Assembly (NCBI GenBank): GCA_038205115.1
Contig: JBBRCE010000009.1
Location: forward strand, 34,928-98,927
From: Pirellulales bacterium
Lineage (GTDB): Bacteria > Planctomycetota > Planctomycetia > Pirellulales > JBBRCE01
Direction: 5' to 3'
DNA: 64,000 nt
Below the pieces are notes generated by a model. That model was given only the letters and a program-made list of their open reading frames with translations, was not told the DNA's origin and did no database searches. This document shows, piece by piece, positions 1-64,000 of this stretch; position 1 is the stretch's first letter, and each line of letters starts with the position of its first letter. The translations under genes and the position numbers were made by a program.

Positions 1-861
1 CGAGGTCAGCAACAGGCGGCGGGCCGTTTGATCGTCTCGCCGCTGGCAAAACGCAATCGAACTCGCCAGGTAGCCCGCGCCCAACAGCAGCATGGCCGTC
101 ACGTAAAACCCTGCGCTGGCAGACACGGCCGGCAGCAAACTCAGCGGGATCAACAGCGCCGACCAAACCACGGCTTGAATGCCGGCCCGGCGACCGCTGC
201 CTTCCACCGCCGGCAGCATTTTCATATTGGCGGCCGCATACTGGGCGCGATAGATCCAGGCAATCGCCATGAAATGCGGAAATTGCCACATGAAGACAAT
301 CGCAAACAGCGTCAGGGCTTTCGCACCGCTGCCGGAAAAATCCCAGCGGTTCGAACCGACTGCGGCCGCCCAACCAATCAAAACGGGCACCGCGCCGGCG
401 ACCGCGCCAACCAGCGTGTTCGCCACCGAGCGGGTCTTCATCGGCGTGTACACGCAGACGTATAAGAACCACGTGACGAAACCGAGCAGCGCAGCCAGCC
501 AGTTGACCGCCAGCCCCAGATAAATCACACCGACAATTGCGGTGGCCGTGCCCAACGAAAAAACTTCGCCCGCCGAGAGCCGGCCCGACGGCAAGGGCCG
601 ATCGGCCGTCCGAGGCATCAAGGCATCACTATGCCGTTCGATCCATTGATTAAAAGCGCTGGCGCTAGTGGCCACCAGCGCCGTGCCAAGCAGCGTACTG
701 AACAATGTCAGGCCAGCAGGCAACCCGGCGCTCAGGGCGGCCACGGCCACGCAGACGAGTACCAGCACGGCAATCCGCGGCTTTGCTAATTCCACGTAAT
801 CCGCCAGCCGAGTCCAAACGCCGGTCCGCCGCACTTCGTAACTGATTGCGGCCAAGTTCAT
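1..861 (-). CDS. ctaB: Protoheme IX farnesyltransferase (heme O synthase); 3' end runs off the window
   Basis: Not in the ORF track because no stop lies inside the window. Hand translation of the minus strand from ATG 861 gives MNLAAISYEVRRTGVWTRLADYVELAKPRIAVLVLV..., later ..NQWIERHSDALMPRTADRPLPSGR... The frame is open to base 1 (287 codons). The pattern is UbiA-family. ATGA start/stop overlap with ctaA at 858-861. Confidence 0.85.
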   Translation of the reverse strand, partial: MNLAAISYEVRRTGVWTRLADYVELAKPRIAVLVLVCVAVAALSAGLPAGLTLFSTLLGTALVATSASAFNQWIERHSDALMPRTADRPLPSGRLSAGEVFSLGTATAIVGVIYLGLAVNWLAALLGFVTWFLYVCVYTPMKTRSVANTLVGAVAGAVPVLIGWAAAVGSNRWDFSGSGAKALTLFAIVFMWQFPHFMAIAWIYRAQYAAANMKMLPAVEGSGRRAGIQAVVWSALLIPLSLLPAVSASAGFYVTAMLLLGAGYLASSIAFCQRRDDQTARRLLLTS

Positions 862-1868
862 GCGCCGACTCCCATCAACATTTGAGACGAAGTCGCGGCA
901 GGAATCGCACGATGCAGTTGGCGGCAAACCCGCACCGCCAACATCACGCTCAATGCCAGAATCAACGATCCCAGCGCCACGTGCGCGGTTGTCAGATTGG
1001 TTTGCCAAATACCGCCAGCTTCGACTGTGTAGCCTGCGGCAAAGCGATAGTTGACCCAAGCCGGCCAGCCATAATGCGTGACATACGCCGCGCAACCTAG
1101 GAGCAATTGCACACCAATCGCGGCCAGTAAAGCGGTGCTTGGCCATAGCCAATGCGATTCTGCGCGGAACCGCCGCCAGACAATCATCCCCACGAGCAGA
1201 ATATGAATAGTAACCGCCAGCGCCACGAGCAAATGCCCCCACAGGATCACGCGCGAAAAGCCTGCGCTGGCATCGGCGTTGAAGTGGCGAAGTTGCGCGC
1301 CCAGCAGCAGTTGCAGATACACTAGTGCCGCGGTCAAGATGCTCAGCCGCCGCAATTTGGCCGCCTGCGGCTGATCGACCGGCGGTTGTTCTCGCCGCCA
1401 GTAACGCGACGTCATCACGGCCAGTGACACAGCATATGCAAAAAACGCCGGTCCCAAGCAACCGTGAATCATGGCCAACGTTTCTTTGTTCATTCTGACG
1501 CGCATTCCGCCCAGCATTCCTTGGCCAATCACGATCAGCAGCGCGACCACCGCGGCGATTTTCATCCAATCGCGACGGTCGTAAGCATAAACCGCGACCA
1601 CCAGCGCAATCGCAATCACGCCCACCAATGCGCCGAACAAGCGATGCCCATGCTCGACAAAAATATCCCACGGCCCATACACCCAGGTCCGCCACGGATA
1701 GAGAAACAAATTATGCCCGTAGGTATTGGGCCAATCTGGCACGGACATGCCCGCCTTCAAACTCGTGACCAGCCCGCCAACCCAAATCAGCGGAAACGTC
1801 GCGCAGCACAAAGCCACCGCCAAACGGTGCGGCCAAGGGCTGGTGAATTGTGCAGGATTTGAAGTCAC
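858..1868 (-). CDS. ctaA: Heme A synthase (CtaA/COX15 family)
   Basis: 336-aa polytopic ORF with His-bearing helices (..FVEHGHRLFGALVG.., ..AMIHGCLGPAFF.., ..TTAHVALGSL..). It sits between ctaD and ctaB. Confidence 0.8.
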   Translation of the reverse strand: MTSNPAQFTSPWPHRLAVALCCATFPLIWVGGLVTSLKAGMSVPDWPNTYGHNLFLYPWRTWVYGPWDIFVEHGHRLFGALVGVIAIALVVAVYAYDRRDWMKIAAVVALLIVIGQGMLGGMRVRMNKETLAMIHGCLGPAFFAYAVSLAVMTSRYWRREQPPVDQPQAAKLRRLSILTAALVYLQLLLGAQLRHFNADASAGFSRVILWGHLLVALAVTIHILLVGMIVWRRFRAESHWLWPSTALLAAIGVQLLLGCAAYVTHYGWPAWVNYRFAAGYTVEAGGIWQTNLTTAHVALGSLILALSVMLAVRVCRQLHRAIPAATSSQMLMGVGA

Positions 1869-1966
1869 GGAAATCAGATCGAAAAAACGGTTCAGGGCAA
1901 CTCTTCAAAAAGTTCGTGACGGTGGTGCAAACTCTCGCCCCGCCGACGACGAATCGCAGATGGATT

Positions 1967-3772
1967 TTAGTGTTCGCCCGGTTTCTTAGGTGGCTGATTA
2001 GGCGTGGTGTCTGGCGGCGGTTGCGTCTGTGGGTAGAAGTCAGTATCGACTTCTGGCGAATTGTATTCGTACGGACCGCGATACACGATCGGTTGGAAGT
2101 CAAAATTGCCGTGTCCCGGTGGGCTGGGTGCCATCCATTCCAGACCGTTAGCGTGCCACGGGTTGCGGCCAGCGATTGGTCCCTTGAACATGCTCCAGAC
2201 GAAGTTGATGGCAAAAATGATTTGCGAGGCCACCATGCCAATCGCGCACCAGGTCATGAACCGGTTGAGCGGCAACAAATGATGAAACGTCTGGTAGTGA
2301 TACGGGTCGGCCAGGCGGCGCGGAAACGCGTTGGCGCCCAAAATGTGCATCGTAAAGAACGTGCCATTCAAAAAGATAAATGTCAGCAAGAAGTGGACTT
2401 TGCCCCAGCTCTCGTTCATCAGTCGGCCGAACATTTTGGGATACCAGAAATAAATTGCCCCAAACACGCCCATCGCCGTGCCGGCAAACAACACGTAGTG
2501 GAAGTGCGCGACGATGAAGTAGGTGTCGTGAATAAAAATATCCACCGGCGTGGCCGCCATGAAAATGCCTGATAATCCGCCGATGATGAACATCGACACA
2601 AACGACAACGCAAACAACATGGGCGTGGTGTACTGGATGTTTCCGCCCCACAGCGTGCCCAGCCAGTTGAACGTTTTGATGGCGCTGGGCAGCGCAATCA
2701 TCATCGTCGAAACCATGAACGTCATGCCCAAAGCCGGATTCATGCCGGAGACAAACATGTGATGCCCCCAAACCACAAATCCCAGTCCGGCAATACCAGA
2801 GATCGAATACACCATCGGCTTATAGCCAAACAGCGGCTTGCGGGCAAAGCAACTGATGATATCGCTGACCATGCCCATCGCTGGCAAAATCATGATGTAC
2901 ACGGCCGGATGGCTATAAAACCAAAACAAGTGCTGCCAAAGTAGCGGCTGGCCGCCACCGGCGGAAATGGACGAATTGTTGACCACCAAACCTTCCGGCA
3001 GAAAAAAGCCGGTGCCGATCGTGCGATCCATCAATTGCATGAAGCCAGCCGCCGTGAGCACCGGCAACGCAAAGGCTTGCAACACCGCCGTGATGAACAT
3101 CGCCCAGATGGTCATCGGCAGGCGAAACATCGTCATGCCTGGCGCTCGCATCTGAATGATGGTGGTCAAATAATTGACCGAACCCATCATTGACGAAATG
3201 CCGACAAGCGTCAGACCGAGCAGCCACAGGTTTTGCGCATTCAAACTGCCTGGCGCCGCGCCCACATGCACCGAAAGCGGCGGATAAACCGTCCAGCCGC
3301 TGGCGGGCGGTCCGCCCGACATGAAAAAACTGCTTCCGAAACACATAAACGCCGGCCACATAAACCAGTAGCTGAGCATGTTCAGCGTCGGAAAGGCCAT
3401 ATCGTCGGCACCGATCATCAGCGGGATCAAATAGTTACCAAACGCGCCAGCCAGAATCGGGATGATCACCAAAAAGATCATCACCGTGGCGTGCATCGTG
3501 AACAGCACGGTGTAAAACTCGGGCGCAATCTGACCGCCTTCGGCCGAAAACAGCATCCGGCCAATGATTGGCATGCCCTGCCAGGGATAAGCCAATTGCC
3601 AGCGGATGCCCAGCGCCAGTAGGCCGCCGACAAAAAACCACAACAGAGTCGAAAACAGGAACTGAATCCCGATGATCTTGTGATCTTTGGAAAAAACATA
3701 GGTACTGATGAAGCTGGCCGAGTGGCCGTGCGCCGCTTCATGACCGTGCATGTCGGCCGTGATCGTGCTCAT
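1967..3772 (-). CDS. ctaD: Cytochrome c oxidase subunit I (A-type heme-copper oxidase)
   Basis: The track ORF is 1967..3922. I prefer ATG 3772 (MSTITADMHGHEAAHG..), which makes an ATGA overlap with the ctaC stop. Signatures: ..WQHLFWFYSHPAVYIMILPAMG.., ..VVWGHHMFVSGM... Pro-rich C-terminal tail. Confidence 0.95.
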   Translation of the reverse strand: MSTITADMHGHEAAHGHSASFISTYVFSKDHKIIGIQFLFSTLLWFFVGGLLALGIRWQLAYPWQGMPIIGRMLFSAEGGQIAPEFYTVLFTMHATVMIFLVIIPILAGAFGNYLIPLMIGADDMAFPTLNMLSYWFMWPAFMCFGSSFFMSGGPPASGWTVYPPLSVHVGAAPGSLNAQNLWLLGLTLVGISSMMGSVNYLTTIIQMRAPGMTMFRLPMTIWAMFITAVLQAFALPVLTAAGFMQLMDRTIGTGFFLPEGLVVNNSSISAGGGQPLLWQHLFWFYSHPAVYIMILPAMGMVSDIISCFARKPLFGYKPMVYSISGIAGLGFVVWGHHMFVSGMNPALGMTFMVSTMMIALPSAIKTFNWLGTLWGGNIQYTTPMLFALSFVSMFIIGGLSGIFMAATPVDIFIHDTYFIVAHFHYVLFAGTAMGVFGAIYFWYPKMFGRLMNESWGKVHFLLTFIFLNGTFFTMHILGANAFPRRLADPYHYQTFHHLLPLNRFMTWCAIGMVASQIIFAINFVWSMFKGPIAGRNPWHANGLEWMAPSPPGHGNFDFQPIVYRGPYEYNSPEVDTDFYPQTQPPPDTTPNQPPKKPGEH

Positions 3773-4572
3773 GGAATGTCCTTTTTCTGCGCTGCCGCCG
3801 GCTCTTGCGTGGCTGATTGGTACTCTTGCAGGCTTTGCAAGAATTTGTCGTAGTCGGCCTGGCTTTCGACAATCAGCCGGCCTTTCATCTTGTAATGTCC
3901 CCAACCGCACAGTTCCGCGCACACCAGATCGTCTTTACCAATCTGCGTTGGCGTAAACCAAACCGGCTGCTTCATGCCAGGCACCGCGTCTTGCTTAACT
4001 CGCATGTTCGGCAAGAAAAAACTGTGCAACACATCTTGGCTTTTAAGTTGAATCAGAATCTTGCGATTCACTGGCACATGCAACTCGTTGACGGTGAATA
4101 AGTCGTCCGCAGTGCCAATGATTTTGTCCGGCCCGGGATAACGAAATCGCCACTCGAACTGCCGAGCAGTGACTTCAATTTCCACCGGTGGATCCTGCAT
4201 GTTGGCCATGTCCGGCCGACGCATTTTGTTGTCGGCCCAGACGTTCATCTGATAGATGGCAATGAACAACAGCGTGGCGGCCGGCACGATCGTCCAGACA
4301 ACTTCCAACGTGTGACTGCCATGCACGAACTTGGTCGGCGGGCGCTTGCCACTACGACTGTCGTAGCGCCACATGAACCAAAACATGGCGCCTTCGGTGA
4401 TGACAAATACCACGCCGGTCAGTGCCAGAATGAAGTAAAACAAGTGATCGATCGCGCCGCCGTTGGCGGAGTGATCTTCTGGCAACCAGATTTTTTCCTG
4501 CCATCCCCACACGAACGAGGCCACGCCTAAGACCGGCACGGCGAGGAAGAGCAGCGACCAAAACTTACCCAC
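3769..4572 (-). CDS. ctaC: Cytochrome c oxidase subunit II (CuA subunit, no fused cytochrome c domain)
   Basis: CuA motif CAELCGWGHYKM and two N-terminal TM helices. The 267 aa contain no CXXCH. Confidence 0.93.
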   Translation of the reverse strand: MGKFWSLLFLAVPVLGVASFVWGWQEKIWLPEDHSANGGAIDHLFYFILALTGVVFVITEGAMFWFMWRYDSRSGKRPPTKFVHGSHTLEVVWTIVPAATLLFIAIYQMNVWADNKMRRPDMANMQDPPVEIEVTARQFEWRFRYPGPDKIIGTADDLFTVNELHVPVNRKILIQLKSQDVLHSFFLPNMRVKQDAVPGMKQPVWFTPTQIGKDDLVCAELCGWGHYKMKGRLIVESQADYDKFLQSLQEYQSATQEPAAAQKKDIP

Positions 4573-4664
4573 GGGAACGATCTCCAGCGGAATTGAACAT
4601 AAGAGGAACAGGGGTCAAAGGTCAGGGATCAGAGGTCAGGGATCGATTGGAAGACATTGCCGGT

Positions 4665-5951
4665 TTAAAGGTTGTCTCGGTGGACGGTGGAACCGTCTTT
4701 GGCAGTGGAGAGTTCGCTTTCTGGCTCGAACGGCAAATTGCTGATGTAATCGACAATGTGCCAGATCAACTTCGAGTTATCGGCGGCCTTCTCGCCAGCG
4801 GCAATTCCCGGTGAACCAATGGCTTTGCCGTCCGGCATCGGCGTGCCGTTGATTCCGTTGTAAACGCGATAGTACAAGTCCAGCGGCCGGCGACCGCCCC
4901 GGAAAATGCCCGTGCGGATGTTTCGCGGCACGATCACCCGCTTAGGCAATGCACCCAGCGCGTAATCTTCGGCCGGCTTGACGTTTTCTTGCCACTTGTC
5001 GTAACGAACTGCGCCATCGTCGCCCATGGCCGACGGTCCGTGGCAGGCAATGCAACCGCCGCCGGCAACCTTGGGCGATTGCGTTTGGTAAAACAGCTTG
5101 CGGCCAATTTCGATCGATTTTGCCAGCTCGAAGTCCGGGTCTTGATCCTTGCTGGGCTTGGGCAGAACTTTGATCAGTTTCTTTTCGGCATTCTTCCAGT
5201 CGTTCCAATCCTTGTCGCACTTGGCCGAATCATCGGCAGCCAGAATCGTTTCGCGCAAGCTGAAAATTGCGTCGTTCTTTTTCTTGGCTGCCTCGATCTG
5301 CTCAGGCTTGAGTTTCTCGCCAGATTCCGGCTCCCAATTCTCATTGAGATACGCGGACAGGCGAAGTTCCGTCTCACCACGTAGACTAAGATACTTCACA
5401 TATTCAATCACGGCATCCATCTCGTCTTCGTCCAACAGCCGGAACGACGGCATGGCTGTGCCCGGAATGCCAAGCGTCAGCGTCTTTTTCAAGTCGGCAT
5501 CGGTGGGCGGAAAGGCGCCTTCGGTCGATTTGAACTTGTACCAACCGTGGCGATAATCGCGCGGATAAGGATTAAGGAACTGAGCGGTCGGGCCGGCGCC
5601 GTCGCCGGAAATGCCGTGGCAATGCACGCAATGCAAACGATACAGGCCCGTCTTGGCACCTTCAGCGCCCGTCACCGGACCAGCGGCCCGCTTGAGCTTA
5701 TCAATATTCAAGCCCGTTTCAGGCAACGCGTAAGGATCGTCAGGCGTGCCAAATAGTGCCGTCAGCGTGTTGGCCAGCACTTGCTGCTGACGCTGATCGG
5801 CCACCGGGTCGAGACCGCCGTGCTTGAGTTCCACCAAATTCAGATGAAACCGGGCTGGCGGAGCGTCGCCGCAACCGGACAGACAAACCACCAGCACGGC
5901 GAGCGAGACCGCAGCCAGCGCAGGGCGGATCAAGAAAAATGGACTGTTCAT
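4665..5951 (-). CDS. Dihaem c-type cytochrome, probable lipoprotein
   Basis: Two CXXCH motifs (CVHCH, CIACH). Start chosen at ATG 5951 (MNSPFFLIRPALAAVSLAVLVVCLSGCG, signal peptide plus lipobox) rather than the track start 6017. Confidence 0.85.
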   Translation of the reverse strand: MNSPFFLIRPALAAVSLAVLVVCLSGCGDAPPARFHLNLVELKHGGLDPVADQRQQQVLANTLTALFGTPDDPYALPETGLNIDKLKRAAGPVTGAEGAKTGLYRLHCVHCHGISGDGAGPTAQFLNPYPRDYRHGWYKFKSTEGAFPPTDADLKKTLTLGIPGTAMPSFRLLDEDEMDAVIEYVKYLSLRGETELRLSAYLNENWEPESGEKLKPEQIEAAKKKNDAIFSLRETILAADDSAKCDKDWNDWKNAEKKLIKVLPKPSKDQDPDFELAKSIEIGRKLFYQTQSPKVAGGGCIACHGPSAMGDDGAVRYDKWQENVKPAEDYALGALPKRVIVPRNIRTGIFRGGRRPLDLYYRVYNGINGTPMPDGKAIGSPGIAAGEKAADNSKLIWHIVDYISNLPFEPESELSTAKDGSTVHRDNL

Positions 5952-6062
5952 ATTTGCGTTTCGCGAGATCATCGTTAGCGGCGAATGGTTTGACGGGCGC
6001 GTTGCGGTTGCCGCCAAACAGCGGCAGGCAGGGCAGCGCGCGGCGGCCAGAATGTTGATGGT

Positions 6063-6941
6063 CTATTTCAAGGCCGATTCCGGAATGGTGGCTTTGATTT
6101 CTAGCGGCTTGTCGGCAGCCAACTTCACGGTAAAGCGGCCCTTGGACGTGGCCTTATAATCCTTGAGTTCGGTTTGATCCAGAGGCAGGCCGCCGGTAGC
6201 GCGTTCGTGCCAGACTTGAATTTCCAAGTCGTCGCCCGCCGGCAAGTTCGCCAGTTCGAAGCGACCTTCGTTATCGGTAATGGCCACGTACGCATCTTTA
6301 CGAACCGCAATCCAGCCAGCCATCCAACCGTGTACGCCACAGGTGACTTTGAGCGGCACGTTGGCTGCTTCCGGCGGGGTGACCGGCACTTCCTGTCCGC
6401 CGGGAATGCTCGGATTGGCAAAGCCCAGGTTGCTATTATGTAGCACGGAATCCGAATTACGAATCAGCATCTCTTGACCGGCGATGGCCGCGATCACGTG
6501 CGGCGCGAAACGGCAATCTTTGTTGTCCAACACCACCTTCGGCAGCTTGGCGTCGGGACTGACAGGATAGTTTTTGCTGGCAACCGTCAGCACCAGATTG
6601 GCCAGGCCCTTGTTGGGTCCGACAACCAGCGACTCGTCAACCAGTTGCGTTTTGCCGCAGACTTCCGGATCTTTGCCCTGCGTATCGATTTTTGCGGGCG
6701 TGGGCGGATTGCCCGCAAACAAAAACTGCCCCTTGAGCGTGCCGAAGCCGCTCCAGTTTTTTGCGGCGGCCACCGGCGCAGCGGTCGCGTTGCCGCCCGT
6801 GGCCAGCAGCGCGCGCTGGCTTTTAGCTTTGCTCAAATCCACTTGCGGATCCGGCAAATTCCGGCCACCGCCACAACCATTTAGCGACATGCCCAGCAAC
6901 GTGAGCGCAGCCAGCGTTAAAGGTAGACGAAACTTATTCAC
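6063..6941 (-). CDS. Cupredoxin-like (type-1 Cu ligand pattern) lipoprotein with C-terminal beta-sandwich domain, paralog 3
   Basis: Track ORF 6063..7181 overlaps the upstream gene. GTG 6941 gives VNKFRLPLTLAALTLLGMSLNGCGG (signal peptide plus lipobox-like NGC). Ligand-like pattern LHNSN ... CGVHGWM (H / C-x2-H-x2-M, compare amicyanin CTPHPFM). The tail ..EGRFELANLPAGDDLEIQVWHE.. resembles a carboxypeptidase-regulatory/Ig-like fold. Confidence 0.7.
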   Translation of the reverse strand: MNKFRLPLTLAALTLLGMSLNGCGGGRNLPDPQVDLSKAKSQRALLATGGNATAAPVAAAKNWSGFGTLKGQFLFAGNPPTPAKIDTQGKDPEVCGKTQLVDESLVVGPNKGLANLVLTVASKNYPVSPDAKLPKVVLDNKDCRFAPHVIAAIAGQEMLIRNSDSVLHNSNLGFANPSIPGGQEVPVTPPEAANVPLKVTCGVHGWMAGWIAVRKDAYVAITDNEGRFELANLPAGDDLEIQVWHERATGGLPLDQTELKDYKATSKGRFTVKLAADKPLEIKATIPESALK

Positions 6942-6972
6942 GATAGACCTAAAACTCGAGTTGCAGTTGGCG

Positions 6973-7878
6973 TTATTGTAAATTGTCAGCGGCCACGATG
7001 ATCTCGCCCAGGTCGTTATCGCCGGGCTTGATATCGAAATTGAACTTGCCCTTGGGCCACTGGACATCCTTGCCGCCCAGTTTGACCTTGCTGATGTACT
7101 TTTCGCTGCGGGCGACAAATTCAAAGCTGCCCACCGGCAGATTCTTGATTTCGAACGTTCCATCTTTGGCCGAAATTGCAAAGTACGGATCAGGGCGAAC
7201 CAACAGTTTAGACCTCATCCAAGGATGAATATTGCAGGAAACGTCGGTTGGCCGGGTTTCTGCCAGATCCACGGGCACCTCCACTTGGCCGCCAGCCGGA
7301 ATGAGCGTGTTGAACGGATCATTGACCGAAAAGGCGACGTTGCAATTGTGCCCAAAAGCGTCCAAGTTCTTGATGATCAACTGCTGCCCGGCCCTCATTC
7401 CCAATGTGTGCGGTTCGAACCGGCAGCCCTGGTTGTCGAGCGTAACCGACGACTTCGCATCCGCTTCGTAATCGGGATGAATCTCGGCCGGTTTCTTGGC
7501 AAGGTAGATCATCACATTCGCCAAGTTGCCGTCCTTATCAACTACGACCGATTCATCAACGACGCGCGCATTGCAAACGTCCTGGGCAATCAATCCGGGC
7601 GCCGGCAACATTTCTTTCACGACAAATCGACCTTTGAGCGTGCCCCATTTGCCGCCGGCAGGCGTGGCAGTGGCGGTGTTCGTGGTAGTGGCTTCAGGCC
7701 GATTAACCGCAGCGGTTTGATCGACGGATTTCTTCGCCGGCGTTGCAGCATCCCGCGTTGCAGCGTCGGGCGTTACAGCGTCGGGCGTTACAGCATCGGG
7801 CGTTGCATGCTCGCCGCAGCCAGCGCAGCAGGCAACCGCTACGATGAAGCTCAAAAACGCACTTGGAAATTGCCGCAT
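6973..7878 (-). CDS. Cupredoxin-like lipoprotein, paralog 2
   Basis: ATG 7878 gives MRQFPSAFLSFIVAVACCAGCG (lipobox). Ligand-like pattern GHNCN ... CNIHPWM. Alignable by eye with 7906..8691 along the whole core (LDN.GCRFEPH, IKN.D..GHN.NVAF, LIPAG, CNIHPWM, DG.FEIKNLPVGSFEFVAR.EKYI.KVKLGGKD). Confidence 0.75.
   Translation of the reverse strand: MRQFPSAFLSFIVAVACCAGCGEHATPDAVTPDAVTPDAATRDAATPAKKSVDQTAAVNRPEATTTNTATATPAGGKWGTLKGRFVVKEMLPAPGLIAQDVCNARVVDESVVVDKDGNLANVMIYLAKKPAEIHPDYEADAKSSVTLDNQGCRFEPHTLGMRAGQQLIIKNLDAFGHNCNVAFSVNDPFNTLIPAGGQVEVPVDLAETRPTDVSCNIHPWMRSKLLVRPDPYFAISAKDGTFEIKNLPVGSFEFVARSEKYISKVKLGGKDVQWPKGKFNFDIKPGDNDLGEIIVAADNLQ
7741..7815. repeat. 15-bp tandem repeat, 4 good copies plus 1 degenerate, inside the paralog-2 gene
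   Basis: Units read directly: cgttgcagcatcccg / cgttgcagcgtcggg / cgttacagcgtcggg / cgttacagcatcggg / cgttgcatgctcgcc. On the minus strand they encode the TPDAV-TPDAV-TPDAA-TRDAA linker after the lipobox. Confidence 0.9.
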
Positions 7879-7905
7879 ATCCGTCACCAAACGTAAAACG
7901 TCCGC

Positions 7906-8691
7906 TTACTTCAAATCCGAAATTTCGAGTTCAATATCGCCCAGGTCGTTCTTGCCGGCCTTGATTTCCGTGGTGAATTTGCCCTTGGTCCAAACGGTAT
8001 CCTTGCCACCCAATTTGACCTTCGTGATGTACTTTTCGCCGCGAGCGACAAACTCGAAGCTGCCCACCGGCAAGTTCTTGATTTCGAACTTGCCGTCTTT
8101 GCCCGAAACCACCGCGTAGGGATCAGCACGCACCAGCACTTGGGCCTTCATCCACGGGTGAATGTTGCACGTCACATTGGTCGGACTGGTTTCCGCATCT
8201 TCCACTTCCACTTCCACATCCGCACCAGCGGGTATCAGCGGATTGGTGGGCGGATTGACCACAAAAGCGACATTACTGTTGTGCCCGATGGGGTCGGAAT
8301 TCTTGATGACCAACGTCTGGCCGGCGCGCATCACCAGAACATGTGGCTCAAAACGGCAACCCTTGTTGTCCAGCGTGACTTTGTCTTTGGCCGTCTTCTT
8401 GTAGTCTGGATGAATGCTGGTCGGCTTTTTCGATAAATAGACCATCAGGTTGGCCACTCCGCCGTCTTTGCCGACCGTCACCGATTCATCGTACAGTTGC
8501 ACTTTGCCACAAACTTCCGGGTCTTTATTGGCATCGATTTTATCGGGCTTAGGCACGTCGCCTTTCAGTACGAACCGGCCGGTCAGCGTACCCCAGTCGT
8601 CTGCCTGCGCCATGCTTGACCAACCGCACACGACCACTGCCGCCAGCATTGCCACTGCCGCCAACACTGCAAATCTCATCTTCGTTTTCAT
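7906..8691 (-). CDS. Cupredoxin-like secreted protein, paralog 1
   Basis: Signal peptide MKTKMRFAVLAAVAMLAAVVVCGWSSMAQA. Ligand-like pattern GHNSN ... CNIHPWM. Tail domain GKFEIKNLPVGSFEFVARGEKY. Confidence 0.75.
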   Translation of the reverse strand: MKTKMRFAVLAAVAMLAAVVVCGWSSMAQADDWGTLTGRFVLKGDVPKPDKIDANKDPEVCGKVQLYDESVTVGKDGGVANLMVYLSKKPTSIHPDYKKTAKDKVTLDNKGCRFEPHVLVMRAGQTLVIKNSDPIGHNSNVAFVVNPPTNPLIPAGADVEVEVEDAETSPTNVTCNIHPWMKAQVLVRADPYAVVSGKDGKFEIKNLPVGSFEFVARGEKYITKVKLGGKDTVWTKGKFTTEIKAGKNDLGDIELEISDLK

Positions 8692-8789
8692 CGCTAAGGC
8701 TCCTCAGGTCGACCGCCGGAGATGTCCAACCGACGGGCGAACCGCTTACGATTGGCGATCATCCGTGCGCCAATCCAGGTCATCAGTAA

Positions 8790-11700
8790 TTATTTGGCTT
8801 CTTCAGGTTTGACGTTGTCGTCCGGCTTATTTTTGTCGTCCGACTTCGTATTGTCGTCGGGCTTATTTTTATCGTCCGCATTGGGCTTCGATTTGTCGGC
8901 GGCGGGCGCCGGCGCCTTGATCAGCGGCACGACGGAGAACTTCTCCTTGGCCAGCCGGTCGTAATTCATCAGCAAATCGGTTAAGCCCCAGAGCTGGTCT
9001 TGGCTATCGCCGGGGAACAGTTTTTGATCGGCCGGTTTATTCGGCGCGATGTTTTGCGGCATGGGCGTGTATGGCAGAATTCGCGAAGGCTTAGCCAACC
9101 AGGGATGCACGTAATCCGGACGCAATCGCTGGTGGACCATCGCCAGATTGGGCGCCATGGCCCGCACGCTGCCTTGCGGCGAAAAGTCGCCCACCTTGTG
9201 ACACTTGATGCAATAATTGTTGTCGACCACGATGTTTAACGCTTGCCGCCAATCTTTCTCGGAACTGTCCGATTCTTTCAGTTTGGTCGCAGCGACGGTC
9301 ATCATTTGCGGTGCGGACGATTTTTGATACGGATAGTCCGCGTCGTCCACGGCCGCAAAGTAATTCACCAGCGCCGTCGATTCGGCGGCCGCCATGTTAA
9401 ACCGCGGCATCCGCAGCGAAGCCGCCGGACGAATCGGATAAGGATTCTGCAAGAAGTTGAACAACCACTCGCTTTGCACCTTGCGGCCTTCGCCCAGCAG
9501 CGGCGGAGGTAGCCAGCCCAGCACTTCCATGGCTTTTTGTTGCTTGCCGGCCATCGTGGCGCGTTCGGCCTTGAGAATGTACGGCCAAACCAGACGGGCA
9601 AAATCGCCGCCGAACGCCGGGTAATGACGCCCGTTGCGCTCGCGCCCCATGGGCAGTTTCACTTTGTCGCCCACTTGCGCCGCGTTGCCGTCAATCAGTG
9701 TCGGCTCCCAGAGCACCAACTGGTGAAAATCGGCTTGCGTGGGATCGTCGGCGACATCGCCGTCGGCGGTCATCATTTGCTCTTTCATCGACTCGTCGCG
9801 GTCCGTCATGCCGACTAGCGTGGTGTGACGCATGCCGCGGCGGTCCATGTCGAGCGACTTTTTGATATCGTCCGGCTTGAAATGTTTGGCCATAAAAGCG
9901 TAATCGTCGGCCGCCGGTTTGAATTTTTTGAAGTCGCCTTCGTCGTCGCCGGCCGGCTTGTAGGTAATGTCCCAGCGATCCATGCGAATCGTGTGACAGC
10001 CAACGCAATTGAATTTTTCCAGCAACCGCGAGCCTTCGACAATCGCCGCCTGCCGCGGTTCCGGATGGAAGACATATTGCGTCGCCGGCGGGTCGGCCAC
10101 CAAACCCAACACGAACGTGATCACGGCTTCTCGCTGTTCAGGCGTAAAGTTGAACTTGGGCATGCGCAGCCGGTCGTTGTACTTCTTGTTCTGAGCCGCT
10201 TTGTAGTCGTAACTGCGTGGTTCGCGCAGCTTTTGCCAGACGAAGCCTTCTCGCTGGTGCTCTTCGACTTTTTCTTCGAAGTACGCATCGTCCTGATCGG
10301 CTCGATCCGCAAAGCCAGGCGGCTTGCCTGCGGCCGGATCGCCACCGTGGGCGTGTCCGCCGGCGGGCGCGGGCACCGATTTGTCGGCCGCGACGCCGGA
10401 GTGCATGTTGGCCAACTCCGATTCGCCATGATGTTGCAGATATTCGGCAATCTGCTCGAACGCCAGTTTCGAAGGCTCTTTTTTACCCCAGTCAGCGAGC
10501 GCCGTGCCGATGCCCTTGGCGTCTTCGAAGCCAGGGATGTCGTGACAGCCTGCGCAACCATATTTGGCGATGGTGCGACGGCCGACGTATTGCAGCAGTC
10601 GATCGGTTTGCGTCTTGGAGGAATCGGTGACGATCAAATACGTCTCGTCGCCGCGGGCTTCGGCTTTTTGCTTGAGCGGAATTCCGTCGCGCAGATAACG
10701 CTCGGCCCGTTCGACCGGCATCTTCTCAATCAGGTACAGCCGGGCCAATTTGTGGAGCGAATCGGATTCCAGATTGCTCAACGACTTCCGCTCCGGCACA
10801 TCCGTCAGATCCCAATCGCTGGCCTTCTTGCCACCTTCGTTCTTGCCCTGCAAGGTCATTAGATACGCGGCAATGTCGGTGGCAGGATCGGACGTTTGCT
10901 TGCCGCCGCCAGCCACAACCGTATCCATTGGCTCCAGATATAAATTTGGCATCAACGAGCGCGGATGATAGCGCTGCGGGTCGCGGACCCAGCCCGCCAG
11001 CCAACTCTGACCACCCTCTTTGCCTTCGGGGTGGTGCAGCATCTTAGCGCCAATCCGCGACAGGTCGGGGCCAAACACGGCGGCGCCCTGAGGAATGCTG
11101 CTATCTTTGGCTTGATGGCAGGCCAGACAGCCACGCGTGGCAAACAGTTCTTTGCCGCGCTCGGCACTGGCCGCAAGCTCGACCTTGCCGACCGCCGCCT
11201 CGTCCAGCTTCTGACTACTGGCCAACAGATATTCGACACTAGCGCGAATTTCGATCGGCTCCATATCTTGCGCCTCTTTCAAACCCGCGCCATCCAAGTG
11301 ATCCCACAATCCGAAGAACCGCGGCATCCGCGTGGTCGGGCGGAATTCCGTGGGATTGCGAATCCAATCGTAAAGAAAGTTGTAATCCAGCTTGCTGCCG
11401 ACATGCCGCAGACTCGGACCGACTTTGCGGAACTTGCCGGGCGACTCCACATCCTTGAGCACGCTTTCCAGCTTGTGCGAAGCGGCGCTCAATAGCGGCG
11501 GCTTTTCGTTATCCACTTTCGCCAGCGCATCGGCGGCTGCTTGATCGGCAAGGCTTTTGTCGGCCAGCAGTTTTTCGCGAAGCAGATTTCGCGACGCATC
11601 ATCTTCCGGATGAGCGACGATCTTCGCCACCAATTGACGCCACTGCTCGGCAGCTTGCTTTTCCTTTTTGCTGCCCGCGGCCAGAGTTTCGAACGCTGGA

Positions 11701-13736
11701 TCGGTCAGCAGTTGCTGCACGCCAGCCGTGTAGTTGGGCTCGGCACGCATGTCTGGACCGACACGCCGCGCCGGACCGTCGTATCCATTGATTTCGTGGC
11801 AGCCGAAGCAACCATAGCGACGGATCAAGTTGTAGCCTTCCACCACCTTGGGGGCCGGTGCTTCCGGGAACTTAGGACTGGCCTCCAGCTCCACCACATC
11901 GTGATGGCATTTCAGACAAGAACTTTCTTGAAAACGATTCGGCCGCATCGGATAAATCCAATGGTGGTTTTCGAACCAGCCATCGTCCTTCGTCCACTTC
12001 TCGGCCTGCCGTGGACTGTTGGGCGTGTGCGAGGCGTATTCAAACGAGGTGGCACTGCCTTGGCCTTCATGGCACGACGTGCAGCCCATGGTGGCCAGCG
12101 GATGCGGACTGAGCGAGCCGACGAACAAATCCAAACGCGGGTGCGAATTGAACGGTTCCGGCACTCCCCGACGAACGCGCAGTTGAATGGGCTCGCCCCA
12201 CTTGACGTCCTTGGTCAACAGATCAATGGCCTTCTGACGCTCGTAGATTGGCGTGCCGTTGATTTCGCGAATCACATCGCCCGCCATCAATCCGGCTTCC
12301 GTCGCGGTCTTAAGCGGCCAAACCGCATTGACCGTAACGTCTTCCGGATCGAGCCAACCGGTATCGGAGATCTGCATGCCGTACATGTCGTCGGTGGTCG
12401 CGTTGTCCGGCTTCTTGGCCGGCGTCGGCAGCTTGACGATCTCGATCCGCTCGTGCTCGTTGGCGGGCTCAATCGCCGAGCCCGGCATCGTCCGATCAAT
12501 GAACTGATGGCAGGTCGTGCAGCGATCGAACCGCGCCGTCTCACGGAAATTGTAGGCTTTGTGCTTGAGGTTGGGCAACCAAATCTGATCGATCTTGAGC
12601 GGCGAATTGAACGCTTCAGCAACCGGCAACGTAAGAATGTCTTTGCCGATGTTCAACGCCTTTTCTTTGCGAGCTTTGACGAGCTTCTCGACCCGGTCGT
12701 TGCTGTTGTCAAGCGCTTTCTGGGCTGCTTCGACTTCTTCCGTCAGCGCTTTGAGCGACTGCTCAAGGACGACGCGATGTTGCTTAACGTCGGCCGATCT
12801 GGCCGCGGCCGCGTCCACCAACTTGGAGTCCGCGTTGACTTTTTCTTGCAACTTCGCTTGTTCTTCCGACGACAAATCATCACGAACGGCCAGGCTGAAA
12901 TTAGCGGTGGATTCCGAAAAATTGGCCTTGGTATTTTTTGTATCGCGACTCTGCAACCACTCCGTCTGCTTCGCCTTTTCGATTTCGGCCTTCATCAAAT
13001 CCACCAGTTTCCGGCGGGCCGCAATCGCCAGCTTGTCGGCGTCATCGCTGGTCTTTCGCGCCTCAACCCGCTTTTCCTCAGCCTGTTCGCTGGCCTTCTT
13101 CAATACGTCGTAGTCTGATTCCGGCTTTGCGACGTTTTTCTGGGCTGCGACCTCCGCGGCTTTCGTCGACGCTTCCAACAATTTTTTTGCGGCATCCGCG
13201 CGGGCTTCCGCCTTTTTGTATTCGTCCGCCGCCTCGCGCGCTGCTTTGGCGGGCGGCAGCGCATCTTTGTAGGCTTTTTCGAGCTGCTGAATATCGGACT
13301 GATCCGTGACCACAGATTCCAGCTTGTTGAGCAAGCCAGAAAGTTCCTCTTCCGTCGCAGCGGGCAAAGTGGCCGCGACATAATCGTTTGCGTACGGCTC
13401 GGCTTTTTCGGGCGAAGTTTGCTGCAGCCGGTTGTAAAGCAGCTCAATCTGAAATCGATCGACGGGCGCCAAACGTGGATCTTTGCGGCGCGCGGCCTGC
13501 AAATTCGACTGAAGCGCTAGATTCTCGGTTTTGTAATCTTGATTTTCCTGTTCAGCAATCCGGGCTTGAATTTGATGCGTTTCCAAGCGGTTGCCATGCC
13601 GCTGCGATTGCTTCCAAGGACGGTAATGATCCACAGCCAGCATCCAGACCGTGGTGATCAATAAAGTCAGCGACGTAATGCCAAACACCAAGTGCATCAA
13701 CTTGGGGCTACGCCATGTTTGTTCTGTTGCAGGCAT
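8790..13736 (-). CDS. Membrane-anchored octahaem c-type cytochrome with long coiled-coil region and PDZ-like domain; candidate c-subunit of the Rieske/cyt b complex
   Basis: 1648-aa ORF. N-terminal TM helix (LMHLVFGITSLTLLITTVWMLAV), then about 400 aa of Q/E/K/A-rich heptad-like sequence. Eight CXXCH motifs (CTTCH, CTSCH, CLKCH, CFGCH, CLACH, CAGCH, CVGCH, CIKCH). PDZ-like TEAGLMAGDVIREINGTPIY..IQLRVRRG at about 12150-12400. K/P/D-rich C-terminal tail. Confidence 0.9.
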   Translation of the reverse strand: MPATEQTWRSPKLMHLVFGITSLTLLITTVWMLAVDHYRPWKQSQRHGNRLETHQIQARIAEQENQDYKTENLALQSNLQAARRKDPRLAPVDRFQIELLYNRLQQTSPEKAEPYANDYVAATLPAATEEELSGLLNKLESVVTDQSDIQQLEKAYKDALPPAKAAREAADEYKKAEARADAAKKLLEASTKAAEVAAQKNVAKPESDYDVLKKASEQAEEKRVEARKTSDDADKLAIAARRKLVDLMKAEIEKAKQTEWLQSRDTKNTKANFSESTANFSLAVRDDLSSEEQAKLQEKVNADSKLVDAAAARSADVKQHRVVLEQSLKALTEEVEAAQKALDNSNDRVEKLVKARKEKALNIGKDILTLPVAEAFNSPLKIDQIWLPNLKHKAYNFRETARFDRCTTCHQFIDRTMPGSAIEPANEHERIEIVKLPTPAKKPDNATTDDMYGMQISDTGWLDPEDVTVNAVWPLKTATEAGLMAGDVIREINGTPIYERQKAIDLLTKDVKWGEPIQLRVRRGVPEPFNSHPRLDLFVGSLSPHPLATMGCTSCHEGQGSATSFEYASHTPNSPRQAEKWTKDDGWFENHHWIYPMRPNRFQESSCLKCHHDVVELEASPKFPEAPAPKVVEGYNLIRRYGCFGCHEINGYDGPARRVGPDMRAEPNYTAGVQQLLTDPAFETLAAGSKKEKQAAEQWRQLVAKIVAHPEDDASRNLLREKLLADKSLADQAAADALAKVDNEKPPLLSAASHKLESVLKDVESPGKFRKVGPSLRHVGSKLDYNFLYDWIRNPTEFRPTTRMPRFFGLWDHLDGAGLKEAQDMEPIEIRASVEYLLASSQKLDEAAVGKVELAASAERGKELFATRGCLACHQAKDSSIPQGAAVFGPDLSRIGAKMLHHPEGKEGGQSWLAGWVRDPQRYHPRSLMPNLYLEPMDTVVAGGGKQTSDPATDIAAYLMTLQGKNEGGKKASDWDLTDVPERKSLSNLESDSLHKLARLYLIEKMPVERAERYLRDGIPLKQKAEARGDETYLIVTDSSKTQTDRLLQYVGRRTIAKYGCAGCHDIPGFEDAKGIGTALADWGKKEPSKLAFEQIAEYLQHHGESELANMHSGVAADKSVPAPAGGHAHGGDPAAGKPPGFADRADQDDAYFEEKVEEHQREGFVWQKLREPRSYDYKAAQNKKYNDRLRMPKFNFTPEQREAVITFVLGLVADPPATQYVFHPEPRQAAIVEGSRLLEKFNCVGCHTIRMDRWDITYKPAGDDEGDFKKFKPAADDYAFMAKHFKPDDIKKSLDMDRRGMRHTTLVGMTDRDESMKEQMMTADGDVADDPTQADFHQLVLWEPTLIDGNAAQVGDKVKLPMGRERNGRHYPAFGGDFARLVWPYILKAERATMAGKQQKAMEVLGWLPPPLLGEGRKVQSEWLFNFLQNPYPIRPAASLRMPRFNMAAAESTALVNYFAAVDDADYPYQKSSAPQMMTVAATKLKESDSSEKDWRQALNIVVDNNYCIKCHKVGDFSPQGSVRAMAPNLAMVHQRLRPDYVHPWLAKPSRILPYTPMPQNIAPNKPADQKLFPGDSQDQLWGLTDLLMNYDRLAKEKFSVVPLIKAPAPAADKSKPNADDKNKPDDNTKSDDKNKPDDNVKPEEAK

Positions 13737-13793
13737 AAGTATCGTTCAATCGCAAGGCCGCCCGGCGGAATCACCCCCGCCAGCAAAGCCGGT

Positions 13794-15125
13794 TTAGAAA
13801 TTCAAGAAGTATTCGGGAATGCTAATGATGTACTTCAAATTAAACACCCAACGCAGCACCATCTTGATCGGCAACGTAAGCATCAACAGGAACAAATTTG
13901 ACATCACGATGTAACGCCAAAATCCCATCTTCGCGTAGAAATTACGAAACACTGTGGTGGCCATCAACGGCGGCAACGCCAGCATGTATAACGCCATCGA
14001 AAGAATGCCAGGTGCCTCGCGCAGCAGAATATAGAGAAAATCGACCGTCGCCGACGATCCCGTAGGCGCCTTAGGCATCGACTGATGGAACAACCCCACC
14101 CAGAAATAGTCCGAGAGGTCGCGGTTGGTCAAATTCAGAACCTTGTGCGCGTCCCAGTGCTCGAACGGCCCGAAGATGTTCCAATTTGGCCCGCGCAAGA
14201 ACGTGCCCAAGATGATCAGCGTGATCCACAAATCTAAAAAGCCAAACTGAAAGATCAAGTAGCTGAATTTCCGCTCGGCAATCGTGTAATAGCCGTTGCC
14301 CTTCTTGTTGAAATCTAAATACGGAATGGCCATCAACCCGGCGACCACCACGCTCGGCAGCACCACGCCGGCATACCAGGGATCAAAGTAAACCAGCATC
14401 TCTTGCAGCCCGAGGAAGTACCACGGCGCTTTGGACGGGTTCGGAGTTTTGACACTGCTGGCCGGTTCTTCCAGCGGCGCTTTGAGCAGGATCGCCCAAA
14501 CCAACAAAAACGCAGTCAGCGCGATCATGCAGATCAGTTCGGTATAAACCAAATCTGGCCAGACCAGCACTTTTTCCGAATCGTCCTTTTCGGTCGGCGG
14601 CAGGCCGCGCGCAATGCGATCGTCGTTTTCCACAGCTTTGGCCGTGGCTAGCCATGTGAAAAAACCCAGCAAATAAACCAAGCCCACAATCGGCACGTTG
14701 TCGGGCTTGGTGACGATGTTCGCAAATTCACGGTTGGTGATCGACAAACCCATCAGCAACAGCACGACATTCAGCAGCGACCAAGCCACGACGGGATTTA
14801 CGAAAAACCGCCGAAACACAAACATGAACGTCAGCATCAGCGTCGAGCCTAGGCTGTAAACCACCGGACCGGTCGCGCTGTTGACCAAGCCCTCGATCCC
14901 AACAAACCAGCTTTGCACGCCAGGCATGGTTTCGCGGGCGCCGCTCATCGCCAGCGGCGAGAGAATCACAAAGAACAGCGCAACACCGAGCCAAACCAGG
15001 GCCAGGCCGCCACGATCTTTGCGGAGCCACATATACAGCGCGGCAACCGCGTTCATGGCCGCCAGAAACAAATAGTAGGTGCCGAGAAAACCGGCAATCC
15101 CGTGCAAAAAAGCCTTGTCGTCCAT
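13794..15125 (-). CDS. Cytochrome b C-terminal half / subunit IV-like protein, enlarged (443 aa)
   Basis: Polytopic protein. ..KAPWYFLGLQEMLVYF.. matches the PEWY/FL region of the cytochrome b C-terminal domain. It lies downstream of the cyt b6-like gene. Confidence 0.8.
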   Translation of the reverse strand: MDDKAFLHGIAGFLGTYYLFLAAMNAVAALYMWLRKDRGGLALVWLGVALFFVILSPLAMSGARETMPGVQSWFVGIEGLVNSATGPVVYSLGSTLMLTFMFVFRRFFVNPVVAWSLLNVVLLLMGLSITNREFANIVTKPDNVPIVGLVYLLGFFTWLATAKAVENDDRIARGLPPTEKDDSEKVLVWPDLVYTELICMIALTAFLLVWAILLKAPLEEPASSVKTPNPSKAPWYFLGLQEMLVYFDPWYAGVVLPSVVVAGLMAIPYLDFNKKGNGYYTIAERKFSYLIFQFGFLDLWITLIILGTFLRGPNWNIFGPFEHWDAHKVLNLTNRDLSDYFWVGLFHQSMPKAPTGSSATVDFLYILLREAPGILSMALYMLALPPLMATTVFRNFYAKMGFWRYIVMSNLFLLMLTLPIKMVLRWVFNLKYIISIPEYFLNF

Positions 15126-15310
15126 AATGCTAACTTCTGATTCCTAATTGCGCCGCCTGCCCGAATGGTTTACAAACTGTCGAAAACCAGCGCGGACGCC
15201 AAAACATTCCAACATCGCTCGTCCGTCAAAACTACACTCGAGCCCCGTTCCACCGCATCATATTGCCGCCATCGCATTGCCGCCGGATACTGGCAAATCC
15301 CGCGGCCAAT

Positions 15311-15353
15311 TCACAGCGGACCATTTACAGCGGACCATTCACAGTGGACCACT
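15311..15353. repeat. 14/15-nt direct repeat x3 spanning the cyt b6-like stop codon
   Basis: Plus strand: tcacagcggaccatt / tacagcggaccatt / cacagtggaccact. On the minus strand each unit ends in TGA, TAA or TGA. The first unit encodes the C-terminal ..SGPL*. Confidence 0.8.
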
Positions 15354-16112
15354 GATGCCGCCGTCTTTACGCACCCGCCAAAAGTGGATTGCCAGCAGCA
15401 GCGAAACGGCCAGCGGAATGGCCACGCAGTGCAAAACATAAAAGCGGTTGAGCGTTTCTTCGCCGACGAACCGCGCGCCCAGCAAACCAAACCGCGCATC
15501 CGAGGCGTTAGTAATCATGCGTATGCCGCCCAGTTGCAGCAGTTGCTGACCAGGCCCTTCATGCCCCAGCAGCGGCGTCGCGCGGGCCATATTCGAACCG
15601 ACCGTGATCGCCCAAATGGCCAACTGATCCCACGGCAGCAGGTAGCCGGTGAACGAGAGCAGCAGCGTCAGCAACAACAGAATGACGCCCACCACCCAGT
15701 TGAACTCGCGCGGCGGCTTGTAACTGCCGGTGAGAAACACCCGATACATGTGCAACCAAACGGTAATCACCATGGCGTGCGCGCCCCAACGATGGAGCTC
15801 TCGCAAAATACCTAAACTATTCACGTCGCGCAGCGCAAGAATGTCCTGAAACGCCCATTCGAGCGTCGGCCGGTAGTAAAACATCAACAGCACGCCGGTG
15901 ACGGTTTCCACCAGAAACAAAAAGAACGTCACGCCGCCCATGCACCAAGTGTAACTGAGTGCGATACCTTGCTTTTTGACCGAAACTGGATGCAAGTGCA
16001 GAAAGAAATTGGTGAGCATCACCACGATCCGATTACGCCGGTCTAGCGGCATCGGGTGACGGAAGACGCTCTTCCAGATTTGCGAATTACGAATCGTTTC
16101 GCCTAGCGACAT
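15339..16112 (-). CDS. Cytochrome b6-type protein (N-terminal, four-helix haem-binding half of cytochrome b)
   Basis: Start ATG 16112 ([16 protein letters not shown]..). His pairs at [19 protein letters not shown] and [20 protein letters not shown]. Also ..[16 protein letters not shown]... Confidence 0.9.
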
Positions 16113-16221
16113 ATGCACACGTAGTTTGAATTCTCGTGAACCACTTTGCCCCGCGTCGGCCGACAAAGCAGAAACCCAACCGCATCCCACCGTCACAAAT
16201 TAACTTCTACCCAATTGCCGC

Positions 16222-17304
16222 CTACGCAACCACGTAGGACGCCGGATCGACCCACTGGCCGATTTCTTCCTGAAACAGCTTGCTTTTATCAACTTCCAAC
16301 TGGCCGTCGTCGGAAACGCGGATTGCATATCGCTCCAGCGGACGCGGCGCAGGGCCTTCGAAATTGATGCCGTCTTTATAAAACCCACTGCCATGGCAAG
16401 GGCATTTGAATTTCTGCTCGCCTTCAAGCCAGTTCGGCGTGCAACCCAAGTGCGTACACACCGTCCGCAGCGCGTAAATTTCCGGCTGCCCCTGATATTC
16501 GTAATTCACGATCCAAACGCCAAACTGCGCCACAAACTTGGTTTCGACCTGGCCTGGGGCAAAGTTCGCCGGAAAGCCCACTTTAAACCGACTCGGCGGC
16601 TCCGTGAGAATGTTTGGAAACATGAACCGGGCAAAACCCAGCGTCCACAGACCGCCGACCAGCGCCAGGCAGGTAAAGCCCAGCGCCAACATCGAACCGA
16701 ACATGATTTCCAGAAAGCCACGGCGACTTTCGGCCGTGACGGCCGGTTTAATCTTGGGCTTGGCGTACTCCGGCTTTTGCGGCATCGGCGGCACATAAGC
16801 CTTGGGCTTGGCGGGCGCGGCTGGCTTGGGCAGCGGCACACCCTTGGCGGCCGCTTCCGCCTTGCTCATCGGACCGGGCTTCACGCCACTGCGCGCGGCC
16901 GCCAAAATGCTGCCAGTCTCTTTTTCGACCGGAGCCATTGGCTCGTCTTTGACCGGCTTCTCCGCCTTGGCCACCGGTTTTGGTGCGACTGGCTTCGCCG
17001 CGATGGGCGTCGCCGCGGGCGTTGCCGTGGCAGGTTCGCCGGCTGGCTTACTCTTTTCGGCACGAGCGGCGGCCATCATTTCCGCCACGCTCATTCGGCC
17101 ACCCTTGCCAGCACCGGCGCCCGGCTTGGCAACCGTCGGCTTGACGGCAGGCTGGGGCTTTTCGGCCGCCGGAACAGGTGGCGCGGGCTCGGCCACGGCT
17201 TCACTTGCGGCCGGCGCGCCTTCAGCAGCCGCTTTGGCCGCTTTTTCCGCACGAGCAGCGGCCAGAATTTCCGCCACCGACAATTTTTTCTTTTCTTCAG
17301 CCAT
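16222..17304 (-). CDS. Rieske [2Fe-2S] subunit with a long Ala/Pro/Lys-rich N-terminal extension
   Basis: Rieske boxes CTHLGC and CPCHGS. Twin-arginine motif ESRRGFLEIMF followed by a TM helix. I prefer ATG 17304 (MAEEKKKLSVAEIL..); the track start 17520 would translate the 27-bp DNA repeat. The exact start is uncertain. Confidence 0.85.
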   Translation of the reverse strand: MAEEKKKLSVAEILAAARAEKAAKAAAEGAPAASEAVAEPAPPVPAAEKPQPAVKPTVAKPGAGAGKGGRMSVAEMMAAARAEKSKPAGEPATATPAATPIAAKPVAPKPVAKAEKPVKDEPMAPVEKETGSILAAARSGVKPGPMSKAEAAAKGVPLPKPAAPAKPKAYVPPMPQKPEYAKPKIKPAVTAESRRGFLEIMFGSMLALGFTCLALVGGLWTLGFARFMFPNILTEPPSRFKVGFPANFAPGQVETKFVAQFGVWIVNYEYQGQPEIYALRTVCTHLGCTPNWLEGEQKFKCPCHGSGFYKDGINFEGPAPRPLERYAIRVSDDGQLEVDKSKLFQEEIGQWVDPASYVVA

Positions 17305-17372
17305 ACGACACGACCCTGAGCAGAAGTTCAAAGGGACCGACGGTGACGCCGCCCGAACTCGATGATCAACAC

Positions 17373-17505
17373 TAGCCGCAATGCGACGGACGTCGCCCCT
17401 AGCCACAATGCGACGGACGTCGCCCCTAGCCACAATGCGACGGATGTCGCCCCTAGCCACAATGCGACGGATGTCGCCCCTAGCCACAATGCCACGGACT
17501 TCGCG
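17373..17505. repeat. 27-bp tandem repeat, 4 full copies plus 1 degenerate, upstream of the Rieske gene
   Basis: Unit tagcc[g/a]caatgcgacgga[c/t]gtcgcccc at 17373, 17400, 17427 and 17454, with a degenerate copy at 17481. Each unit holds an inverted repeat: gcgacg-ga-cgtcgc in copies 1-2, gcgac-ggat-gtcgc in copies 3-4. Confidence 0.95.
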
Positions 17506-17644
17506 AAAAAAATCAGCCACAGCCGCCGACCGCTCAGCCCATGCCTGCCTGACATCGGGCCTGAAAACCGTTCCGTGGTAGGAACTTAACGAGCGAAATT
17601 ATCGACTGCAAGGGCTTGTGACTTTTTTCACAATCTCAAACCCA

Positions 17645-17672
17645 GTTTTAACCGATTCGTTTTTTTTGTCAA
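17645..17672 (-). promoter_or_regulatory. Candidate sigma70-like promoter for the respiratory cluster
   Basis: Minus strand reads TTGACA (17672-17667), a 16-nt A-rich spacer, then TAAAAC (17650-17645). This is the only AT-rich stretch between the DUF1559 stop and the Rieske start. Pattern match only. Confidence 0.3.
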
Positions 17673-17706
17673 CTCAGAACATGACTCTTGCGCGCGAAAC
17701 CGCACC

Positions 17707-18861
17707 TTAAGGCAAGTCCACCAACGGGCCGTCATTGTCACGCTTTGCACAGCCCTGCCAGACAGCCAGATCGACCGAATTGTCAACAAACCGCGCCGAA
17801 CCATCTGCCATCAGCACATTCACGCCTGTTGGGTGCTGGCTGCGCGCTGTGCGCCAAGCATACGCCGAGTAAAGATACGGTTTGGCCGGCGGAACGCTCG
17901 GATCGACCGTCACCGATGTGATGCAGTCGCAGTTCGCTGCGTTCGGCGCATAATAGTGGTTGTACGTAGCGCAGCGGTACTCGCCGCTGGCCCAGGCAAA
18001 ACCGCGCGGATTGTTGCCGTTGGACGTGATCGAATTGTAGCTCTTTGCGTTTGCGCACTGAGCGTCGGTCAGTGCTGGCGAACTGGTAAAGGTTAAGACG
18101 AATTTGTAGTTCTGCTGCGGGCGAAACGATGTAAATCCAGCCGATGGGCTGAAATCAGTATCCTCGCCCAGCAAACTCTCCGACATTGCGACGGTATGCG
18201 TCACTCCACGATTGATGCTGCTGAATTTCGTCCTTGAGTTGGTGTAGAAAATACCATCGCAATTGAACGGTGTGCCACCGCCCGCGCCGGAACCGGCGCA
18301 GACCACGTAATTTGTCGGACCAAACTGCGGCAAAACGCGCGGACCGCTGTCGCTGGGACAAAGCAAATTCGGAACGCTCTGTGACACGGCCGCCCGATTC
18401 GCCTCGGAAATCGGGTTTCCAGGCCCCGGCATATACATGGGCAACGAAAGATCGAACATTGCCGCCAGGTTGCCTTGATCCATGTAGGGGAGTAAGCTCA
18501 CAAAAGCTGACCAGCGGTAGAACGTGTGGGGATGAGCCGGATCAGCCGGATAAGGTTTGGAAACCGCGGCCGGCGGCAACCTGTTTGCGACCCCCTCGTA
18601 ATTGTACATCGACTGTCCCAGCTGCCGCAGGTTGCTCAGACATTGAACACGCCGCGCACTTTCTCTCGCGCTGCTGATTGCCGGCAAAAGAATTGCCGTC
18701 AGCAAGGCGATAATTCCAATCACAGCGAGCAATTCCACCAGACTGAACGCGGTGCGTTGTGCCGGCGTGCCCTGTCTTGGAGACTGACGGTTTTTCCGGC
18801 GAGGGATCGCTTCGGCTACCGTCCAACGAGATCTGAGTTGCTGTCGAATGGTTGAGTCCAA
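17707..18861 (-). CDS. DUF1559 family protein (prepilin-type N-terminal methylation motif plus H-x9-DG C-terminus)
   Basis: ..AFSLVELLAVIGIIALLTAILLPA.. at the N-terminus and ..HPTGVNVLMADGSARF.. near the C-terminus. Confidence 0.9.
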   Translation of the reverse strand: MDSTIRQQLRSRWTVAEAIPRRKNRQSPRQGTPAQRTAFSLVELLAVIGIIALLTAILLPAISSARESARRVQCLSNLRQLGQSMYNYEGVANRLPPAAVSKPYPADPAHPHTFYRWSAFVSLLPYMDQGNLAAMFDLSLPMYMPGPGNPISEANRAAVSQSVPNLLCPSDSGPRVLPQFGPTNYVVCAGSGAGGGTPFNCDGIFYTNSRTKFSSINRGVTHTVAMSESLLGEDTDFSPSAGFTSFRPQQNYKFVLTFTSSPALTDAQCANAKSYNSITSNGNNPRGFAWASGEYRCATYNHYYAPNAANCDCITSVTVDPSVPPAKPYLYSAYAWRTARSQHPTGVNVLMADGSARFVDNSVDLAVWQGCAKRDNDGPLVDLP

Positions 18862-18921
18862 CTTCGATCTCCCATGCGCGGTCGAAGGTCGCAGACTGCG
18901 GCTTGGGTTCGCAATTCCTGC

Positions 18922-19683
18922 TTAGCGCGGTACAGCCTGAGGTCGTCGAACAAAGCGACCAAAAACCAGCAGCACTCCGGCTCCGAAAGCCAGCAAAATG
19001 TCCGCGCGAGGCTCTGGCACCACCGCCACCGTTCCGACGGTGGTATTGTCCAGCAGGATGCCATCGGTATTGATCGAGAGCAGCAGCGTGACTTTATTGA
19101 ATGGGTCCGTATCAGTGACGCCAAAGTAAAAAACATTGGTGCTACTTGCATTCGGTCCAATCGTGCCGATCACGACATCCTTGCTGGAGCCGATCAGCGT
19201 GTTTTCAAGCCGGAGCGTGAGCATGTCGACATTGTTCGCATCGCCGGCTTGGATAAAGTAACTCCCAAAACCGTTAATCAGTGAATTGAAAACGATGTTG
19301 TTGTCGTCGTTTGGCGTCGGCAAGGCTTCCGGCTGCTCGAGCAGCGCGGTCAATCCGCTGACCGTGAAGCCCGGCGCCTGTTGGACGCCGGCAAAGTTCG
19401 CTGTGCCGGTGATTCCGGAGGATCCAAACGTTAACGCTTGATTCTTATGGGTTAAACCCAAACGGACACCGGTAATTTCTTCGTAGGTCTCCGTGCCGTA
19501 GAGGTTTAATGCGGCCAGGAACGAATTCTCGACCGGCGTTGCCACCGCGATGTCGTTTGCGTGAGTATCAGGCGAAGGCAGCGGCAAGCTTGAGTAAACC
19601 GACTGTCCGGCAAACGCGAACGACGCCGCACTAAGCACGACAAGCGGCAGCAAGACGCGGAACTTTCTGATCGATCGCTGCAT
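18922..19683 (-). CDS. PEP-CTERM sorting-domain protein
   Basis: Signal peptide (MQRSIRKFRVLLPLVVLSAASFAFA). C-terminal VPEPRADILLAFGAGVLLVFGRFVRR. Confidence 0.75.
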   Translation of the reverse strand: MQRSIRKFRVLLPLVVLSAASFAFAGQSVYSSLPLPSPDTHANDIAVATPVENSFLAALNLYGTETYEEITGVRLGLTHKNQALTFGSSGITGTANFAGVQQAPGFTVSGLTALLEQPEALPTPNDDNNIVFNSLINGFGSYFIQAGDANNVDMLTLRLENTLIGSSKDVVIGTIGPNASSTNVFYFGVTDTDPFNKVTLLLSINTDGILLDNTTVGTVAVVPEPRADILLAFGAGVLLVFGRFVRRPQAVPR

Positions 19684-19695
19684 GCCGATACCCTT

Positions 19696-20775
19696 CTATC
19701 CGGCGAGATTGCGATTAACCGATGACGTTGCCAACGCAGCGCTCGCGGAACGGATGATGCGGCGCCTGCGCGCCAAGCCCAGCATCACCAACGCGGCGCT
19801 CAGCAATGCGAATGAAGACGGTTCTGGAACCGCCAGCGTAAATGCCGTTGCTTCGGTGAACCCCAGAGCGGGATCGGACTGTGCGCTGGCGAATACGCCT
19901 ATAAACGAACCGTCGTATCCGTAACGGCTGATTTGTCCTTGCCCGTTCGCAAAACCCAGAACGCCGACCAACAGTCCGTTGCCATTCGGGTCGTCCAGCA
20001 GCCCTTGCGGAAAAGCCAATCCCGAAATCAAACCCGACGGGTCCGTTCCCAGCGGAATGGCCGCTCCGGTCGTGGCATTGAATTCCGTCAGCGTTCCGCC
20101 AAACAGTCCCGTTACGTAGAGATTGTTATCATGGACCAGCAAACCAGCGGCCCCCGCAATGGAATTGCTCGGGCCGATAAAGTCGGATAGCGAATCGATC
20201 GCGTCGTTCGAGCGGGCGACGGTCGCACCGTCGAAGCCACCGGCCAACAACTGCTGATTCGAAGCCGGGACGATCGGCGGCGCAAAGGCCAGCCCGCTTA
20301 ATTGAGAACTTGTTCCGCCGCTCAAATTGCCTCCCGCGCTACTACCATCCAAATTCAGCCGCGTGATCCCTACGCCGCCCAGATTTGCCACATACAGTGT
20401 CGTGCCGCTAGGGCTGAAGACCATCGAGTTCGGAAAACTCAAGCCCTTCGAAGCATCGGCAAACACGATCGGATTCGAAACCGTGGCGGCGCCAAGGTTG
20501 TAGTCGTAACGCACCACTTCGTTACTCTGGGAACTTGCGACGAATAAATGAGACCCATCAGGCGAGACCACAATGCCGTCCGGGGCATTCAAATTCAGAT
20601 TATCGAGCAACAACCGACCGAGAAACGTTCCGTCGGGACTATACCGATACACGCTGTTGGTGAGCCGGTCCGTGACCAGAACCTCGTTGGCCACAGCCGA
20701 GCGAGTGGCATCCGCCAGCGTGAACAGAGCCACAAACAGAATCAGGCTTAACCGCTTTTGACCGAAAACAACCAT
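19696..20775 (-). CDS. Beta-propeller (NHL/SMP-30-like by eye) protein with PEP-CTERM sorting domain
   Basis: Signal peptide, then repeated ..P.G(I/L)V..(P/S)DG..L(Y/F)V(A/T).. blades. C-terminal VPEPSSFALLSAALVMLGLARRRR. Confidence 0.75.
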   Translation of the reverse strand: MVVFGQKRLSLILFVALFTLADATRSAVANEVLVTDRLTNSVYRYSPDGTFLGRLLLDNLNLNAPDGIVVSPDGSHLFVASSQSNEVVRYDYNLGAATVSNPIVFADASKGLSFPNSMVFSPSGTTLYVANLGGVGITRLNLDGSSAGGNLSGGTSSQLSGLAFAPPIVPASNQQLLAGGFDGATVARSNDAIDSLSDFIGPSNSIAGAAGLLVHDNNLYVTGLFGGTLTEFNATTGAAIPLGTDPSGLISGLAFPQGLLDDPNGNGLLVGVLGFANGQGQISRYGYDGSFIGVFASAQSDPALGFTEATAFTLAVPEPSSFALLSAALVMLGLARRRRIIRSASAALATSSVNRNLAG

Positions 20776-21309
20776 AATCGAGCGCCTCGTGGTGATGCCA
20801 ATGCCAATTGTCGTTTGCGCGGCTGCGGCAATTCATCGAACGCGTTTGAACGGTTGCGGTTGCAGGCACGCAACTCGCAATTCATGCGCTTGTGAATTCG
20901 TCAGGATCGAAACGGTGAGCTTGACGGTAAGTGCCGAAACGGTTCGAACTCTGCCGGGGAGCCGCACTGCTTCTGGTGAGCCGATCAAAACACGCCGCCA
21001 GACAAGTACGTCCAAGTTCGGCGGGCGAACGCTATGATACACTAACGAACGTTTGAGTAAAGCTCCCGCCCGCAGTTTGGCGATTTAGCCAGCACTTCGG
21101 GGCAGTTACCCGCGGCGGATCCCGGCTGTTTTCGATGGAGCGACTAGCCCAACAATCGATTGCAAAACCGGCCGAAAAACGGGCGTTGGCATTCACGTCC
21201 GACGACGCCACGCGACCTGGAACCGCACCTGACTCCAACGTCAGGCTAAGACACTGCAGCAGCGGTAAACAACATTGCCTGCCAGACCGGCGACGACCTA
21301 AAATAAGGG

Positions 21310-22764
21310 TTGATCGTTAGCCCAAACGTTTGGAGAGGGAATCCGTTGCAATCGCTCGCCGCCGCTGATGATTCGCAAAAGCCGTTGCGGCGCGCGCATT
21401 TGATCGGCGTTGGCGGCGCCGGAATGCGATCGCTGGCCGCGGTGCTGCACGCGCAGGGCTGGCGACTGACCGGGTCGGACACCGATCACCACGCGGCGCG
21501 AAGGGCACCTCGCGGCTTGCAGCACATCAGCGTTGGGCATCACCGCGACAATATCACGTCGCAAATCGATCTGGTGGTTCATAGCCCCGCAATCGCGGCC
21601 GACAATCCGGAGCTGCTGGCCGCTGAGCAGGCCGGCATTCGCATCGTCAGCTATCCGCAAATGCTGGCAAGCGTTTCCGTCGGCAAGCTCGGTCTGGCCG
21701 TTGCCGGTACGCATGGCAAATCCACCGTGACCGCCATGGCTGCCGAAATCCTTTCGGCTGCAGGCTGGGATCCGGCCATGATCTGCGGCGCCACGCCCAT
21801 TGCGCGGCAGGCGGGCGGTCGCTGGGGCAGTGGCCCACACTTTTTGCTGGAAGCCTGCGAATACCGCGAACACTTCTTACATCTCGCGCCGACTGCGGCC
21901 GTGGTGCTGAATATCGAGCCAGACCACTTCGATTCCTTCCCGGACGACGATTCGCTGACCGGCGCGTTTACGCGGTTTGTCAACAAGATCCCCGCCCACG
22001 GCCTGCTACTGCTCAACTCGCACTGCGCCCGTGCCAATGGTTTGGCGTCGAAGGCTGGATGTCGGCGGGTGACGTTTGGCCTAACCGCCGATTCCGACTG
22101 GCGGGCAAAGCCACTGGCCGATGAGCTCGGTTGCTTAAGTTTTCGGCTGTTTCACCGCCGCCAGTACGTGACGGATGTGTTGCTCCGCGTGCCGGGCGTA
22201 CACAACCTGAAAAATGCCCTGGCGGCCGCGGCGTTATGCAGCGAATTGGGCGCCAGCGCGGCCGATATCCGTCGTGGCATGGCGCGTTTTCTCGGCCTGC
22301 ATCGGCGATTAGAAACGTTAAGCCCCTGCGGCCCAATCTCGCGCGTGGACGATTACGCGCATCATCCCACGGCGGTCACGGCAAGTCTGGCCAGCATTCG
22401 CGGGATGTTTCCGGGCCGCCGGATTTGCCTGCTGTTTCAGCCGCATCAGGCGTTACGCACGACGCGCTTACTAGACGGATTCGCCGCCAGTCTGCACAAT
22501 GCGGACTTGCTGGCGATTGCGCCGGTGTTTCGCGCACGCGAGGCAGCGGCGGCAAACGATGACCATCCCTGCCAGCGCCTGGCTCACGCAGCCACGCGCG
22601 GCGATCGCCAAACACTGTGGAATCACGACCTCAACACCTTGGTGGATCAGTTCACGCGTCAACTTCGGCCCGGCGACGTGCTGGTGACCATGGGTGCGGG
22701 CGACATTGGGAAAGTTTGCAATGACATTGGCGACAGGCTTCGAGAAAATTATCCGGTCGGCTGA
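21310..22764 (+). CDS. murC: UDP-N-acetylmuramate--L-alanine ligase
   Basis: ..HLIGVGGAGMRSLA.. and the Mur-ligase P-loop ..VAGTHGKSTVTAM... Followed by murB. The start (TTG 21310) is uncertain. Confidence 0.85.
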   Translation: MIVSPNVWRGNPLQSLAAADDSQKPLRRAHLIGVGGAGMRSLAAVLHAQGWRLTGSDTDHHAARRAPRGLQHISVGHHRDNITSQIDLVVHSPAIAADNPELLAAEQAGIRIVSYPQMLASVSVGKLGLAVAGTHGKSTVTAMAAEILSAAGWDPAMICGATPIARQAGGRWGSGPHFLLEACEYREHFLHLAPTAAVVLNIEPDHFDSFPDDDSLTGAFTRFVNKIPAHGLLLLNSHCARANGLASKAGCRRVTFGLTADSDWRAKPLADELGCLSFRLFHRRQYVTDVLLRVPGVHNLKNALAAAALCSELGASAADIRRGMARFLGLHRRLETLSPCGPISRVDDYAHHPTAVTASLASIRGMFPGRRICLLFQPHQALRTTRLLDGFAASLHNADLLAIAPVFRAREAAAANDDHPCQRLAHAATRGDRQTLWNHDLNTLVDQFTRQLRPGDVLVTMGAGDIGKVCNDIGDRLRENYPVG

Positions 22765-23599
22765 ACCGCTGGCCGCTTACACGTATTTTCGCATCGGCGG
22801 TCCGGCGCAGTATTTCGCCGAGCCCAGCAATGTCGATCAGCTCGCGGCGCTCGTACGCCGGTGCCGCGACGAAGGCGTGCCGGTCCACATTCTTGGCGGC
22901 GGATCCAACATTCTGGTTCGTGACGAAGGCGTGGCCGGCATGGTCATCCAACTCACCGCGCCGCTGTTTAACGAAGTTGGTATCCAGTCGCGCGTGCTCA
23001 CCGCCGGCGCAGGCGCCAAGCTAGGGCACGTCATCTCAACCTCCGTGCGCGAAGGCCTGGCGGGACTCGAACCGCTAGTTGGCATTCCCGGCACGATCGG
23101 CGGCGCGCTGCACGGCAACGCCGGCGGACGCGGCGGCGATATCGGCCAATGGACCTGCCGCGCCACGGTGATGACCCGCGATGGCGAAATTCTCGTCCGC
23201 CCGCGCGAAGAATTGGTGTTCGCCTACCGACAGAGCAGCCTCGACGAACTGGTGATCCTCAGCGCCGAATTTCAGCTCGAAAGCGAAGATCCGCAAGAAC
23301 TCACCAAGCGAATGCAAACGCAGTGGATCGTCAAAAAATCGACGCAACCGCTAGGCCATCAGAGCGCCGGTTGCATTTTCAAAAACCCACGCGGCATTAG
23401 CGCCGGCATGCTGATCGAACAATGCGGCCTCAAAGGCGCCAAGATCGGCGGAGCGGCCGTCAGCGACCGCCACGCCAACTACATCGTCGCCGAACCCGGC
23501 GCCACCGCGCACGACGTGTTGCAACTGATGGAACACGTCCGCGGGCAAGTCGCCGAGCGGTTGGGCGTCGAACTGGAAAACGAAATTCAAGTCTGGTGA
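22694..23599 (+). CDS. murB: UDP-N-acetylenolpyruvoylglucosamine reductase
   Basis: ..YFRIGGPAQYFAEP.., ..ILGGGSNIL.., ..GIPGTIGGAL... It overlaps the murC 3' end. Alternative start at ATG 22721. Confidence 0.88.
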   Translation: MRATLGKFAMTLATGFEKIIRSAEPLAAYTYFRIGGPAQYFAEPSNVDQLAALVRRCRDEGVPVHILGGGSNILVRDEGVAGMVIQLTAPLFNEVGIQSRVLTAGAGAKLGHVISTSVREGLAGLEPLVGIPGTIGGALHGNAGGRGGDIGQWTCRATVMTRDGEILVRPREELVFAYRQSSLDELVILSAEFQLESEDPQELTKRMQTQWIVKKSTQPLGHQSAGCIFKNPRGISAGMLIEQCGLKGAKIGGAAVSDRHANYIVAEPGATAHDVLQLMEHVRGQVAERLGVELENEIQVW

Positions 23600-23663
23600 T
23601 GGCGGCCCTGCGAACGTCATGCAAACGACTGCCTCGCGAAAAATCGACGCGGATCGCAATCGG

Positions 23664-24662
23664 TCACGGCGTCTGGCCGCGCTGCTTCTGTCGGCGACGA
23701 CGGGCGTAGCCGTGATCGCAAAACCAATTCCACGCATCGGCAATCGTTTCTGCCAGCGGCCGATTACGATAGTCCAGTTCGGCTTTTGCCCGGGCACTCG
23801 AAAAATGATGCGGCAGCAGCGACAACCCAACCGAGGCACTGTTGACGTCTGACTCGTGGCCAGAAACACGAAACGCAAAATCACCCACTCGCGCGGCGGT
23901 CGACAAAATCCAGCCTGGCGCCGCGCCGCGAGGCGGCCAAGCGCCGGTGGCCAGTGCGAATTGTCGCCAGGCTTGCAGGTAGCTTAACGCGTGCCCGCCA
24001 AGAATATATCGCCGGCCCGTTTTGCCGCGTTCCAGCGCTGCCAGGATGCCGGCCGCCACATCGCGAACGTCGCAAAAATCGTTGCCGCCCGGCGGGGCCA
24101 ACAGTGCAAACCCCTTGCTCACTTCCAGCAGCATCCGCCCGGACGACGGCTTCCAATCCCACGGTCCGAGCATGAACGCGGGATTCACAATCACTGCGTC
24201 CAGCCCGCGCTGAATTTCTTCCAACAACGCTTGTTCGGCCGCGCGCTTGGACGTGACGTAGGGGCAGAGCACCGATCCCGCGGCTGGCGTTTCTTCATCG
24301 GCCGGTGCGCCGAGTCCCAGCGCATCCACGCTGGAGACATGCACCATCCGCGCGCCAGTTGTCCGCGCGGCCACGGCCACGTTCCGCGTGCCTTCGATGT
24401 TCACGGCGCGATGCTTGTCTTGGCCGCTCCAGCCCAGGTGCACGTGTCCCGCGCAGTGAATGACCTGGCTGACTCCCGTGCAGGCGCGCAGCAGAGATGC
24501 GGCGTCGGTGACGTCGCCCGCGGCGCTTTCAACGTTCAGGCCTGCCAGCGCGGGCGGATTTGCCGTGCGAACCAACACGCGCACCGCGCGTTGTTGATCC
24601 AATAGCATCCGCACCACGTTATTGCCCACTAGCCCGGTTGCACCGGTGACGAGGATGCTCAT
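23664..24662 (-). CDS. Extended SDR family NAD-dependent epimerase/dehydratase (substrate not assignable)
   Basis: MSILVTGATGLVGNNVV Rossmann motif. 332 aa with the overall pattern of dihydroflavonol-reductase-like epimerases. Confidence 0.75.
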   Translation of the reverse strand: MSILVTGATGLVGNNVVRMLLDQQRAVRVLVRTANPPALAGLNVESAAGDVTDAASLLRACTGVSQVIHCAGHVHLGWSGQDKHRAVNIEGTRNVAVAARTTGARMVHVSSVDALGLGAPADEETPAAGSVLCPYVTSKRAAEQALLEEIQRGLDAVIVNPAFMLGPWDWKPSSGRMLLEVSKGFALLAPPGGNDFCDVRDVAAGILAALERGKTGRRYILGGHALSYLQAWRQFALATGAWPPRGAAPGWILSTAARVGDFAFRVSGHESDVNSASVGLSLLPHHFSSARAKAELDYRNRPLAETIADAWNWFCDHGYARRRRQKQRGQTP

Positions 24663-24818
24663 ACGGAATCAGATCTGTCCAGCGGTGCCGTGTGCGGAGA
24701 ACTTGCCGAGAGTGCGGGGCAAATTGCCCAGCGCGTTGCCGCTTGACGTTACGTGAGTACGACGCCTAGATTGGCGAGGTGCCGGTATCATCCCATATTC
24801 CTTCGAATGAATCTACGC

Positions 24819-25952
24819 ATGCCCAACATTGAGATCCAAGCGGTCGAGTCGCGGCGCGATCAGAAAGCGTTTTTGCAGTTGCCGTGGTCGATCTATCGCG
24901 ACGACCCACATTGGGTGCCGCCGCTGCTGATGGATTTCAAACGTCTGCTGAATTTTTCGCACCATCCGTTTTACGACGACGCCAAAATCGCCACCTTTTT
25001 AGCCCGGCGCGACGGCGAAGTCGTCGGGCGAATCGCGGCCATCGTCAATCATGCGCACAACCGCAAGTACCAAGAAAAACGCGGCTTCTTTGGCTTCTTC
25101 GAATCGATCGACGACCAAGCCGTGGCCGACGCACTGTTTGGCGCGGCGCGCCGCTGGCTGACGGCCGAAGGCATGACCTGCGTGCGCGGTCCTGCCAATC
25201 CCTCGTTGAACTACGAGTGTGGCCTGCTGGTCGAATGCTTCGATCAAATGCCCACGTTCATGATGACGTACAATCGCCCGTATTATGGCCGCTTGATCGA
25301 AGCGGCTGGCCTAGCGCGTTCGCAAGACCTGCTGGCCTTCTGGGGCAAAATGGACATGCTGGCCACGCTGGATCCCAAACTGTTTTTCATCGCCACGCAG
25401 GCCATGGAACGTTTGAACGTCAAAGTGCGGCCGATGAACACCAAAAAGTTCACGGAAGAACTGCAGATGTTTTTGCACATTTATAACGATTCGATGCTCG
25501 GCACTTGGGGATTTGTGCCGCTCTCCAGTTCGGAAATCAAAGTTCTGGGCGAAGGACTCAAACACTTGATCGTGCCGGAACTGGCCATTGTGGCCGAGGT
25601 GGATGGCAAGCCGATCGGTGCCTCGTTCGGCCTGCTCGATTATAACCCGCGAATTCGCAAAATCGGCGGTCGCTTGTTTCCCTTCGGCTTCATCAAACTG
25701 CTGCGTAACAAACGCTCGATTAAAAAGATTCGCATCATCAGCACCAACGTGGTGCAAGAATATCAGCGCTGGGGCGTGGGCTTAATTCTGATGGGCCACT
25801 TCGTCGAACCGATGCAACGTTTTGGCGTGCAAGAAGTCGAGTTCTCCTGGGTGCTGGAGTCCAACCACCTCTCGCGCGCGTCACTTGAGCGCGGCGGGGC
25901 GATCCTGCAAAAACGCTATCGAATGTACGATCAAGATTTCGCCGCATCGTAA
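24819..25952 (+). CDS. Conserved hypothetical protein, possible GNAT-fold acyltransferase
   Basis: Start ATG 24819 (MPNIEIQAVESRRDQKAFLQLPW..). Codon usage looks coding. The family assignment is from memory only and is tentative. Confidence 0.55.
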   Translation: MPNIEIQAVESRRDQKAFLQLPWSIYRDDPHWVPPLLMDFKRLLNFSHHPFYDDAKIATFLARRDGEVVGRIAAIVNHAHNRKYQEKRGFFGFFESIDDQAVADALFGAARRWLTAEGMTCVRGPANPSLNYECGLLVECFDQMPTFMMTYNRPYYGRLIEAAGLARSQDLLAFWGKMDMLATLDPKLFFIATQAMERLNVKVRPMNTKKFTEELQMFLHIYNDSMLGTWGFVPLSSSEIKVLGEGLKHLIVPELAIVAEVDGKPIGASFGLLDYNPRIRKIGGRLFPFGFIKLLRNKRSIKKIRIISTNVVQEYQRWGVGLILMGHFVEPMQRFGVQEVEFSWVLESNHLSRASLERGGAILQKRYRMYDQDFAAS

Positions 25953-26014
25953 CACGTTGAGCAAGCCACGATCGCTTATCAACTTTCGGAATTGTCAACA
26001 CTCGATCGGTTTGC

Positions 26015-27097
26015 ATGCTCATCAGCCCAGCTCAATTTCAGGCGATTGTCAGCGGACGCCAACGCGGCATCGGCGGCGCGCTGGCGCGGGCCGGACTCAC
26101 GCTGGGCGAGTGGCCATACCGCTGGGCGGTGGGATGGCGAAATCGAAAATTCGACGCCGGCCGCAATGTTCACAAAGCCCGCGTCCCGGTGATTAGCGTC
26201 GGCAACCTCACGCTGGGCGGTACCGGCAAAACACCATTGGTGGCCTGGCTGGCTCGCTGGTTCCGCCAGCAAGGCGTCCGCGTAACGCTCATCAGTCGCG
26301 GCTACGGCGCCGAGCAAGGCGCACGCAACGACGAAGCGCTCGAATTGGAACATCTGCTGCCCGACGTGCCGCACGTGCAAAATCCCGATCGCGTGGCCGC
26401 CGCGCGAATGGCAATTGAAGAATTCGAAGCCCAGTTGCTGCTGCTGGACGACGCCTTTCAGCATCGCCGCATTGCCCGCGATCTGGACATCGTGCTGCTG
26501 GACGCCTTGGAACCGTTTGGCTTTGGACATGTTTTTCCGCGAGGGCTGCTGCGTGAACCGATCGCCGGTCTGAAGCGCGCGCAAATCATCGTGCTCACCC
26601 GCGCGGACATGGTGGATGATGCCCGTCGCCATCAAATTCGCGCCACGGCAGTCGCGCAAAATCCTCAAGCGCTATGGGTCGAGGCGGCCCACGCGCCCAT
26701 CGGACTGCTGGCCCACGGCGATTCGCCGGACGAGCCCTTTCGCGATCTGAAGACCCTGCGAGGGCAGCGCGTCGCCGCGTTCTGCGGCTTGGGCAATCCA
26801 CAGGGTTTTCGCCACACGCTGCTGTCCTGCGGTTGCGAACTGGCCGGTTTTCGCGAGTTTCCTGACCATCACGCCTACTCGCGCGACGATCTCGATTCGC
26901 TCGCCGCCTGGACCGCTTCGCTCGACGTCACGTCGCTGATTTGCACACACAAAGATCTGGTCAAGGTCGCTTGCCCACGGATCGGCAGCAAGCCGCTGCT
27001 GGCGCTGGTGGTCGGCATGCAATTTCGCTCCGGCGGCCGAGAATTCGAGCAGCGTTTGGCGGCAATCAACCAATCGATCCACGCAGCGCAGGCTTAG
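26015..27097 (+). CDS. lpxK: Tetraacyldisaccharide 4'-kinase
   Basis: ..VISVGNLTLGGTGKTPLVAWLA.. P-loop. 360 aa. Confidence 0.88.
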   Translation: MLISPAQFQAIVSGRQRGIGGALARAGLTLGEWPYRWAVGWRNRKFDAGRNVHKARVPVISVGNLTLGGTGKTPLVAWLARWFRQQGVRVTLISRGYGAEQGARNDEALELEHLLPDVPHVQNPDRVAAARMAIEEFEAQLLLLDDAFQHRRIARDLDIVLLDALEPFGFGHVFPRGLLREPIAGLKRAQIIVLTRADMVDDARRHQIRATAVAQNPQALWVEAAHAPIGLLAHGDSPDEPFRDLKTLRGQRVAAFCGLGNPQGFRHTLLSCGCELAGFREFPDHHAYSRDDLDSLAAWTASLDVTSLICTHKDLVKVACPRIGSKPLLALVVGMQFRSGGREFEQRLAAINQSIHAAQA

Positions 27098-27165
27098 TGC
27101 GACGGCCCGAACATAAAATTCTTGCAATCCATTTGCTCTGGATGCCAAGCGTGCCATAAAATCAG

Positions 27166-27753
27166 TTGTTCCGTCCGCTGGTTGAAGTTGCCGGATCGTC
27201 GCCGGCCAGATTTGGGTTCCCGGGCCGGTGTCGTTTTGTCGAGGAGTGCAGTCCCGTGGTGATTTTCGCATGGATATTGGCGCTGGTCGGATTTCTGATC
27301 GTGTGCTGCGCCGTGGCTTGGTCGCCCTGGCGTCGTTCGCGACGGCGCGGCCAATTTCTGCTGGCCTGCCACCAATTTCATTTGCGTCGCGAACCGCTGG
27401 AACATAAGTTTTTGCAGATTGCCGGCAGCAGTGGCAAGCCGCGCGGGCTGCGCTGGGCCGATTGCGACTTTGCCGACGATATCACCTACGCGCGCGATCG
27501 AATCAGCGGCCAGCTCAGCGCGCTGGTCAGCATCACCATTCGCTTCGAAGCCATCGAAGGCGGCGGCATGGAAGAGGTGGAAGCCGTTTCCAACCTCCGC
27601 GCCGCCACCGCCGTGTTTCAATACGAAAAAGGCGCCTGGCTGACGCAAGGCCGCGCGCTGTTCAACCTCAACCCGGCCGAAGCCGTGCAGTATTATCAGG
27701 CCAACCTGGAACTCGTGGCCCACGAAGCGGCCCATTCCGGCACGCATTCGTAA
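27166..27753 (+). CDS. Hypothetical membrane-anchored protein
   Basis: One TM helix (VVIFAWILALVGFLIVCCAVAW). Plus-frame codons resemble neighbouring genes, while the overlapping minus ORF 27094..27747 is Gly/Ala/Arg-rich and antisense-like. Start uncertain. Confidence 0.5.
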   Translation: MFRPLVEVAGSSPARFGFPGRCRFVEECSPVVIFAWILALVGFLIVCCAVAWSPWRRSRRRGQFLLACHQFHLRREPLEHKFLQIAGSSGKPRGLRWADCDFADDITYARDRISGQLSALVSITIRFEAIEGGGMEEVEAVSNLRAATAVFQYEKGAWLTQGRALFNLNPAEAVQYYQANLELVAHEAAHSGTHS

Positions 27754-27878
27754 CGGCCGGTCAATTGTCGGTTCGCCAGCGTGGCAAGATTCAACTCCTC
27801 GCCAGCAGCCTTGGCGCTCGTTTCGTTCCGCCTTCGCAATCCCGCCTTCCTCAACCCTACCGCGCCCCGAGTTTTCTC

Positions 27879-29165
27879 ATGCGATTGTTCCGCTGTCTCG
27901 CGGTCTACACGTGCCTCACAGCGCTGATTGTTGCGGCCACGTCCGCACAATTGCGCGGCGAAGATTGGCCCTGCTGGCGCGGACCGCGCGGCGATGGCAC
28001 CAGCCAAGCAACCGCGGCGCCTCAGCACTGGAACGCCGCGAACAATTCTGCCCAGCACGTGAAGTGGAAGGTCGATGTGCCGGGTCGCGGCCATGCCTCG
28101 CCAATCGTATTCGGCAATAAGATTTTCACCGTCAGTTGCGACGAAGACGCCCGCGAGCGACTGCTGCTGTGCTACGAGCGCAACACCGGCAAAGAACTCT
28201 GGCGGCAAGTTGTTTTGAAATCGCCGCTGGAAAAAAAGCACGGCTTGAACAGCTTCGCTTCCAGCACGCCTGCCACCGACGGCAAACGCGTCTACCTGGC
28301 ATTTCTGGAAGCCGATAAAAGCGATCCGCAAAAGTCGACGCCCGGCATGATGGTGGTGGCTGCCTATGATCTAGACGGCAAACAGCAGTGGCTGGTACGG
28401 CCCGGCCCATTCAACAGCGTGCATGGTTTTTGCACATGTCCGCTGCTGTTCGAAGATCAAGTGATCGTCAACGGCGATCACGATGGCGATTCGTACATTG
28501 CCGCCCTAAACCGCGACACGGGCGAAACCGTTTGGAAAATCCCCCGCGAACATCACACCCGCAGCTATGCCACGCCCATTATTCGTGAGATCGACGGCCG
28601 CCTGCAAATGATTTTGGCAGGCGATAAATGCGTGGCCAGCTACGATCCGCGCAGCGGCGCACGGAATTGGATCATCGATGGCCCCACGGAGCAGTATGTG
28701 GCCTCGATGGTTTATGACGGCAGCCTGCTGTTCATGACGGCCGGTTTTCCGGAACATCACCTGCTGGCCATCAAGCCCAACGGCGCCGGCAACGTCACCC
28801 ATTCGGCCATTGTCTGGCGGACCACGCAAGCCACGTCGTATGTGCCGTCGCCCATCGTCAGCGGCAAATACCTGTTACTCACCAGCGACGAAGGCATCGG
28901 CAGTTGCTTTGTCGCCGCGACCGGCGAGCGACTCTGGAAAGAACGCCTGGGGCGCCACTACAGCGGCTCGCCGGTGCTGATTAAAGACCTGGTCTATTTC
29001 ACCTCCGACGACGGCGTCACCAAGATCATTCGTCCCGGCGAAAAGCTCGAAATCGTCGCCACCAACGCGCTCGACGAAAACTGCTACAGCTCGCCGGCGG
29101 TCAGCGATGGCCAACTGTTCTTCCGCGGCGAAAAGCATTTGATCTGCTTCAGCGACCAAGACTGA
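27879..29165 (+). CDS. PQQ-like (BamB-like) beta-propeller repeat protein, secreted
   Basis: ATG 27879 gives the signal peptide MRLFRCLAVYTCLTALIVAATSAQL. ..DWPCWRGPRGDG.. and repeated W-containing blades follow. The track start 27462 overlaps the previous gene. Confidence 0.8.
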   Translation: MRLFRCLAVYTCLTALIVAATSAQLRGEDWPCWRGPRGDGTSQATAAPQHWNAANNSAQHVKWKVDVPGRGHASPIVFGNKIFTVSCDEDARERLLLCYERNTGKELWRQVVLKSPLEKKHGLNSFASSTPATDGKRVYLAFLEADKSDPQKSTPGMMVVAAYDLDGKQQWLVRPGPFNSVHGFCTCPLLFEDQVIVNGDHDGDSYIAALNRDTGETVWKIPREHHTRSYATPIIREIDGRLQMILAGDKCVASYDPRSGARNWIIDGPTEQYVASMVYDGSLLFMTAGFPEHHLLAIKPNGAGNVTHSAIVWRTTQATSYVPSPIVSGKYLLLTSDEGIGSCFVAATGERLWKERLGRHYSGSPVLIKDLVYFTSDDGVTKIIRPGEKLEIVATNALDENCYSSPAVSDGQLFFRGEKHLICFSDQD

Positions 29166-29280
29166 CACCTCCTTCGCCGGCGACGCAGCGTGCATCCATC
29201 GACTGGCGACGTCCATGCCTCCCACGCGGTTGACGCAGCGCGCGATGTTCAAACAGCACACTTCCCGACGTTGGTCCGCT

Positions 29281-30452
29281 TCACGCTTTGACCACGCTGC
29301 GGCGGCTGACATCGACAACTTTTTCAACCTTGTGTTTGTCGAACGCTTTGAACAGCGCGGGCAAGCCTTGCGTCATTTCCAGTTGCCGCTCGTCGGCATA
29401 CAGCGGCATCAGCGTATAAATTTGAATCTGCCGGTTCGCGGAAGCGTAAATCGGACCAACGTCATCTATATTCATCGCCAACAGCGTGGCCGAAAACGGA
29501 CAACCCGGCGCGAATGGTTTTGGCGGCTCTTCATTGGCGAAAATCGTCACCGGAAAACCGAGCCAACTGTTTTCCGCATGCGGATAACCGGCGATTTTCC
29601 GCAGCACCTCGAACGGCCAGCGGTTCTGCGGCTTGTCCAGATCGGCTCGCTCGATCGGCCAATCCGGCGGCAAAAACATCGCCAGTTCGGCCAACTGATA
29701 CGCTTCGGATCCCGGCGGCGTGGTCATGGGCCGCGAACTCAGACCGGTGGTGAACAGCGTGAGATATTTCCGCAGTTTGGTCGGGCGCATCACGTGGATG
29801 GCAATCGGCGGGTCGGTGGTCGGAATGATTTCGACCAGCGCCTGCTTGTCCACCGCTGCAAACCGGCTGAAATAAGCCACCACTTCGTCGCTCAGACCGC
29901 TGGGCGGCGGCAGCTTGATCGATGGCGGCATCACCGCACCATGGGCGTGCAGATATTCGACAATGTCCTGCTTGCGGAAGTCGATGGCGTGAGTGAGGGC
30001 GTTGAACCAGGGCGCGGTGACATCGTCCTGCTCGCCGGCGCGCCAACATTGATTGACATCCACGCCGTTTTCCACCAACAGCTTGACGAGCTCAAGCGCA
30101 TGGGCCTTGGCAAGAACTGCCGATAACAGAATTCTTTCAACTCAAGCGATGCTCCTTGTTTTAGGAGATAGACGGCGATGTCATAATTTCCGCGTGAAAT
30201 CGCAACTCCGATCGGTTTATGATACGAGCCGCCGAAATTGATGTCCAAACCCTTGTCCACTAAAAACTTGACGACATCCAAATTGGAATATCCGGCCGCG
30301 CTCGACAGCCAGTTATCAGAGTCATCATACCGGTAGTGAATCATCTCTGGATGCTCACGGAACAACTCCTTTAGGCCGTCCAAGTCGCTGGCATGAATAG
30401 CCTCGTAAATCTGTATACGCGTGGCGCGCAGAGGATCTGAGTCCGACGTCAT
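29281..30452 (-). pseudogene. Ankyrin-repeat / SUFU-like putative immunity protein, interrupted by a 1-nt frameshift
   Basis: ORFs 29931..30497 and 29281..30078 overlap in different frames. They join into one protein (..YLLKQGASLEL|(K)RILLSAVLAKAHALELVKLLVENGVDVNQ..) if one base is restored in the T-run 30135-30137. Frame B has a stop at 30142-30144. Start ATG 30452 overlaps the upstream stop (ATGA). The SUFU-like call for the C-terminal half is from memory. Confidence 0.65.
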
Positions 30453-30934
30453 TTTAAAATGCCTGTAAATACAGTGTTGGTATTGTCTAGGAACCAAGCG
30501 CCGATTCGGTCCAGAGTCCGCAAGACCTCAATCTTACCGCCCTTCGCGGCTGCGGTCTCGATCGCTTTCGCCACGGCCTTCATCGACTCGATGGTATGAA
30601 CGCCTTTCTGTGAAGCAAAGCAGAGCTTCTGCGGCAACGTTTCCAGGTAGTTCCCGAGTCCCACGCTCGCCATGATCTCCTTGGTTTTCTTGAGGAACTC
30701 GTATCCCGCCTTATTCTCCAGGAACTGCGGGATGATGTGACGCGCGTGCCAGACGACGCCTTCGAGTGCGGGCGGCTTGGCGACGCCCAGCACCCGCGTG
30801 AGGTAATCGCACCAGGAAATATTGTGAACCAGCAGCGAATCCGCGCCTACCGCGAAGTTGGCTAGGTCGCGAACCTTCAGGTTGACAACCGCGATGTCCG
30901 ACTCGAAGCGCGTGGCGATGGTTGTATGGGCCAC
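30449..30934 (-). CDS. Orphan (5'-truncated) polymorphic-toxin C-terminal module: Hint-domain tail plus putative HNH/EndoVII-like toxin domain
   Basis: GTG start at 30934, with an in-frame TAG 19 codons upstream. The N-terminus ..DIAVVNLKVRDLANFAVGADSLLVHN matches the last strands of a pretoxin Hint domain ending in HN. About 125 aa follow, containing ..VVWHARHIIPQ.. (AHH/WHH-like, tentative). Confidence 0.6.
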   Translation of the reverse strand: MAHTTIATRFESDIAVVNLKVRDLANFAVGADSLLVHNISWCDYLTRVLGVAKPPALEGVVWHARHIIPQFLENKAGYEFLKKTKEIMASVGLGNYLETLPQKLCFASQKGVHTIESMKAVAKAIETAAAKGGKIEVLRTLDRIGAWFLDNTNTVFTGILK

Positions 30935-31020
30935 GCTGACGGGGCAAGAAACAGAGAACGCAACTTCGAATCCACCGACGCTCGCATGCGGCTAACGAGT
31001 TATTTCGTGCCGGCAGACGC

Positions 31021-32094
31021 TTACAAATAATCTTTCCAGCCGCGCTCTTCCAGCAACTTCACCAGTTGACGGATGGACTCTTCGTCGTGCTTGTTGGCCA
31101 CCAGCGTGGCGTCGGGCGTTTGCACGATGATCGTGTCGGTCAGGCCGAGCGTGGCAATCAGATGCTGGCCATCGTTGCGGACGATGCAGCCCGACGTGCG
31201 GACGCCCAGATGCTTGCCGGCAATTGTGTTGCCATCGGTGTCTACGCCCAGTAGCCGCGTGAGCGATTGCCAACTGCCCAGATCGTCCCAATCGAATGGG
31301 GCTTCAATCACTAGTACATCCTGCGCGTGTTCCATCACCGCATAATCGACGGAGACGCCGCGAATAGCCGCGAACTCGCGCTCGAACACGCTTTGGAAAT
31401 CTGGTCGCTGGAGCGCGGCGGCAATGGTTTCCAAATGCCCGAGCATCTCCGGCTGGTGTGTGCACAGCGCCTGCAAGATGGTGCTGGCCTTCCAGACGAA
31501 CATGCCGGAATTCCAGTAGAAATTGCCCGATGCCAGATATTCCTGGGCCACGGCTGCCGGCGGCTTTTCTTTGAACCGCGCCACGCGAAACACCGGCAAC
31601 TCGGCCGCGACTGGCTCAGCCCTTTCGATGTATCCAAAACTTTCTGCCGGATACGTGGGACGAATGCCAAAGGTGATAATTCGGTCCGGATGTTGGTCAA
31701 CCAATTGCGCGCCCAGCCGCGCGGCTTGCACGAAGTCGGCCGTTTGGCGAATCACATGGTCCGAAGGCACGACCAGCATCGTGGCGTCTGGATCGTTGCG
31801 ACTGACCAGCAGCGCGGCCAAACCGATGCAAGGCGCGGTGTCGCGTTTGCAGGGCTCGCCCAGAATCGAAGCGGCCGGCAACTGCGGCAACTGCTGGCGA
31901 ACGGCGTCGATCAGTCGCGCGCCGGTGGCGATCAGAATATTTTCTGCCGGCGCGATTTCCGCCAGCCGATCGACCGTGGCTTGTAGCATCGTCCGCTTGC
32001 CGGCCAGCGCCAGCAATTGCTTGGGCCGCAGATTCCGGCTCTCGGGCCAAAAGCGCGTGCCGGAACCGCCTGCCATGATCACTGCGTGTAGCAT
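31021..32094 (-). CDS. Mannose-1-phosphate guanylyltransferase-like nucleotidyltransferase
   Basis: ATG 32094 gives MLHAVIMAGGSGTRFWPESRNLRPKQLL... 358 aa with no C-terminal isomerase/cupin domain. The track start 32424 adds a low-complexity extension. Confidence 0.85.
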   Translation of the reverse strand: MLHAVIMAGGSGTRFWPESRNLRPKQLLALAGKRTMLQATVDRLAEIAPAENILIATGARLIDAVRQQLPQLPAASILGEPCKRDTAPCIGLAALLVSRNDPDATMLVVPSDHVIRQTADFVQAARLGAQLVDQHPDRIITFGIRPTYPAESFGYIERAEPVAAELPVFRVARFKEKPPAAVAQEYLASGNFYWNSGMFVWKASTILQALCTHQPEMLGHLETIAAALQRPDFQSVFEREFAAIRGVSVDYAVMEHAQDVLVIEAPFDWDDLGSWQSLTRLLGVDTDGNTIAGKHLGVRTSGCIVRNDGQHLIATLGLTDTIIVQTPDATLVANKHDEESIRQLVKLLEERGWKDYL

Positions 32095-32302
32095 AAAAAA
32101 CGTCGCTCGGAAAATACTTCGGTACCGACGGACTTCGGACCGCCGTGGCGCAGGGATGCGTTGCGACAAATTGTCGCCGCGCTGCCCACGTCTGGGAAGG
32201 CGCGTTTGATTGGTGCCCGCCAGAAAACCTTTCCCGCGGCCGTTCGAAAACAGGTACAATCGGCGCGAAGCGTCGATCTGTTTGTTTCGAAATCGAGCCA
32301 AT

Positions 32303-33211
32303 ATGACCTGGCTGCTGGATGCGCTGCTGAACTGGCTGTTGTGGTTGCCGCTGGATGTGGTGCTGGTGCTGGTTGCGCTGGGCACGGCCTTGATTCTGAC
32401 CGTGGTTCGGCTCAAAACCACCAATCAAGATTTACTGCATCGCTGCCGTGCCGATAAAACTCGGCTCCAAGCGCTGATTCGACAGGCGAAGCGCACCGGC
32501 GACATCGACGCCGTGGCCCGCCATCGCGCTTCGAGCGCCCAGATTGGTCTGAAAACGTTGCGTGCCGAATTGCTGCCGCTGCTGGCATCGCTGCTTCCGA
32601 TTGCTGCGCTCGCGATTTGGAGCTACGCCCATCTGGCCTATCATCCGCCCCGCGTCGAAGAGCCGCTGACCGTCCACGCCTGGTTTACGCCGGCTGCCAT
32701 TGGTGAACCGGTGTTTCTCGCGCCGGCCGATGGCTTGCATTTACCGACTGCCGAGTCGTCCATTGCCAGCGCGTCTTGGCTGCGGCGGATTGCAACGGCC
32801 GATCAACGCGAAGCATTCGTGGCGAGCCCGCAATCGCTGATTTCGCGGCCGCATGTCGAGGAAGCATCGCCGGCTTTGGCGAATCGCAGCAGCAGCGGCG
32901 GCGTTCCGCGCGGCGTGGCCAGTTGGACAATCATCGCCGACGCTTCGCCCGAGCTGCGCATGTTCGCCGTTCGGCATCGTGGCCGAACCTACCAACTGCC
33001 GGTACTGATTGGCCAGCGCAGTTACGCAGCACCGGACGTGACGTTTGCCGACGGGCCGCTGCGAAAATTGGAAGTCGAATTGCGGCCCTATCGTCCGTTT
33101 GGAATCGTGCCCGGGTATGCGCCGCTGGGGCTGGAACCGTGGTTGATTGGCTATTTGCTGCTGGCGGCGCCGGCCGCTTTTGCGCTGCGGAGATTGATGC
33201 ATGTTTGCTGA
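32303..33211 (+). CDS. Hypothetical membrane protein (TM - basic coiled coil - TM - about 190-aa domain - TM)
   Basis: ATG 32303 gives MTWLLDALLNWLLWLPLDVVLVLVALGTALILTVV... The topology is read from hydrophobic stretches. Confidence 0.6.
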   Translation: MTWLLDALLNWLLWLPLDVVLVLVALGTALILTVVRLKTTNQDLLHRCRADKTRLQALIRQAKRTGDIDAVARHRASSAQIGLKTLRAELLPLLASLLPIAALAIWSYAHLAYHPPRVEEPLTVHAWFTPAAIGEPVFLAPADGLHLPTAESSIASASWLRRIATADQREAFVASPQSLISRPHVEEASPALANRSSSGGVPRGVASWTIIADASPELRMFAVRHRGRTYQLPVLIGQRSYAAPDVTFADGPLRKLEVELRPYRPFGIVPGYAPLGLEPWLIGYLLLAAPAAFALRRLMHVC

Positions 33212-34661
33212 GTTATTGAGCGTCGCAAGATCTGTCGCAATCCGCATTTCGCCTCGCTGGTTTAGACTTTTGTGCGGCGCGCTCGCGGTGGCCGTCTGCA
33301 GTCCGGCGACCCGCGTGCATGCGGCGGACGCGGCCAAGCACAATTTGGGCCACGAGTTGCCGCTGGCCAGCATGTTGCCATTTGCGGCCCTGCTGCTGTG
33401 CGTGGCGGTGATGCCGCTGGTGGCCCATCACTGGTGGGAACGTAATCGCAACAAAGCCTTGATCTGCGCGCTGTTGGCCATTCCGCTGGTTGGCTGGTTG
33501 TTATTTCAGTGGGGTGCGGTCGCAGGGCATCTGCTGCTGGAACGTTTGCAGGAATACACCACGTTCATCGTGATGTTGACCGCCATGTATGTGATTGCCG
33601 GCGGAATTTTTTTGCAAGGTCGGCTATCGCGCCATCCGGCGGTCAACACCGGCGTCCTGGCGCTGGGCGCGGTGCTGGCCAGTTTGGTTGGCACCACCGC
33701 GGCGTCCATGCTGTTGGTGCGACCGCTGCTGCGCGCCAATCACGGTCGCCAGCGGCAAGCGCATCTGTTTGTGTTCTTTATTTTCATCGTCTCCAACTGC
33801 GGCGGGCTGCTGACTCCACTGGGCGATCCGCCGTTGTTCTTGGGCTTTCTGCAAGGCGTGCCCTTCACGTGGACTTTGCAGTTTTGGCCGCACTGGTTGC
33901 TGGCCAACGGCGTGCTGCTGGCAATTTTCTGGATTTGGGACCTGCTGATCAGCCGGCGCGAACCGCCCCTCGCGACGCCTCTTGCCACGGCCGACGAGAG
34001 CGACCGTCTGCACCTCCGCGGCAAAGCGAATTTACTGCCACTGGCGGCTGTTGTCGTGTTGATTCTGGCCGCCGGCCAAGGCTGGGCAAACGGCGGTAAC
34101 CCGTGGCCGTTTGGAATTCAAGAAGCCTGCATGGCGGGCTTGGCGATTGTCTCGTATGGTTTCACCTCCAAATCGATCCATCACAGCAACCGCTTCAGCT
34201 TTGGGCCAATCGTGGAAGTGGCCGTGTTGTTTTTGGGAATTTTTGCCACGATGACGCCGGCGCTGGAGCTATTGAACACGCGCGGCGGCGAGTTGGGAAT
34301 CGACCAGCCCGGCAAATATTTCTGGGCGACGGGCCTGCTTTCCAGTTGCTTGGACAACGCGCCTACCTACCTGGCGTTTGCCGCGGCAGCCTGCGGACAG
34401 CATGGCGTGCCGCTGCAGGGTCGCGCGCTGGCGATGCTGCTTTCCCAAGGCCCAGCAGCCCAACAAACGCTGGCCGCCATTTCCTGCGGTTCGGTGCTGA
34501 TGGGTGCACTGACCTATATCGGCAACGGGCCAAACTTTATGGTCAAGGCCATCGCTGCGGAAAATGACGTGAAGATGCCCGGGTTTTTTGGTTACCTGGG
34601 TTACTCGCTAACTGTCATGATGCCGGTGCTGATTGCCGTTTGGCTGCTGTTCTTTCGCTGA
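33201..34661 (+). CDS. ArsB/NhaD-superfamily permease (sodium:proton antiporter-like)
   Basis: Polytopic protein. ..LSSCLDNAPTYLAFAAAA.. and ..GNGPNFMVKAIA.. motifs. Overlaps the previous gene by 11 nt. Confidence 0.65.
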   Translation: MFAELLSVARSVAIRISPRWFRLLCGALAVAVCSPATRVHAADAAKHNLGHELPLASMLPFAALLLCVAVMPLVAHHWWERNRNKALICALLAIPLVGWLLFQWGAVAGHLLLERLQEYTTFIVMLTAMYVIAGGIFLQGRLSRHPAVNTGVLALGAVLASLVGTTAASMLLVRPLLRANHGRQRQAHLFVFFIFIVSNCGGLLTPLGDPPLFLGFLQGVPFTWTLQFWPHWLLANGVLLAIFWIWDLLISRREPPLATPLATADESDRLHLRGKANLLPLAAVVVLILAAGQGWANGGNPWPFGIQEACMAGLAIVSYGFTSKSIHHSNRFSFGPIVEVAVLFLGIFATMTPALELLNTRGGELGIDQPGKYFWATGLLSSCLDNAPTYLAFAAAACGQHGVPLQGRALAMLLSQGPAAQQTLAAISCGSVLMGALTYIGNGPNFMVKAIAAENDVKMPGFFGYLGYSLTVMMPVLIAVWLLFFR

Positions 34662-34980
34662 AAGCGGCTGTCTGGCGACCATTGGCGGTAATTCGCGTTG
34701 GCAACGGCCGACAATTTCCGAGTTGGCGGCCAGCGCGGTTGAAAATCGGCCCGTTTGCCCGTATCCTAGAATGTTCGTCCTGCGACGGCCGCAGGAACAG
34801 TTGCGCACGAAAAATCATGTCCTTAGCAAGGCACGCTCCGCCAGGCGAGCGGCCCGGGCAAAGGCAGAACGCATTGCCGTCGTGATTTCGCGTGCGCTGC
34901 TCCGCAATTGTTCGATTGAGCCGATTTCCGCCGCGGCGAACCGGAATTCGCCCGCACTCACTTATTGACGAGGTAATATC

Positions 34981-36756
34981 GTGGCCACAGCTTCCAAACC
35001 GCGGACGACCAACACGCAACGCATGACCACCGGGGCCGATGTGGTGGTTCAATCGTTGGTCAATCACGGAGTGGAGATGATCTTCGCCTATCCGGGCGGA
35101 GCAAGCATGCCGCTGCATCAGGCGTTGACGCGCTTCAAGGATCAGATTCGCACGATTTTGCCACGGCACGAACAAGGCGGCGCGTTTGCCGCGCAAGGCT
35201 ACGCACGCACCACTGGCCGGCCGGGCGTCTGCATGGCCACCAGCGGCCCCGGCGCGTTGAATTTGGTCACCGCCATCGCCGACGCCAAGATGGACAGCAT
35301 CCCGCTGGTTGCCATCACTGGCCAAGTAGGCACGCCGGTCATTGGCACCGATGCCTTTCAAGAAACGCCCATCGTTGAAGTTTGCCGCGGCATCACCAAA
35401 CACCATTATCTGGTCACCGATCCGGCCGATCTGACGCGAGTGATGAAAGAAGCGTTTCATATCGCCAGTACCGGCCGACCGGGCCCCGTGCTGGTGGATG
35501 TGCCCAAGAACGTGCAGATGGCGACCTTTGTGCCCGACTACGACGCGCCCATGCAGTTGCCGGGCTATCGCGCCAAAGTTCGTCAGGCGCTGCCCGAACA
35601 GATCCAGCAAATTGCCGCGGCCATCAAACGCTCCAAGCGACCCGTCATTTATGCCGGCGGTGGCGTGATCTCGGGCGAAGCCAGCGCCGAACTCCGCGAA
35701 CTGGTCAAAAAAACAAAAATTCCCGTCACCATGACCCTCATGGGCCTGGGCGCGTATCCCGGCACCGAAACGCTTTCGCTCGACATGCTAGGCATGCACG
35801 GCACGGTCTATTCCAATTACGCCGTGAACGAAGCCGACCTGCTGTTAGCCTTTGGCGTGCGTTTTGACGACCGAGTGACCGGCAAGGTCAGCGAGTTCGC
35901 CAAGCATGGGTTCATCGTGCACATTGACGTCGATCCTTCGGAAATCAACAAAAACAAAGAAGTGCACATTCCGGTGGTCAGCGATATCAAATACGCGCTG
36001 GCCGAACTCAACAAAATCGTCGAAGCGCCGGAAGACCTTTCCAAATGGCACAAGCAAATTGCCGATTGGAAAGAAGCCGATCCGCTCAAGTTCGACACTT
36101 CGTTTGATGGCATTCTGCCGCAGCACGCCATTTCCGAACTCTCGCGAATCACTCGCGGCGAAGACACCATCATCACCGTCGGCGTGGGCCAACATCAAAT
36201 GTGGGCCGCGCAGCATTATAAATTCATGCACCCCCGCACCTGGATGTCCAGCTCCGGTCTCGGCACGATGGGCTTTGGCCTGCCGTCCGCGATGGGTGCA
36301 AAAGCCGCGCACCCCGATAAACTGGTGGTCGATATCGACGGCGACGGCAGCTTTTTGATGAACGTGCAGGAACTGGCCACCTGCTTCTGCGAAAAACTGC
36401 CCGTCAAAGTGCTGCTGCTCAACAACCAACACCTGGGCATGGTCGTACAGTGGGAAGATCGCTTCTTTGCCGGCAACCGCGCCAACACCTATCTCGGCCC
36501 GATCGATAATCCGGAAGCAGTCGGCAAGGGCAATGGCATCGGTCCACAGCAGCGATACCCAGACTTCGTGTCCATCGCCAAGGGCTTCGGTTGCGGTGCA
36601 CGCCACATCAGCAAGAAATCGGAATTGACCGACGCCATCAAAGAAATGATTGCCTATCCCGGTCCGTTCGTGCTGGACGTGCAGGTTCCCTATCAGGAAC
36701 ACGTGCTGCCGATGATTCCCGCCGGCATGACGGTCAAGGATTTGATCAAGGAGTAA
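34981..36756 (+). CDS. ilvB: Acetolactate synthase (acetohydroxyacid synthase) large subunit
   Basis: ThDP-enzyme pattern: ..[13 protein letters not shown].., ..[16 protein letters not shown].., ..[13 protein letters not shown]... Start is GTG 34981 or ATG 35023. Confidence 0.9.
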
Positions 36757-36864
36757 GCCACAGGCAATCCTCCTAGAAGCGAAGACGAAGGAGCGCTGGC
36801 GACCAACCTGCAGCGGTCGTGAATCGGTCAGTGGCGAAGATTCATCCCCAGGAGTCTAGTCGGA

Positions 36865-37143
36865 TTGATTCATCGAAATTCGGGAATTGCTGCGCGTACG
36901 ATTTCGCAAAATCACGTCACGGCTACCGACGGAAAGGAAAACTCCCAGCGCTACAAGATCGTCATTCACCGCACTGACGAGGGAATCAGCGTATCGGTGT
37001 CGGCATTGCCCGGTTGTTGGTCTGAGGGCGACACCGGGGAACACGCTCTGGTCAACATCCAGGATGCAATTCGCGAATACTCGGCCGCTTTGGACGATCA
37101 CTTCAAGGACGCGGAAGTACGCGAGGTGGAAGTGACGGTGTAA
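36865..37143 (+). CDS. hicB: HicB-like antitoxin (UPF0150-type, no DNA-binding extension)
   Basis: ..YKIVIHRTDEGISVSVSALPGCWSEGDTGEHALVNIQDAIREY.. is the typical HicB N-domain pattern. The stop lies 2 nt before the hicA start. Confidence 0.75.
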   Translation: MIHRNSGIAARTISQNHVTATDGKENSQRYKIVIHRTDEGISVSVSALPGCWSEGDTGEHALVNIQDAIREYSAALDDHFKDAEVREVEVTV

Positions 37144-37145
37144 CC

Positions 37146-37357
37146 GTGCCAAAAATCGTTGGCGTGAATCATCCGAATGCGGTTCGAGCGTTTGAGAATG
37201 CGGGATTTTCAATCATTCGTCAAGGCGAGCATATCGTGATGACCGGCGGCACGCGCCAAGTGACGATTCCGCGGCACAATCCCGTCAAGGGTTTTACGCT
37301 GGCGGAATCGTGCAAGACGCGGGACTGACCGTTGACCGGTTCCGCAAGTTACTTTAA
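37146..37357 (+). pseudogene. hicA: HicA-like mRNA-interferase toxin with a 1-nt frameshift near the 3' end
   Basis: The ORF from GTG 37146 (..AFENAGFSIIRQGEHIVMTGGTRQVTIPRHNPVKGFTL..) ends prematurely at 37328. The canonical HicA C-terminus GGIVQDAGLTVDRFRKLL* is encoded in the neighbouring frame at 37301-37357. Restoring one G in ctg(g)gcgg at about 37300 joins the two. Confidence 0.7.
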
Positions 37358-37509
37358 CTTAGCCCGGCAGCGGGTGGCGTGCCACCGAATCGTTGCCTCG
37401 CGATGGGTGCGTCATTTTGCGCTCCGCGGCGAAGTTGACGGTACATCATCCGACGCTCGAAGGCCGACGCGATGCCCTGGGAAGCTCACAATCGATCTGA
37501 CGGTTTTTA

Positions 37510-38454
37510 ATGGCTCAACAACTCGTTAAGGTCGCCAGCTTTACCAACGCACCGCAGGCGTACGCCGCCCGCGTCTTTTTGCAGGCGCAGGGAATCCCGG
37601 CAGTCGTGACCGGCGAAGCGTCTGCCACAACGATGTCGCACATTGGCGCGGCGCTGGGCGGCGTGCAATTGTTCGTCCATCAGGAACAGGCCGATCGCGC
37701 GTTGGAGCTGATTCGCGAGTTTTCCAAAACGCCGCCGGCATTGTCAGGCGGCAATTTGAAATGCCCCGCTTGCGGCGAAAAGTTCGAGCCCGGCTTCGAA
37801 GTCTGCTGGAAATGCGGTGCGACCCTGGACGGCCAGAGCGATCCGTCGTTTCGAACACCGGAGCGCGACGCCGACGAATCACCCTCCGATGAAACCGATG
37901 ACGATGACGATCAACAGGACGAGTGGTTGCGCGAAGCGGGCAGCCACAACCGTCAGCGGGCCGAGCAACTGCTCCAGCAGTCGGCTGTCGCGGCGCTCGA
38001 TCGCGAGCCGCCGGCCGACGCGCCCGCCTGGGTTTGCCCGGCTTGCGGCCGTCGCGTGGCGACAGATGACGATCACTGCTGGAATTGCGGTGCAACGCAT
38101 GCCGGCAATTTCAACCCCTTTCAATCGCCTACGCTGATCGGCACCATGGCCGATGCTCCTGATACACCGCAAGCTGCCAGCGCGAATCAACGTCTCGACG
38201 CGCAGGCCACACGCGCATGGCGCACGGCAGTGATTGGAATTGCGGTCTGCCCACCCATTCTGAATCTCTATTCGCTATGGCTGTCGCTGGATTTATTCTT
38301 CAGCGAAACTCCCCTGTCGCCCTTCGCCAAGAAACGCCTGCTCGGCACCTTCCTGATTAATACGTTGCTGGTGGCCTTAATCGTCGCGTTTAAGATGGAT
38401 GCGCTGTTTATGTTCGCGGGACTGATTCGCTTTTTCATGAATCCATTGCGGTAG
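37510..38454 (+). CDS. DUF2007-like domain protein with two zinc ribbons and C-terminal TM helices
   Basis: N-terminus VKVASFTNAPQAYAARVFLQAQGIPAVV... Two CPAC..C(W)xC pairs (CPACGEKF..CWKCG, CPACGRRV..CWNCG). An acidic linker and a hydrophobic C-terminus follow. Confidence 0.7.
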   Translation: MAQQLVKVASFTNAPQAYAARVFLQAQGIPAVVTGEASATTMSHIGAALGGVQLFVHQEQADRALELIREFSKTPPALSGGNLKCPACGEKFEPGFEVCWKCGATLDGQSDPSFRTPERDADESPSDETDDDDDQQDEWLREAGSHNRQRAEQLLQQSAVAALDREPPADAPAWVCPACGRRVATDDDHCWNCGATHAGNFNPFQSPTLIGTMADAPDTPQAASANQRLDAQATRAWRTAVIGIAVCPPILNLYSLWLSLDLFFSETPLSPFAKKRLLGTFLINTLLVALIVAFKMDALFMFAGLIRFFMNPLR

Positions 38455-38789
38455 CGCGAGCCGACGCGCATTCCTAACCGTAGCGATACAAACTCGCGCC
38501 CACCGCAAACGACCGCCTACCGATTTCTGTCAGACGTGGACGCCGATGGCTTGGCCTTCCGCGGTGATGATCCTTCGAGCTGGGAGGCAACGACCTCAAC
38601 GTTCAACTGGTGCCGGAAACGCGCGGGTTGGCTCGCCACCGCTCGTACTTTGGCAAACGCTTGGACGCGGTCCTAAGACCCGAAACTCGCGATTAGGGTG
38701 CCACTTGCCCAGCGATACGTCTGCGTAAACCCGTAGCGCTCGCATTCACCGCCCCGATCAGAACACGTGTGGCGCAAAGTAAGCTGGCG

Positions 38790-41033
38790 TTACAGTTTGA
38801 AGTTGAATTGGTGCGAGAGATAGCGCCACACCCGTTCGCCCAGGCTCATGGTGCCGGCATGGATTTTGCCGCGCCCACGCAGGCCGGGTTGCATGAATTG
38901 TCGCTCGTCGTCAATGGGCGCGCGTGCCTGGTACATGATGCTCAGTGGCCGGGGCACGCCCGAAGCGTCGGCCTTGGTGGCAATATCGCCGCCGTTCTGA
39001 TTAGTGAGCTGTTTTGAAGCCACCTTCATATCGAGCGGAGAAATTTCGGCCACGGTAGAAGTGAACGTTTCGTAGGGCAGTTGGTCGAGTTTGATTTCTA
39101 CCGTCTGATCTTTGCGAATGAAATCGATGTCGCCTTGGTCGATGACCAGAATGGCTTCCCACTTCGCAGGATCGCCAATCTGACAAAACAGCGTGCTTTC
39201 TTGCAATGTGGCGCCGATGTTTTTTTGCTCCAGCGGCGTGCCGGTCCAGGTGGGCAATTTGCCGCTCTCGTCATCGGGCCGCGGCGGTTGCTCCGGCGGA
39301 GGGATGATCATGCCGGCGATGGGTGCTACCAGGTTCAATTGTTGCTGGTCGCGCCGCTTGTCTTGGATGCGTTGCTGCAGGCTGTCGCGAGTTTTTTCCA
39401 TCTTGGCAATTTGCTGGCGGGCTTCCTGAGCGTTGATACCGCTGAATTGGCGCAGACTGCCAATTTCGGAAACGTTTTTATCCAGCTCACGCTGCATCTC
39501 TTGGATATCGAGTTCCAGGTCCACGCTCACCAGCTTGGCCAGCGGAGCGCCGGCCGCCACCGTTTGACCTTGATGCACGTCCAGTTCGTCCAGAATGCTC
39601 GGCTTGCGGACCCAAACATTGGCGGCGTCGCGTGGTTTGATTTCTAGCGAACACATCACGCGATGCGGTAGCGGCAACCACAGCACCAGGGCGATCAGCG
39701 ACAGCACCACGCCCACCGTGGCATACAGGCGAGGCTTCTTCACGGTATCGAGTCTCCCCGGAACAGACAGATGTTTGTAAAGCTTCCACAGCGGTTGGAC
39801 GCCCAGGCCCCAAATCGTGCCCAGTGCAATCACCTGGCCGAGCGCTTCCAAGTGATACGGCTTGAACACATTGTTCAAGAACCACAAGATCGAAATTGCC
39901 ACCACCCAGCTATAAATGCTGGCCGCCACCGAGTACAAGGCAAAGAACCACTGATTGCGCTGCGGCAAAAACGGGTCGGGCTGTTCTTCCAAGCCCAGGC
40001 ACCACTCGCCCGCTTTGCGTCCCAAGATGCCGGTGGCTTTTTGGCGCAGGTTGGGAATTTCGGAAAGGTCCGAAAGAATGTAGTAGCCGTCGTAGCGCAG
40101 CAGCGGATTGGCGTTGAACATCAGCGTACTGACCGAGCAGACGAACATCGTGCTCAGACAGACCTGGTTCAACAGTGTTTCTTCGGCCGTGAACCACCAG
40201 ATGAAGGTGGCGATCGAGGCAATACACAATTCTACGTACATGCCGGCGGCACCAATCGCCGCCCGCGACCACTTGTTGGGAAGCATCCACGAATCCGAAA
40301 CATTGCAATACAAGCAGGGCGTCATGACCAGCAGCAGCACGCCCATCTCGTGGCATTCGCCGCCAAAGTGTTTGCACGACAGGCCATGCCCAAACTCGTG
40401 CAAGATTTTGGTCACCATCAGCGCCGTGCCCAAGTAGATCCAGTTGTGCGCGCTAAAAAACTGATGAAAAGTCGGCAGCCGCGATTGGAATTTATCGAAG
40501 TTGACCAGCACCAGCGTCAGGGCGCAAAGGCCCATCAACACGCAGCAGAACACCGCGGTGGTCGTGAAAAACCACTTGACCTTTTTGTAGAGCCAGTTGA
40601 GCAGCCGTTCTGGGTCAATGCCTTTGAAGCGAATCGCCATCACATTGGCGATCATCTGCGTGAACTCTTCCCAGCGGCGTTCGTCGCCGCGTTTGTAGAG
40701 TTGCAAGCCCTGGCCCGGCGCGTCGGACACCAGCAAGTTGCTGCGGTGCAACATGCCGACGAACTGGCCCAGTTCTTCGACCGTGATCTTCTGCGGCGGA
40801 AAGCGATCTTCGAAGGCCGCCTTTAAATCGTCCAGGCTGCGCTTGCCGTCGAGCATTTCCAAAATGGCGAACTCTTCTTCCTGAAAACGGAAGTAGTGCA
40901 AGCCAATCGGTTCTTTGACAACCCAGTACAGTTCGCCCTGGTAGCGATGCCGATCCGTGCCCAGGTCTGGACGCATCCGCCACGGCAGCGGACGAGCCGA
41001 ACTGGAAACCAGATGCGAACCGGCAGGAGGCAT
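38790..41033 (-). CDS. Fusion protein: PqqD/RRE-like N-domain + M50 (site-2 protease-like) metalloprotease TM core + HlyD-like adaptor domain
   Basis: ..FRFQEEEFAILEMLDGKRSLDDLKAAFEDRF..ITVEELGQFVGMLHRSNLL.. is PqqD-like. HEFGH sits inside a TM helix, with ..NPLLRYDGYYILSD... C-terminal barrel-sandwich/coiled-coil pattern ..LDVHQGQTVAAGAPLAKL..LNLVAPIAGMI... Confidence 0.8.
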   Translation of the reverse strand: MPPAGSHLVSSSARPLPWRMRPDLGTDRHRYQGELYWVVKEPIGLHYFRFQEEEFAILEMLDGKRSLDDLKAAFEDRFPPQKITVEELGQFVGMLHRSNLLVSDAPGQGLQLYKRGDERRWEEFTQMIANVMAIRFKGIDPERLLNWLYKKVKWFFTTTAVFCCVLMGLCALTLVLVNFDKFQSRLPTFHQFFSAHNWIYLGTALMVTKILHEFGHGLSCKHFGGECHEMGVLLLVMTPCLYCNVSDSWMLPNKWSRAAIGAAGMYVELCIASIATFIWWFTAEETLLNQVCLSTMFVCSVSTLMFNANPLLRYDGYYILSDLSEIPNLRQKATGILGRKAGEWCLGLEEQPDPFLPQRNQWFFALYSVAASIYSWVVAISILWFLNNVFKPYHLEALGQVIALGTIWGLGVQPLWKLYKHLSVPGRLDTVKKPRLYATVGVVLSLIALVLWLPLPHRVMCSLEIKPRDAANVWVRKPSILDELDVHQGQTVAAGAPLAKLVSVDLELDIQEMQRELDKNVSEIGSLRQFSGINAQEARQQIAKMEKTRDSLQQRIQDKRRDQQQLNLVAPIAGMIIPPPEQPPRPDDESGKLPTWTGTPLEQKNIGATLQESTLFCQIGDPAKWEAILVIDQGDIDFIRKDQTVEIKLDQLPYETFTSTVAEISPLDMKVASKQLTNQNGGDIATKADASGVPRPLSIMYQARAPIDDERQFMQPGLRGRGKIHAGTMSLGERVWRYLSHQFNFKL

Positions 41034-41107
41034 GGCGAACCGATGTTTGTTGTGCTGCGGGCTGTTGCTGGAGTTTCACGCGCGGCGGGCCGAGCGACCC
41101 AAAACGC

Positions 41108-42112
41108 TTAACGGCGCGGGCCGTCGGTCCGCAAACCGTCCGGCGACATGTCTCGCGTGATTTTTACCGGGCCGGCGGACGTAACGTCGATGGTCATGTC
41201 GGCCGTCAAACCCGGACGCAGCAGCCACTGTTGATTGGGGCCTTGGCGATTTTGTACTTCGGCCAGAATACGGAAATTGTCGCCGGCTTCGTTCAGCGGA
41301 TTCACAAACACCACGCGTCCCGGGAAGCGAACTTTTTGCCCACGGGCCAACGTGACGTCAACAGCCACTTCGCGGCCGCTGATTTCATCGGGATTGTACT
41401 TGCTGGCGCTGACGTAACCTTCGACCCGCACGCGATCTACCTGCACCACGTGCAGTACGGTATCGCCGGGCTTGACCCATTCGCCGGCGTGCGTGTTGAC
41501 GCGGACCACCAACCCATCCAGCGGCGAGCGTACCTGACGGCGCTCCATGTTGTTGGCGGCGCCTTTGACTTCGGCCGCTTTGTTGTCGGCGGTGTACGAT
41601 TGAATTTTTCGCTCGATCAACGCCTGTTCTTTTTGCAGACCGGCTTTATCGGCCGCCAATTTCAAGCGATCGACCTCAATTTGCGGAATCGAACCGGGCG
41701 TGCGGGCGTTGGCCCGCAGCGAGCGCTCGTGCTCCACAATCGCCAGCGCCTCGGCTTTGACGGCAAAGCGAAAATCCACGTCGCTGTTGGCTTTTTCGCG
41801 GGCGCCGCGTTCTTCGGCTTCGGCGGCAATCTTTTGAATTTGCACCTGCATGTCGTCGATCTGCGCCAGCACGTCGCCGCGTTTGACCTGCTCGCCTTCA
41901 TGCACGTTGATTTTGACCAGCACACCCGCTTCTTGCGCCGGTACTTGGGCTTCGTCAATGATCGTGACCAGGCAGCCCGAGATCGTCGGATTGGCTTCGG
42001 CGCTGGATGCGCTGGGCGCGGCAAACAACTGCGAGTTCAGCAACGGAGCCGCAAACAGCGCGACAATCTGCAGTGTCGATAGCGCGGTCAACAGGTAGCG
42101 ATGTATCTTCAT
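41108..42112 (-). CDS. HlyD-family periplasmic adaptor (membrane fusion protein)
   Basis: ATG 42112 gives the signal/anchor MKIHRYLLTALSTLQIVALFAAPLL. ..AGVLVKINVHEGEQVKRGDVLAQID.., then a coiled coil, then ..VRSPLDGLVVRVNTHAGEWVKPGDTVLHV... Confidence 0.8.
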   Translation of the reverse strand: MKIHRYLLTALSTLQIVALFAAPLLNSQLFAAPSASSAEANPTISGCLVTIIDEAQVPAQEAGVLVKINVHEGEQVKRGDVLAQIDDMQVQIQKIAAEAEERGAREKANSDVDFRFAVKAEALAIVEHERSLRANARTPGSIPQIEVDRLKLAADKAGLQKEQALIERKIQSYTADNKAAEVKGAANNMERRQVRSPLDGLVVRVNTHAGEWVKPGDTVLHVVQVDRVRVEGYVSASKYNPDEISGREVAVDVTLARGQKVRFPGRVVFVNPLNEAGDNFRILAEVQNRQGPNQQWLLRPGLTADMTIDVTSAGPVKITRDMSPDGLRTDGPRR

Positions 42113-42188
42113 GGATCGACTCGCAATTCGTGGCGTTATGTGATGATTGAACCGTGCACGGGGCTGCAATTGTCGCGGCCGTTCACGG

Positions 42189-44207
42189 CTAAATGCGAAA
42201 CAAGATCTTGGATTGAATGAAAGCCAGCACGTCGTGAAACCAAACGTACCCAATCGGACGCGACCCGCAATACAGTTTGGCGGTTACGCCGGCGCCGGGC
42301 CGAATTTCCTTGAGGTCGTCTTTATTGATCTTAACTCGGATCAACACAGTGTTTCCATCTTCTCCGTGAACTTCCGCGCTGCGATGAACTTCTTTGACCG
42401 TGCCGAAGTGTTTGACGCCGGGGTCGGTGGCGACAATGTAGGTCACTTTCATCGCTTCGCCTTCTGGCAGTTCGGCCATGGCTTGCTTGATGTGCCCCAT
42501 CCGCTCTTCCGGCATGCGAATCTCGAGGTCCCAATCTTTTTGCAGATCGGCCACGGTCATCAGCACTTGGCCCTTTTCCACGGGACGGCCCTCGAGCTTT
42601 TCACGCAACTGCCAACTGATGATCTCGCCATCCAGCGGCGATTTGACGTCCAGATACGCGACCTTCTCTTTCTTCACCAGGTCGATCTGTTTTTCCAGCG
42701 CGCGAATCTGCACATTCAGCGATTCGATTTCGCCCTTCAAACGTTTGCGCTCGGCTTCCGAGTACTGACCGGAGTTGAGCGCCTGAACTTTGGCGTTGGA
42801 CTCTTGCACGTGCGCGTCGTGCTCGCCTTGCAACCGCTCAAGTTCGTTCTTGACGTCGGTCGAGTCGATCCGCATCAGCAGATCGCCCAGCTTGACGTTG
42901 CCGCGCTCTTTCAGAATTTCCGAAACCGTGCCGGTCACGCGGGCAAAAATCTCGCGTTTTTCCACCGGTTCCAGAGTGCCTTTGCCTTGCAACTCGAAAC
43001 TCCAAGGCACCAGGCACAACGCCAAAATGATCGCGCCGATCGTCGCGGCGATGGCGATGGTCTTAGGCAGCGTGCGCGCTTTGACCATCCAACTGGCTTT
43101 GCCGATCGTGCGCCAGACCGGCATTAAAAACAATTGATTGTGTTCGACCGCGTTGGCCAGCGCGGTGCTGCTATGGTCCGCCACCACGCGTACGCGCTGG
43201 CGGAAACCTTCAGCCAATTTGGTTTCTTCGATCTGCTCGACAATCAGCGCGCCGACCACCGGGTTGGGTTCGGCTTCGCGATCGGTCTCGTCCTCGGGCG
43301 GCCGGCGCAACGGCAAAATGGCGACGGTTTTGGAGTGCGAGTCGTCAATGTATTCTTGCAACGCTTTTTCGACCTGCGGCGGCATGTTGCTGGTGTCGCC
43401 GGTGTACCAGACTTCGTCGCCAGCCGCGCAAACCGCGGTCGAAAGTTTATTCAGCAGGGTAATGGTGTTGGAGCGATTGTCGAAAATTTCCTGTCCGCTG
43501 ACGGATTCGACTTTGCACTTGGTGCCTTTATTGATGGCCACGCTGACGCGGTCGCACTCGATTAGGCGGCGACCTTCGTTAGCGATGTTGTAGCAAGCGG
43601 CCCGCGGATCGAGGCTGTGGTGCGCGGTGCGGGTGAACGATTCGAGCCGCGCCCACAGCGATTGCCGCTCGTGAAAATGCCGCAGGCGATGCGTTTTGAG
43701 ATACTCGCCCGCCAAGCCACACATTTGCAGCAAAAACCGCAAGTAACCTTTTTGCGTGGCGGGCGGAGCGCCGGCCCGTTGGAACACTTCCAGCACGCCT
43801 TCGATCTGTTTGTCGGCATGCATCGGCCCCAGCAGCACCAGAAAGTCGGTTGGGTTGCCTTCCTGACCTTCGCCATCACTACTGTGCGGTTCGACGACGC
43901 GGGGCGGACCGCCATCGACAATCTTCCGCAACATGCGGCCATGCTTTTGCTGCGCGTCTTCGCTTTCTGCCAGCCGGGTTTGATCCAGATTCATCTGGAA
44001 CGAAAGTTCCAACTGCCCATTGGAGTTGAGCGTCCAGATGGCGCCGCCAACGGCCGCCAAGGCGTGTACTGTGCGCGACAGCAACAACTCGTAAAACGCG
44101 TTGAGTTCGATGTCCGACTGCACGGCCGCTTCGACTTCATGCATCAGGCCGCGCAAATGCTGACGCGTTTGCTCCAGCGCGGCTTCGTCGACGTATTCAG
44201 TACTCAT
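42189..44207 (-). CDS. Fusion protein: two GAF-like domains + TM + HlyD-like adaptor domain
   Basis: Start ATG 44207 (MSTEYVDEAALEQ..). GAF-like stretches ..VGGAIWTLNSNGQLELSF.. and ..ANEGRRLIECDRVSVAINKG... TM helix (IAIAATIGAIILALCLV). ..ARVTGTVSEILKERGNVKLGDLLMRID.., a coiled coil, then ..VKSPLDGEIIS..VEKGQVLMTVADL... Confidence 0.75.
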   Translation of the reverse strand: MSTEYVDEAALEQTRQHLRGLMHEVEAAVQSDIELNAFYELLLSRTVHALAAVGGAIWTLNSNGQLELSFQMNLDQTRLAESEDAQQKHGRMLRKIVDGGPPRVVEPHSSDGEGQEGNPTDFLVLLGPMHADKQIEGVLEVFQRAGAPPATQKGYLRFLLQMCGLAGEYLKTHRLRHFHERQSLWARLESFTRTAHHSLDPRAACYNIANEGRRLIECDRVSVAINKGTKCKVESVSGQEIFDNRSNTITLLNKLSTAVCAAGDEVWYTGDTSNMPPQVEKALQEYIDDSHSKTVAILPLRRPPEDETDREAEPNPVVGALIVEQIEETKLAEGFRQRVRVVADHSSTALANAVEHNQLFLMPVWRTIGKASWMVKARTLPKTIAIAATIGAIILALCLVPWSFELQGKGTLEPVEKREIFARVTGTVSEILKERGNVKLGDLLMRIDSTDVKNELERLQGEHDAHVQESNAKVQALNSGQYSEAERKRLKGEIESLNVQIRALEKQIDLVKKEKVAYLDVKSPLDGEIISWQLREKLEGRPVEKGQVLMTVADLQKDWDLEIRMPEERMGHIKQAMAELPEGEAMKVTYIVATDPGVKHFGTVKEVHRSAEVHGEDGNTVLIRVKINKDDLKEIRPGAGVTAKLYCGSRPIGYVWFHDVLAFIQSKILFRI

Positions 44208-44879
44208 GCCGCAGCCTAAAGATTGAAACGACCGTGGAACAGCACCAGCGGTGGCGCGAGGTGTATCCGAAGCTAGCACAAATGGCCGAACGTTCGAACG
44301 CCCGCCGCCCTGCTTCTCAGCGTCCCAGCGGCAACGAGATACCCGCAGTTTATTCTGACAATTGTAGGTTATTTGCACAAAACAAGTTAGCCGTGAGTGC
44401 CGATTCGGCAAAAAACGGCCGCGCATTCGTTACAACCCGTTTCCCTTAATTCGGCAGTTGGCATTGGCTGCCATGACCTCGATTGTGCCAGCACCGAGCA
44501 AAACACCCGTGTCGGCAACACCGTGCGAAACGCCATTGATGATGGCTCAGGTGTCCGCCGCGTTTCCTTTTTGAGCGCGCGGCGTTTTGCGCGGCACCTC
44601 GAGCTTTCGAATGCATCCTGAACGGGAGGGGAAAGCTTTTTACACAAGCCTGAGCTAAGCCTTGGCAGCAGCTACATGACATGCATGCTCATGGGTGCAT
44701 GATCGCGGGCTCTGCCGCCATGTGGCCCAAGGTAAAAATCCGATCCGAACATCGGCGTAGCCGCAGGGCCGGCTGACTTGTGACGACGATGCTCGGCAAT
44801 CAAGCCCAATCGCCGAATCCGACTCTTGGTACGACCTCCCAAGAAAATGCGAACCGGTGCTTGCCGGATTAGCATTGGG

Positions 44880-44909
44880 AAAAAAGGCGACACTGCCGAA
44901 GCTCGGCAG
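44880..44909 (-). terminator. Candidate terminator hairpin downstream of tRNA-Asp
   Basis: Minus strand reads CTGCCGA-gct-TCGGCAG (7-bp stem), then tgtcgcc and TTTTTT. The U-run is offset by 7 nt from the stem, so this is weak. Confidence 0.35.
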
Positions 44910-44948
44910 GAGATAGAAGTCGTTATTCCTGAGGAACTTAAGAAAAAC

Positions 44949-45022
44949 GAGGGTGACGGGACTCGAACCCGCGGCCTCCAACGTGACAGGCTGGCGCTCT
45001 AACCAACTGAGCTACACCCCCT
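44949..45022 (-). tRNA. tRNA-Asp (anticodon GUC)
   Basis: Hand-folded cloverleaf. Acceptor GGGGGTG/CACCCTC (one G.U pair). D-arm GCTC-AGTTGGTTA-GAGC. Anticodon arm CCAGC-CTGTCAC-GTTGG. T-arm GCGGG-TTCGAGT-CCCGT. Discriminator G. CCA is not encoded. Total 74 nt. Confidence 0.92.
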
Positions 45023-45128
45023 CGGTCATTTGCGGCTGCTTTGCAGCGTCCGCTCTGTACCGTGGAAGCAGCCTATTATAACGCGAGGTTGACTGCTCGC
45101 AAGGGGAGCAATTGAATGTCAACCAGGC

Positions 45129-45539
45129 CTAATTGTTGCCGATTGCCGCCCAACCGAGCACAGCCGTCTGATACAGGAATACCAGAGTCAGTCCGTGATA
45201 GCCCAACTTCAGAAATGCGCTGGTCAAGAACGGTCGGGCGTCGAACACAAAAAACTGAATCGCCAGCCGCGCTGCCCAAAACAGCGCGATGAACCCGCAA
45301 ACGCAACGGGCCAGCGGGGTGTGCGAGGCAAGTTCGACGGAATTAAACGCGGTCAGCACTCCAAAGCCGATGATCGTCAGCACGATAAACAGGCCATGCA
45401 CCCAAATCAGTTGCCGCGACAATCGACTGAGCGTTTCCAATTCGCGTTTCCACTGCAGCACTTGCGGCACCGCGGCGCTGGCCAGCAGTGTCCCAAAATG
45501 CAAAATCCCACTAAAGAAAATCAGTGTTGCCAGGTTCAT
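45129..45539 (-). CDS. Small hypothetical membrane protein (about 4 TM helices)
   Basis: 136-aa hydrophobic ORF downstream of the MBOAT-like gene on the same strand. Confidence 0.6.
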   Translation of the reverse strand: MNLATLIFFSGILHFGTLLASAAVPQVLQWKRELETLSRLSRQLIWVHGLFIVLTIIGFGVLTAFNSVELASHTPLARCVCGFIALFWAARLAIQFFVFDARPFLTSAFLKLGYHGLTLVFLYQTAVLGWAAIGNN

Positions 45540-45611
45540 GGCACGGCCAGCCTTTGGTTCAATATTCAGTAGCGAGAATGCCGCAGTGGCGCCCGAGGGG
45601 ACGTGGGCGAT

Positions 45612-46517
45612 TTAAAGCGAGCGGATCGCCGTCAGCGTCGGCAGCACGGCCAAGCGGAGAAACGGTTGATGGAACAACAGCGTGACCGGCAGCAGGACAA
45701 ATGCCGCGCAGGCAATTCGTCCCCGCAATCCGCCACGCAGATTCAGATATTTGCCAATCGAACTGCGTTCCAGCAACAGTCCTGCGGCTTGCAATAAAAA
45801 GTAGAGCGTCGGCTTGCCCCAGCCGGCCCGGACGGGCAGCGAAATCGCCAAATCGTGTATCACGCCTGAAGCAAAAAACACGCTGACCGTCGCACCCACC
45901 GTGCCCATTCTGCCGGCCAGCGGTCGGAACAGTTGCCCAAAGGCGACATCTCGAAACGCCATGTTCCAACGTCGGCCCCAAAAATCGGACAGTGAGGTGG
46001 CCAGCAGTGGTACGTTCATCAGCGGTTCTGCCTGCACGCCACCGCAGCGCCATAGCAGTGACAGCAAATGTGCCAAGCCAAAATGCAAGGCCAAGGCAAT
46101 GCCTGTCATGCCCACCCAGCCCAGCAAAACCAGTTGGCTGGAATCGATTCGCGGCGCGATGACCAGTAACAAAGTCATACCGAGCGCCGTATTCGCCGTG
46201 GCAATCAACCACTCGGCCGGGTGTGTTGCAGTTGATCGCACGTTGGGATCCAGAAACGCCTTGGCATTCATGCCAGGCCACAACATGAGATAGCCAAGCT
46301 GCCGGCCCAGCGAGGCGCGCCGACGCAATGGGCAAGCCGCCCAAGTCAGCCACTTCAGGCCTGCGTAAATCGCCAAGGCCAGCGACCACATCAGTTGCCA
46401 CGGAGCCAACCGAGCCGAATTGGCCAGTACCAAAACCGGCAGGGCCAGCAGCGGAATCAGCGGCAAGAAGGCCGGTCGCCGACGGTACTTGACGGAATCG
46501 ACAGCCAACGCGTCCAT
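45612..46517 (-). CDS. MBOAT_2 / wax-synthase-like membrane O-acyltransferase family protein
   Basis: Start ATG 46517 (MDALAVDSVKYRRRPAF..). ..SLSDFWGRRWNMAFRDV.. and ..FFASGVIHDLAISLP.. motifs in a polytopic protein. The overlapping ORF 45559..46542 in another frame is Arg/Gly-rich and was rejected. Confidence 0.6.
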   Translation of the reverse strand: MDALAVDSVKYRRRPAFLPLIPLLALPVLVLANSARLAPWQLMWSLALAIYAGLKWLTWAACPLRRRASLGRQLGYLMLWPGMNAKAFLDPNVRSTATHPAEWLIATANTALGMTLLLVIAPRIDSSQLVLLGWVGMTGIALALHFGLAHLLSLLWRCGGVQAEPLMNVPLLATSLSDFWGRRWNMAFRDVAFGQLFRPLAGRMGTVGATVSVFFASGVIHDLAISLPVRAGWGKPTLYFLLQAAGLLLERSSIGKYLNLRGGLRGRIACAAFVLLPVTLLFHQPFLRLAVLPTLTAIRSL

Positions 46518-46640
46518 TGCGGTAACCCCCTCGTGTTGCCATGTGTCATCTACATCAATGACCGCACGGCGCAACGCGGGTTAACTTAGCGGTGGCGTGG
46601 CGAATTGTTAATGCTGACGACTGAGCGCGTAAACGCGGGC

Positions 46641-46958
46641 CTACACAGAGATCACGATAGCGCGAAGTACCAGAACGATCGCTAAAGCAACTAACGAGTA
46701 GATTACGATCTTGGTGGTGTTGGATTCGCCCGTCTTGCCGTTGTAGTCGGTACGACAGTGCGGACATTCGACGTGCGTCAACAAGGCCGGACCGATCAAG
46801 CTACCCCACCAAGTGAAGATGACTCGGGACGAATCGGACGCACCACAGCCCGGGCAAGGCATGTACGGGCTATTTACCGATGATGGTTGGCGCGGTGGCG
46901 GCGCGGAAGCGCTGTTGGGCGATTTGTAAGGATTGTCATCCATAAAAATTCCTGGCAT
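46641..46958 (-). CDS. Small zinc-ribbon membrane protein
   Basis: N-terminal ..DDNPYKSP... CPGC ... CPHC pair. C-terminal TM helix (IVIYSLVALAIVLVLRAIVI). Confidence 0.6.
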   Translation of the reverse strand: MPGIFMDDNPYKSPNSASAPPPRQPSSVNSPYMPCPGCGASDSSRVIFTWWGSLIGPALLTHVECPHCRTDYNGKTGESNTTKIVIYSLVALAIVLVLRAIVISV

Positions 46959-47434
46959 GTGATGTGGTCAATGTCCGCGCAGCAAATCGGACCAGCAAAC
47001 GCCACCAAGATAGGCCGCAACTACACCCAGGGCAAGCATTTCCGTGCGAAGTTTAGGACTTTGGCACGAGCTGGCTCGCGTCTCGTTTCCCAACAGGTGC
47101 GCCGGGGCAGCGACGGCCGCCTCGTTGCGCCAACATACGGACCGAACAGCGTGAAGCGAAGGTGGCTGGCGCGATTGGTGAACATTTTTGGGTATTGGGA
47201 ACACTAACAGCCGGTTTTGCGTCCAAGGCTATCGGTCTGCGCCCAGAAAAGTGGCCTCGCTGACTATTGCGGCCGTAACAACGATGACCGACTGCTTCAC
47301 CGTGGCGAAAACCGCCCGCGCCGTTGGAAAATGGATGCAATCGGGAGGCGTTTGGTTTAAAGTGGATGTTCCAGTTCGCCTAACTCCTATCGGCGCCCCA
47401 GCTTCTCACTAATACGTCCGTTGAAGAGGAAGAC

Positions 47435-48511
47435 ATGAGTCAAGAAAATTCGGTGGCCCAGGCATCGCAAGAACCGAGCAAAGATGACCTGGACGCACTG
47501 GCCAACCTCAAGAACGCCACCGCCACCGTTAGGGCGCAACTTGCCCGCGTGATCGTCGGGCAAGAGGCGGTCATCGAGCAGTTGCTGCTGGCGATTTTCT
47601 CGCAGGGGCATTGCTTGCTGGAGGGCGTTCCGGGGCTGGCCAAGACGCTGATGGTCAGCACGCTGGCCAAATCCTTGCATTTGCGGTTCAGCCGAATTCA
47701 GTTTACGCCCGACTTGATGCCTTCGGACATCACCGGCACGGAAGTCATTCAAGAAGACAAGGCAACCGGTAGCCGGCAGTTCAAGTTCCTCCGCGGGCCG
47801 ATCTTCTCGAACATCGTACTGGCGGACGAAATTAACCGTACACCGCCAAAAACCCAGGCCGCGCTGCTGGAGTCGATGCAGGAACGCCAGGTGACGATCG
47901 GCGGCGAACGCCATCCGCTGCCGGCGCCGTTTTTCGTGCTGGCCACGCAAAACCCCATCGAGCAAGAAGGCACCTACACTCTGCCGGAAGCGCAACAAGA
48001 CCGCTTCATGTTCAAAATCTTTGTGAAATATCCCGGCTACGATGAAGAGTATCGCATTGCCGAAAGCACCACGGCGCCAACCACCGCCACCGTCGATCAG
48101 GTGCTGACTGCCGAGCAGATTATCGATCTGCAGGCGGTGGTGCGCCGCGTGCCCGTCGCCCCGCACGTCATTCATTACGCGCTGAAGTTGGTCCGCGCCA
48201 CGCGCGTTCACGAAGGCGAAGCCCCGGACTTCATCAAGGAATGGGTCAGTTGGGGCGCAGGCCCGCGCGGTGTGCAGTATTTGCTGCTGGGCGGCAAAGC
48301 CCGGGCGGTTTCGCAAGGCCGGTTTTTCGTAACCACCGACGACATCCGCGCCGTAGCGCATCCCGTGTTGCGGCACCGCGTGATCACCAACTTCAATGCC
48401 GAGAGCGAAGGCATCACGCCCGATAAAGTGATCGACAAACTGCTGGAAACGATTTCCGATCGCGATACCGGCAACTTGGCGCCGGACGTTGCCAAGGCCT
48501 TTGCGCACTAG
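47435..48511 (+). CDS. MoxR-family AAA+ ATPase
   Basis: ..[22 protein letters not shown].. Walker A. ..[15 protein letters not shown]... ..[19 protein letters not shown]... Confidence 0.93.
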
Positions 48512-48612
48512 CCGCGTGTCTTAAACGGATTTTAGCGTCGCTCGGTTGCGCGCCGTATCTGCCGGCGATTGTGCGGACGGTTTACAGTTCAGTGAAGTTG
48601 GGACGTTCAAAC

Positions 48613-49533
48613 ATGAGTACGACCGTCGGACGGAAATATCTCGATCCAAAAGTGCTCGATCGAATTTCGCGCTTGGATATTCGCGCGCGATTGGTGGTTG
48701 AGGGCTACATTAGCGGTCAGCACATGAGCCCGTATCACGGGTTCGCAATCGAGTTTGCCTCGCATCGCGAGTACGTGCCCGGCGACGAAATCAAGCATAT
48801 CGACTGGAAGGTTTGGTCCAAGACCGACCGCATCTTCATCAAAGAGTACGAAGAGGAAACCAACCTCAAATGTACGATGATTTTGGATGCCAGCAAGTCG
48901 ATGAAGTATGGCTCCGATGCGGAAGGCCTGAGCAAGTTCGATTACGCGGCGACAATTGCCGCCTGCCTGGGCCAAGTGTTGCAAATGCAGGCCGACGCCG
49001 TGGGGCTGGTGACGTTCGATACCAAAATTCGTCGCAACGTTCCGCCCGGTTCGAGCATCAGCCACCGCAAGTTGCTGCTGCACGAGTTGGAGCAAACCAC
49101 GGTTGACAACAAAACCGATCTCGGCGTCGTGTTTAAAGACCTGGCGCAGCAAATTCGCAGCCGGGGCATCGTGGTGCTGATTTCGGATTTGTTCGTCGAT
49201 CCGGAAACGCTACGCGAATCGGTCCGTCAGTTTCGACACAAGCGTCACGAAGTGGTGGTGTTTCATGTGATGCATGACCACGAACTGAATTTCCCATTTC
49301 AGGACAACACGCTGTTCAAGGGTTTGGAAGTCGACACGGAACTGCACACCGAGCCGCGCGCGTTGCGTAAGGCGTACTTGGAGAACGTGGCGGCCTTTTT
49401 GCAAAAAACCCGCAAGATGTGTGTCTCCAGCGGTTGCGATTACATGCTGCTCAACACGGCCGAACCGCTGGACGCGGCGTTGTCAAAGTACCTCGCATTT
49501 CGGCAACGCCTACGGCGGATTAAACAGCGTTAA
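48613..49533 (+). CDS. DUF58 family protein (vWA-like fold)
   Basis: ..GQHMSPYHGFAIEFASHREYVPGDEIKHIDWKVW.. Follows MoxR. I prefer ATG 48613 over GTG 48571. Confidence 0.88.
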   Translation: MSTTVGRKYLDPKVLDRISRLDIRARLVVEGYISGQHMSPYHGFAIEFASHREYVPGDEIKHIDWKVWSKTDRIFIKEYEEETNLKCTMILDASKSMKYGSDAEGLSKFDYAATIAACLGQVLQMQADAVGLVTFDTKIRRNVPPGSSISHRKLLLHELEQTTVDNKTDLGVVFKDLAQQIRSRGIVVLISDLFVDPETLRESVRQFRHKRHEVVVFHVMHDHELNFPFQDNTLFKGLEVDTELHTEPRALRKAYLENVAAFLQKTRKMCVSSGCDYMLLNTAEPLDAALSKYLAFRQRLRRIKQR

Positions 49534-49634
49534 GCAAATCAAACGGCGCGAAGTAGCGGCGGCGACTCGCGAACGAGTACCGCCATCCAAGGACTCAAAG
49601 CTGAAATCGTGGCAGACCTCATGGGAATTCCGGC

Positions 49635-51938
49635 ATGATCGAGTGGTTTACGGGCATCTTTCAGTCGATGGGCGGATTTTTCGAATCGCTCAGCATTTCG
49701 GCGGTGAATCCGTGGATGGCGCTGGGGGCCGTGGCCGTCGCTTCGCCGATTATCATCCACCTACTGAGCAAACGAAAATTCAAAGTTGTCGATTGGGCGG
49801 CGATGGATTTTCTGCTCGACGCCAACCGCCGCAATCGGCGTCGCGTGCGGCTTGAAAACTTACTACTGCTGCTGTTGCGCTGCCTGGTCTGTATTTTACT
49901 GGCGCTGTTAATCACTCGCCCGTTGTATAAGCCGCAGGGTCTGGCCGCCAAAGCCTTGCGGGCTTCGACACTGGAACGGATCGTGCTTCTGGACGATTCG
50001 CCCAGCATGACGGCGCGCAGCAACAACAAGACGATCTTCGACGACGCCCGCGATGGCGTAGTCAGTTTCATTAACGAGATGTCCAGCGAGCGCTCCGGCG
50101 ACTCGATGACGCTGATTCTTACGTCCTCGCCCAATCGGCCGCTGGTCGCCGGCAAGGCCATGGATACCAAGAGCGCGGAAGAACTGGTTCGGACGGTGCA
50201 AAACTTGAAGCCGTCGGACATCTCGGTTCAAATGGACAAAGCGCTGCTGGAGGTTGAAAAGTCGTTGAAGGAGCGATCCAACAACGTGAATCGCGTGGTG
50301 TATTTGATTTCCGACATGCGACGGCGCGAATGGGCCTCGACCGACGCCACGCCCAAAGATCGGACCGTGGCGGCACTGGTGAAGCGGATTGCCGATCAAG
50401 CACAAGGTTGCTTCTTGGTGGATGTGGGCAACGATCAGATCGATAACCTGGCCATTGCGGAAATCGCCCCGGTCAATAAGACCTTGGTCGCGAGTGTCGA
50501 GTCGCAATTTCAAGTCACCGTGCAAAACAACGGCGAACAAGACGCCGACGATGTGGAAGTCAAACTGTTCCCCGGCGATGGGTTGGAGTTGGTCAATCAT
50601 ATTCCGCAAATTCGCAGCCGTGAGAGCGGCTCGACATTGTTCAACGTCACCTTCAGCGAAGTGGGCGCCGTGCCGGTCCGCGCCGAGATTCGCGCCGATG
50701 GCATGGCGGCCGATAACGTCCGCTATTTTGCCGCCCGCGTCCACGATGGCGTCAAAGTGCTGCTGGTCAGCGGTGATCCGTTGGATGTGAAGAGTGAGAC
50801 CTATCATTTGCGTACGTTCTTTAACGCCAAAGGCAGCGCGAGCACCGGCGTCGTGGCTACGGAAATTGCCGAATCGAGTTTTGAGGGCGCGGATCTTAGT
50901 CAGTATCAAGCCATCTGGCTGTGCAACGTTTCTCCGCCCAATTTGAGCGAGAAGCGACTGAAGGGCGACAAAGACACAAAAGGCTTGGAAGATTGGGTTC
51001 GCGAGGGCGGTGGGCTGATTTTCACGCTCGGTGATCAAGTGGACGAAGAAGCCTACAACCAGCAACTGTACGAAAATGGCAAAGGGCTATTGCCGATCAA
51101 ACTCGACGGCAAGCTGGGCGACGAGTCGAAGAAAACGTGGGTCAGTTTTGCGACCGAAGCGCCTAACCATCCGCTGCTCAAGTCGTTTCGCGACTATCAA
51201 GTTACGTTTTGTCCGGCCACGCCAATCTTTCGCTGGTGGCACGGCAGCCTCTCGCCTACGGAACTTACGGCCGGCCGCGTTTCGCTGGTCGTTTCGTTTA
51301 CCGATGCGGACAGTTCGCCCGCAGTTGTCGAAAAACCGTTTGGCGCGGGTCATGTGGTGGCCATCACCACGCCGCTGTGCGGTCAGTGGAACTTCTGGGA
51401 GACAGACCCAACCGAGCCCATGGCGTTCCTCGATTTCAATTCTTATGTCGCCCGTAAACTGGTCGGCGAGGGCAATCTCACGGTCGGCACGCCGATTCAT
51501 CACGAATTCGATCCCAGCAAGTTCGCTCGTGACGCCAAACTCCAACCGCCGGTTGGCGACTCGCAGACCATTCAGGCCACGGAAATTCCGGCTGCCGCGC
51601 GGCGGAACGAGGCCGATAGCTGGTCGTTGGATTACGAAGATGCAGCCGCGGTGGGAATTTACCAACTGGCCATGAATCGGATTACTGGCGAAACGCAAAA
51701 TGTGATGTTTGCGGCCAATTTGGATGCCAGCGAAAGCGATTTGCACCGCGTTGAAGATAGCGAGCTGCGGAAGATGTTTGCCGACTCAAAAGTGGAAATC
51801 TCGCATGGCCGCGCCGCGTTAACGCTGGGCGCCATTGGCGCTCGCGATGAATATTGGAAGAAGATTCTGCTACTGTTGGTTGTGGCCTTATGCTGCGAGC
51901 AGGGACTGGCCTGGTATTTTGGACAGAAACGGCAGTAG
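49635..51938 (+). CDS. BatA-type N-terminal double-TM domain + vWA-like domain protein
   Basis: ..PWMALGAVAVASPIIIHLLSKRKFKVVDWAAMDFLL.. followed by ..RIVLLDDSPSM... C-terminal TM helix. Confidence 0.8.
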   Translation: MIEWFTGIFQSMGGFFESLSISAVNPWMALGAVAVASPIIIHLLSKRKFKVVDWAAMDFLLDANRRNRRRVRLENLLLLLLRCLVCILLALLITRPLYKPQGLAAKALRASTLERIVLLDDSPSMTARSNNKTIFDDARDGVVSFINEMSSERSGDSMTLILTSSPNRPLVAGKAMDTKSAEELVRTVQNLKPSDISVQMDKALLEVEKSLKERSNNVNRVVYLISDMRRREWASTDATPKDRTVAALVKRIADQAQGCFLVDVGNDQIDNLAIAEIAPVNKTLVASVESQFQVTVQNNGEQDADDVEVKLFPGDGLELVNHIPQIRSRESGSTLFNVTFSEVGAVPVRAEIRADGMAADNVRYFAARVHDGVKVLLVSGDPLDVKSETYHLRTFFNAKGSASTGVVATEIAESSFEGADLSQYQAIWLCNVSPPNLSEKRLKGDKDTKGLEDWVREGGGLIFTLGDQVDEEAYNQQLYENGKGLLPIKLDGKLGDESKKTWVSFATEAPNHPLLKSFRDYQVTFCPATPIFRWWHGSLSPTELTAGRVSLVVSFTDADSSPAVVEKPFGAGHVVAITTPLCGQWNFWETDPTEPMAFLDFNSYVARKLVGEGNLTVGTPIHHEFDPSKFARDAKLQPPVGDSQTIQATEIPAAARRNEADSWSLDYEDAAAVGIYQLAMNRITGETQNVMFAANLDASESDLHRVEDSELRKMFADSKVEISHGRAALTLGAIGARDEYWKKILLLLVVALCCEQGLAWYFGQKRQ

Positions 51939-52059
51939 GCGAGCAAATGGTGTTGGCGCGTGTTGAAGCGTGTGTGTTGACGTCTGCGTTCAGATCGATT
52001 CAAAATCCGGTTTACAAAGTCGTTCCGCGGGCAGCGGCGGACTTTTCAAAGGAGTGCGG

Positions 52060-54726
52060 ATGATGAAAACCTTGCTTGGATATTACGACGGTCGGGCGAT
52101 GTGCTTGCGCGTTCGCGGCGCGGCCTTGCGCGTCCGTGTTGCGTTTTTGTTCGCGACTGCGGCGTTGGGAATCGGCTGCTGTTTGTGGCCGTCGTCGGCC
52201 GCGGCGCAAGTCATGGTGCAGCGGAAGATGTTTGCGCAACCGCCTGGCGACGATGGCGAGATGCAACCCAAGGACGCGGCGAGCGATGCCGGTTCACTCG
52301 AGAACGATCCCGAGATTGAACGGATTTTGCACCGCGCCACGCAAGCCAGAGACGACAGCCGTTTCGATCTCGCGGCCACGCTGTTGCAGAAAGTGCTCGA
52401 TAACCCGAGCGCTTTGCCCATTCCGCGGAAACCGGCGCCGGCGGTCGATCCCAGCGACAAATTCCAACTCTTCTATTATGGGTCGATTCGCGACGAAGCG
52501 GAAAATCTGTTAAGCACGATGCCGACCGAGGGATTGCACGTTTACCGGCTCACGGCCGATGGCGAAGCCCGCGGGTTGCTGGCGACTCCGCCCGGTCCGC
52601 AACGCGATCGAGCGCTGGCTGAAGTGGTGCGGCGGTTTTTCATGAGTTCGGTGGGCGATGATGCCGCATACGAGCTTGGCTGTAATTTTCTGGATCGCTC
52701 CGAGTTTGTCGCGGCTAGCCGATTGTTCGGCAAAATTCTGGCGCGCCATCCGGATCCTTCAGTGCCGCGTGAACAGATCATGCTGCGATTGGCAGTCGCG
52801 CAAGCGCACGGCGGTGACTTCAAACAGGCCGACAAGACGCTGGCCGAACTAAATCGGTCCGGCGGTTCGCGCCTACCGCGCGGCTTGCTGGCTGCGGCCA
52901 CTGAGGATATCCGCCAACAGGCGACGGCAGTCACACAACCATCAATTGCAAATACCAGTTGGCTGGTTGCAATGGGCAACGCGGCTCGCGATGGCATCAT
53001 GCCGCCACTGGCGTCAAACTATCTGCGCGGCAGCCTGGGCGAACTGTGGTCGCAGTCGTTTCAGTTGCCGTCTCAAAATCCCGTCGCGGGCGAAAACGTG
53101 ATCTCCTCGGCTGGTCGCATCGTGTTCATTGGCGGTCGTGGCAGGGTGGTCCGAAGCACCGCGGATACCCCCTCGGATATCGTCAAACGTTGGGAACGCG
53201 GCAATTGGATGCCAGCCGGGCAAATGGTGTTCGATGGCAACCATATTTGGGTCAAGGTCTACAGCAAGAAGCTGGCCACCGAGGGCAACGCCGCTCAGGA
53301 ATTGGCGGTGGAACAACTCGTCTGCTACGACGCGCAAACCGGCGCTGAACTCTGTCGAACGCGCGAAGACGTCCACGCGCCGGACATGACGCTGACCACG
53401 ATGCGCAATCTCGCGCGGCAAATGGGCATGGTTTCCACGGCCGAGAACCGCCCGTTTGGTCCTGATGAATTGGCCGGATTTGGCGACCGGGTTACGAAAT
53501 CGTTCAGCGTGATTGACGGCGTGGCGTATCAGTTGGAATCCGCTCGCGACGCGGACAAGGCGGCCAACGATGCGGAACAGCAGCAGGCCATGATGTGGAA
53601 CGGAAATCAAGTCGACCCTGTCCGCTCCAACTTCCTTGCGGCCTACAAAGTCTACGCCACGAAACCGGCCAGTTCCGGCAATGACACCAGCGGAAAGTTC
53701 CTCTACGAGCGCGGAGCCGATCCCATCAAGGACGGCCAAAAACTCGAAGTTCGTTTTATGTCCGCTCCGCTGGCCTGCGCGGGGCAGTTGGTTGTGCCGG
53801 TTCGCGAAGGCAATTCGCTGTGGATGTATGGGCTGGATCCCGCCAACAAGGCCGCCACGCTCTGGAAAACCTTTTTGTGCGACGAACCGCGCAACGGCTG
53901 CGTGCCCGGCATCACAACCGGCATTGCGGTTGATGGTGGCGACATCTACGTGGCCAGCGGCAGCGGTTTGGTGTTTGCCATCGAGGGCGGCACGGGCCTG
54001 ATCCGTTGGGTCACACGCTACAAACGCGATGCAGCGCCTTCCAGCAATGTCAACCAAAATCAATGGACCGTCGCTGCCACCCGCGGGATGTCGATCAAAG
54101 GCTGGGACGACGACTCGCTCATCGTCCACGGCGGGTTGTTGGTCGTGGCGCCGTCCGATGCCGATTTTCTGTTTGCACTGGATCGAATCAGTGGCGAAAT
54201 GCGCTGGAATACGCCGCGCGTCAGCGGCCGCTACTTGCTGGGCGTTCTTAACGAGCGGCTCTACTACGCCGGCACCGACGCCGTGCATTGCCTCAAGGTG
54301 GGCGGCGGATTGCGGCTGTGGGACGCCAGCCTCGGCACGGACGTGCCATCGCGCGGACGCGGATGCCTGACCGCCGACGCCATCTATATGCCCGCCAAGG
54401 ATTCGATTGTCAAAATCGATCCTAAATCGGGCAAGCGGCTGGTGCAGGTCGGCGTGAATCCGGCGCAAAAATCCGCCGAGCACGAAGCGCCGCCGGTTGG
54501 CAATTTGTTTTCCAATGGCGAACGGCTGTACTACGTTGGTCCCGACCGGCTGGTGGCCTTGGAGAACGCCAAGGAAATCGAAATGAACACCCTGCCCGAT
54601 TCCGCCAAGGACAAACCAGACCCAGACTCCAAACCGGCGGTCGAAAAATCGTCCGCTGAAAAACCAGCGGCCGAAGCTGCTGCTGCTCAGCCGACCTCCG
54701 AAGAACGAGATCCCTCTTTCCCTTAA
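52060..54726 (+). CDS. Secreted TPR-like + PQQ-like beta-propeller protein
   Basis: ATG 52060 is preceded by aaaggag. Signal-like ..VAFLFATAALGIGCCLWPSSAAAQ. Helical-repeat N-terminal half. Propeller blades (..DGGDIYVASGSGLVFAIEGGTGLIRW..). K/P/E-rich tail. Confidence 0.75.
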   Translation: MMKTLLGYYDGRAMCLRVRGAALRVRVAFLFATAALGIGCCLWPSSAAAQVMVQRKMFAQPPGDDGEMQPKDAASDAGSLENDPEIERILHRATQARDDSRFDLAATLLQKVLDNPSALPIPRKPAPAVDPSDKFQLFYYGSIRDEAENLLSTMPTEGLHVYRLTADGEARGLLATPPGPQRDRALAEVVRRFFMSSVGDDAAYELGCNFLDRSEFVAASRLFGKILARHPDPSVPREQIMLRLAVAQAHGGDFKQADKTLAELNRSGGSRLPRGLLAAATEDIRQQATAVTQPSIANTSWLVAMGNAARDGIMPPLASNYLRGSLGELWSQSFQLPSQNPVAGENVISSAGRIVFIGGRGRVVRSTADTPSDIVKRWERGNWMPAGQMVFDGNHIWVKVYSKKLATEGNAAQELAVEQLVCYDAQTGAELCRTREDVHAPDMTLTTMRNLARQMGMVSTAENRPFGPDELAGFGDRVTKSFSVIDGVAYQLESARDADKAANDAEQQQAMMWNGNQVDPVRSNFLAAYKVYATKPASSGNDTSGKFLYERGADPIKDGQKLEVRFMSAPLACAGQLVVPVREGNSLWMYGLDPANKAATLWKTFLCDEPRNGCVPGITTGIAVDGGDIYVASGSGLVFAIEGGTGLIRWVTRYKRDAAPSSNVNQNQWTVAATRGMSIKGWDDDSLIVHGGLLVVAPSDADFLFALDRISGEMRWNTPRVSGRYLLGVLNERLYYAGTDAVHCLKVGGGLRLWDASLGTDVPSRGRGCLTADAIYMPAKDSIVKIDPKSGKRLVQVGVNPAQKSAEHEAPPVGNLFSNGERLYYVGPDRLVALENAKEIEMNTLPDSAKDKPDPDSKPAVEKSSAEKPAAEAAAAQPTSEERDPSFP

Positions 54727-54751
54727 ATGACGAAGATTATCGGCGTTAACG

Positions 54752-56479
54752 ATGGCCCGTGAATTACTCTCAATCGTGCGTTTCGGCTGCCTGCTGCTAA
54801 CGGCATGCTTGGCGTTTGTCGCCCGGCCTGCTTGCGCGCAACTGGCGCCGCAGGGACGTGTGATTGTCATCCAAAACAACCAGCCGGTTGCTCCAGAAAC
54901 TGCACCAGTCGCGTCGACCACGGCAGCCGACAACGACCCGTATAAGGCGGTCTTGTCGGATTTTTCCGTGACGTCAGATGTCCAGGGCATTGGGCAGTAT
55001 CTCACCAAGTTGCATCCGACGCCCGATATGCAAAAACTGGTCGCAAAACTGGTCGCCAAGCTTTCGGACGACGACTTTTCTGCGCGTGACGGCGCGATGA
55101 AGCAACTGCTGAAAATGCCGACCATTCCGATCGAGCAATTGGAAAAGATCCAGTCTGGCGGCGACCCCGAAGCCGCCTGGCGGGCCAAGGAAGTGTTGAC
55201 CGAGGGCAGTAAGAAACACGCCATGATTCTCGGTGCCGCGCTGCGGACCATCACCCGCAAGCAGCTCAAGGGCTTGACCAAAGAAGTGCTGGCGACCTTT
55301 CCGTTTTGCCTGGACGATTCGCTGGTGTTTGCGGCCCGCAGCGCGCTGGCCGTAACGGCCCGTGCCGAGGATGCGGACCTGCTGCGTGCGGCTGGCAAGG
55401 ATGCAAAGTTGGAAGTCCGCGTTGCCGCTGCCGAAGCACTCACTGCCGCCATGGGTCCGCAAGCCGCCGCGGACTTGAAGAAACTGTTGAACTCCGCCGA
55501 TGAACGCGTGCGGTTGGCAGCCGCCCGTGGGCTCGGAAGTTTCGGTGATCGCGACTGTCTAAAAGCGTTCGGCAAACTGCTGTCCGCCGAGGACATTTCC
55601 GTGCGCGCCGCCGCGATCCAATCGCTGCGGACCATGTCGGGCGAGAAATTTACTTTCGTCGCTTACGAAAAGCCCGAACTCCGCCAGCAGCAGGCCGAAG
55701 TTTGGACGAAATGGATTTCCGAACAGGGTGCCACCGCCAAATTGCTGCCTATCAATAGCCGTACAGCCGAGTTGGGCCGCACGCTGGTGAGCTTTTTTCA
55801 AGATGCAAAAATCGTTGAATACGGGCCCGACGGCAAGCAAATTTGGCAAACGAACATTTTGCAACCCTGGGGCGTGCAAGGGCTGTCCAACGGCCACCGA
55901 CTCGTTGCCACCTGGGGACAACAACAAGTGATCGAGTATGACGAGTCCGGAAAAGAAATCTGGAAGCGCGACCATCTGCCGGGCAATCCCTACAGCGTGG
56001 AGCGACTCGAAAATGGCAACACGCTGGTGACGATGTCGGATGCCAACCGCGTATTGGAAGTGACGCCTGATGGTAAAGACGCCAACTCGATCGAAGTCAA
56101 AGGTCGCCCTTCGGATGCGCATCGTCTGGCGGACGGCACGACTTTGATTGCCGTTCAGCAAACCAACAAGGTGGTGGAAGTCGATTCGTCCGGCAAAGAG
56201 ATTTGGAGCAAAACCGGATGCCAAACGCCGACCGCCGTGCATCGGCTGGAAAACGGCAACACGCTGGTCGCCGAGCATGGCGTCTCACGGATTGCTGAAT
56301 ACAGCCGCGACGGTAAAGAAATTTGGAGCTTCAATATTGCCGCTCCTTACGATGCCCAGCGGTTGGACAACGGAAATACGATCATCGCGCATGGGCGGGG
56401 TGTAACCGAGGTTGATCGCGATGGCAAAGAAGTTTGGAATCAGCCGGGCCGGCTTTGCAATCGTGTCAGTCGTTATTAG
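54752..56479 (+). CDS. Secreted HEAT-repeat + beta-propeller protein
   Basis: Signal peptide. ..DERVRLAAARGLGSFGD..ISVRAAAIQSL.. is HEAT-like. Repeated ..GKEIW...L.NGNTL(V/I).. blades. Confidence 0.75.
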   Translation: MARELLSIVRFGCLLLTACLAFVARPACAQLAPQGRVIVIQNNQPVAPETAPVASTTAADNDPYKAVLSDFSVTSDVQGIGQYLTKLHPTPDMQKLVAKLVAKLSDDDFSARDGAMKQLLKMPTIPIEQLEKIQSGGDPEAAWRAKEVLTEGSKKHAMILGAALRTITRKQLKGLTKEVLATFPFCLDDSLVFAARSALAVTARAEDADLLRAAGKDAKLEVRVAAAEALTAAMGPQAAADLKKLLNSADERVRLAAARGLGSFGDRDCLKAFGKLLSAEDISVRAAAIQSLRTMSGEKFTFVAYEKPELRQQQAEVWTKWISEQGATAKLLPINSRTAELGRTLVSFFQDAKIVEYGPDGKQIWQTNILQPWGVQGLSNGHRLVATWGQQQVIEYDESGKEIWKRDHLPGNPYSVERLENGNTLVTMSDANRVLEVTPDGKDANSIEVKGRPSDAHRLADGTTLIAVQQTNKVVEVDSSGKEIWSKTGCQTPTAVHRLENGNTLVAEHGVSRIAEYSRDGKEIWSFNIAAPYDAQRLDNGNTIIAHGRGVTEVDRDGKEVWNQPGRLCNRVSRY

Positions 56480-56555
56480 TGGTTTGCCCTGCCGGCCGCA
56501 AGCAACGCGGCCCGTAGCGGAAAACACCTTCGAAATCTGGGATTTTTGATCAGTA

Positions 56556-59159
56556 ATGTATTACTTGCTTCGCATTTCGGGTTTTGACACCAGCCGCATT
56601 CCCGACGGCGCGGAAACGCGATTCGCCTGGGGAAATCCGCAGGTGTCGTGGATGGCACTCCTTTACTTGGCGCTGGTGGCCGGGTTGGCGTACGGCGTGT
56701 TTTATCTCTATCGCCGGGAGCTCGACACCTGCCCACGTTGGGCCCGATTGACGCTGGCGACCATCCGCGTAGGCATCCTGTTGCTACTCGCGCTGGTGTT
56801 TTTGAATCCGACCGTGGCCTGGGTCAAAAAGACCGAATTCGAGCCGTACGTTGTGCTGCTGATCGACGGATCGCAATCGTTTGGCAAAGTGGACAGTTAC
56901 CTGGATGAGACGTCCATTGCGCCCGTATTGGCCGCCACGGGTCGCACGGCCGAATCGATCCGCGCCAAGCCGCCGACGCGCCTCGAGATTGCCGCCGACA
57001 TTTTCAACAAGGACAACGGTGCCATCCTCCGACAACTGGCGAGTCGCGGAAACCTTAAGGTCATGACTTTTGCCAGCAAGACCAGCGATGTCTATTCGCT
57101 GCGTCGCGAAGGCAAATCCAGCGACGCCAAAACCGAAAGCGAAAAGCTACTCGACAAGCCAGCCGGCGGTGCCAATTTGCCAGCGCTGGGTGACAATTCT
57201 GCTCTGGCCACTTCGGGCGTGGCTCCCGATGCCGCGGCAACCTCAGACGGCAAAACGCCGCCCACCCTGGTCCAGTTGCCGCCGCTGTCAGCAACGGGCT
57301 CCAGCACGCTGATTGCCAAGGCCATTCGCGAAACACTGAAGAAAATGCCCGGCAGTCCGATTGCCGGAATCGTACTGGTCAGCGACGGTCAAGATACGGC
57401 CAAAGACGATGACCCGCTGGCCGCGGCCGATCGCGCCGGCCTGCAAAAAACGCCGCTGTTCACCGTTGGCGTGGGCGATCCGAATAAGCCCAAGAGCATC
57501 ACGCTCACGGATTTTTATGCCGACGAGCAAGTATGGCGTTCCGATCCCTTCGAAATGCAAGCCACGGTGCAGTCGCAAGGCTTCGACAAACTGGAAATCG
57601 AAATTGAACTGACCGAGCAAGCGCTGGACGCCAACGGCACGCCGGTCGGCAGCGCCACCAGTATCGAACGCCGCAAGCTGACGCTCAACGAAACCGGCGG
57701 ACCGCAAAAGATCGCGTTCAAGCACGCGCAAAAAAAGAATGGCTCCTACGTTTACACCGCGCAAATTCCGCCGCAAAAGGACGAATCGCCCGACGCCGTC
57801 AACATTAAAACGGTCAATGTCAAAGTGCTGGAAGAAAAAGCTCGCGTGCTGCTGATCGCCGGCGCGCCGACGTGGGAATATCGCCTGGTTTCCGGATTGT
57901 ATATCCGCGATCCAACCATTGACGTTTCCTGTTGGTTGCAGTCGATGGACCCGGAAATGCAGCAAGAGGGCAACACGCCCATCGCCAAGTTGCCGTTTAC
58001 CTACGAAGAACTTGGCAAATACGACTTGATCATGATGTTCGATCCCGAGCCGGAAGAATTTAATGAAGCCTGGTTCGCCGCCCTGAAAAAGTATGTCGCC
58101 GATCGTGCAGGCGGATTCTTGTACATGGCCGGACCAAAATATTCCAGTCGCTTTTTTTCCACCGCGCGGACGCAAGCCATTAAAGACGTTTTGCCGGTGA
58201 CGCTGACCGACGTCAACGCCATGGAGTTGGAATCGCTCACCGCCAAAAGCAATCGCGAGTGGCCGCTGAGCGTTGTGCCGGCCGAGTTGGATCATCCCGT
58301 GATGCGGTTCGATACCGACGCCAAGACCAATCGGGATCGCTGGGAAAAAATGCCAGGCATCTTCTGGAGTTTTCCGCTCAAAGACATCAAACCGGCATCG
58401 CACGTACTGCTGGAACACAGCGATATCGACCTGCGCACGCCGCGCGGGCCACGGCCCCTGCTGGTGACCAATCAGTATGGCGGCGGGCGCACGGCCTTCA
58501 TGGGCTTCAACGGCACGTGGCGCTGGCGGCGCGTCGGTCGAGACGCCGAATATTTCAATAAGTACTGGGTGCAAATGTGTCGCTACCTGGTCGAAGGAAA
58601 ATTGCTGTCCAGCAAACGCCGCGGCACGATCGATCTGGGCGGCGAAAAATTCCACGTCGGAGATCAGATCGTTATCAAGGCAAACCTCACCGATGCCGGT
58701 TTCCGTCCGCTGGAGGAAAAGAAAGTCGTCGCCAAAGTGGCCGACGCCAAAGGCAACGCGTTCAATCTGGATCTTAAGCCCTCGGCCAGTGGGCAATTCA
58801 CCGGCTCCATGATTGGTTCAAGCCTCGGCAAGAACCGCATCACCATCAACTTGCCCGGCGAAAAGACGGGCGAGGCGGTGTCGGTCTCTAAGGATTTCGA
58901 CGTGGAAGTTTCGCGCATTGAATTCGACGATTCCCGGCTGAATCGCGGAAAACTTCGCGAATGGGCCGAGAAGTCGGGCGGCAAGTATTTCGATATCGAC
59001 CACGTGAGCGAAATTGCCGCCAACATTCCCGATCGCACCGAGACGCAACCGCTGATCAGCAAGCCAGAACATTTATGGGATAACAGTCACGTGCTCATCC
59101 TGCTGGTGGCGCTGTTGACCATCGAGTGGGCGGCCCGCAAGCGATTCAAGCTGATGTAA
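56556..59159 (+). CDS. Large membrane protein of the Bat/MoxR operon (two N-terminal TM helices, vWA-like and GATase1-like regions by eye, C-terminal TM)
   Basis: ..VVLLIDGSQSF.., ..GIVLVSDGQDT.., ..YDLIMMFDPEPEEF..GGFLYMAG... C-terminal ..VLILLVALLTIEWAARKR. Confidence 0.7.
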   Translation: MYYLLRISGFDTSRIPDGAETRFAWGNPQVSWMALLYLALVAGLAYGVFYLYRRELDTCPRWARLTLATIRVGILLLLALVFLNPTVAWVKKTEFEPYVVLLIDGSQSFGKVDSYLDETSIAPVLAATGRTAESIRAKPPTRLEIAADIFNKDNGAILRQLASRGNLKVMTFASKTSDVYSLRREGKSSDAKTESEKLLDKPAGGANLPALGDNSALATSGVAPDAAATSDGKTPPTLVQLPPLSATGSSTLIAKAIRETLKKMPGSPIAGIVLVSDGQDTAKDDDPLAAADRAGLQKTPLFTVGVGDPNKPKSITLTDFYADEQVWRSDPFEMQATVQSQGFDKLEIEIELTEQALDANGTPVGSATSIERRKLTLNETGGPQKIAFKHAQKKNGSYVYTAQIPPQKDESPDAVNIKTVNVKVLEEKARVLLIAGAPTWEYRLVSGLYIRDPTIDVSCWLQSMDPEMQQEGNTPIAKLPFTYEELGKYDLIMMFDPEPEEFNEAWFAALKKYVADRAGGFLYMAGPKYSSRFFSTARTQAIKDVLPVTLTDVNAMELESLTAKSNREWPLSVVPAELDHPVMRFDTDAKTNRDRWEKMPGIFWSFPLKDIKPASHVLLEHSDIDLRTPRGPRPLLVTNQYGGGRTAFMGFNGTWRWRRVGRDAEYFNKYWVQMCRYLVEGKLLSSKRRGTIDLGGEKFHVGDQIVIKANLTDAGFRPLEEKKVVAKVADAKGNAFNLDLKPSASGQFTGSMIGSSLGKNRITINLPGEKTGEAVSVSKDFDVEVSRIEFDDSRLNRGKLREWAEKSGGKYFDIDHVSEIAANIPDRTETQPLISKPEHLWDNSHVLILLVALLTIEWAARKRFKLM

Positions 59160-59278
59160 CTCAGTTCCGTTGGGCGATTGCGATTGCCAATTACGTCGGC
59201 CATGCAACGCAAAACCGATTCCAAACCTACCACGCACGCCGGTGCGCAACGACCAGCTCGCGATTGAGATTTTCCGCA

Positions 59279-61534
59279 ATGACGAATGCGATTATGCCGC
59301 CGCCAGAAATTCCCGGGCCGCTGGTTGACAAGCTCAGCCGACTCCGCCGCGGCGTCACCAGTTGGTTAGCCATCGATGGACTGCGCCGGCTCTTGATTTG
59401 GACGATAGGTCTCGGCGTGCTGGATGTTGCCATCGATTACCGCTTCCATCTGGATATGATCCAACGCGTGGTCATGCTGTTGGCAGTGCTCGGCGTGCTG
59501 GCTTACATCTTTTATCGGCACATCATCACGCCTTTACAACAACATCTCAGCGACGACGCACTCTGCTTGGAAGTTGAACATCGCAACCAAGCGCTGGGCG
59601 AAAGCTTGATCAGCGCATTGCAGTTTTCTCGCGGCTACGACGCGGAAGCCCACGGCGTCTCGGCGCAGTTGGTGCGCGCCACCATCGACCGCGGCGCTGC
59701 GGAATCGGAGCATGTCGAATTCTCCAGCGTGTTGGATCGGCAGACGTTTTTGCGAAACCTGGTGCTGGCCGGAATTGGCTTGCTGCTGCTGCTCGGCGCC
59801 GGCGTCTCCGTGGCATCGACCGATACCATGCGCACCTGGTTCAGCCGCAACCTGCTGCTGGGCAGTAAAGAGTGGCCGCAAGACACTGTGTTGAACATCA
59901 AGGGCGTCCGTAACGGGCGTTTGCTGTTGCCGCGCGGCGACGACTGGGACCAAGTGGTGGACGTCACCGGACGTATTCCCGACGTCGTCGAACTGGACTA
60001 TCAGCCGCATGGCTCGTCGCGTTCCACGGAGCCGATGACCAAGCAGGGCGATCGCCAGTTTCATGCCACCTTCAAAAATGTGTTGAGCGAATTTCGATTC
60101 CGCGTCCGCGGCGGCGACGCGCAATCGTCGTGGATCGAAGTCGAATTGATCGATCGGCCCAGCATCGCCGATCTGAAATTGGATTTGGTTTCTCCGGCCT
60201 ACATGCAGGCCGCCGATCGCGCTTTGCCGCCGGGCCGAGGGCCCTACGACGTTTATCCCGGTAGCAGCATCAAGGTGCATGGCGTGGCCAACAAGCCGCT
60301 GGCCAACGTGCGATTGCTCTTTGGCGATCACGACGTGGTGCAGGCGAAAGTCGACGGCAAAGCGCGCGAATTCGACGCCCAACTGAATCCGTCGCAATTG
60401 GCCAGCCGCACCTATTCCATCGAATTGACGGACACGGACCAATGGTCATCAAAACACGCCACGCGATTCACGCTCAAGATGAAGCCGGATCGCGAGCCGG
60501 TCGTTAAGGCGAGTCCGGTTGGCATCAGCAGCATGATTGTGCCGGGCGCGCGGATCCCGCTGAATTGCCAGCTCTCCGATGATTTTGCGGTGACCTCCGC
60601 CAAGTTGCTCTGGAATTGGCACTCCGAAGGCACCGACCAAACGTCGGGCACCGGCGAACAGCCGCTGACCGAACTGGAAGCCAACTACAATCAGCCCAAA
60701 GTCGGTGGCACTCATACGTTCGATACCGAACCACTCAAGTTACCCATCGGCGGCGTACTGGCGATGCATGTCGAAGCGCGCGACAACGACGTGGTGTCGG
60801 GCGACAAGGTCGCGCCGATCGGCAAAGTGGGCAAATCCGACGACGCAGTGCTGAAAATCGTTTCGACCGACGAACTTCGCGCGGAATTATTACGTCGCGA
60901 GAAGGAACAACGCCTTGAGGTTGAGCGTCTATTGAAAGACGAGGACGAACTTGTCACCGACACCCGCGCCGTGCAAGCCAATGGCCGGGACCAGCCGGCG
61001 CTGGTTGACGCGGACCGTAAGTTGTTGGAGACGTCGCTGAAAAAGCAGATGCTTTGCGCCGACCGCTGCAAGCAAGTCGCCACGCACATGGAATCGATCG
61101 TGCTGGAAATGCAGAACAATCGGCTGGAAGAGGAAAACGGCGCGCTGAAAGAAGAATTCAAAGGCAACATCAAACGCATCCAAGACAACATCATCAAACC
61201 GCTGAATCTGCTTTCGAAAGAATCCGTGCCGCAAGCCACCGCGCTGCTCGACACGGCTCGCCGCAACTCCAAAGAGGCCAAGCCGCGGGATATTGCGCTG
61301 CAAGAGTCGGTGGTCGTCCAAGAGCGAATGGCCAAATCAATGCGCGACATCCTCAAATACATGGCCAAAACCGAGGGATATCAGGAAATCATCAACCAGC
61401 TTTACGCAGTCATCAAGTCTCAGTCCGAAGTCGCCGAACCGACCGCCAAAGAAGCGCATCGCCGGATCAATGAACTTATTAACCCGCCGAGCGACAAACC
61501 GGATGACGCAAAGCCCCAACCCGGCAAGCCATAA
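59279..61534 (+). CDS. Membrane-anchored hypothetical protein (DUF4175-like by memory) with C-terminal coiled coil
   Basis: ATG 59279 avoids overlap with the previous gene. N-terminal TM pair (LLIWTIGLGVLDVAIDY.., VVMLLAVLGVLAYIFY). Coiled coil in the last roughly 250 aa. Confidence 0.65.
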   Translation: MTNAIMPPPEIPGPLVDKLSRLRRGVTSWLAIDGLRRLLIWTIGLGVLDVAIDYRFHLDMIQRVVMLLAVLGVLAYIFYRHIITPLQQHLSDDALCLEVEHRNQALGESLISALQFSRGYDAEAHGVSAQLVRATIDRGAAESEHVEFSSVLDRQTFLRNLVLAGIGLLLLLGAGVSVASTDTMRTWFSRNLLLGSKEWPQDTVLNIKGVRNGRLLLPRGDDWDQVVDVTGRIPDVVELDYQPHGSSRSTEPMTKQGDRQFHATFKNVLSEFRFRVRGGDAQSSWIEVELIDRPSIADLKLDLVSPAYMQAADRALPPGRGPYDVYPGSSIKVHGVANKPLANVRLLFGDHDVVQAKVDGKAREFDAQLNPSQLASRTYSIELTDTDQWSSKHATRFTLKMKPDREPVVKASPVGISSMIVPGARIPLNCQLSDDFAVTSAKLLWNWHSEGTDQTSGTGEQPLTELEANYNQPKVGGTHTFDTEPLKLPIGGVLAMHVEARDNDVVSGDKVAPIGKVGKSDDAVLKIVSTDELRAELLRREKEQRLEVERLLKDEDELVTDTRAVQANGRDQPALVDADRKLLETSLKKQMLCADRCKQVATHMESIVLEMQNNRLEEENGALKEEFKGNIKRIQDNIIKPLNLLSKESVPQATALLDTARRNSKEAKPRDIALQESVVVQERMAKSMRDILKYMAKTEGYQEIINQLYAVIKSQSEVAEPTAKEAHRRINELINPPSDKPDDAKPQPGKP

Positions 61535-61737
61535 ACCCATAAGCTACCGGCCGGCGCCAAACATTCGCTGGCGGGCGAGCATAGCAGCAATGCGTTACAA
61601 ACCGAGAAATTCTGGCACGTCACCCGCCAACACGTTACGATATTGGAACTTGCCAATCGCCAAAAAAATCTTGGCCACGGCATTCATGGACCGGGCCGCC
61701 GCAAAAACGGCCGGCCTTTCAGACAGGAGCTGATGGT

Positions 61738-63774
61738 ATGAAGCTAATTCGCAATTGGCACTATCTGCTGGCCATGTTGCTGGCCGTCGCCACGGTCCGA
61801 GCGGAAGACGCGGCAGTGGAAACCGACCCAGCCGCAAAGCCCACCAATGCGCTGAGCGTCAGGCAAGACCACGTTAAGCGCATGATGCAGGACCTCGACC
61901 AAAAATTTGTCGAGCTAGCTCGTTCCATCGAAAAATCCGAGCCCGCACAGGCCAAGCGGCTGATCGAAGCGCTGCAGCAATCGCGCGAGCTGACCATCGA
62001 AGGGCGGATGGGCAAAATTGCCACCTTGCTCAATCAAACTCAGTTCGATACCGCCAGCGAAGAGCAGAAGCTGGTCATCAACGATCTAAAAAAATTGATC
62101 CACATCTTGCTGGAAGACGAACTGGACAAAGATCGCATCCAGGCCGAAATCGACCGGTTGGAGAAATGGAAAGCCCAACTCGATCAACTCATTCCCGAAC
62201 AAACCAACGAAAAGCGCGACAGTGAAAAGCTGGCTGATAAAGACAAAACGCTGAACGACTTGGGCCAGCAGATTGCCGCCTTGGAAGCCATCATTCAAAA
62301 GCAGCAAGCGGTCATCGACAACACGGTGACGAATCGCGCTCAAGGTGTTCAAGCACTCGGCAAACCGGCGGAGCAGCAGGCTGCGGTCCGCAAAGAAACG
62401 CAAGATTTAGCCAAGCAAATTGGCAAGCCGCGTCAAGACGATGATGCAGCCAAAGACCCCGCAAAAGACGACAGCAAGCCGGGCGAAGCCGGTGGCAAAC
62501 CGGGCGAAGCCGGTGGCAAGCCGGGCGAAGCAGGTGGCAAGCCGGGCGAAGCCGGTGGCAAGCCGGGCGAAGCCGGTGGCAAGCCGGGCGAAGCCGGTGG
62601 CAAGCCGGGCGAAGCCGGTGGCAAGCCCGATCCATCTGCCGGAAAAGAGCCGGGGCAGCAATCCATTGAGAAAGCAACCGATAAGCAAAAGGCTGCAGAA
62701 GAAAACCTCGGTCAGGGCAAAGGCAAAGCTGCCGAAAGCGACGAACGGGCCGCCTTGGACGAACTAGGAAAAGCCTTGGACGAATTGAAGAAAGAACAAT
62801 CGCGGATCGCATCGTTGCCGCCCGAAGCATTTAACGAACTGGCCAAAAACCAAGACGGCACCGCCGACAAAACGGCCAAGCTCGGCGACGACATGAAAAA
62901 AGCTGCCGACGACGCCGCGGCTGCTGGCGAGTCCGGCGGCGGACCGCCGGGCGAAAGCGGCGAATCCGGCCCTGCTGGTCAAAAATCGATTCAAGACGCG
63001 CAAGACTCCATGAAGCAAGCCTCGGGCGGCTTGCAAAAAAAGGATCCCAAACAAGCGGCCAATAAGCAAAAAAAGGCCGTCAAGGATCTCAAGAACGCCC
63101 GCGAAGAAATTGAAAAGCGACTGGCGCAATTGCGGAAAGAGCAGCAACTCGAAAAGCTGGCTGCCCTGGAAGCCCGCTTCCGAGAAATGCTCACCCGCCA
63201 ACAACCGCTTACGATTGCCACCGGCGCCGTCGACCGACAGCGGATCGCCGGCAAGCTCCGCCGCACCGACCGTCTGGCCCTGGTGAAGGTTTCCGATGAG
63301 GAGAAACTCGTCGGCGAGATGGCGCAAAAAGCGCTCGACATCATCGTGGAAGACGGCACCAGCGTGGTCTTTGCCCAGGTCACCGGGCAACTCCGTGACG
63401 ACCTGCGTGGCGTGTCGGATTTAATCCGAGGCGAGCGGACCGACAAATACGTGCAGTCCCAGCAGAAGGAAATCGAAAAGACGCTGGCCGAATTGATCGA
63501 GGCCTTGCAACAGGCCCAAAAACAGGCCGACAGCGATAGCGATTCCGACAGTGACGACAGCATGATGGACGATAACGAGCCGCTGCTGCCGAACTCGGCC
63601 GAGCTCAAATTGCTGAAATCGGCGCAAATGCGTGTCAATCGGCGCACTGCGTCCTTCGAGCAGAACCGGCCGCAAGGCGAATTGGAAACCGTACTCAAGC
63701 AAGAGGTTCGCAACATCGCCAAGCGGCAAGAAGAGGTGATGCAAATGACCGAAAAGCTGAGCGAACGCAAATAA
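61738..63774 (+). CDS. Secreted coiled-coil protein with GGKPGEA heptad tandem repeats
   Basis: Signal peptide MKLIRNWHYLLAMLLAVATVRA. Long K/E/Q/A-rich coiled coils. Seven KPGEAGG copies. DSDSDSDSDD tract. Confidence 0.75.
   Translation: MKLIRNWHYLLAMLLAVATVRAEDAAVETDPAAKPTNALSVRQDHVKRMMQDLDQKFVELARSIEKSEPAQAKRLIEALQQSRELTIEGRMGKIATLLNQTQFDTASEEQKLVINDLKKLIHILLEDELDKDRIQAEIDRLEKWKAQLDQLIPEQTNEKRDSEKLADKDKTLNDLGQQIAALEAIIQKQQAVIDNTVTNRAQGVQALGKPAEQQAAVRKETQDLAKQIGKPRQDDDAAKDPAKDDSKPGEAGGKPGEAGGKPGEAGGKPGEAGGKPGEAGGKPGEAGGKPGEAGGKPDPSAGKEPGQQSIEKATDKQKAAEENLGQGKGKAAESDERAALDELGKALDELKKEQSRIASLPPEAFNELAKNQDGTADKTAKLGDDMKKAADDAAAAGESGGGPPGESGESGPAGQKSIQDAQDSMKQASGGLQKKDPKQAANKQKKAVKDLKNAREEIEKRLAQLRKEQQLEKLAALEARFREMLTRQQPLTIATGAVDRQRIAGKLRRTDRLALVKVSDEEKLVGEMAQKALDIIVEDGTSVVFAQVTGQLRDDLRGVSDLIRGERTDKYVQSQQKEIEKTLAELIEALQQAQKQADSDSDSDSDDSMMDDNEPLLPNSAELKLLKSAQMRVNRRTASFEQNRPQGELETVLKQEVRNIAKRQEEVMQMTEKLSERK
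62476..62628. repeat. 21-bp tandem repeat x7, in frame within 61738..63774
   Basis: Unit aagccgggcgaagccggtggc starts at 62476 and repeats every 21 bp to 62622 with 1-2 substitutions. A partial eighth copy follows. Confidence 0.95.
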
Positions 63775-63853
63775 ACTCGGCGGCCGGTGCGATCCACTGG
63801 CGGCCGCGCAACGCCGATTTTTACTTCAAATCGATCGATTGGTCAGGGGGACG

Positions 63854-64000
63854 ATGACCATGCATTTCTACCGCTTCACCGCTTTCGCGATCATCGCATC
63901 CGCGCTACTTGTTTGCTCGGCCGCTGCCGCCGCTGACGACAAAGTGCCGCCCGCCGATCAGTCAACCGCGCCTGCGGCCAAAGCAGCCAAGCCGGCCGAC
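63854..64000 (+). CDS. Secreted hypothetical protein, 5' part only (runs off the window)
   Basis: ATG 63854 gives MTMHFYRFTAFAIIASALLVCSAAAAADDKVPPADQ... Open in frame to base 64000. Not in the ORF track. Confidence 0.5.
   Translation, partial: MTMHFYRFTAFAIIASALLVCSAAAAADDKVPPADQSTAPAAKAAKPAD

Follow-up and report, generated by a model that had tools for sequence, protein, structure and literature searches.

Gene organisation of the cluster

The window (the whole 64,000-nucleotide stretch of Pirellulales DNA that was analysed) begins with a genuine gene cluster encoding a membrane route from quinol to O2 by way of an octahaem cytochrome and blue-copper proteins. Twelve genes stand in a row on the minus strand, listed here in the direction of reading:

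16222..17304, minus strand, Rieske iron-sulfur protein, 360 aa (Pfam Rieske)
15339..16112, minus strand, cytochrome b6-like protein, 257 aa (Pfam Cytochrome_B, E 1.9e-41)
13794..15125, minus strand, expanded subunit-IV-like protein, 443 aa (Pfam Cytochrom_B_C at residues 221-297)
8790..13736, minus strand, giant octahaem c-type cytochrome, 1648 aa (eight CXXCH)
7906..8691, minus strand, cupredoxin 1 ('E-type'; invariant H137, C175, H178 and M181)
6973..7878, minus strand, cupredoxin 2, an extra tandem paralogue of cupredoxin 1 (63% identity)
6063..6941, minus strand, cupredoxin 3 ('G-type'), lipoprotein (His/Cys/His/Met ligands kept)
4665..5972, minus strand, dihaem c-type cytochrome, predicted lipoprotein (two CXXCH; Pfam Cytochrom_C)
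3769..4572, minus strand, coxII, 267 aa, CuA site (TIGR02866 CoxB, 163.6 bits, above cutoff)
1967..3772, minus strand, coxI, 601 aa, A2-type haem-copper oxidase subunit I (Pfam COX1, 492 bits)
858..1868, minus strand, ctaA (haem A synthase), 336 aa (Pfam COX15-CtaA, E 6.9e-20)
1..861, minus strand, ctaB (haem O synthase), truncated at its 3' end by the window start (Pfam UbiA, E 2.3e-53)

The gene order given in the preliminary description was borne out by the open reading frames and by Pfam, where the families matched were UbiA/CtaB, COX15-CtaA, COX1, COX2 with COX2_TM, Cytochrom_C, Cytochrom_B_C, Cytochrome_B and Rieske. The stop codon of coxII overlaps the start of coxI and that of ctaA the start of ctaB, both as ATGA and exactly at the positions described (3769-3772 and 858-861), and the CXXCH counts were likewise reproduced, with eight in the 1648-aa cytochrome and two in the 450-aa dihaem cytochrome, whose maximal open reading frame extends to 6017. 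None of the cluster proteins matches cytochrome c1 or cytochrome f in Pfam or NCBIfam, in agreement with the absence described earlier. The widest gap inside the cluster in the window measures 213 nt, between cytochrome b and subunit IV, and gaps of ~98 nt occur at three junctions. The portion in the window appears to represent the first 12 genes of a conserved cluster of ~14–16 genes found in Pirellulales-type planctomycetes.

Rieske, cytochrome b and subunit-IV-like core

The Rieske protein carries a twin-arginine (Tat) signal anchor (SRRGFL) and a cytoplasmic extension of ~190 aa with a repeated SVAEILAAAR motif, and its cluster boxes CTHLGC and CPCHGSGF are conserved in 46 of 48 orthologues, while its NCBIfam matches are PetC-like and fall below the cutoff. 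The start of the cytochrome b gene is probably at 16112, which gives the length of 257 aa seen in most orthologues. Four haem-ligand histidines are present in cytochrome b together with a C-M-G-G motif (the cysteine for haem c_n), and CMGG was found in all 52 orthologues, at a median identity of 92.6%. The name subunit-IV-like given previously to the third protein stands on its Cytochrom_B_C match; its size had to be corrected, as hydropathy gives about ten hydrophobic segments and not three, and its Qo motif APWY is present in 50 of the 52 orthologues. The nearest curated NCBIfam families are Geobacter ExtP (259 bits) and cytochrome b6 for cytochrome b, and Geobacter ExtQ and b6f subunit IV for the subunit-IV-like protein, all with scores below the cutoff. 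On these features, the core is a 'green-clade' b6-type Rieske/cytochrome b with a split-off subunit-IV homologue grown to about ten helices.

Octahaem cytochrome, cupredoxins and dihaem cytochrome

The gene slot of cytochrome c1 or f is taken by the octahaem cytochrome gene. All eight CXXCH motifs are aligned and 100% conserved among 51 orthologues, and Met-Pro ligand motifs are also conserved. Residues 17-35 of the protein form its only hydrophobic segment, the N-terminal membrane anchor; it also has a helical region that varies in length, a PDZ domain (recognised by Pfam, by PDB profile against DegP/RseP and by Foldseek) and a K/D/P-rich tail.

The three proteins previously called cupredoxin-like proved to be real cupredoxins of the amicyanin blue-copper type, with the His/Cys/His/Met ligands kept and a confident model. 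In cupredoxin 1, a cleavable signal peptide (..AQA/DD) is combined with two domains, one an amicyanin-like type 1 copper domain and the other CarboxypepD_reg-like; the family profile of this cupredoxin matches amicyanin (E 1.6e-3), and its AlphaFold2 model (pLDDT 91) found amicyanin, the NirK cupredoxin domain, plastocyanin and pseudoazurin as best Foldseek matches. Cupredoxin 2 differs from cupredoxin 1 by the gain of a lipobox and of a TPDA-repeat linker, the latter encoded by a 15-bp tandem repeat at 7739-7807; most relatives have two cupredoxin genes only, and the window has three. The gene of cupredoxin 3 starts at GTG 6941 with AGG 7 nt upstream; in its product, which has a lipobox (29 of 30 orthologues) and a flexible linker, the amicyanin-like blue-copper domain is accompanied by a beta-sandwich at the C-terminus. 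The conserved pair consists of one secreted and one lipid-anchored cupredoxin, and the extra copy in the window is predicted to be lipid-anchored. With its ordinary cleavable signal peptide, one conserved cupredoxin is probably soluble, which argues against a fully hard-wired chain.

The position of the cupredoxin genes next to the oxidase genes, the second, non-redox domain, the extra invariant Cys61, Cys112 and His117, and the Pfam Cupredoxin_1 matches below threshold might indicate copper chaperones or assembly factors for CuA/CuB instead of electron carriers. This reading is very improbable, as the invariant H...C-x2-H-x2-M aligns with the type 1 copper site of amicyanin, relatives carry the gene of a dedicated SCO1 chaperone downstream, and no cluster protein matches a PCuAC-type family in Pfam.

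The dihaem cytochrome, with the lipobox LSGC and its invariant Cys, is encoded directly upstream of coxII and matches PDB 6h5l chain B, a dihaem partner protein in a Kuenenia HAO structure (E 1.8e-23). That the nearest solved relative is a partner of a Kuenenia HAO-like enzyme, that the SoxX family cutoff of 61 bits is exceeded by one haem domain (74.4 bits), and that eight haems, three copper proteins and two further haems far exceed the carriers needed for a simple bc-oxidase link would all fit a redox hub, where the octahaem cytochrome and cupredoxins collect periplasmic or extracellular electrons or serve acceptors other than O2, with part of the electrons going downhill to the oxidase and part uphill to the bc complex, as with rusticyanin in Acidithiobacillus ferrooxidans. 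Such a role seems unlikely, since no outer-membrane cytochrome, porin, substrate-oxidising enzyme or reductase was found in the cluster, be it in the window or in any relative examined, and the SoxX match is limited to a generic class I cytochrome c domain.

Oxidase, haem A synthesis and the window edge

CoxI scored 607 bits against TIGR02891, below the cutoff of 670.75, and its helix VI motif YSHPAVY is kept in all 55 orthologues. The CuA motif C-x-E-x-C-x3-H-x2-M is intact in CoxII and was found in 75 of 76 orthologues, and the claim that CoxII has no fused haem c domain was confirmed, there being no CXXCH in its 267 aa. Judged by these motifs, the oxidase is of the A2 type with an intact CuA site, and would therefore take electrons from cytochrome c or a cupredoxin, not from quinol. 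The ctaA product shows about eight hydrophobic segments by hydropathy.

The earlier statement that the cluster has no oxidase subunit III gene does not hold. The window cuts the cluster inside ctaB, and the apparent lack of subunit III is an artefact of this truncation. In contig L084 of the same organism, 400/400 positions are identical (100%) to window positions 1-400, full-length ctaB encodes 302 aa and stops 48 nt beyond position 1 of the window, and 116 nt after ctaB lies a gene matching Pfam COX3, with 60% identity to the CoxIII of a relative (E 4e-69). Moreover, coxIII and coxIV come after ctaB in all 49 related loci reaching that far, often with SCO1 and DUF420 behind them.

Conservation in related planctomycetes

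The order Rieske, cytochrome b6-like, subunit IV, octahaem, cupredoxins, dihaem, coxII, coxI, ctaA, ctaB, coxIII, coxIV was observed without exception in 85/85 related planctomycete loci, comprising 82 compared loci, with the order judged wherever the contig reaches (35 of the 82 span Rieske through coxIV), and three further annotated contexts. Scattering of the orthologues, the observation that was to count against a single unit, is thus not seen in relatives (82/82 loci plus the three contexts). Eighty genome loci were picked through the dihaem cytochrome and are hence biased towards the cluster; five contexts were reached independently, through cupredoxin homologues, and all five show this cluster too, a divergent gene preceding Rieske. 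The dihaem cytochrome family is present in at least 329 species-level genomes, and no published description of this cluster was found in a literature search.

The same genes might also be neighbouring independent modules, the Rieske/cytochrome b and octahaem part serving several acceptors and any periplasmic carrier feeding the oxidase, with adjacency arising from shared oxygen regulation or simple inheritance. The 213-nt gap within the bc part, the ~98-nt gaps, a cupredoxin that is predicted to be soluble and could have other partners, and the several bc complexes and oxidases that Pirellulales can have (PMC6995999) are in line with such modules. On the other hand, the order is invariant although the carrier proteins are only 40–48% identical across the loci, the gaps in relatives are short (medians of ~10–45 nt, from maximal ORFs), and with a CoxII lacking a cytochrome c domain the intervening genes are the sole candidate donors nearby, so that independent modules are improbable.

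Junctions and upstream leader

Two further features were found upstream of the Rieske gene:

17372..17504, minus strand, tandem repeat of 27 bp x 4.9 lying before the Rieske ATG, in the untranslated leader (TRF score 231)
17645..17672, minus strand, promoter-like element TTGACA, 16-nt spacer, TAAAAC (read from the sequence)

Internal terminators or promoters had been named as features that would split the cluster. No terminator-like site was detected in any minus-strand junction of the window cluster, and sigma-70-like sites numbered two against 8.2 expected from shuffles, in a consensus scan that does not cover planctomycete promoters; the 213-nt gap and the three ~98-nt gaps could hold internal promoters. 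The putative promoter element, directly past the stop of the upstream DUF1559 gene, went unreported by the consensus scan because the last base of its -10 hexamer is C. Each unit of the leader repeat contains the palindrome GCGAC-N4-GTCGC (four matches vs zero expected), the fold of the leader reaches a z of only -2.07, and the repeat was not seen in the relatives examined; a regulatory role is possible. The genes probably form one operon starting upstream of the Rieske gene.

Proposed electron route and comparison with known systems

Synteny, short gaps and terminator-free junctions support the view of the preliminary description that one unit brings together a bc-type complex, dedicated carriers, an aa3-type oxidase and haem A synthesis. 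With a probability of roughly 75%, we consider the cluster to represent a single menaquinol:O2 chain that is inherited together and probably co-transcribed, with most of its carriers tethered to the membrane; menaquinol is taken as its quinol from general knowledge of planctomycetes. Quinol would be oxidised at the Qo site in a Q cycle, and the Rieske cluster would pass electrons to the octahaem cytochrome, acting as c1/f substitute and multi-haem wire; from there they may travel to CuA by way of the cupredoxins, the dihaem cytochrome or both, in series or in parallel, and the oxidase would reduce O2 and pump protons.

The cluster is a variant of known bc-oxidase clusters, such as Sulfolobus SoxM, actinobacterial bcc-aa3 and the ACIII-oxidase clusters. 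SoxM of Sulfolobus acidocaldarius (soxEFGHIM) encodes Rieske, cytochrome b, sulfocyanin and a haem-copper oxidase in one cluster, with no cytochrome c1 and with sulfocyanin as presumed link to CuA; it is archaeal, uses caldariellaquinone, and has no c-type haems, a fused subunit I+III oxidase and an unsplit cytochrome b. Both clusters thus co-encode Rieske, cytochrome b, a blue-copper protein and an oxidase with no cytochrome c1, whereas SoxM lacks the octahaem and dihaem cytochromes and the haem A or Cu assembly genes. In the obligate bcc-aa3 supercomplex of actinobacteria (qcrCAB with ctaCDEF, menaquinol-oxidising, genes partly adjacent), the membrane-bound dihaem QcrC replaces c1 and wires bc directly to CuA. 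Menaquinol (the presumed quinol here), a membrane-bound multihaem protein in the place of c1 and the adjacency of bc and oxidase genes are shared with the planctomycete cluster; however, actinobacterial cytochrome b is unsplit, without the haem c_n cysteine, cupredoxins are absent, QcrC has two haems against eight in the ~1650-aa PDZ protein, and the physical association proven there is a putative one here.

Acidithiobacillus ferrooxidans has the rus operon (cyc2-cyc1-coxBACD-rus) and the petI bc1 operon, electrons from extracellular Fe(II) entering through an outer-membrane cytochrome and bc1 running in reverse. The rus operon similarly co-encodes a cupredoxin, a dihaem cytochrome c and an aa3 oxidase, the cupredoxin linking the bc and oxidase branches, but the planctomycete cluster has no entry module like that outer-membrane cytochrome. 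Firmicute b6c (QcrABC) and cyanobacterial b6f with plastocyanin have a split cytochrome b6 and subunit IV and the CxGG cysteine, shared with the planctomycete cluster, as is a cupredoxin or small cytochrome as downstream carrier; in contrast, subunit IV has three helices in b6c/b6f and about ten here, and cytochrome f and a subunit-IV-fused cytochrome c are lacking here. Flavobacterium has an ACIII-aa3 supercomplex.

The haem c_n CxGG motif has been noted in Planctomycetes (PMC5600118), and clusters of ACIII with caa3/aa3 oxidase, the 'COX operon type a-I', are also reported there (PMC4013037). The latter are likewise compact and lead from quinol to O2, their A-type oxidase receiving electrons from multihaem and monohaem c subunits (PMC4013037); ACIII, however, is an unrelated quinol-oxidising module of the complex iron-sulfur molybdoenzyme family and has no Rieske/cytochrome b, Q cycle or cupredoxins, and the dihaem protein of the window matches ActE weakly (6lod_E, E 1.5e-3). 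The haloarchaeal halocyanin-Rieske/cytochrome b cluster has a 'green clade' split cytochrome b and no c1/f gene, and a type 1 copper protein is co-encoded as proposed acceptor and oxidase donor, but it lacks an oxidase and c-type cytochromes and has a single halocyanin as cupredoxin (PMC3509893).

A Rieske/cytochrome b-oxidase supercomplex exists in Sulfolobus (cited in PMC3509893). For the planctomycete chain, synteny and the predicted membrane anchoring of most carriers would fit a supercomplex without demonstrating one, and a close physical association of bc complex and oxidase is plausible. Three bc clusters, ACIII and three oxidases are reported in the cultured relative Lacipirellula parvula (PMC6995999), so that this chain may be one among several, with another as the main one. 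The cluster probably co-encodes cofactor-assembly genes with a complete and largely membrane-tethered route from quinol to O2.

Gene content and boundaries of the cluster

The preliminary description placed twelve consecutive minus-strand genes between positions 1 and 17304, and this arrangement was borne out by family scans.

Genes of the cluster within the window, from the Rieske end
16222-17304, minus strand, Rieske protein (family scan)
15339-16112, minus strand, cytochrome b6-like protein (family scan)
13794-15125, minus strand, subunit-IV-like protein, 443 aa (family scan)
8790-13736, minus strand, octahaem c-type cytochrome, 1648 aa (family scan)
7906-8691, minus strand, first of three paralogous cupredoxins of 260-300 aa
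6973-7878, minus strand, second (middle) cupredoxin
6063-6941, minus strand, third cupredoxin
4665-5972, minus strand, dihaem c-type cytochrome, maximal ORF 450 aa, to 6017 (family scan)
3769-4572, minus strand, coxII (family scan)
1967-3772, minus strand, coxI (family scan)
858-1868, minus strand, ctaA (family scan)
1-861, minus strand, ctaB, cut by the window start (family scan)

Two ATGA stop/start overlaps were recovered at 3769-3772 (coxII/coxI) and 858-861 (ctaA/ctaB), the CXXCH counts were confirmed as eight in the 1648-aa cytochrome and two in the 450-aa one, CoxII carries a complete CuA motif without a haem c site, and no protein of the cluster matched the cytochrome c1 or f families, in line with the earlier claim that both are missing. 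The longest internal gap, of 213 nt, lies at the cytochrome b/subunit IV junction. No terminator-like hairpin was detected on the coding strand in any cluster junction, a consensus scan (planctomycete promoters lie outside its scope) found fewer sigma-70-like sites than in shuffled sequence, and the promoter and terminator scan of the junctions gave nothing usable. Tandem repeats of 14 bp were observed in two internal junctions, at 15309-15351 (cytochrome b stop and the 213-nt gap) and 4609-4644 (gap between the dihaem cytochrome gene and coxII).

The reported lack of an oxidase subunit III gene proved to be a truncation artefact, because the window cuts the cluster in ctaB and the cluster runs on past position 1 in the same organism and in relatives. 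Of the exact protein look-ups, those with cupredoxin 1 and CoxI returned no match, and those with CtaA and the octahaem protein led to short Logan contigs that come from a single sample. The CtaA contig (L084), from the window's own organism, contains the exact CtaA of the window and is identical to window positions 1-400 (400/400); its ctaB stop lies 48 nt beyond the window edge, and 116 nt after ctaB follows a gene matching Pfam COX3, with 60% identity to the CoxIII of a relative (E 4e-69). Subunits III and IV are therefore encoded outside the window, coxIII directly after ctaB in this organism and in relatives and COX4_pro next, and no coxIII or coxIV homologue was found elsewhere in the 64-kb window.

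Conservation among planctomycetes

Alignment of the dihaem cytochrome revealed relatives in at least 329 species-level genomes, with a best identity of 47% among GTDB species representatives, and the best 80 loci all belong to planctomycete MAGs, most of them labelled Pirellulales. When all window proteins were compared by tblastn, the gene order was kept in 82 of the 82 related loci as far as the contigs reach, which upholds the co-linear unit of the preliminary description. The conserved order starts with Rieske, cytochrome b, subunit IV and octahaem cytochrome, continues with the cupredoxin gene or genes, the dihaem cytochrome, coxII and coxI, and ends with ctaA, ctaB, coxIII and coxIV; the full stretch from Rieske to coxIV is spanned by 35 of the 82 loci, and coxIII comes next after ctaB in all loci that extend past ctaB (49/49). 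Gene order is unchanged even though the carriers share only 40-48% identity with those of the window, and median intergenic gaps in the relatives, taken from maximal ORFs, are about 10-45 nt. The cytochrome b6-like protein exhibits a median identity of 92.6% and a length of 257 aa in most orthologues, against only 40-65% for its same-locus neighbours, and its predicted constraint is unusually strong compared with theirs.

Since the 80 loci had been selected via the dihaem gene, five further contexts were reached through cupredoxin homologues instead. All five contain the same cluster, followed after ctaB by COX3, COX4_pro and then SCO1/SenC plus DUF420 or an ABC-2 transporter, and in all five the 5' boundary of the cluster is marked by a gene that lies upstream of Rieske and is transcribed divergently. 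Three further minus-strand genes lie upstream in the window (17707-20775); their products are a DUF1559 protein bearing an N-terminal methylation motif, a protein of 253 aa, and an SMP-30/gluconolactonase-like protein that carries a PEP-CTERM anchor. These genes are placed outside the cluster because relatives have a divergent purD or GLUCM-like gene there. Elsewhere, two large membrane-fusion proteins resembling HlyD, one of them matching Peptidase_M50, and a BatA/VWA 'aerotolerance'-type protein were observed at 38790-44426 and 49635-51938, no further respiratory gene was detected among ten large ORFs scanned, and an Rfam scan of the whole window returned a single tRNA (44948-45021) and nothing in the cluster leader.

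The Rieske/cytochrome b core and the leader

The Rieske boxes CTHLGC and CPCHGSGF are present in the window (Pfam Rieske E 7e-10) and in 46 of 48 orthologues. Cytochrome b is split into a b6-like gene (Pfam Cytochrome_B, 142.5 bits) and a separate subunit-IV-like gene with a Pfam Cytochrom_B_C match, and the translation of the former shows four His ligands in helices B and D with the b6-type spacing of 13 and 14 intervening residues. In the b6f complex and in firmicute enzymes, haem c_n is bound by the cysteine of CxGG; here the motif reads C-M-G-G in the window and in 52/52 orthologues, and a haem c_n site is predicted. The Qo motif (PEWY-type) is APWY in 50 of the 52 subunit-IV-like orthologues. 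An APWY clade including Planctomycetes has been described (PMC4122944), and the CxGG motif has been noted for Planctomycetes (PMC5600118). Judged by these sequence features, the core is of the b6 type ('green clade'); among curated families, Geobacter ExtP/ExtQ and cytochrome b6 come closest, every score being below cutoff. Two departures from usual b6-type complexes were observed: the subunit-IV homologue exhibits about ten hydrophobic segments, whereas the usual subunit IV has three transmembrane helices, and in the position of cytochrome f, c1 or a fused monohaem c subunit, all of which are absent, stands the 1648-aa octahaem protein.

In the Rieske protein the twin-arginine signal is preceded by a cytoplasmic extension of about 190 residues that is rich in Ala, Pro and Lys (residues 1-190, window 16735-17304). 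The extension has no Pfam match and contains a short motif three times (LSVAEILAAARAEK, MSVAEMMAAARAEK and KETGSILAAARSGV), of which 36 of 37 orthologues have one to three copies; a stricter form of the motif was found nowhere else in the window or in the 82 loci. Upstream, the leader that separates the Rieske ATG from a TTGACA-like box (17672-17667) contains a 27-bp tandem repeat (17372-17504, 4.9 copies, 95% identity) that is unique in the window, each unit including the palindrome GCGAC-N4-GTCGC. This repeat was not found upstream of orthologues, many of whose loci end too early, and the repeats of orthologues near Rieske lie within the Rieske coding extension, not upstream of it. The predicted fold of the leader RNA was not convincing (z -2.07).

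The octahaem cytochrome

The octahaem protein combines a single N-terminal anchor with a helical stretch that varies in length (residues about 50-370), a PDZ domain and a charged repetitive tail, and its eight haem sites are perfectly conserved, together with conserved Met-Pro ligand motifs. As a whole it has no solved relative, since the structure searches gave nothing beyond PDZ domains and generic class I cytochromes c: the single sequence had no match in the PDB, the family profile retrieved only these two groups, and Foldseek with a poor AlphaFold2 model of residues 380-1579 (pLDDT 60) returned PDZ matches only. One class I domain is weakly similar to mitochondrial-type cytochromes c, and a weak resemblance to the cytochrome c domain of Thermus caa3 subunit II was also detected (2yev_B, E 7e-4). 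The Lys/Asp/Pro/Asn-rich C-terminus (8790-8880) derives from an 18-bp tandem repeat at 8815-8878 and is poorly conserved among orthologues. Binding of cupredoxin C-termini by the PDZ domain was considered and set aside as speculation, a C-terminal Lys or Gln not being a canonical PDZ ligand.

Cupredoxins and the dihaem cytochrome

The cupredoxin ligands H137, C175, H178 and M181 do not vary among 30 sequences, the three paralogues of the window included. The family profile matches amicyanin, and in the profile alignment the pattern H...C-x2-H-x2-M aligns with the copper-site motif C-T-P-H-P-F-M of the amicyanin PDB sequence. The AlphaFold2 model (pLDDT 91) exhibits a beta-sandwich fold, with Foldseek matches to amicyanin (E 8.7e-7), plastocyanin and pseudoazurin at a target TM of about 0.7. 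Ligands and model together identify the proteins as amicyanin-like type 1 (blue) copper proteins, with predicted copper binding and redox activity; a reading as PCuAC-type chaperones was rejected because of the ligand pattern. Whereas a classic soluble cupredoxin is a single domain of about 100 aa, these proteins reach about 260-300 aa and include a strand region at the N-terminus and, after the copper domain, a second beta-sandwich domain that is CarboxypepD_reg-like. Most relatives possess two cupredoxin genes per locus, and the window and one relative (L086) possess three. The first type (E-type) has an ordinary cleavable signal peptide, and in 29/30 orthologues the second (G-type) is a lipoprotein whose linker spans about 40 residues; lipoboxes occur in two of the three window cupredoxins. 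The middle gene (6973-7878) is a tandem copy with 63% identity to the first that has gained a lipobox and a linker of Thr-Pro-Asp-Ala repeats, for which a 15-bp tandem repeat (7739-7807) codes.

The dihaem cytochrome is a predicted lipoprotein, and its only clear solved relative is the dihaem partner in a Kuenenia stuttgartiensis HAO structure (PDB 6H5L chain B, E 1.8e-23), a match that connects this carrier of an aerobic planctomycete with a family of anammox electron-transfer proteins.

The terminal oxidase

CoxI matches Pfam COX1 with 492 bits and TIGR02891 with 607 bits, the latter under the equivalog cutoff of 670.75, and the helix VI motif YSHPAVY, which replaces the A1 glutamate, occurs in the window and in 55/55 orthologues. 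CoxII matches TIGR02866 above cutoff, and its CuA site, C-A-E-L-C-G-W-G-H-Y-K-M, is found in 75 of 76 orthologues; a quinol oxidase is ruled out by this intact site. The motifs assign the enzyme to the A-type haem-copper oxidases, A2 subtype, and haem A is its likely cofactor, since the cluster also contains ctaA and ctaB. A cytochrome c domain is fused to subunit II in the well-studied A2 caa3 enzymes, whereas this CoxII, of 267 aa and without CXXCH, lacks such a domain, and most orthologue ORFs, measured as maximal ORFs, are about 250-300 aa.

A proposed electron route and its significance

All parts of a quinol-to-oxygen route are encoded and kept as one block, and a dedicated, co-inherited chain is favoured, with a probability of about 0.75. 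Menaquinol is the substrate expected from general knowledge of planctomycete quinones. It would be oxidized by a Q cycle at the b6-type core, the Rieske cluster would pass electrons to the octahaem cytochrome as a stand-in for c1/f, the octahaem cytochrome to the copper proteins and/or the dihaem cytochrome, and these to CuA, with O2 reduction and proton pumping by the oxidase. The dihaem cytochrome is the most likely immediate donor to CuA, because its gene lies directly upstream of coxII in all loci; by analogy with SoxM-type systems a cupredoxin-to-CuA route is equally possible, and the two kinds of carrier may be alternatives to each other.

The preliminary description also raised a physical supercomplex. 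The conserved carriers, all but one, are predicted to be membrane-attached, the octahaem cytochrome by a transmembrane anchor and the dihaem cytochrome and G-type cupredoxin as lipoproteins, the conserved E-type cupredoxin having a cleavable signal peptide. A stable physical megacomplex seems less likely than not. In its specific form, also rated rather improbable, a b6-type Rieske/cytochrome b dimer and the A2 oxidase would be held and wired by the membrane-anchored eight-haem cytochrome, whose helical stalk and PDZ domain would scaffold the lipid-tethered blue-copper and dihaem carriers, and the 10-helix subunit IV and the Rieske SVAEILAAAR extension would serve lineage-specific docking or assembly. 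If true, the result would be a hard-wired III-IV supercomplex of mixed haem and copper carriers, different from the actinobacterial, alternative complex III (ACIII) and SoxM types.

Sulfolobus, Actinobacteria and organisms with ACIII have clusters that join a quinol oxidase module to a terminal oxidase, and such clusters have been the route by which hard-wired respiratory supercomplexes were discovered. The concept is known, with precedents in Sulfolobus SoxM, actinobacterial bcc-aa3 and ACIII-oxidase, but the combination of parts occurs in none of them and is not known from elsewhere: the core is of the b6 type and has the haem c_n cysteine, an octahaem protein with a PDZ domain replaces cytochrome c1/f, amicyanin-like proteins come as a soluble and a lipid-anchored partner, and the A2 oxidase is without the fused cytochrome c domain. 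A compact ACIII-oxidase gene sequence from quinol to oxygen has been described also for planctomycetes (PMC4013037), a haloarchaeal halocyanin-Rieske/cytochrome b cluster is a further precedent (PMC3509893), and a Pirellulales genome paper mentions bc clusters, ACIII and oxidases in general terms only (PMC6995999). Topical full-text searches, with subscription-only papers outside their reach, found no description of this cluster, and public annotations name its components piecemeal ('plastocyanin', 'cytochrome c2', 'PDZ domain-containing protein').

Because the cluster is invariant in at least 85 environmental Pirellulales-type genomes, it probably serves as a main chain of aerobic respiration in this abundant group of aquatic and soil bacteria, on whose bioenergetics there has been almost no experimental work. 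It offers about 16 defined genes for probing how electrons pass across the periplasm in these bacteria, and illustrates how bc complexes gain new acceptor subunits.
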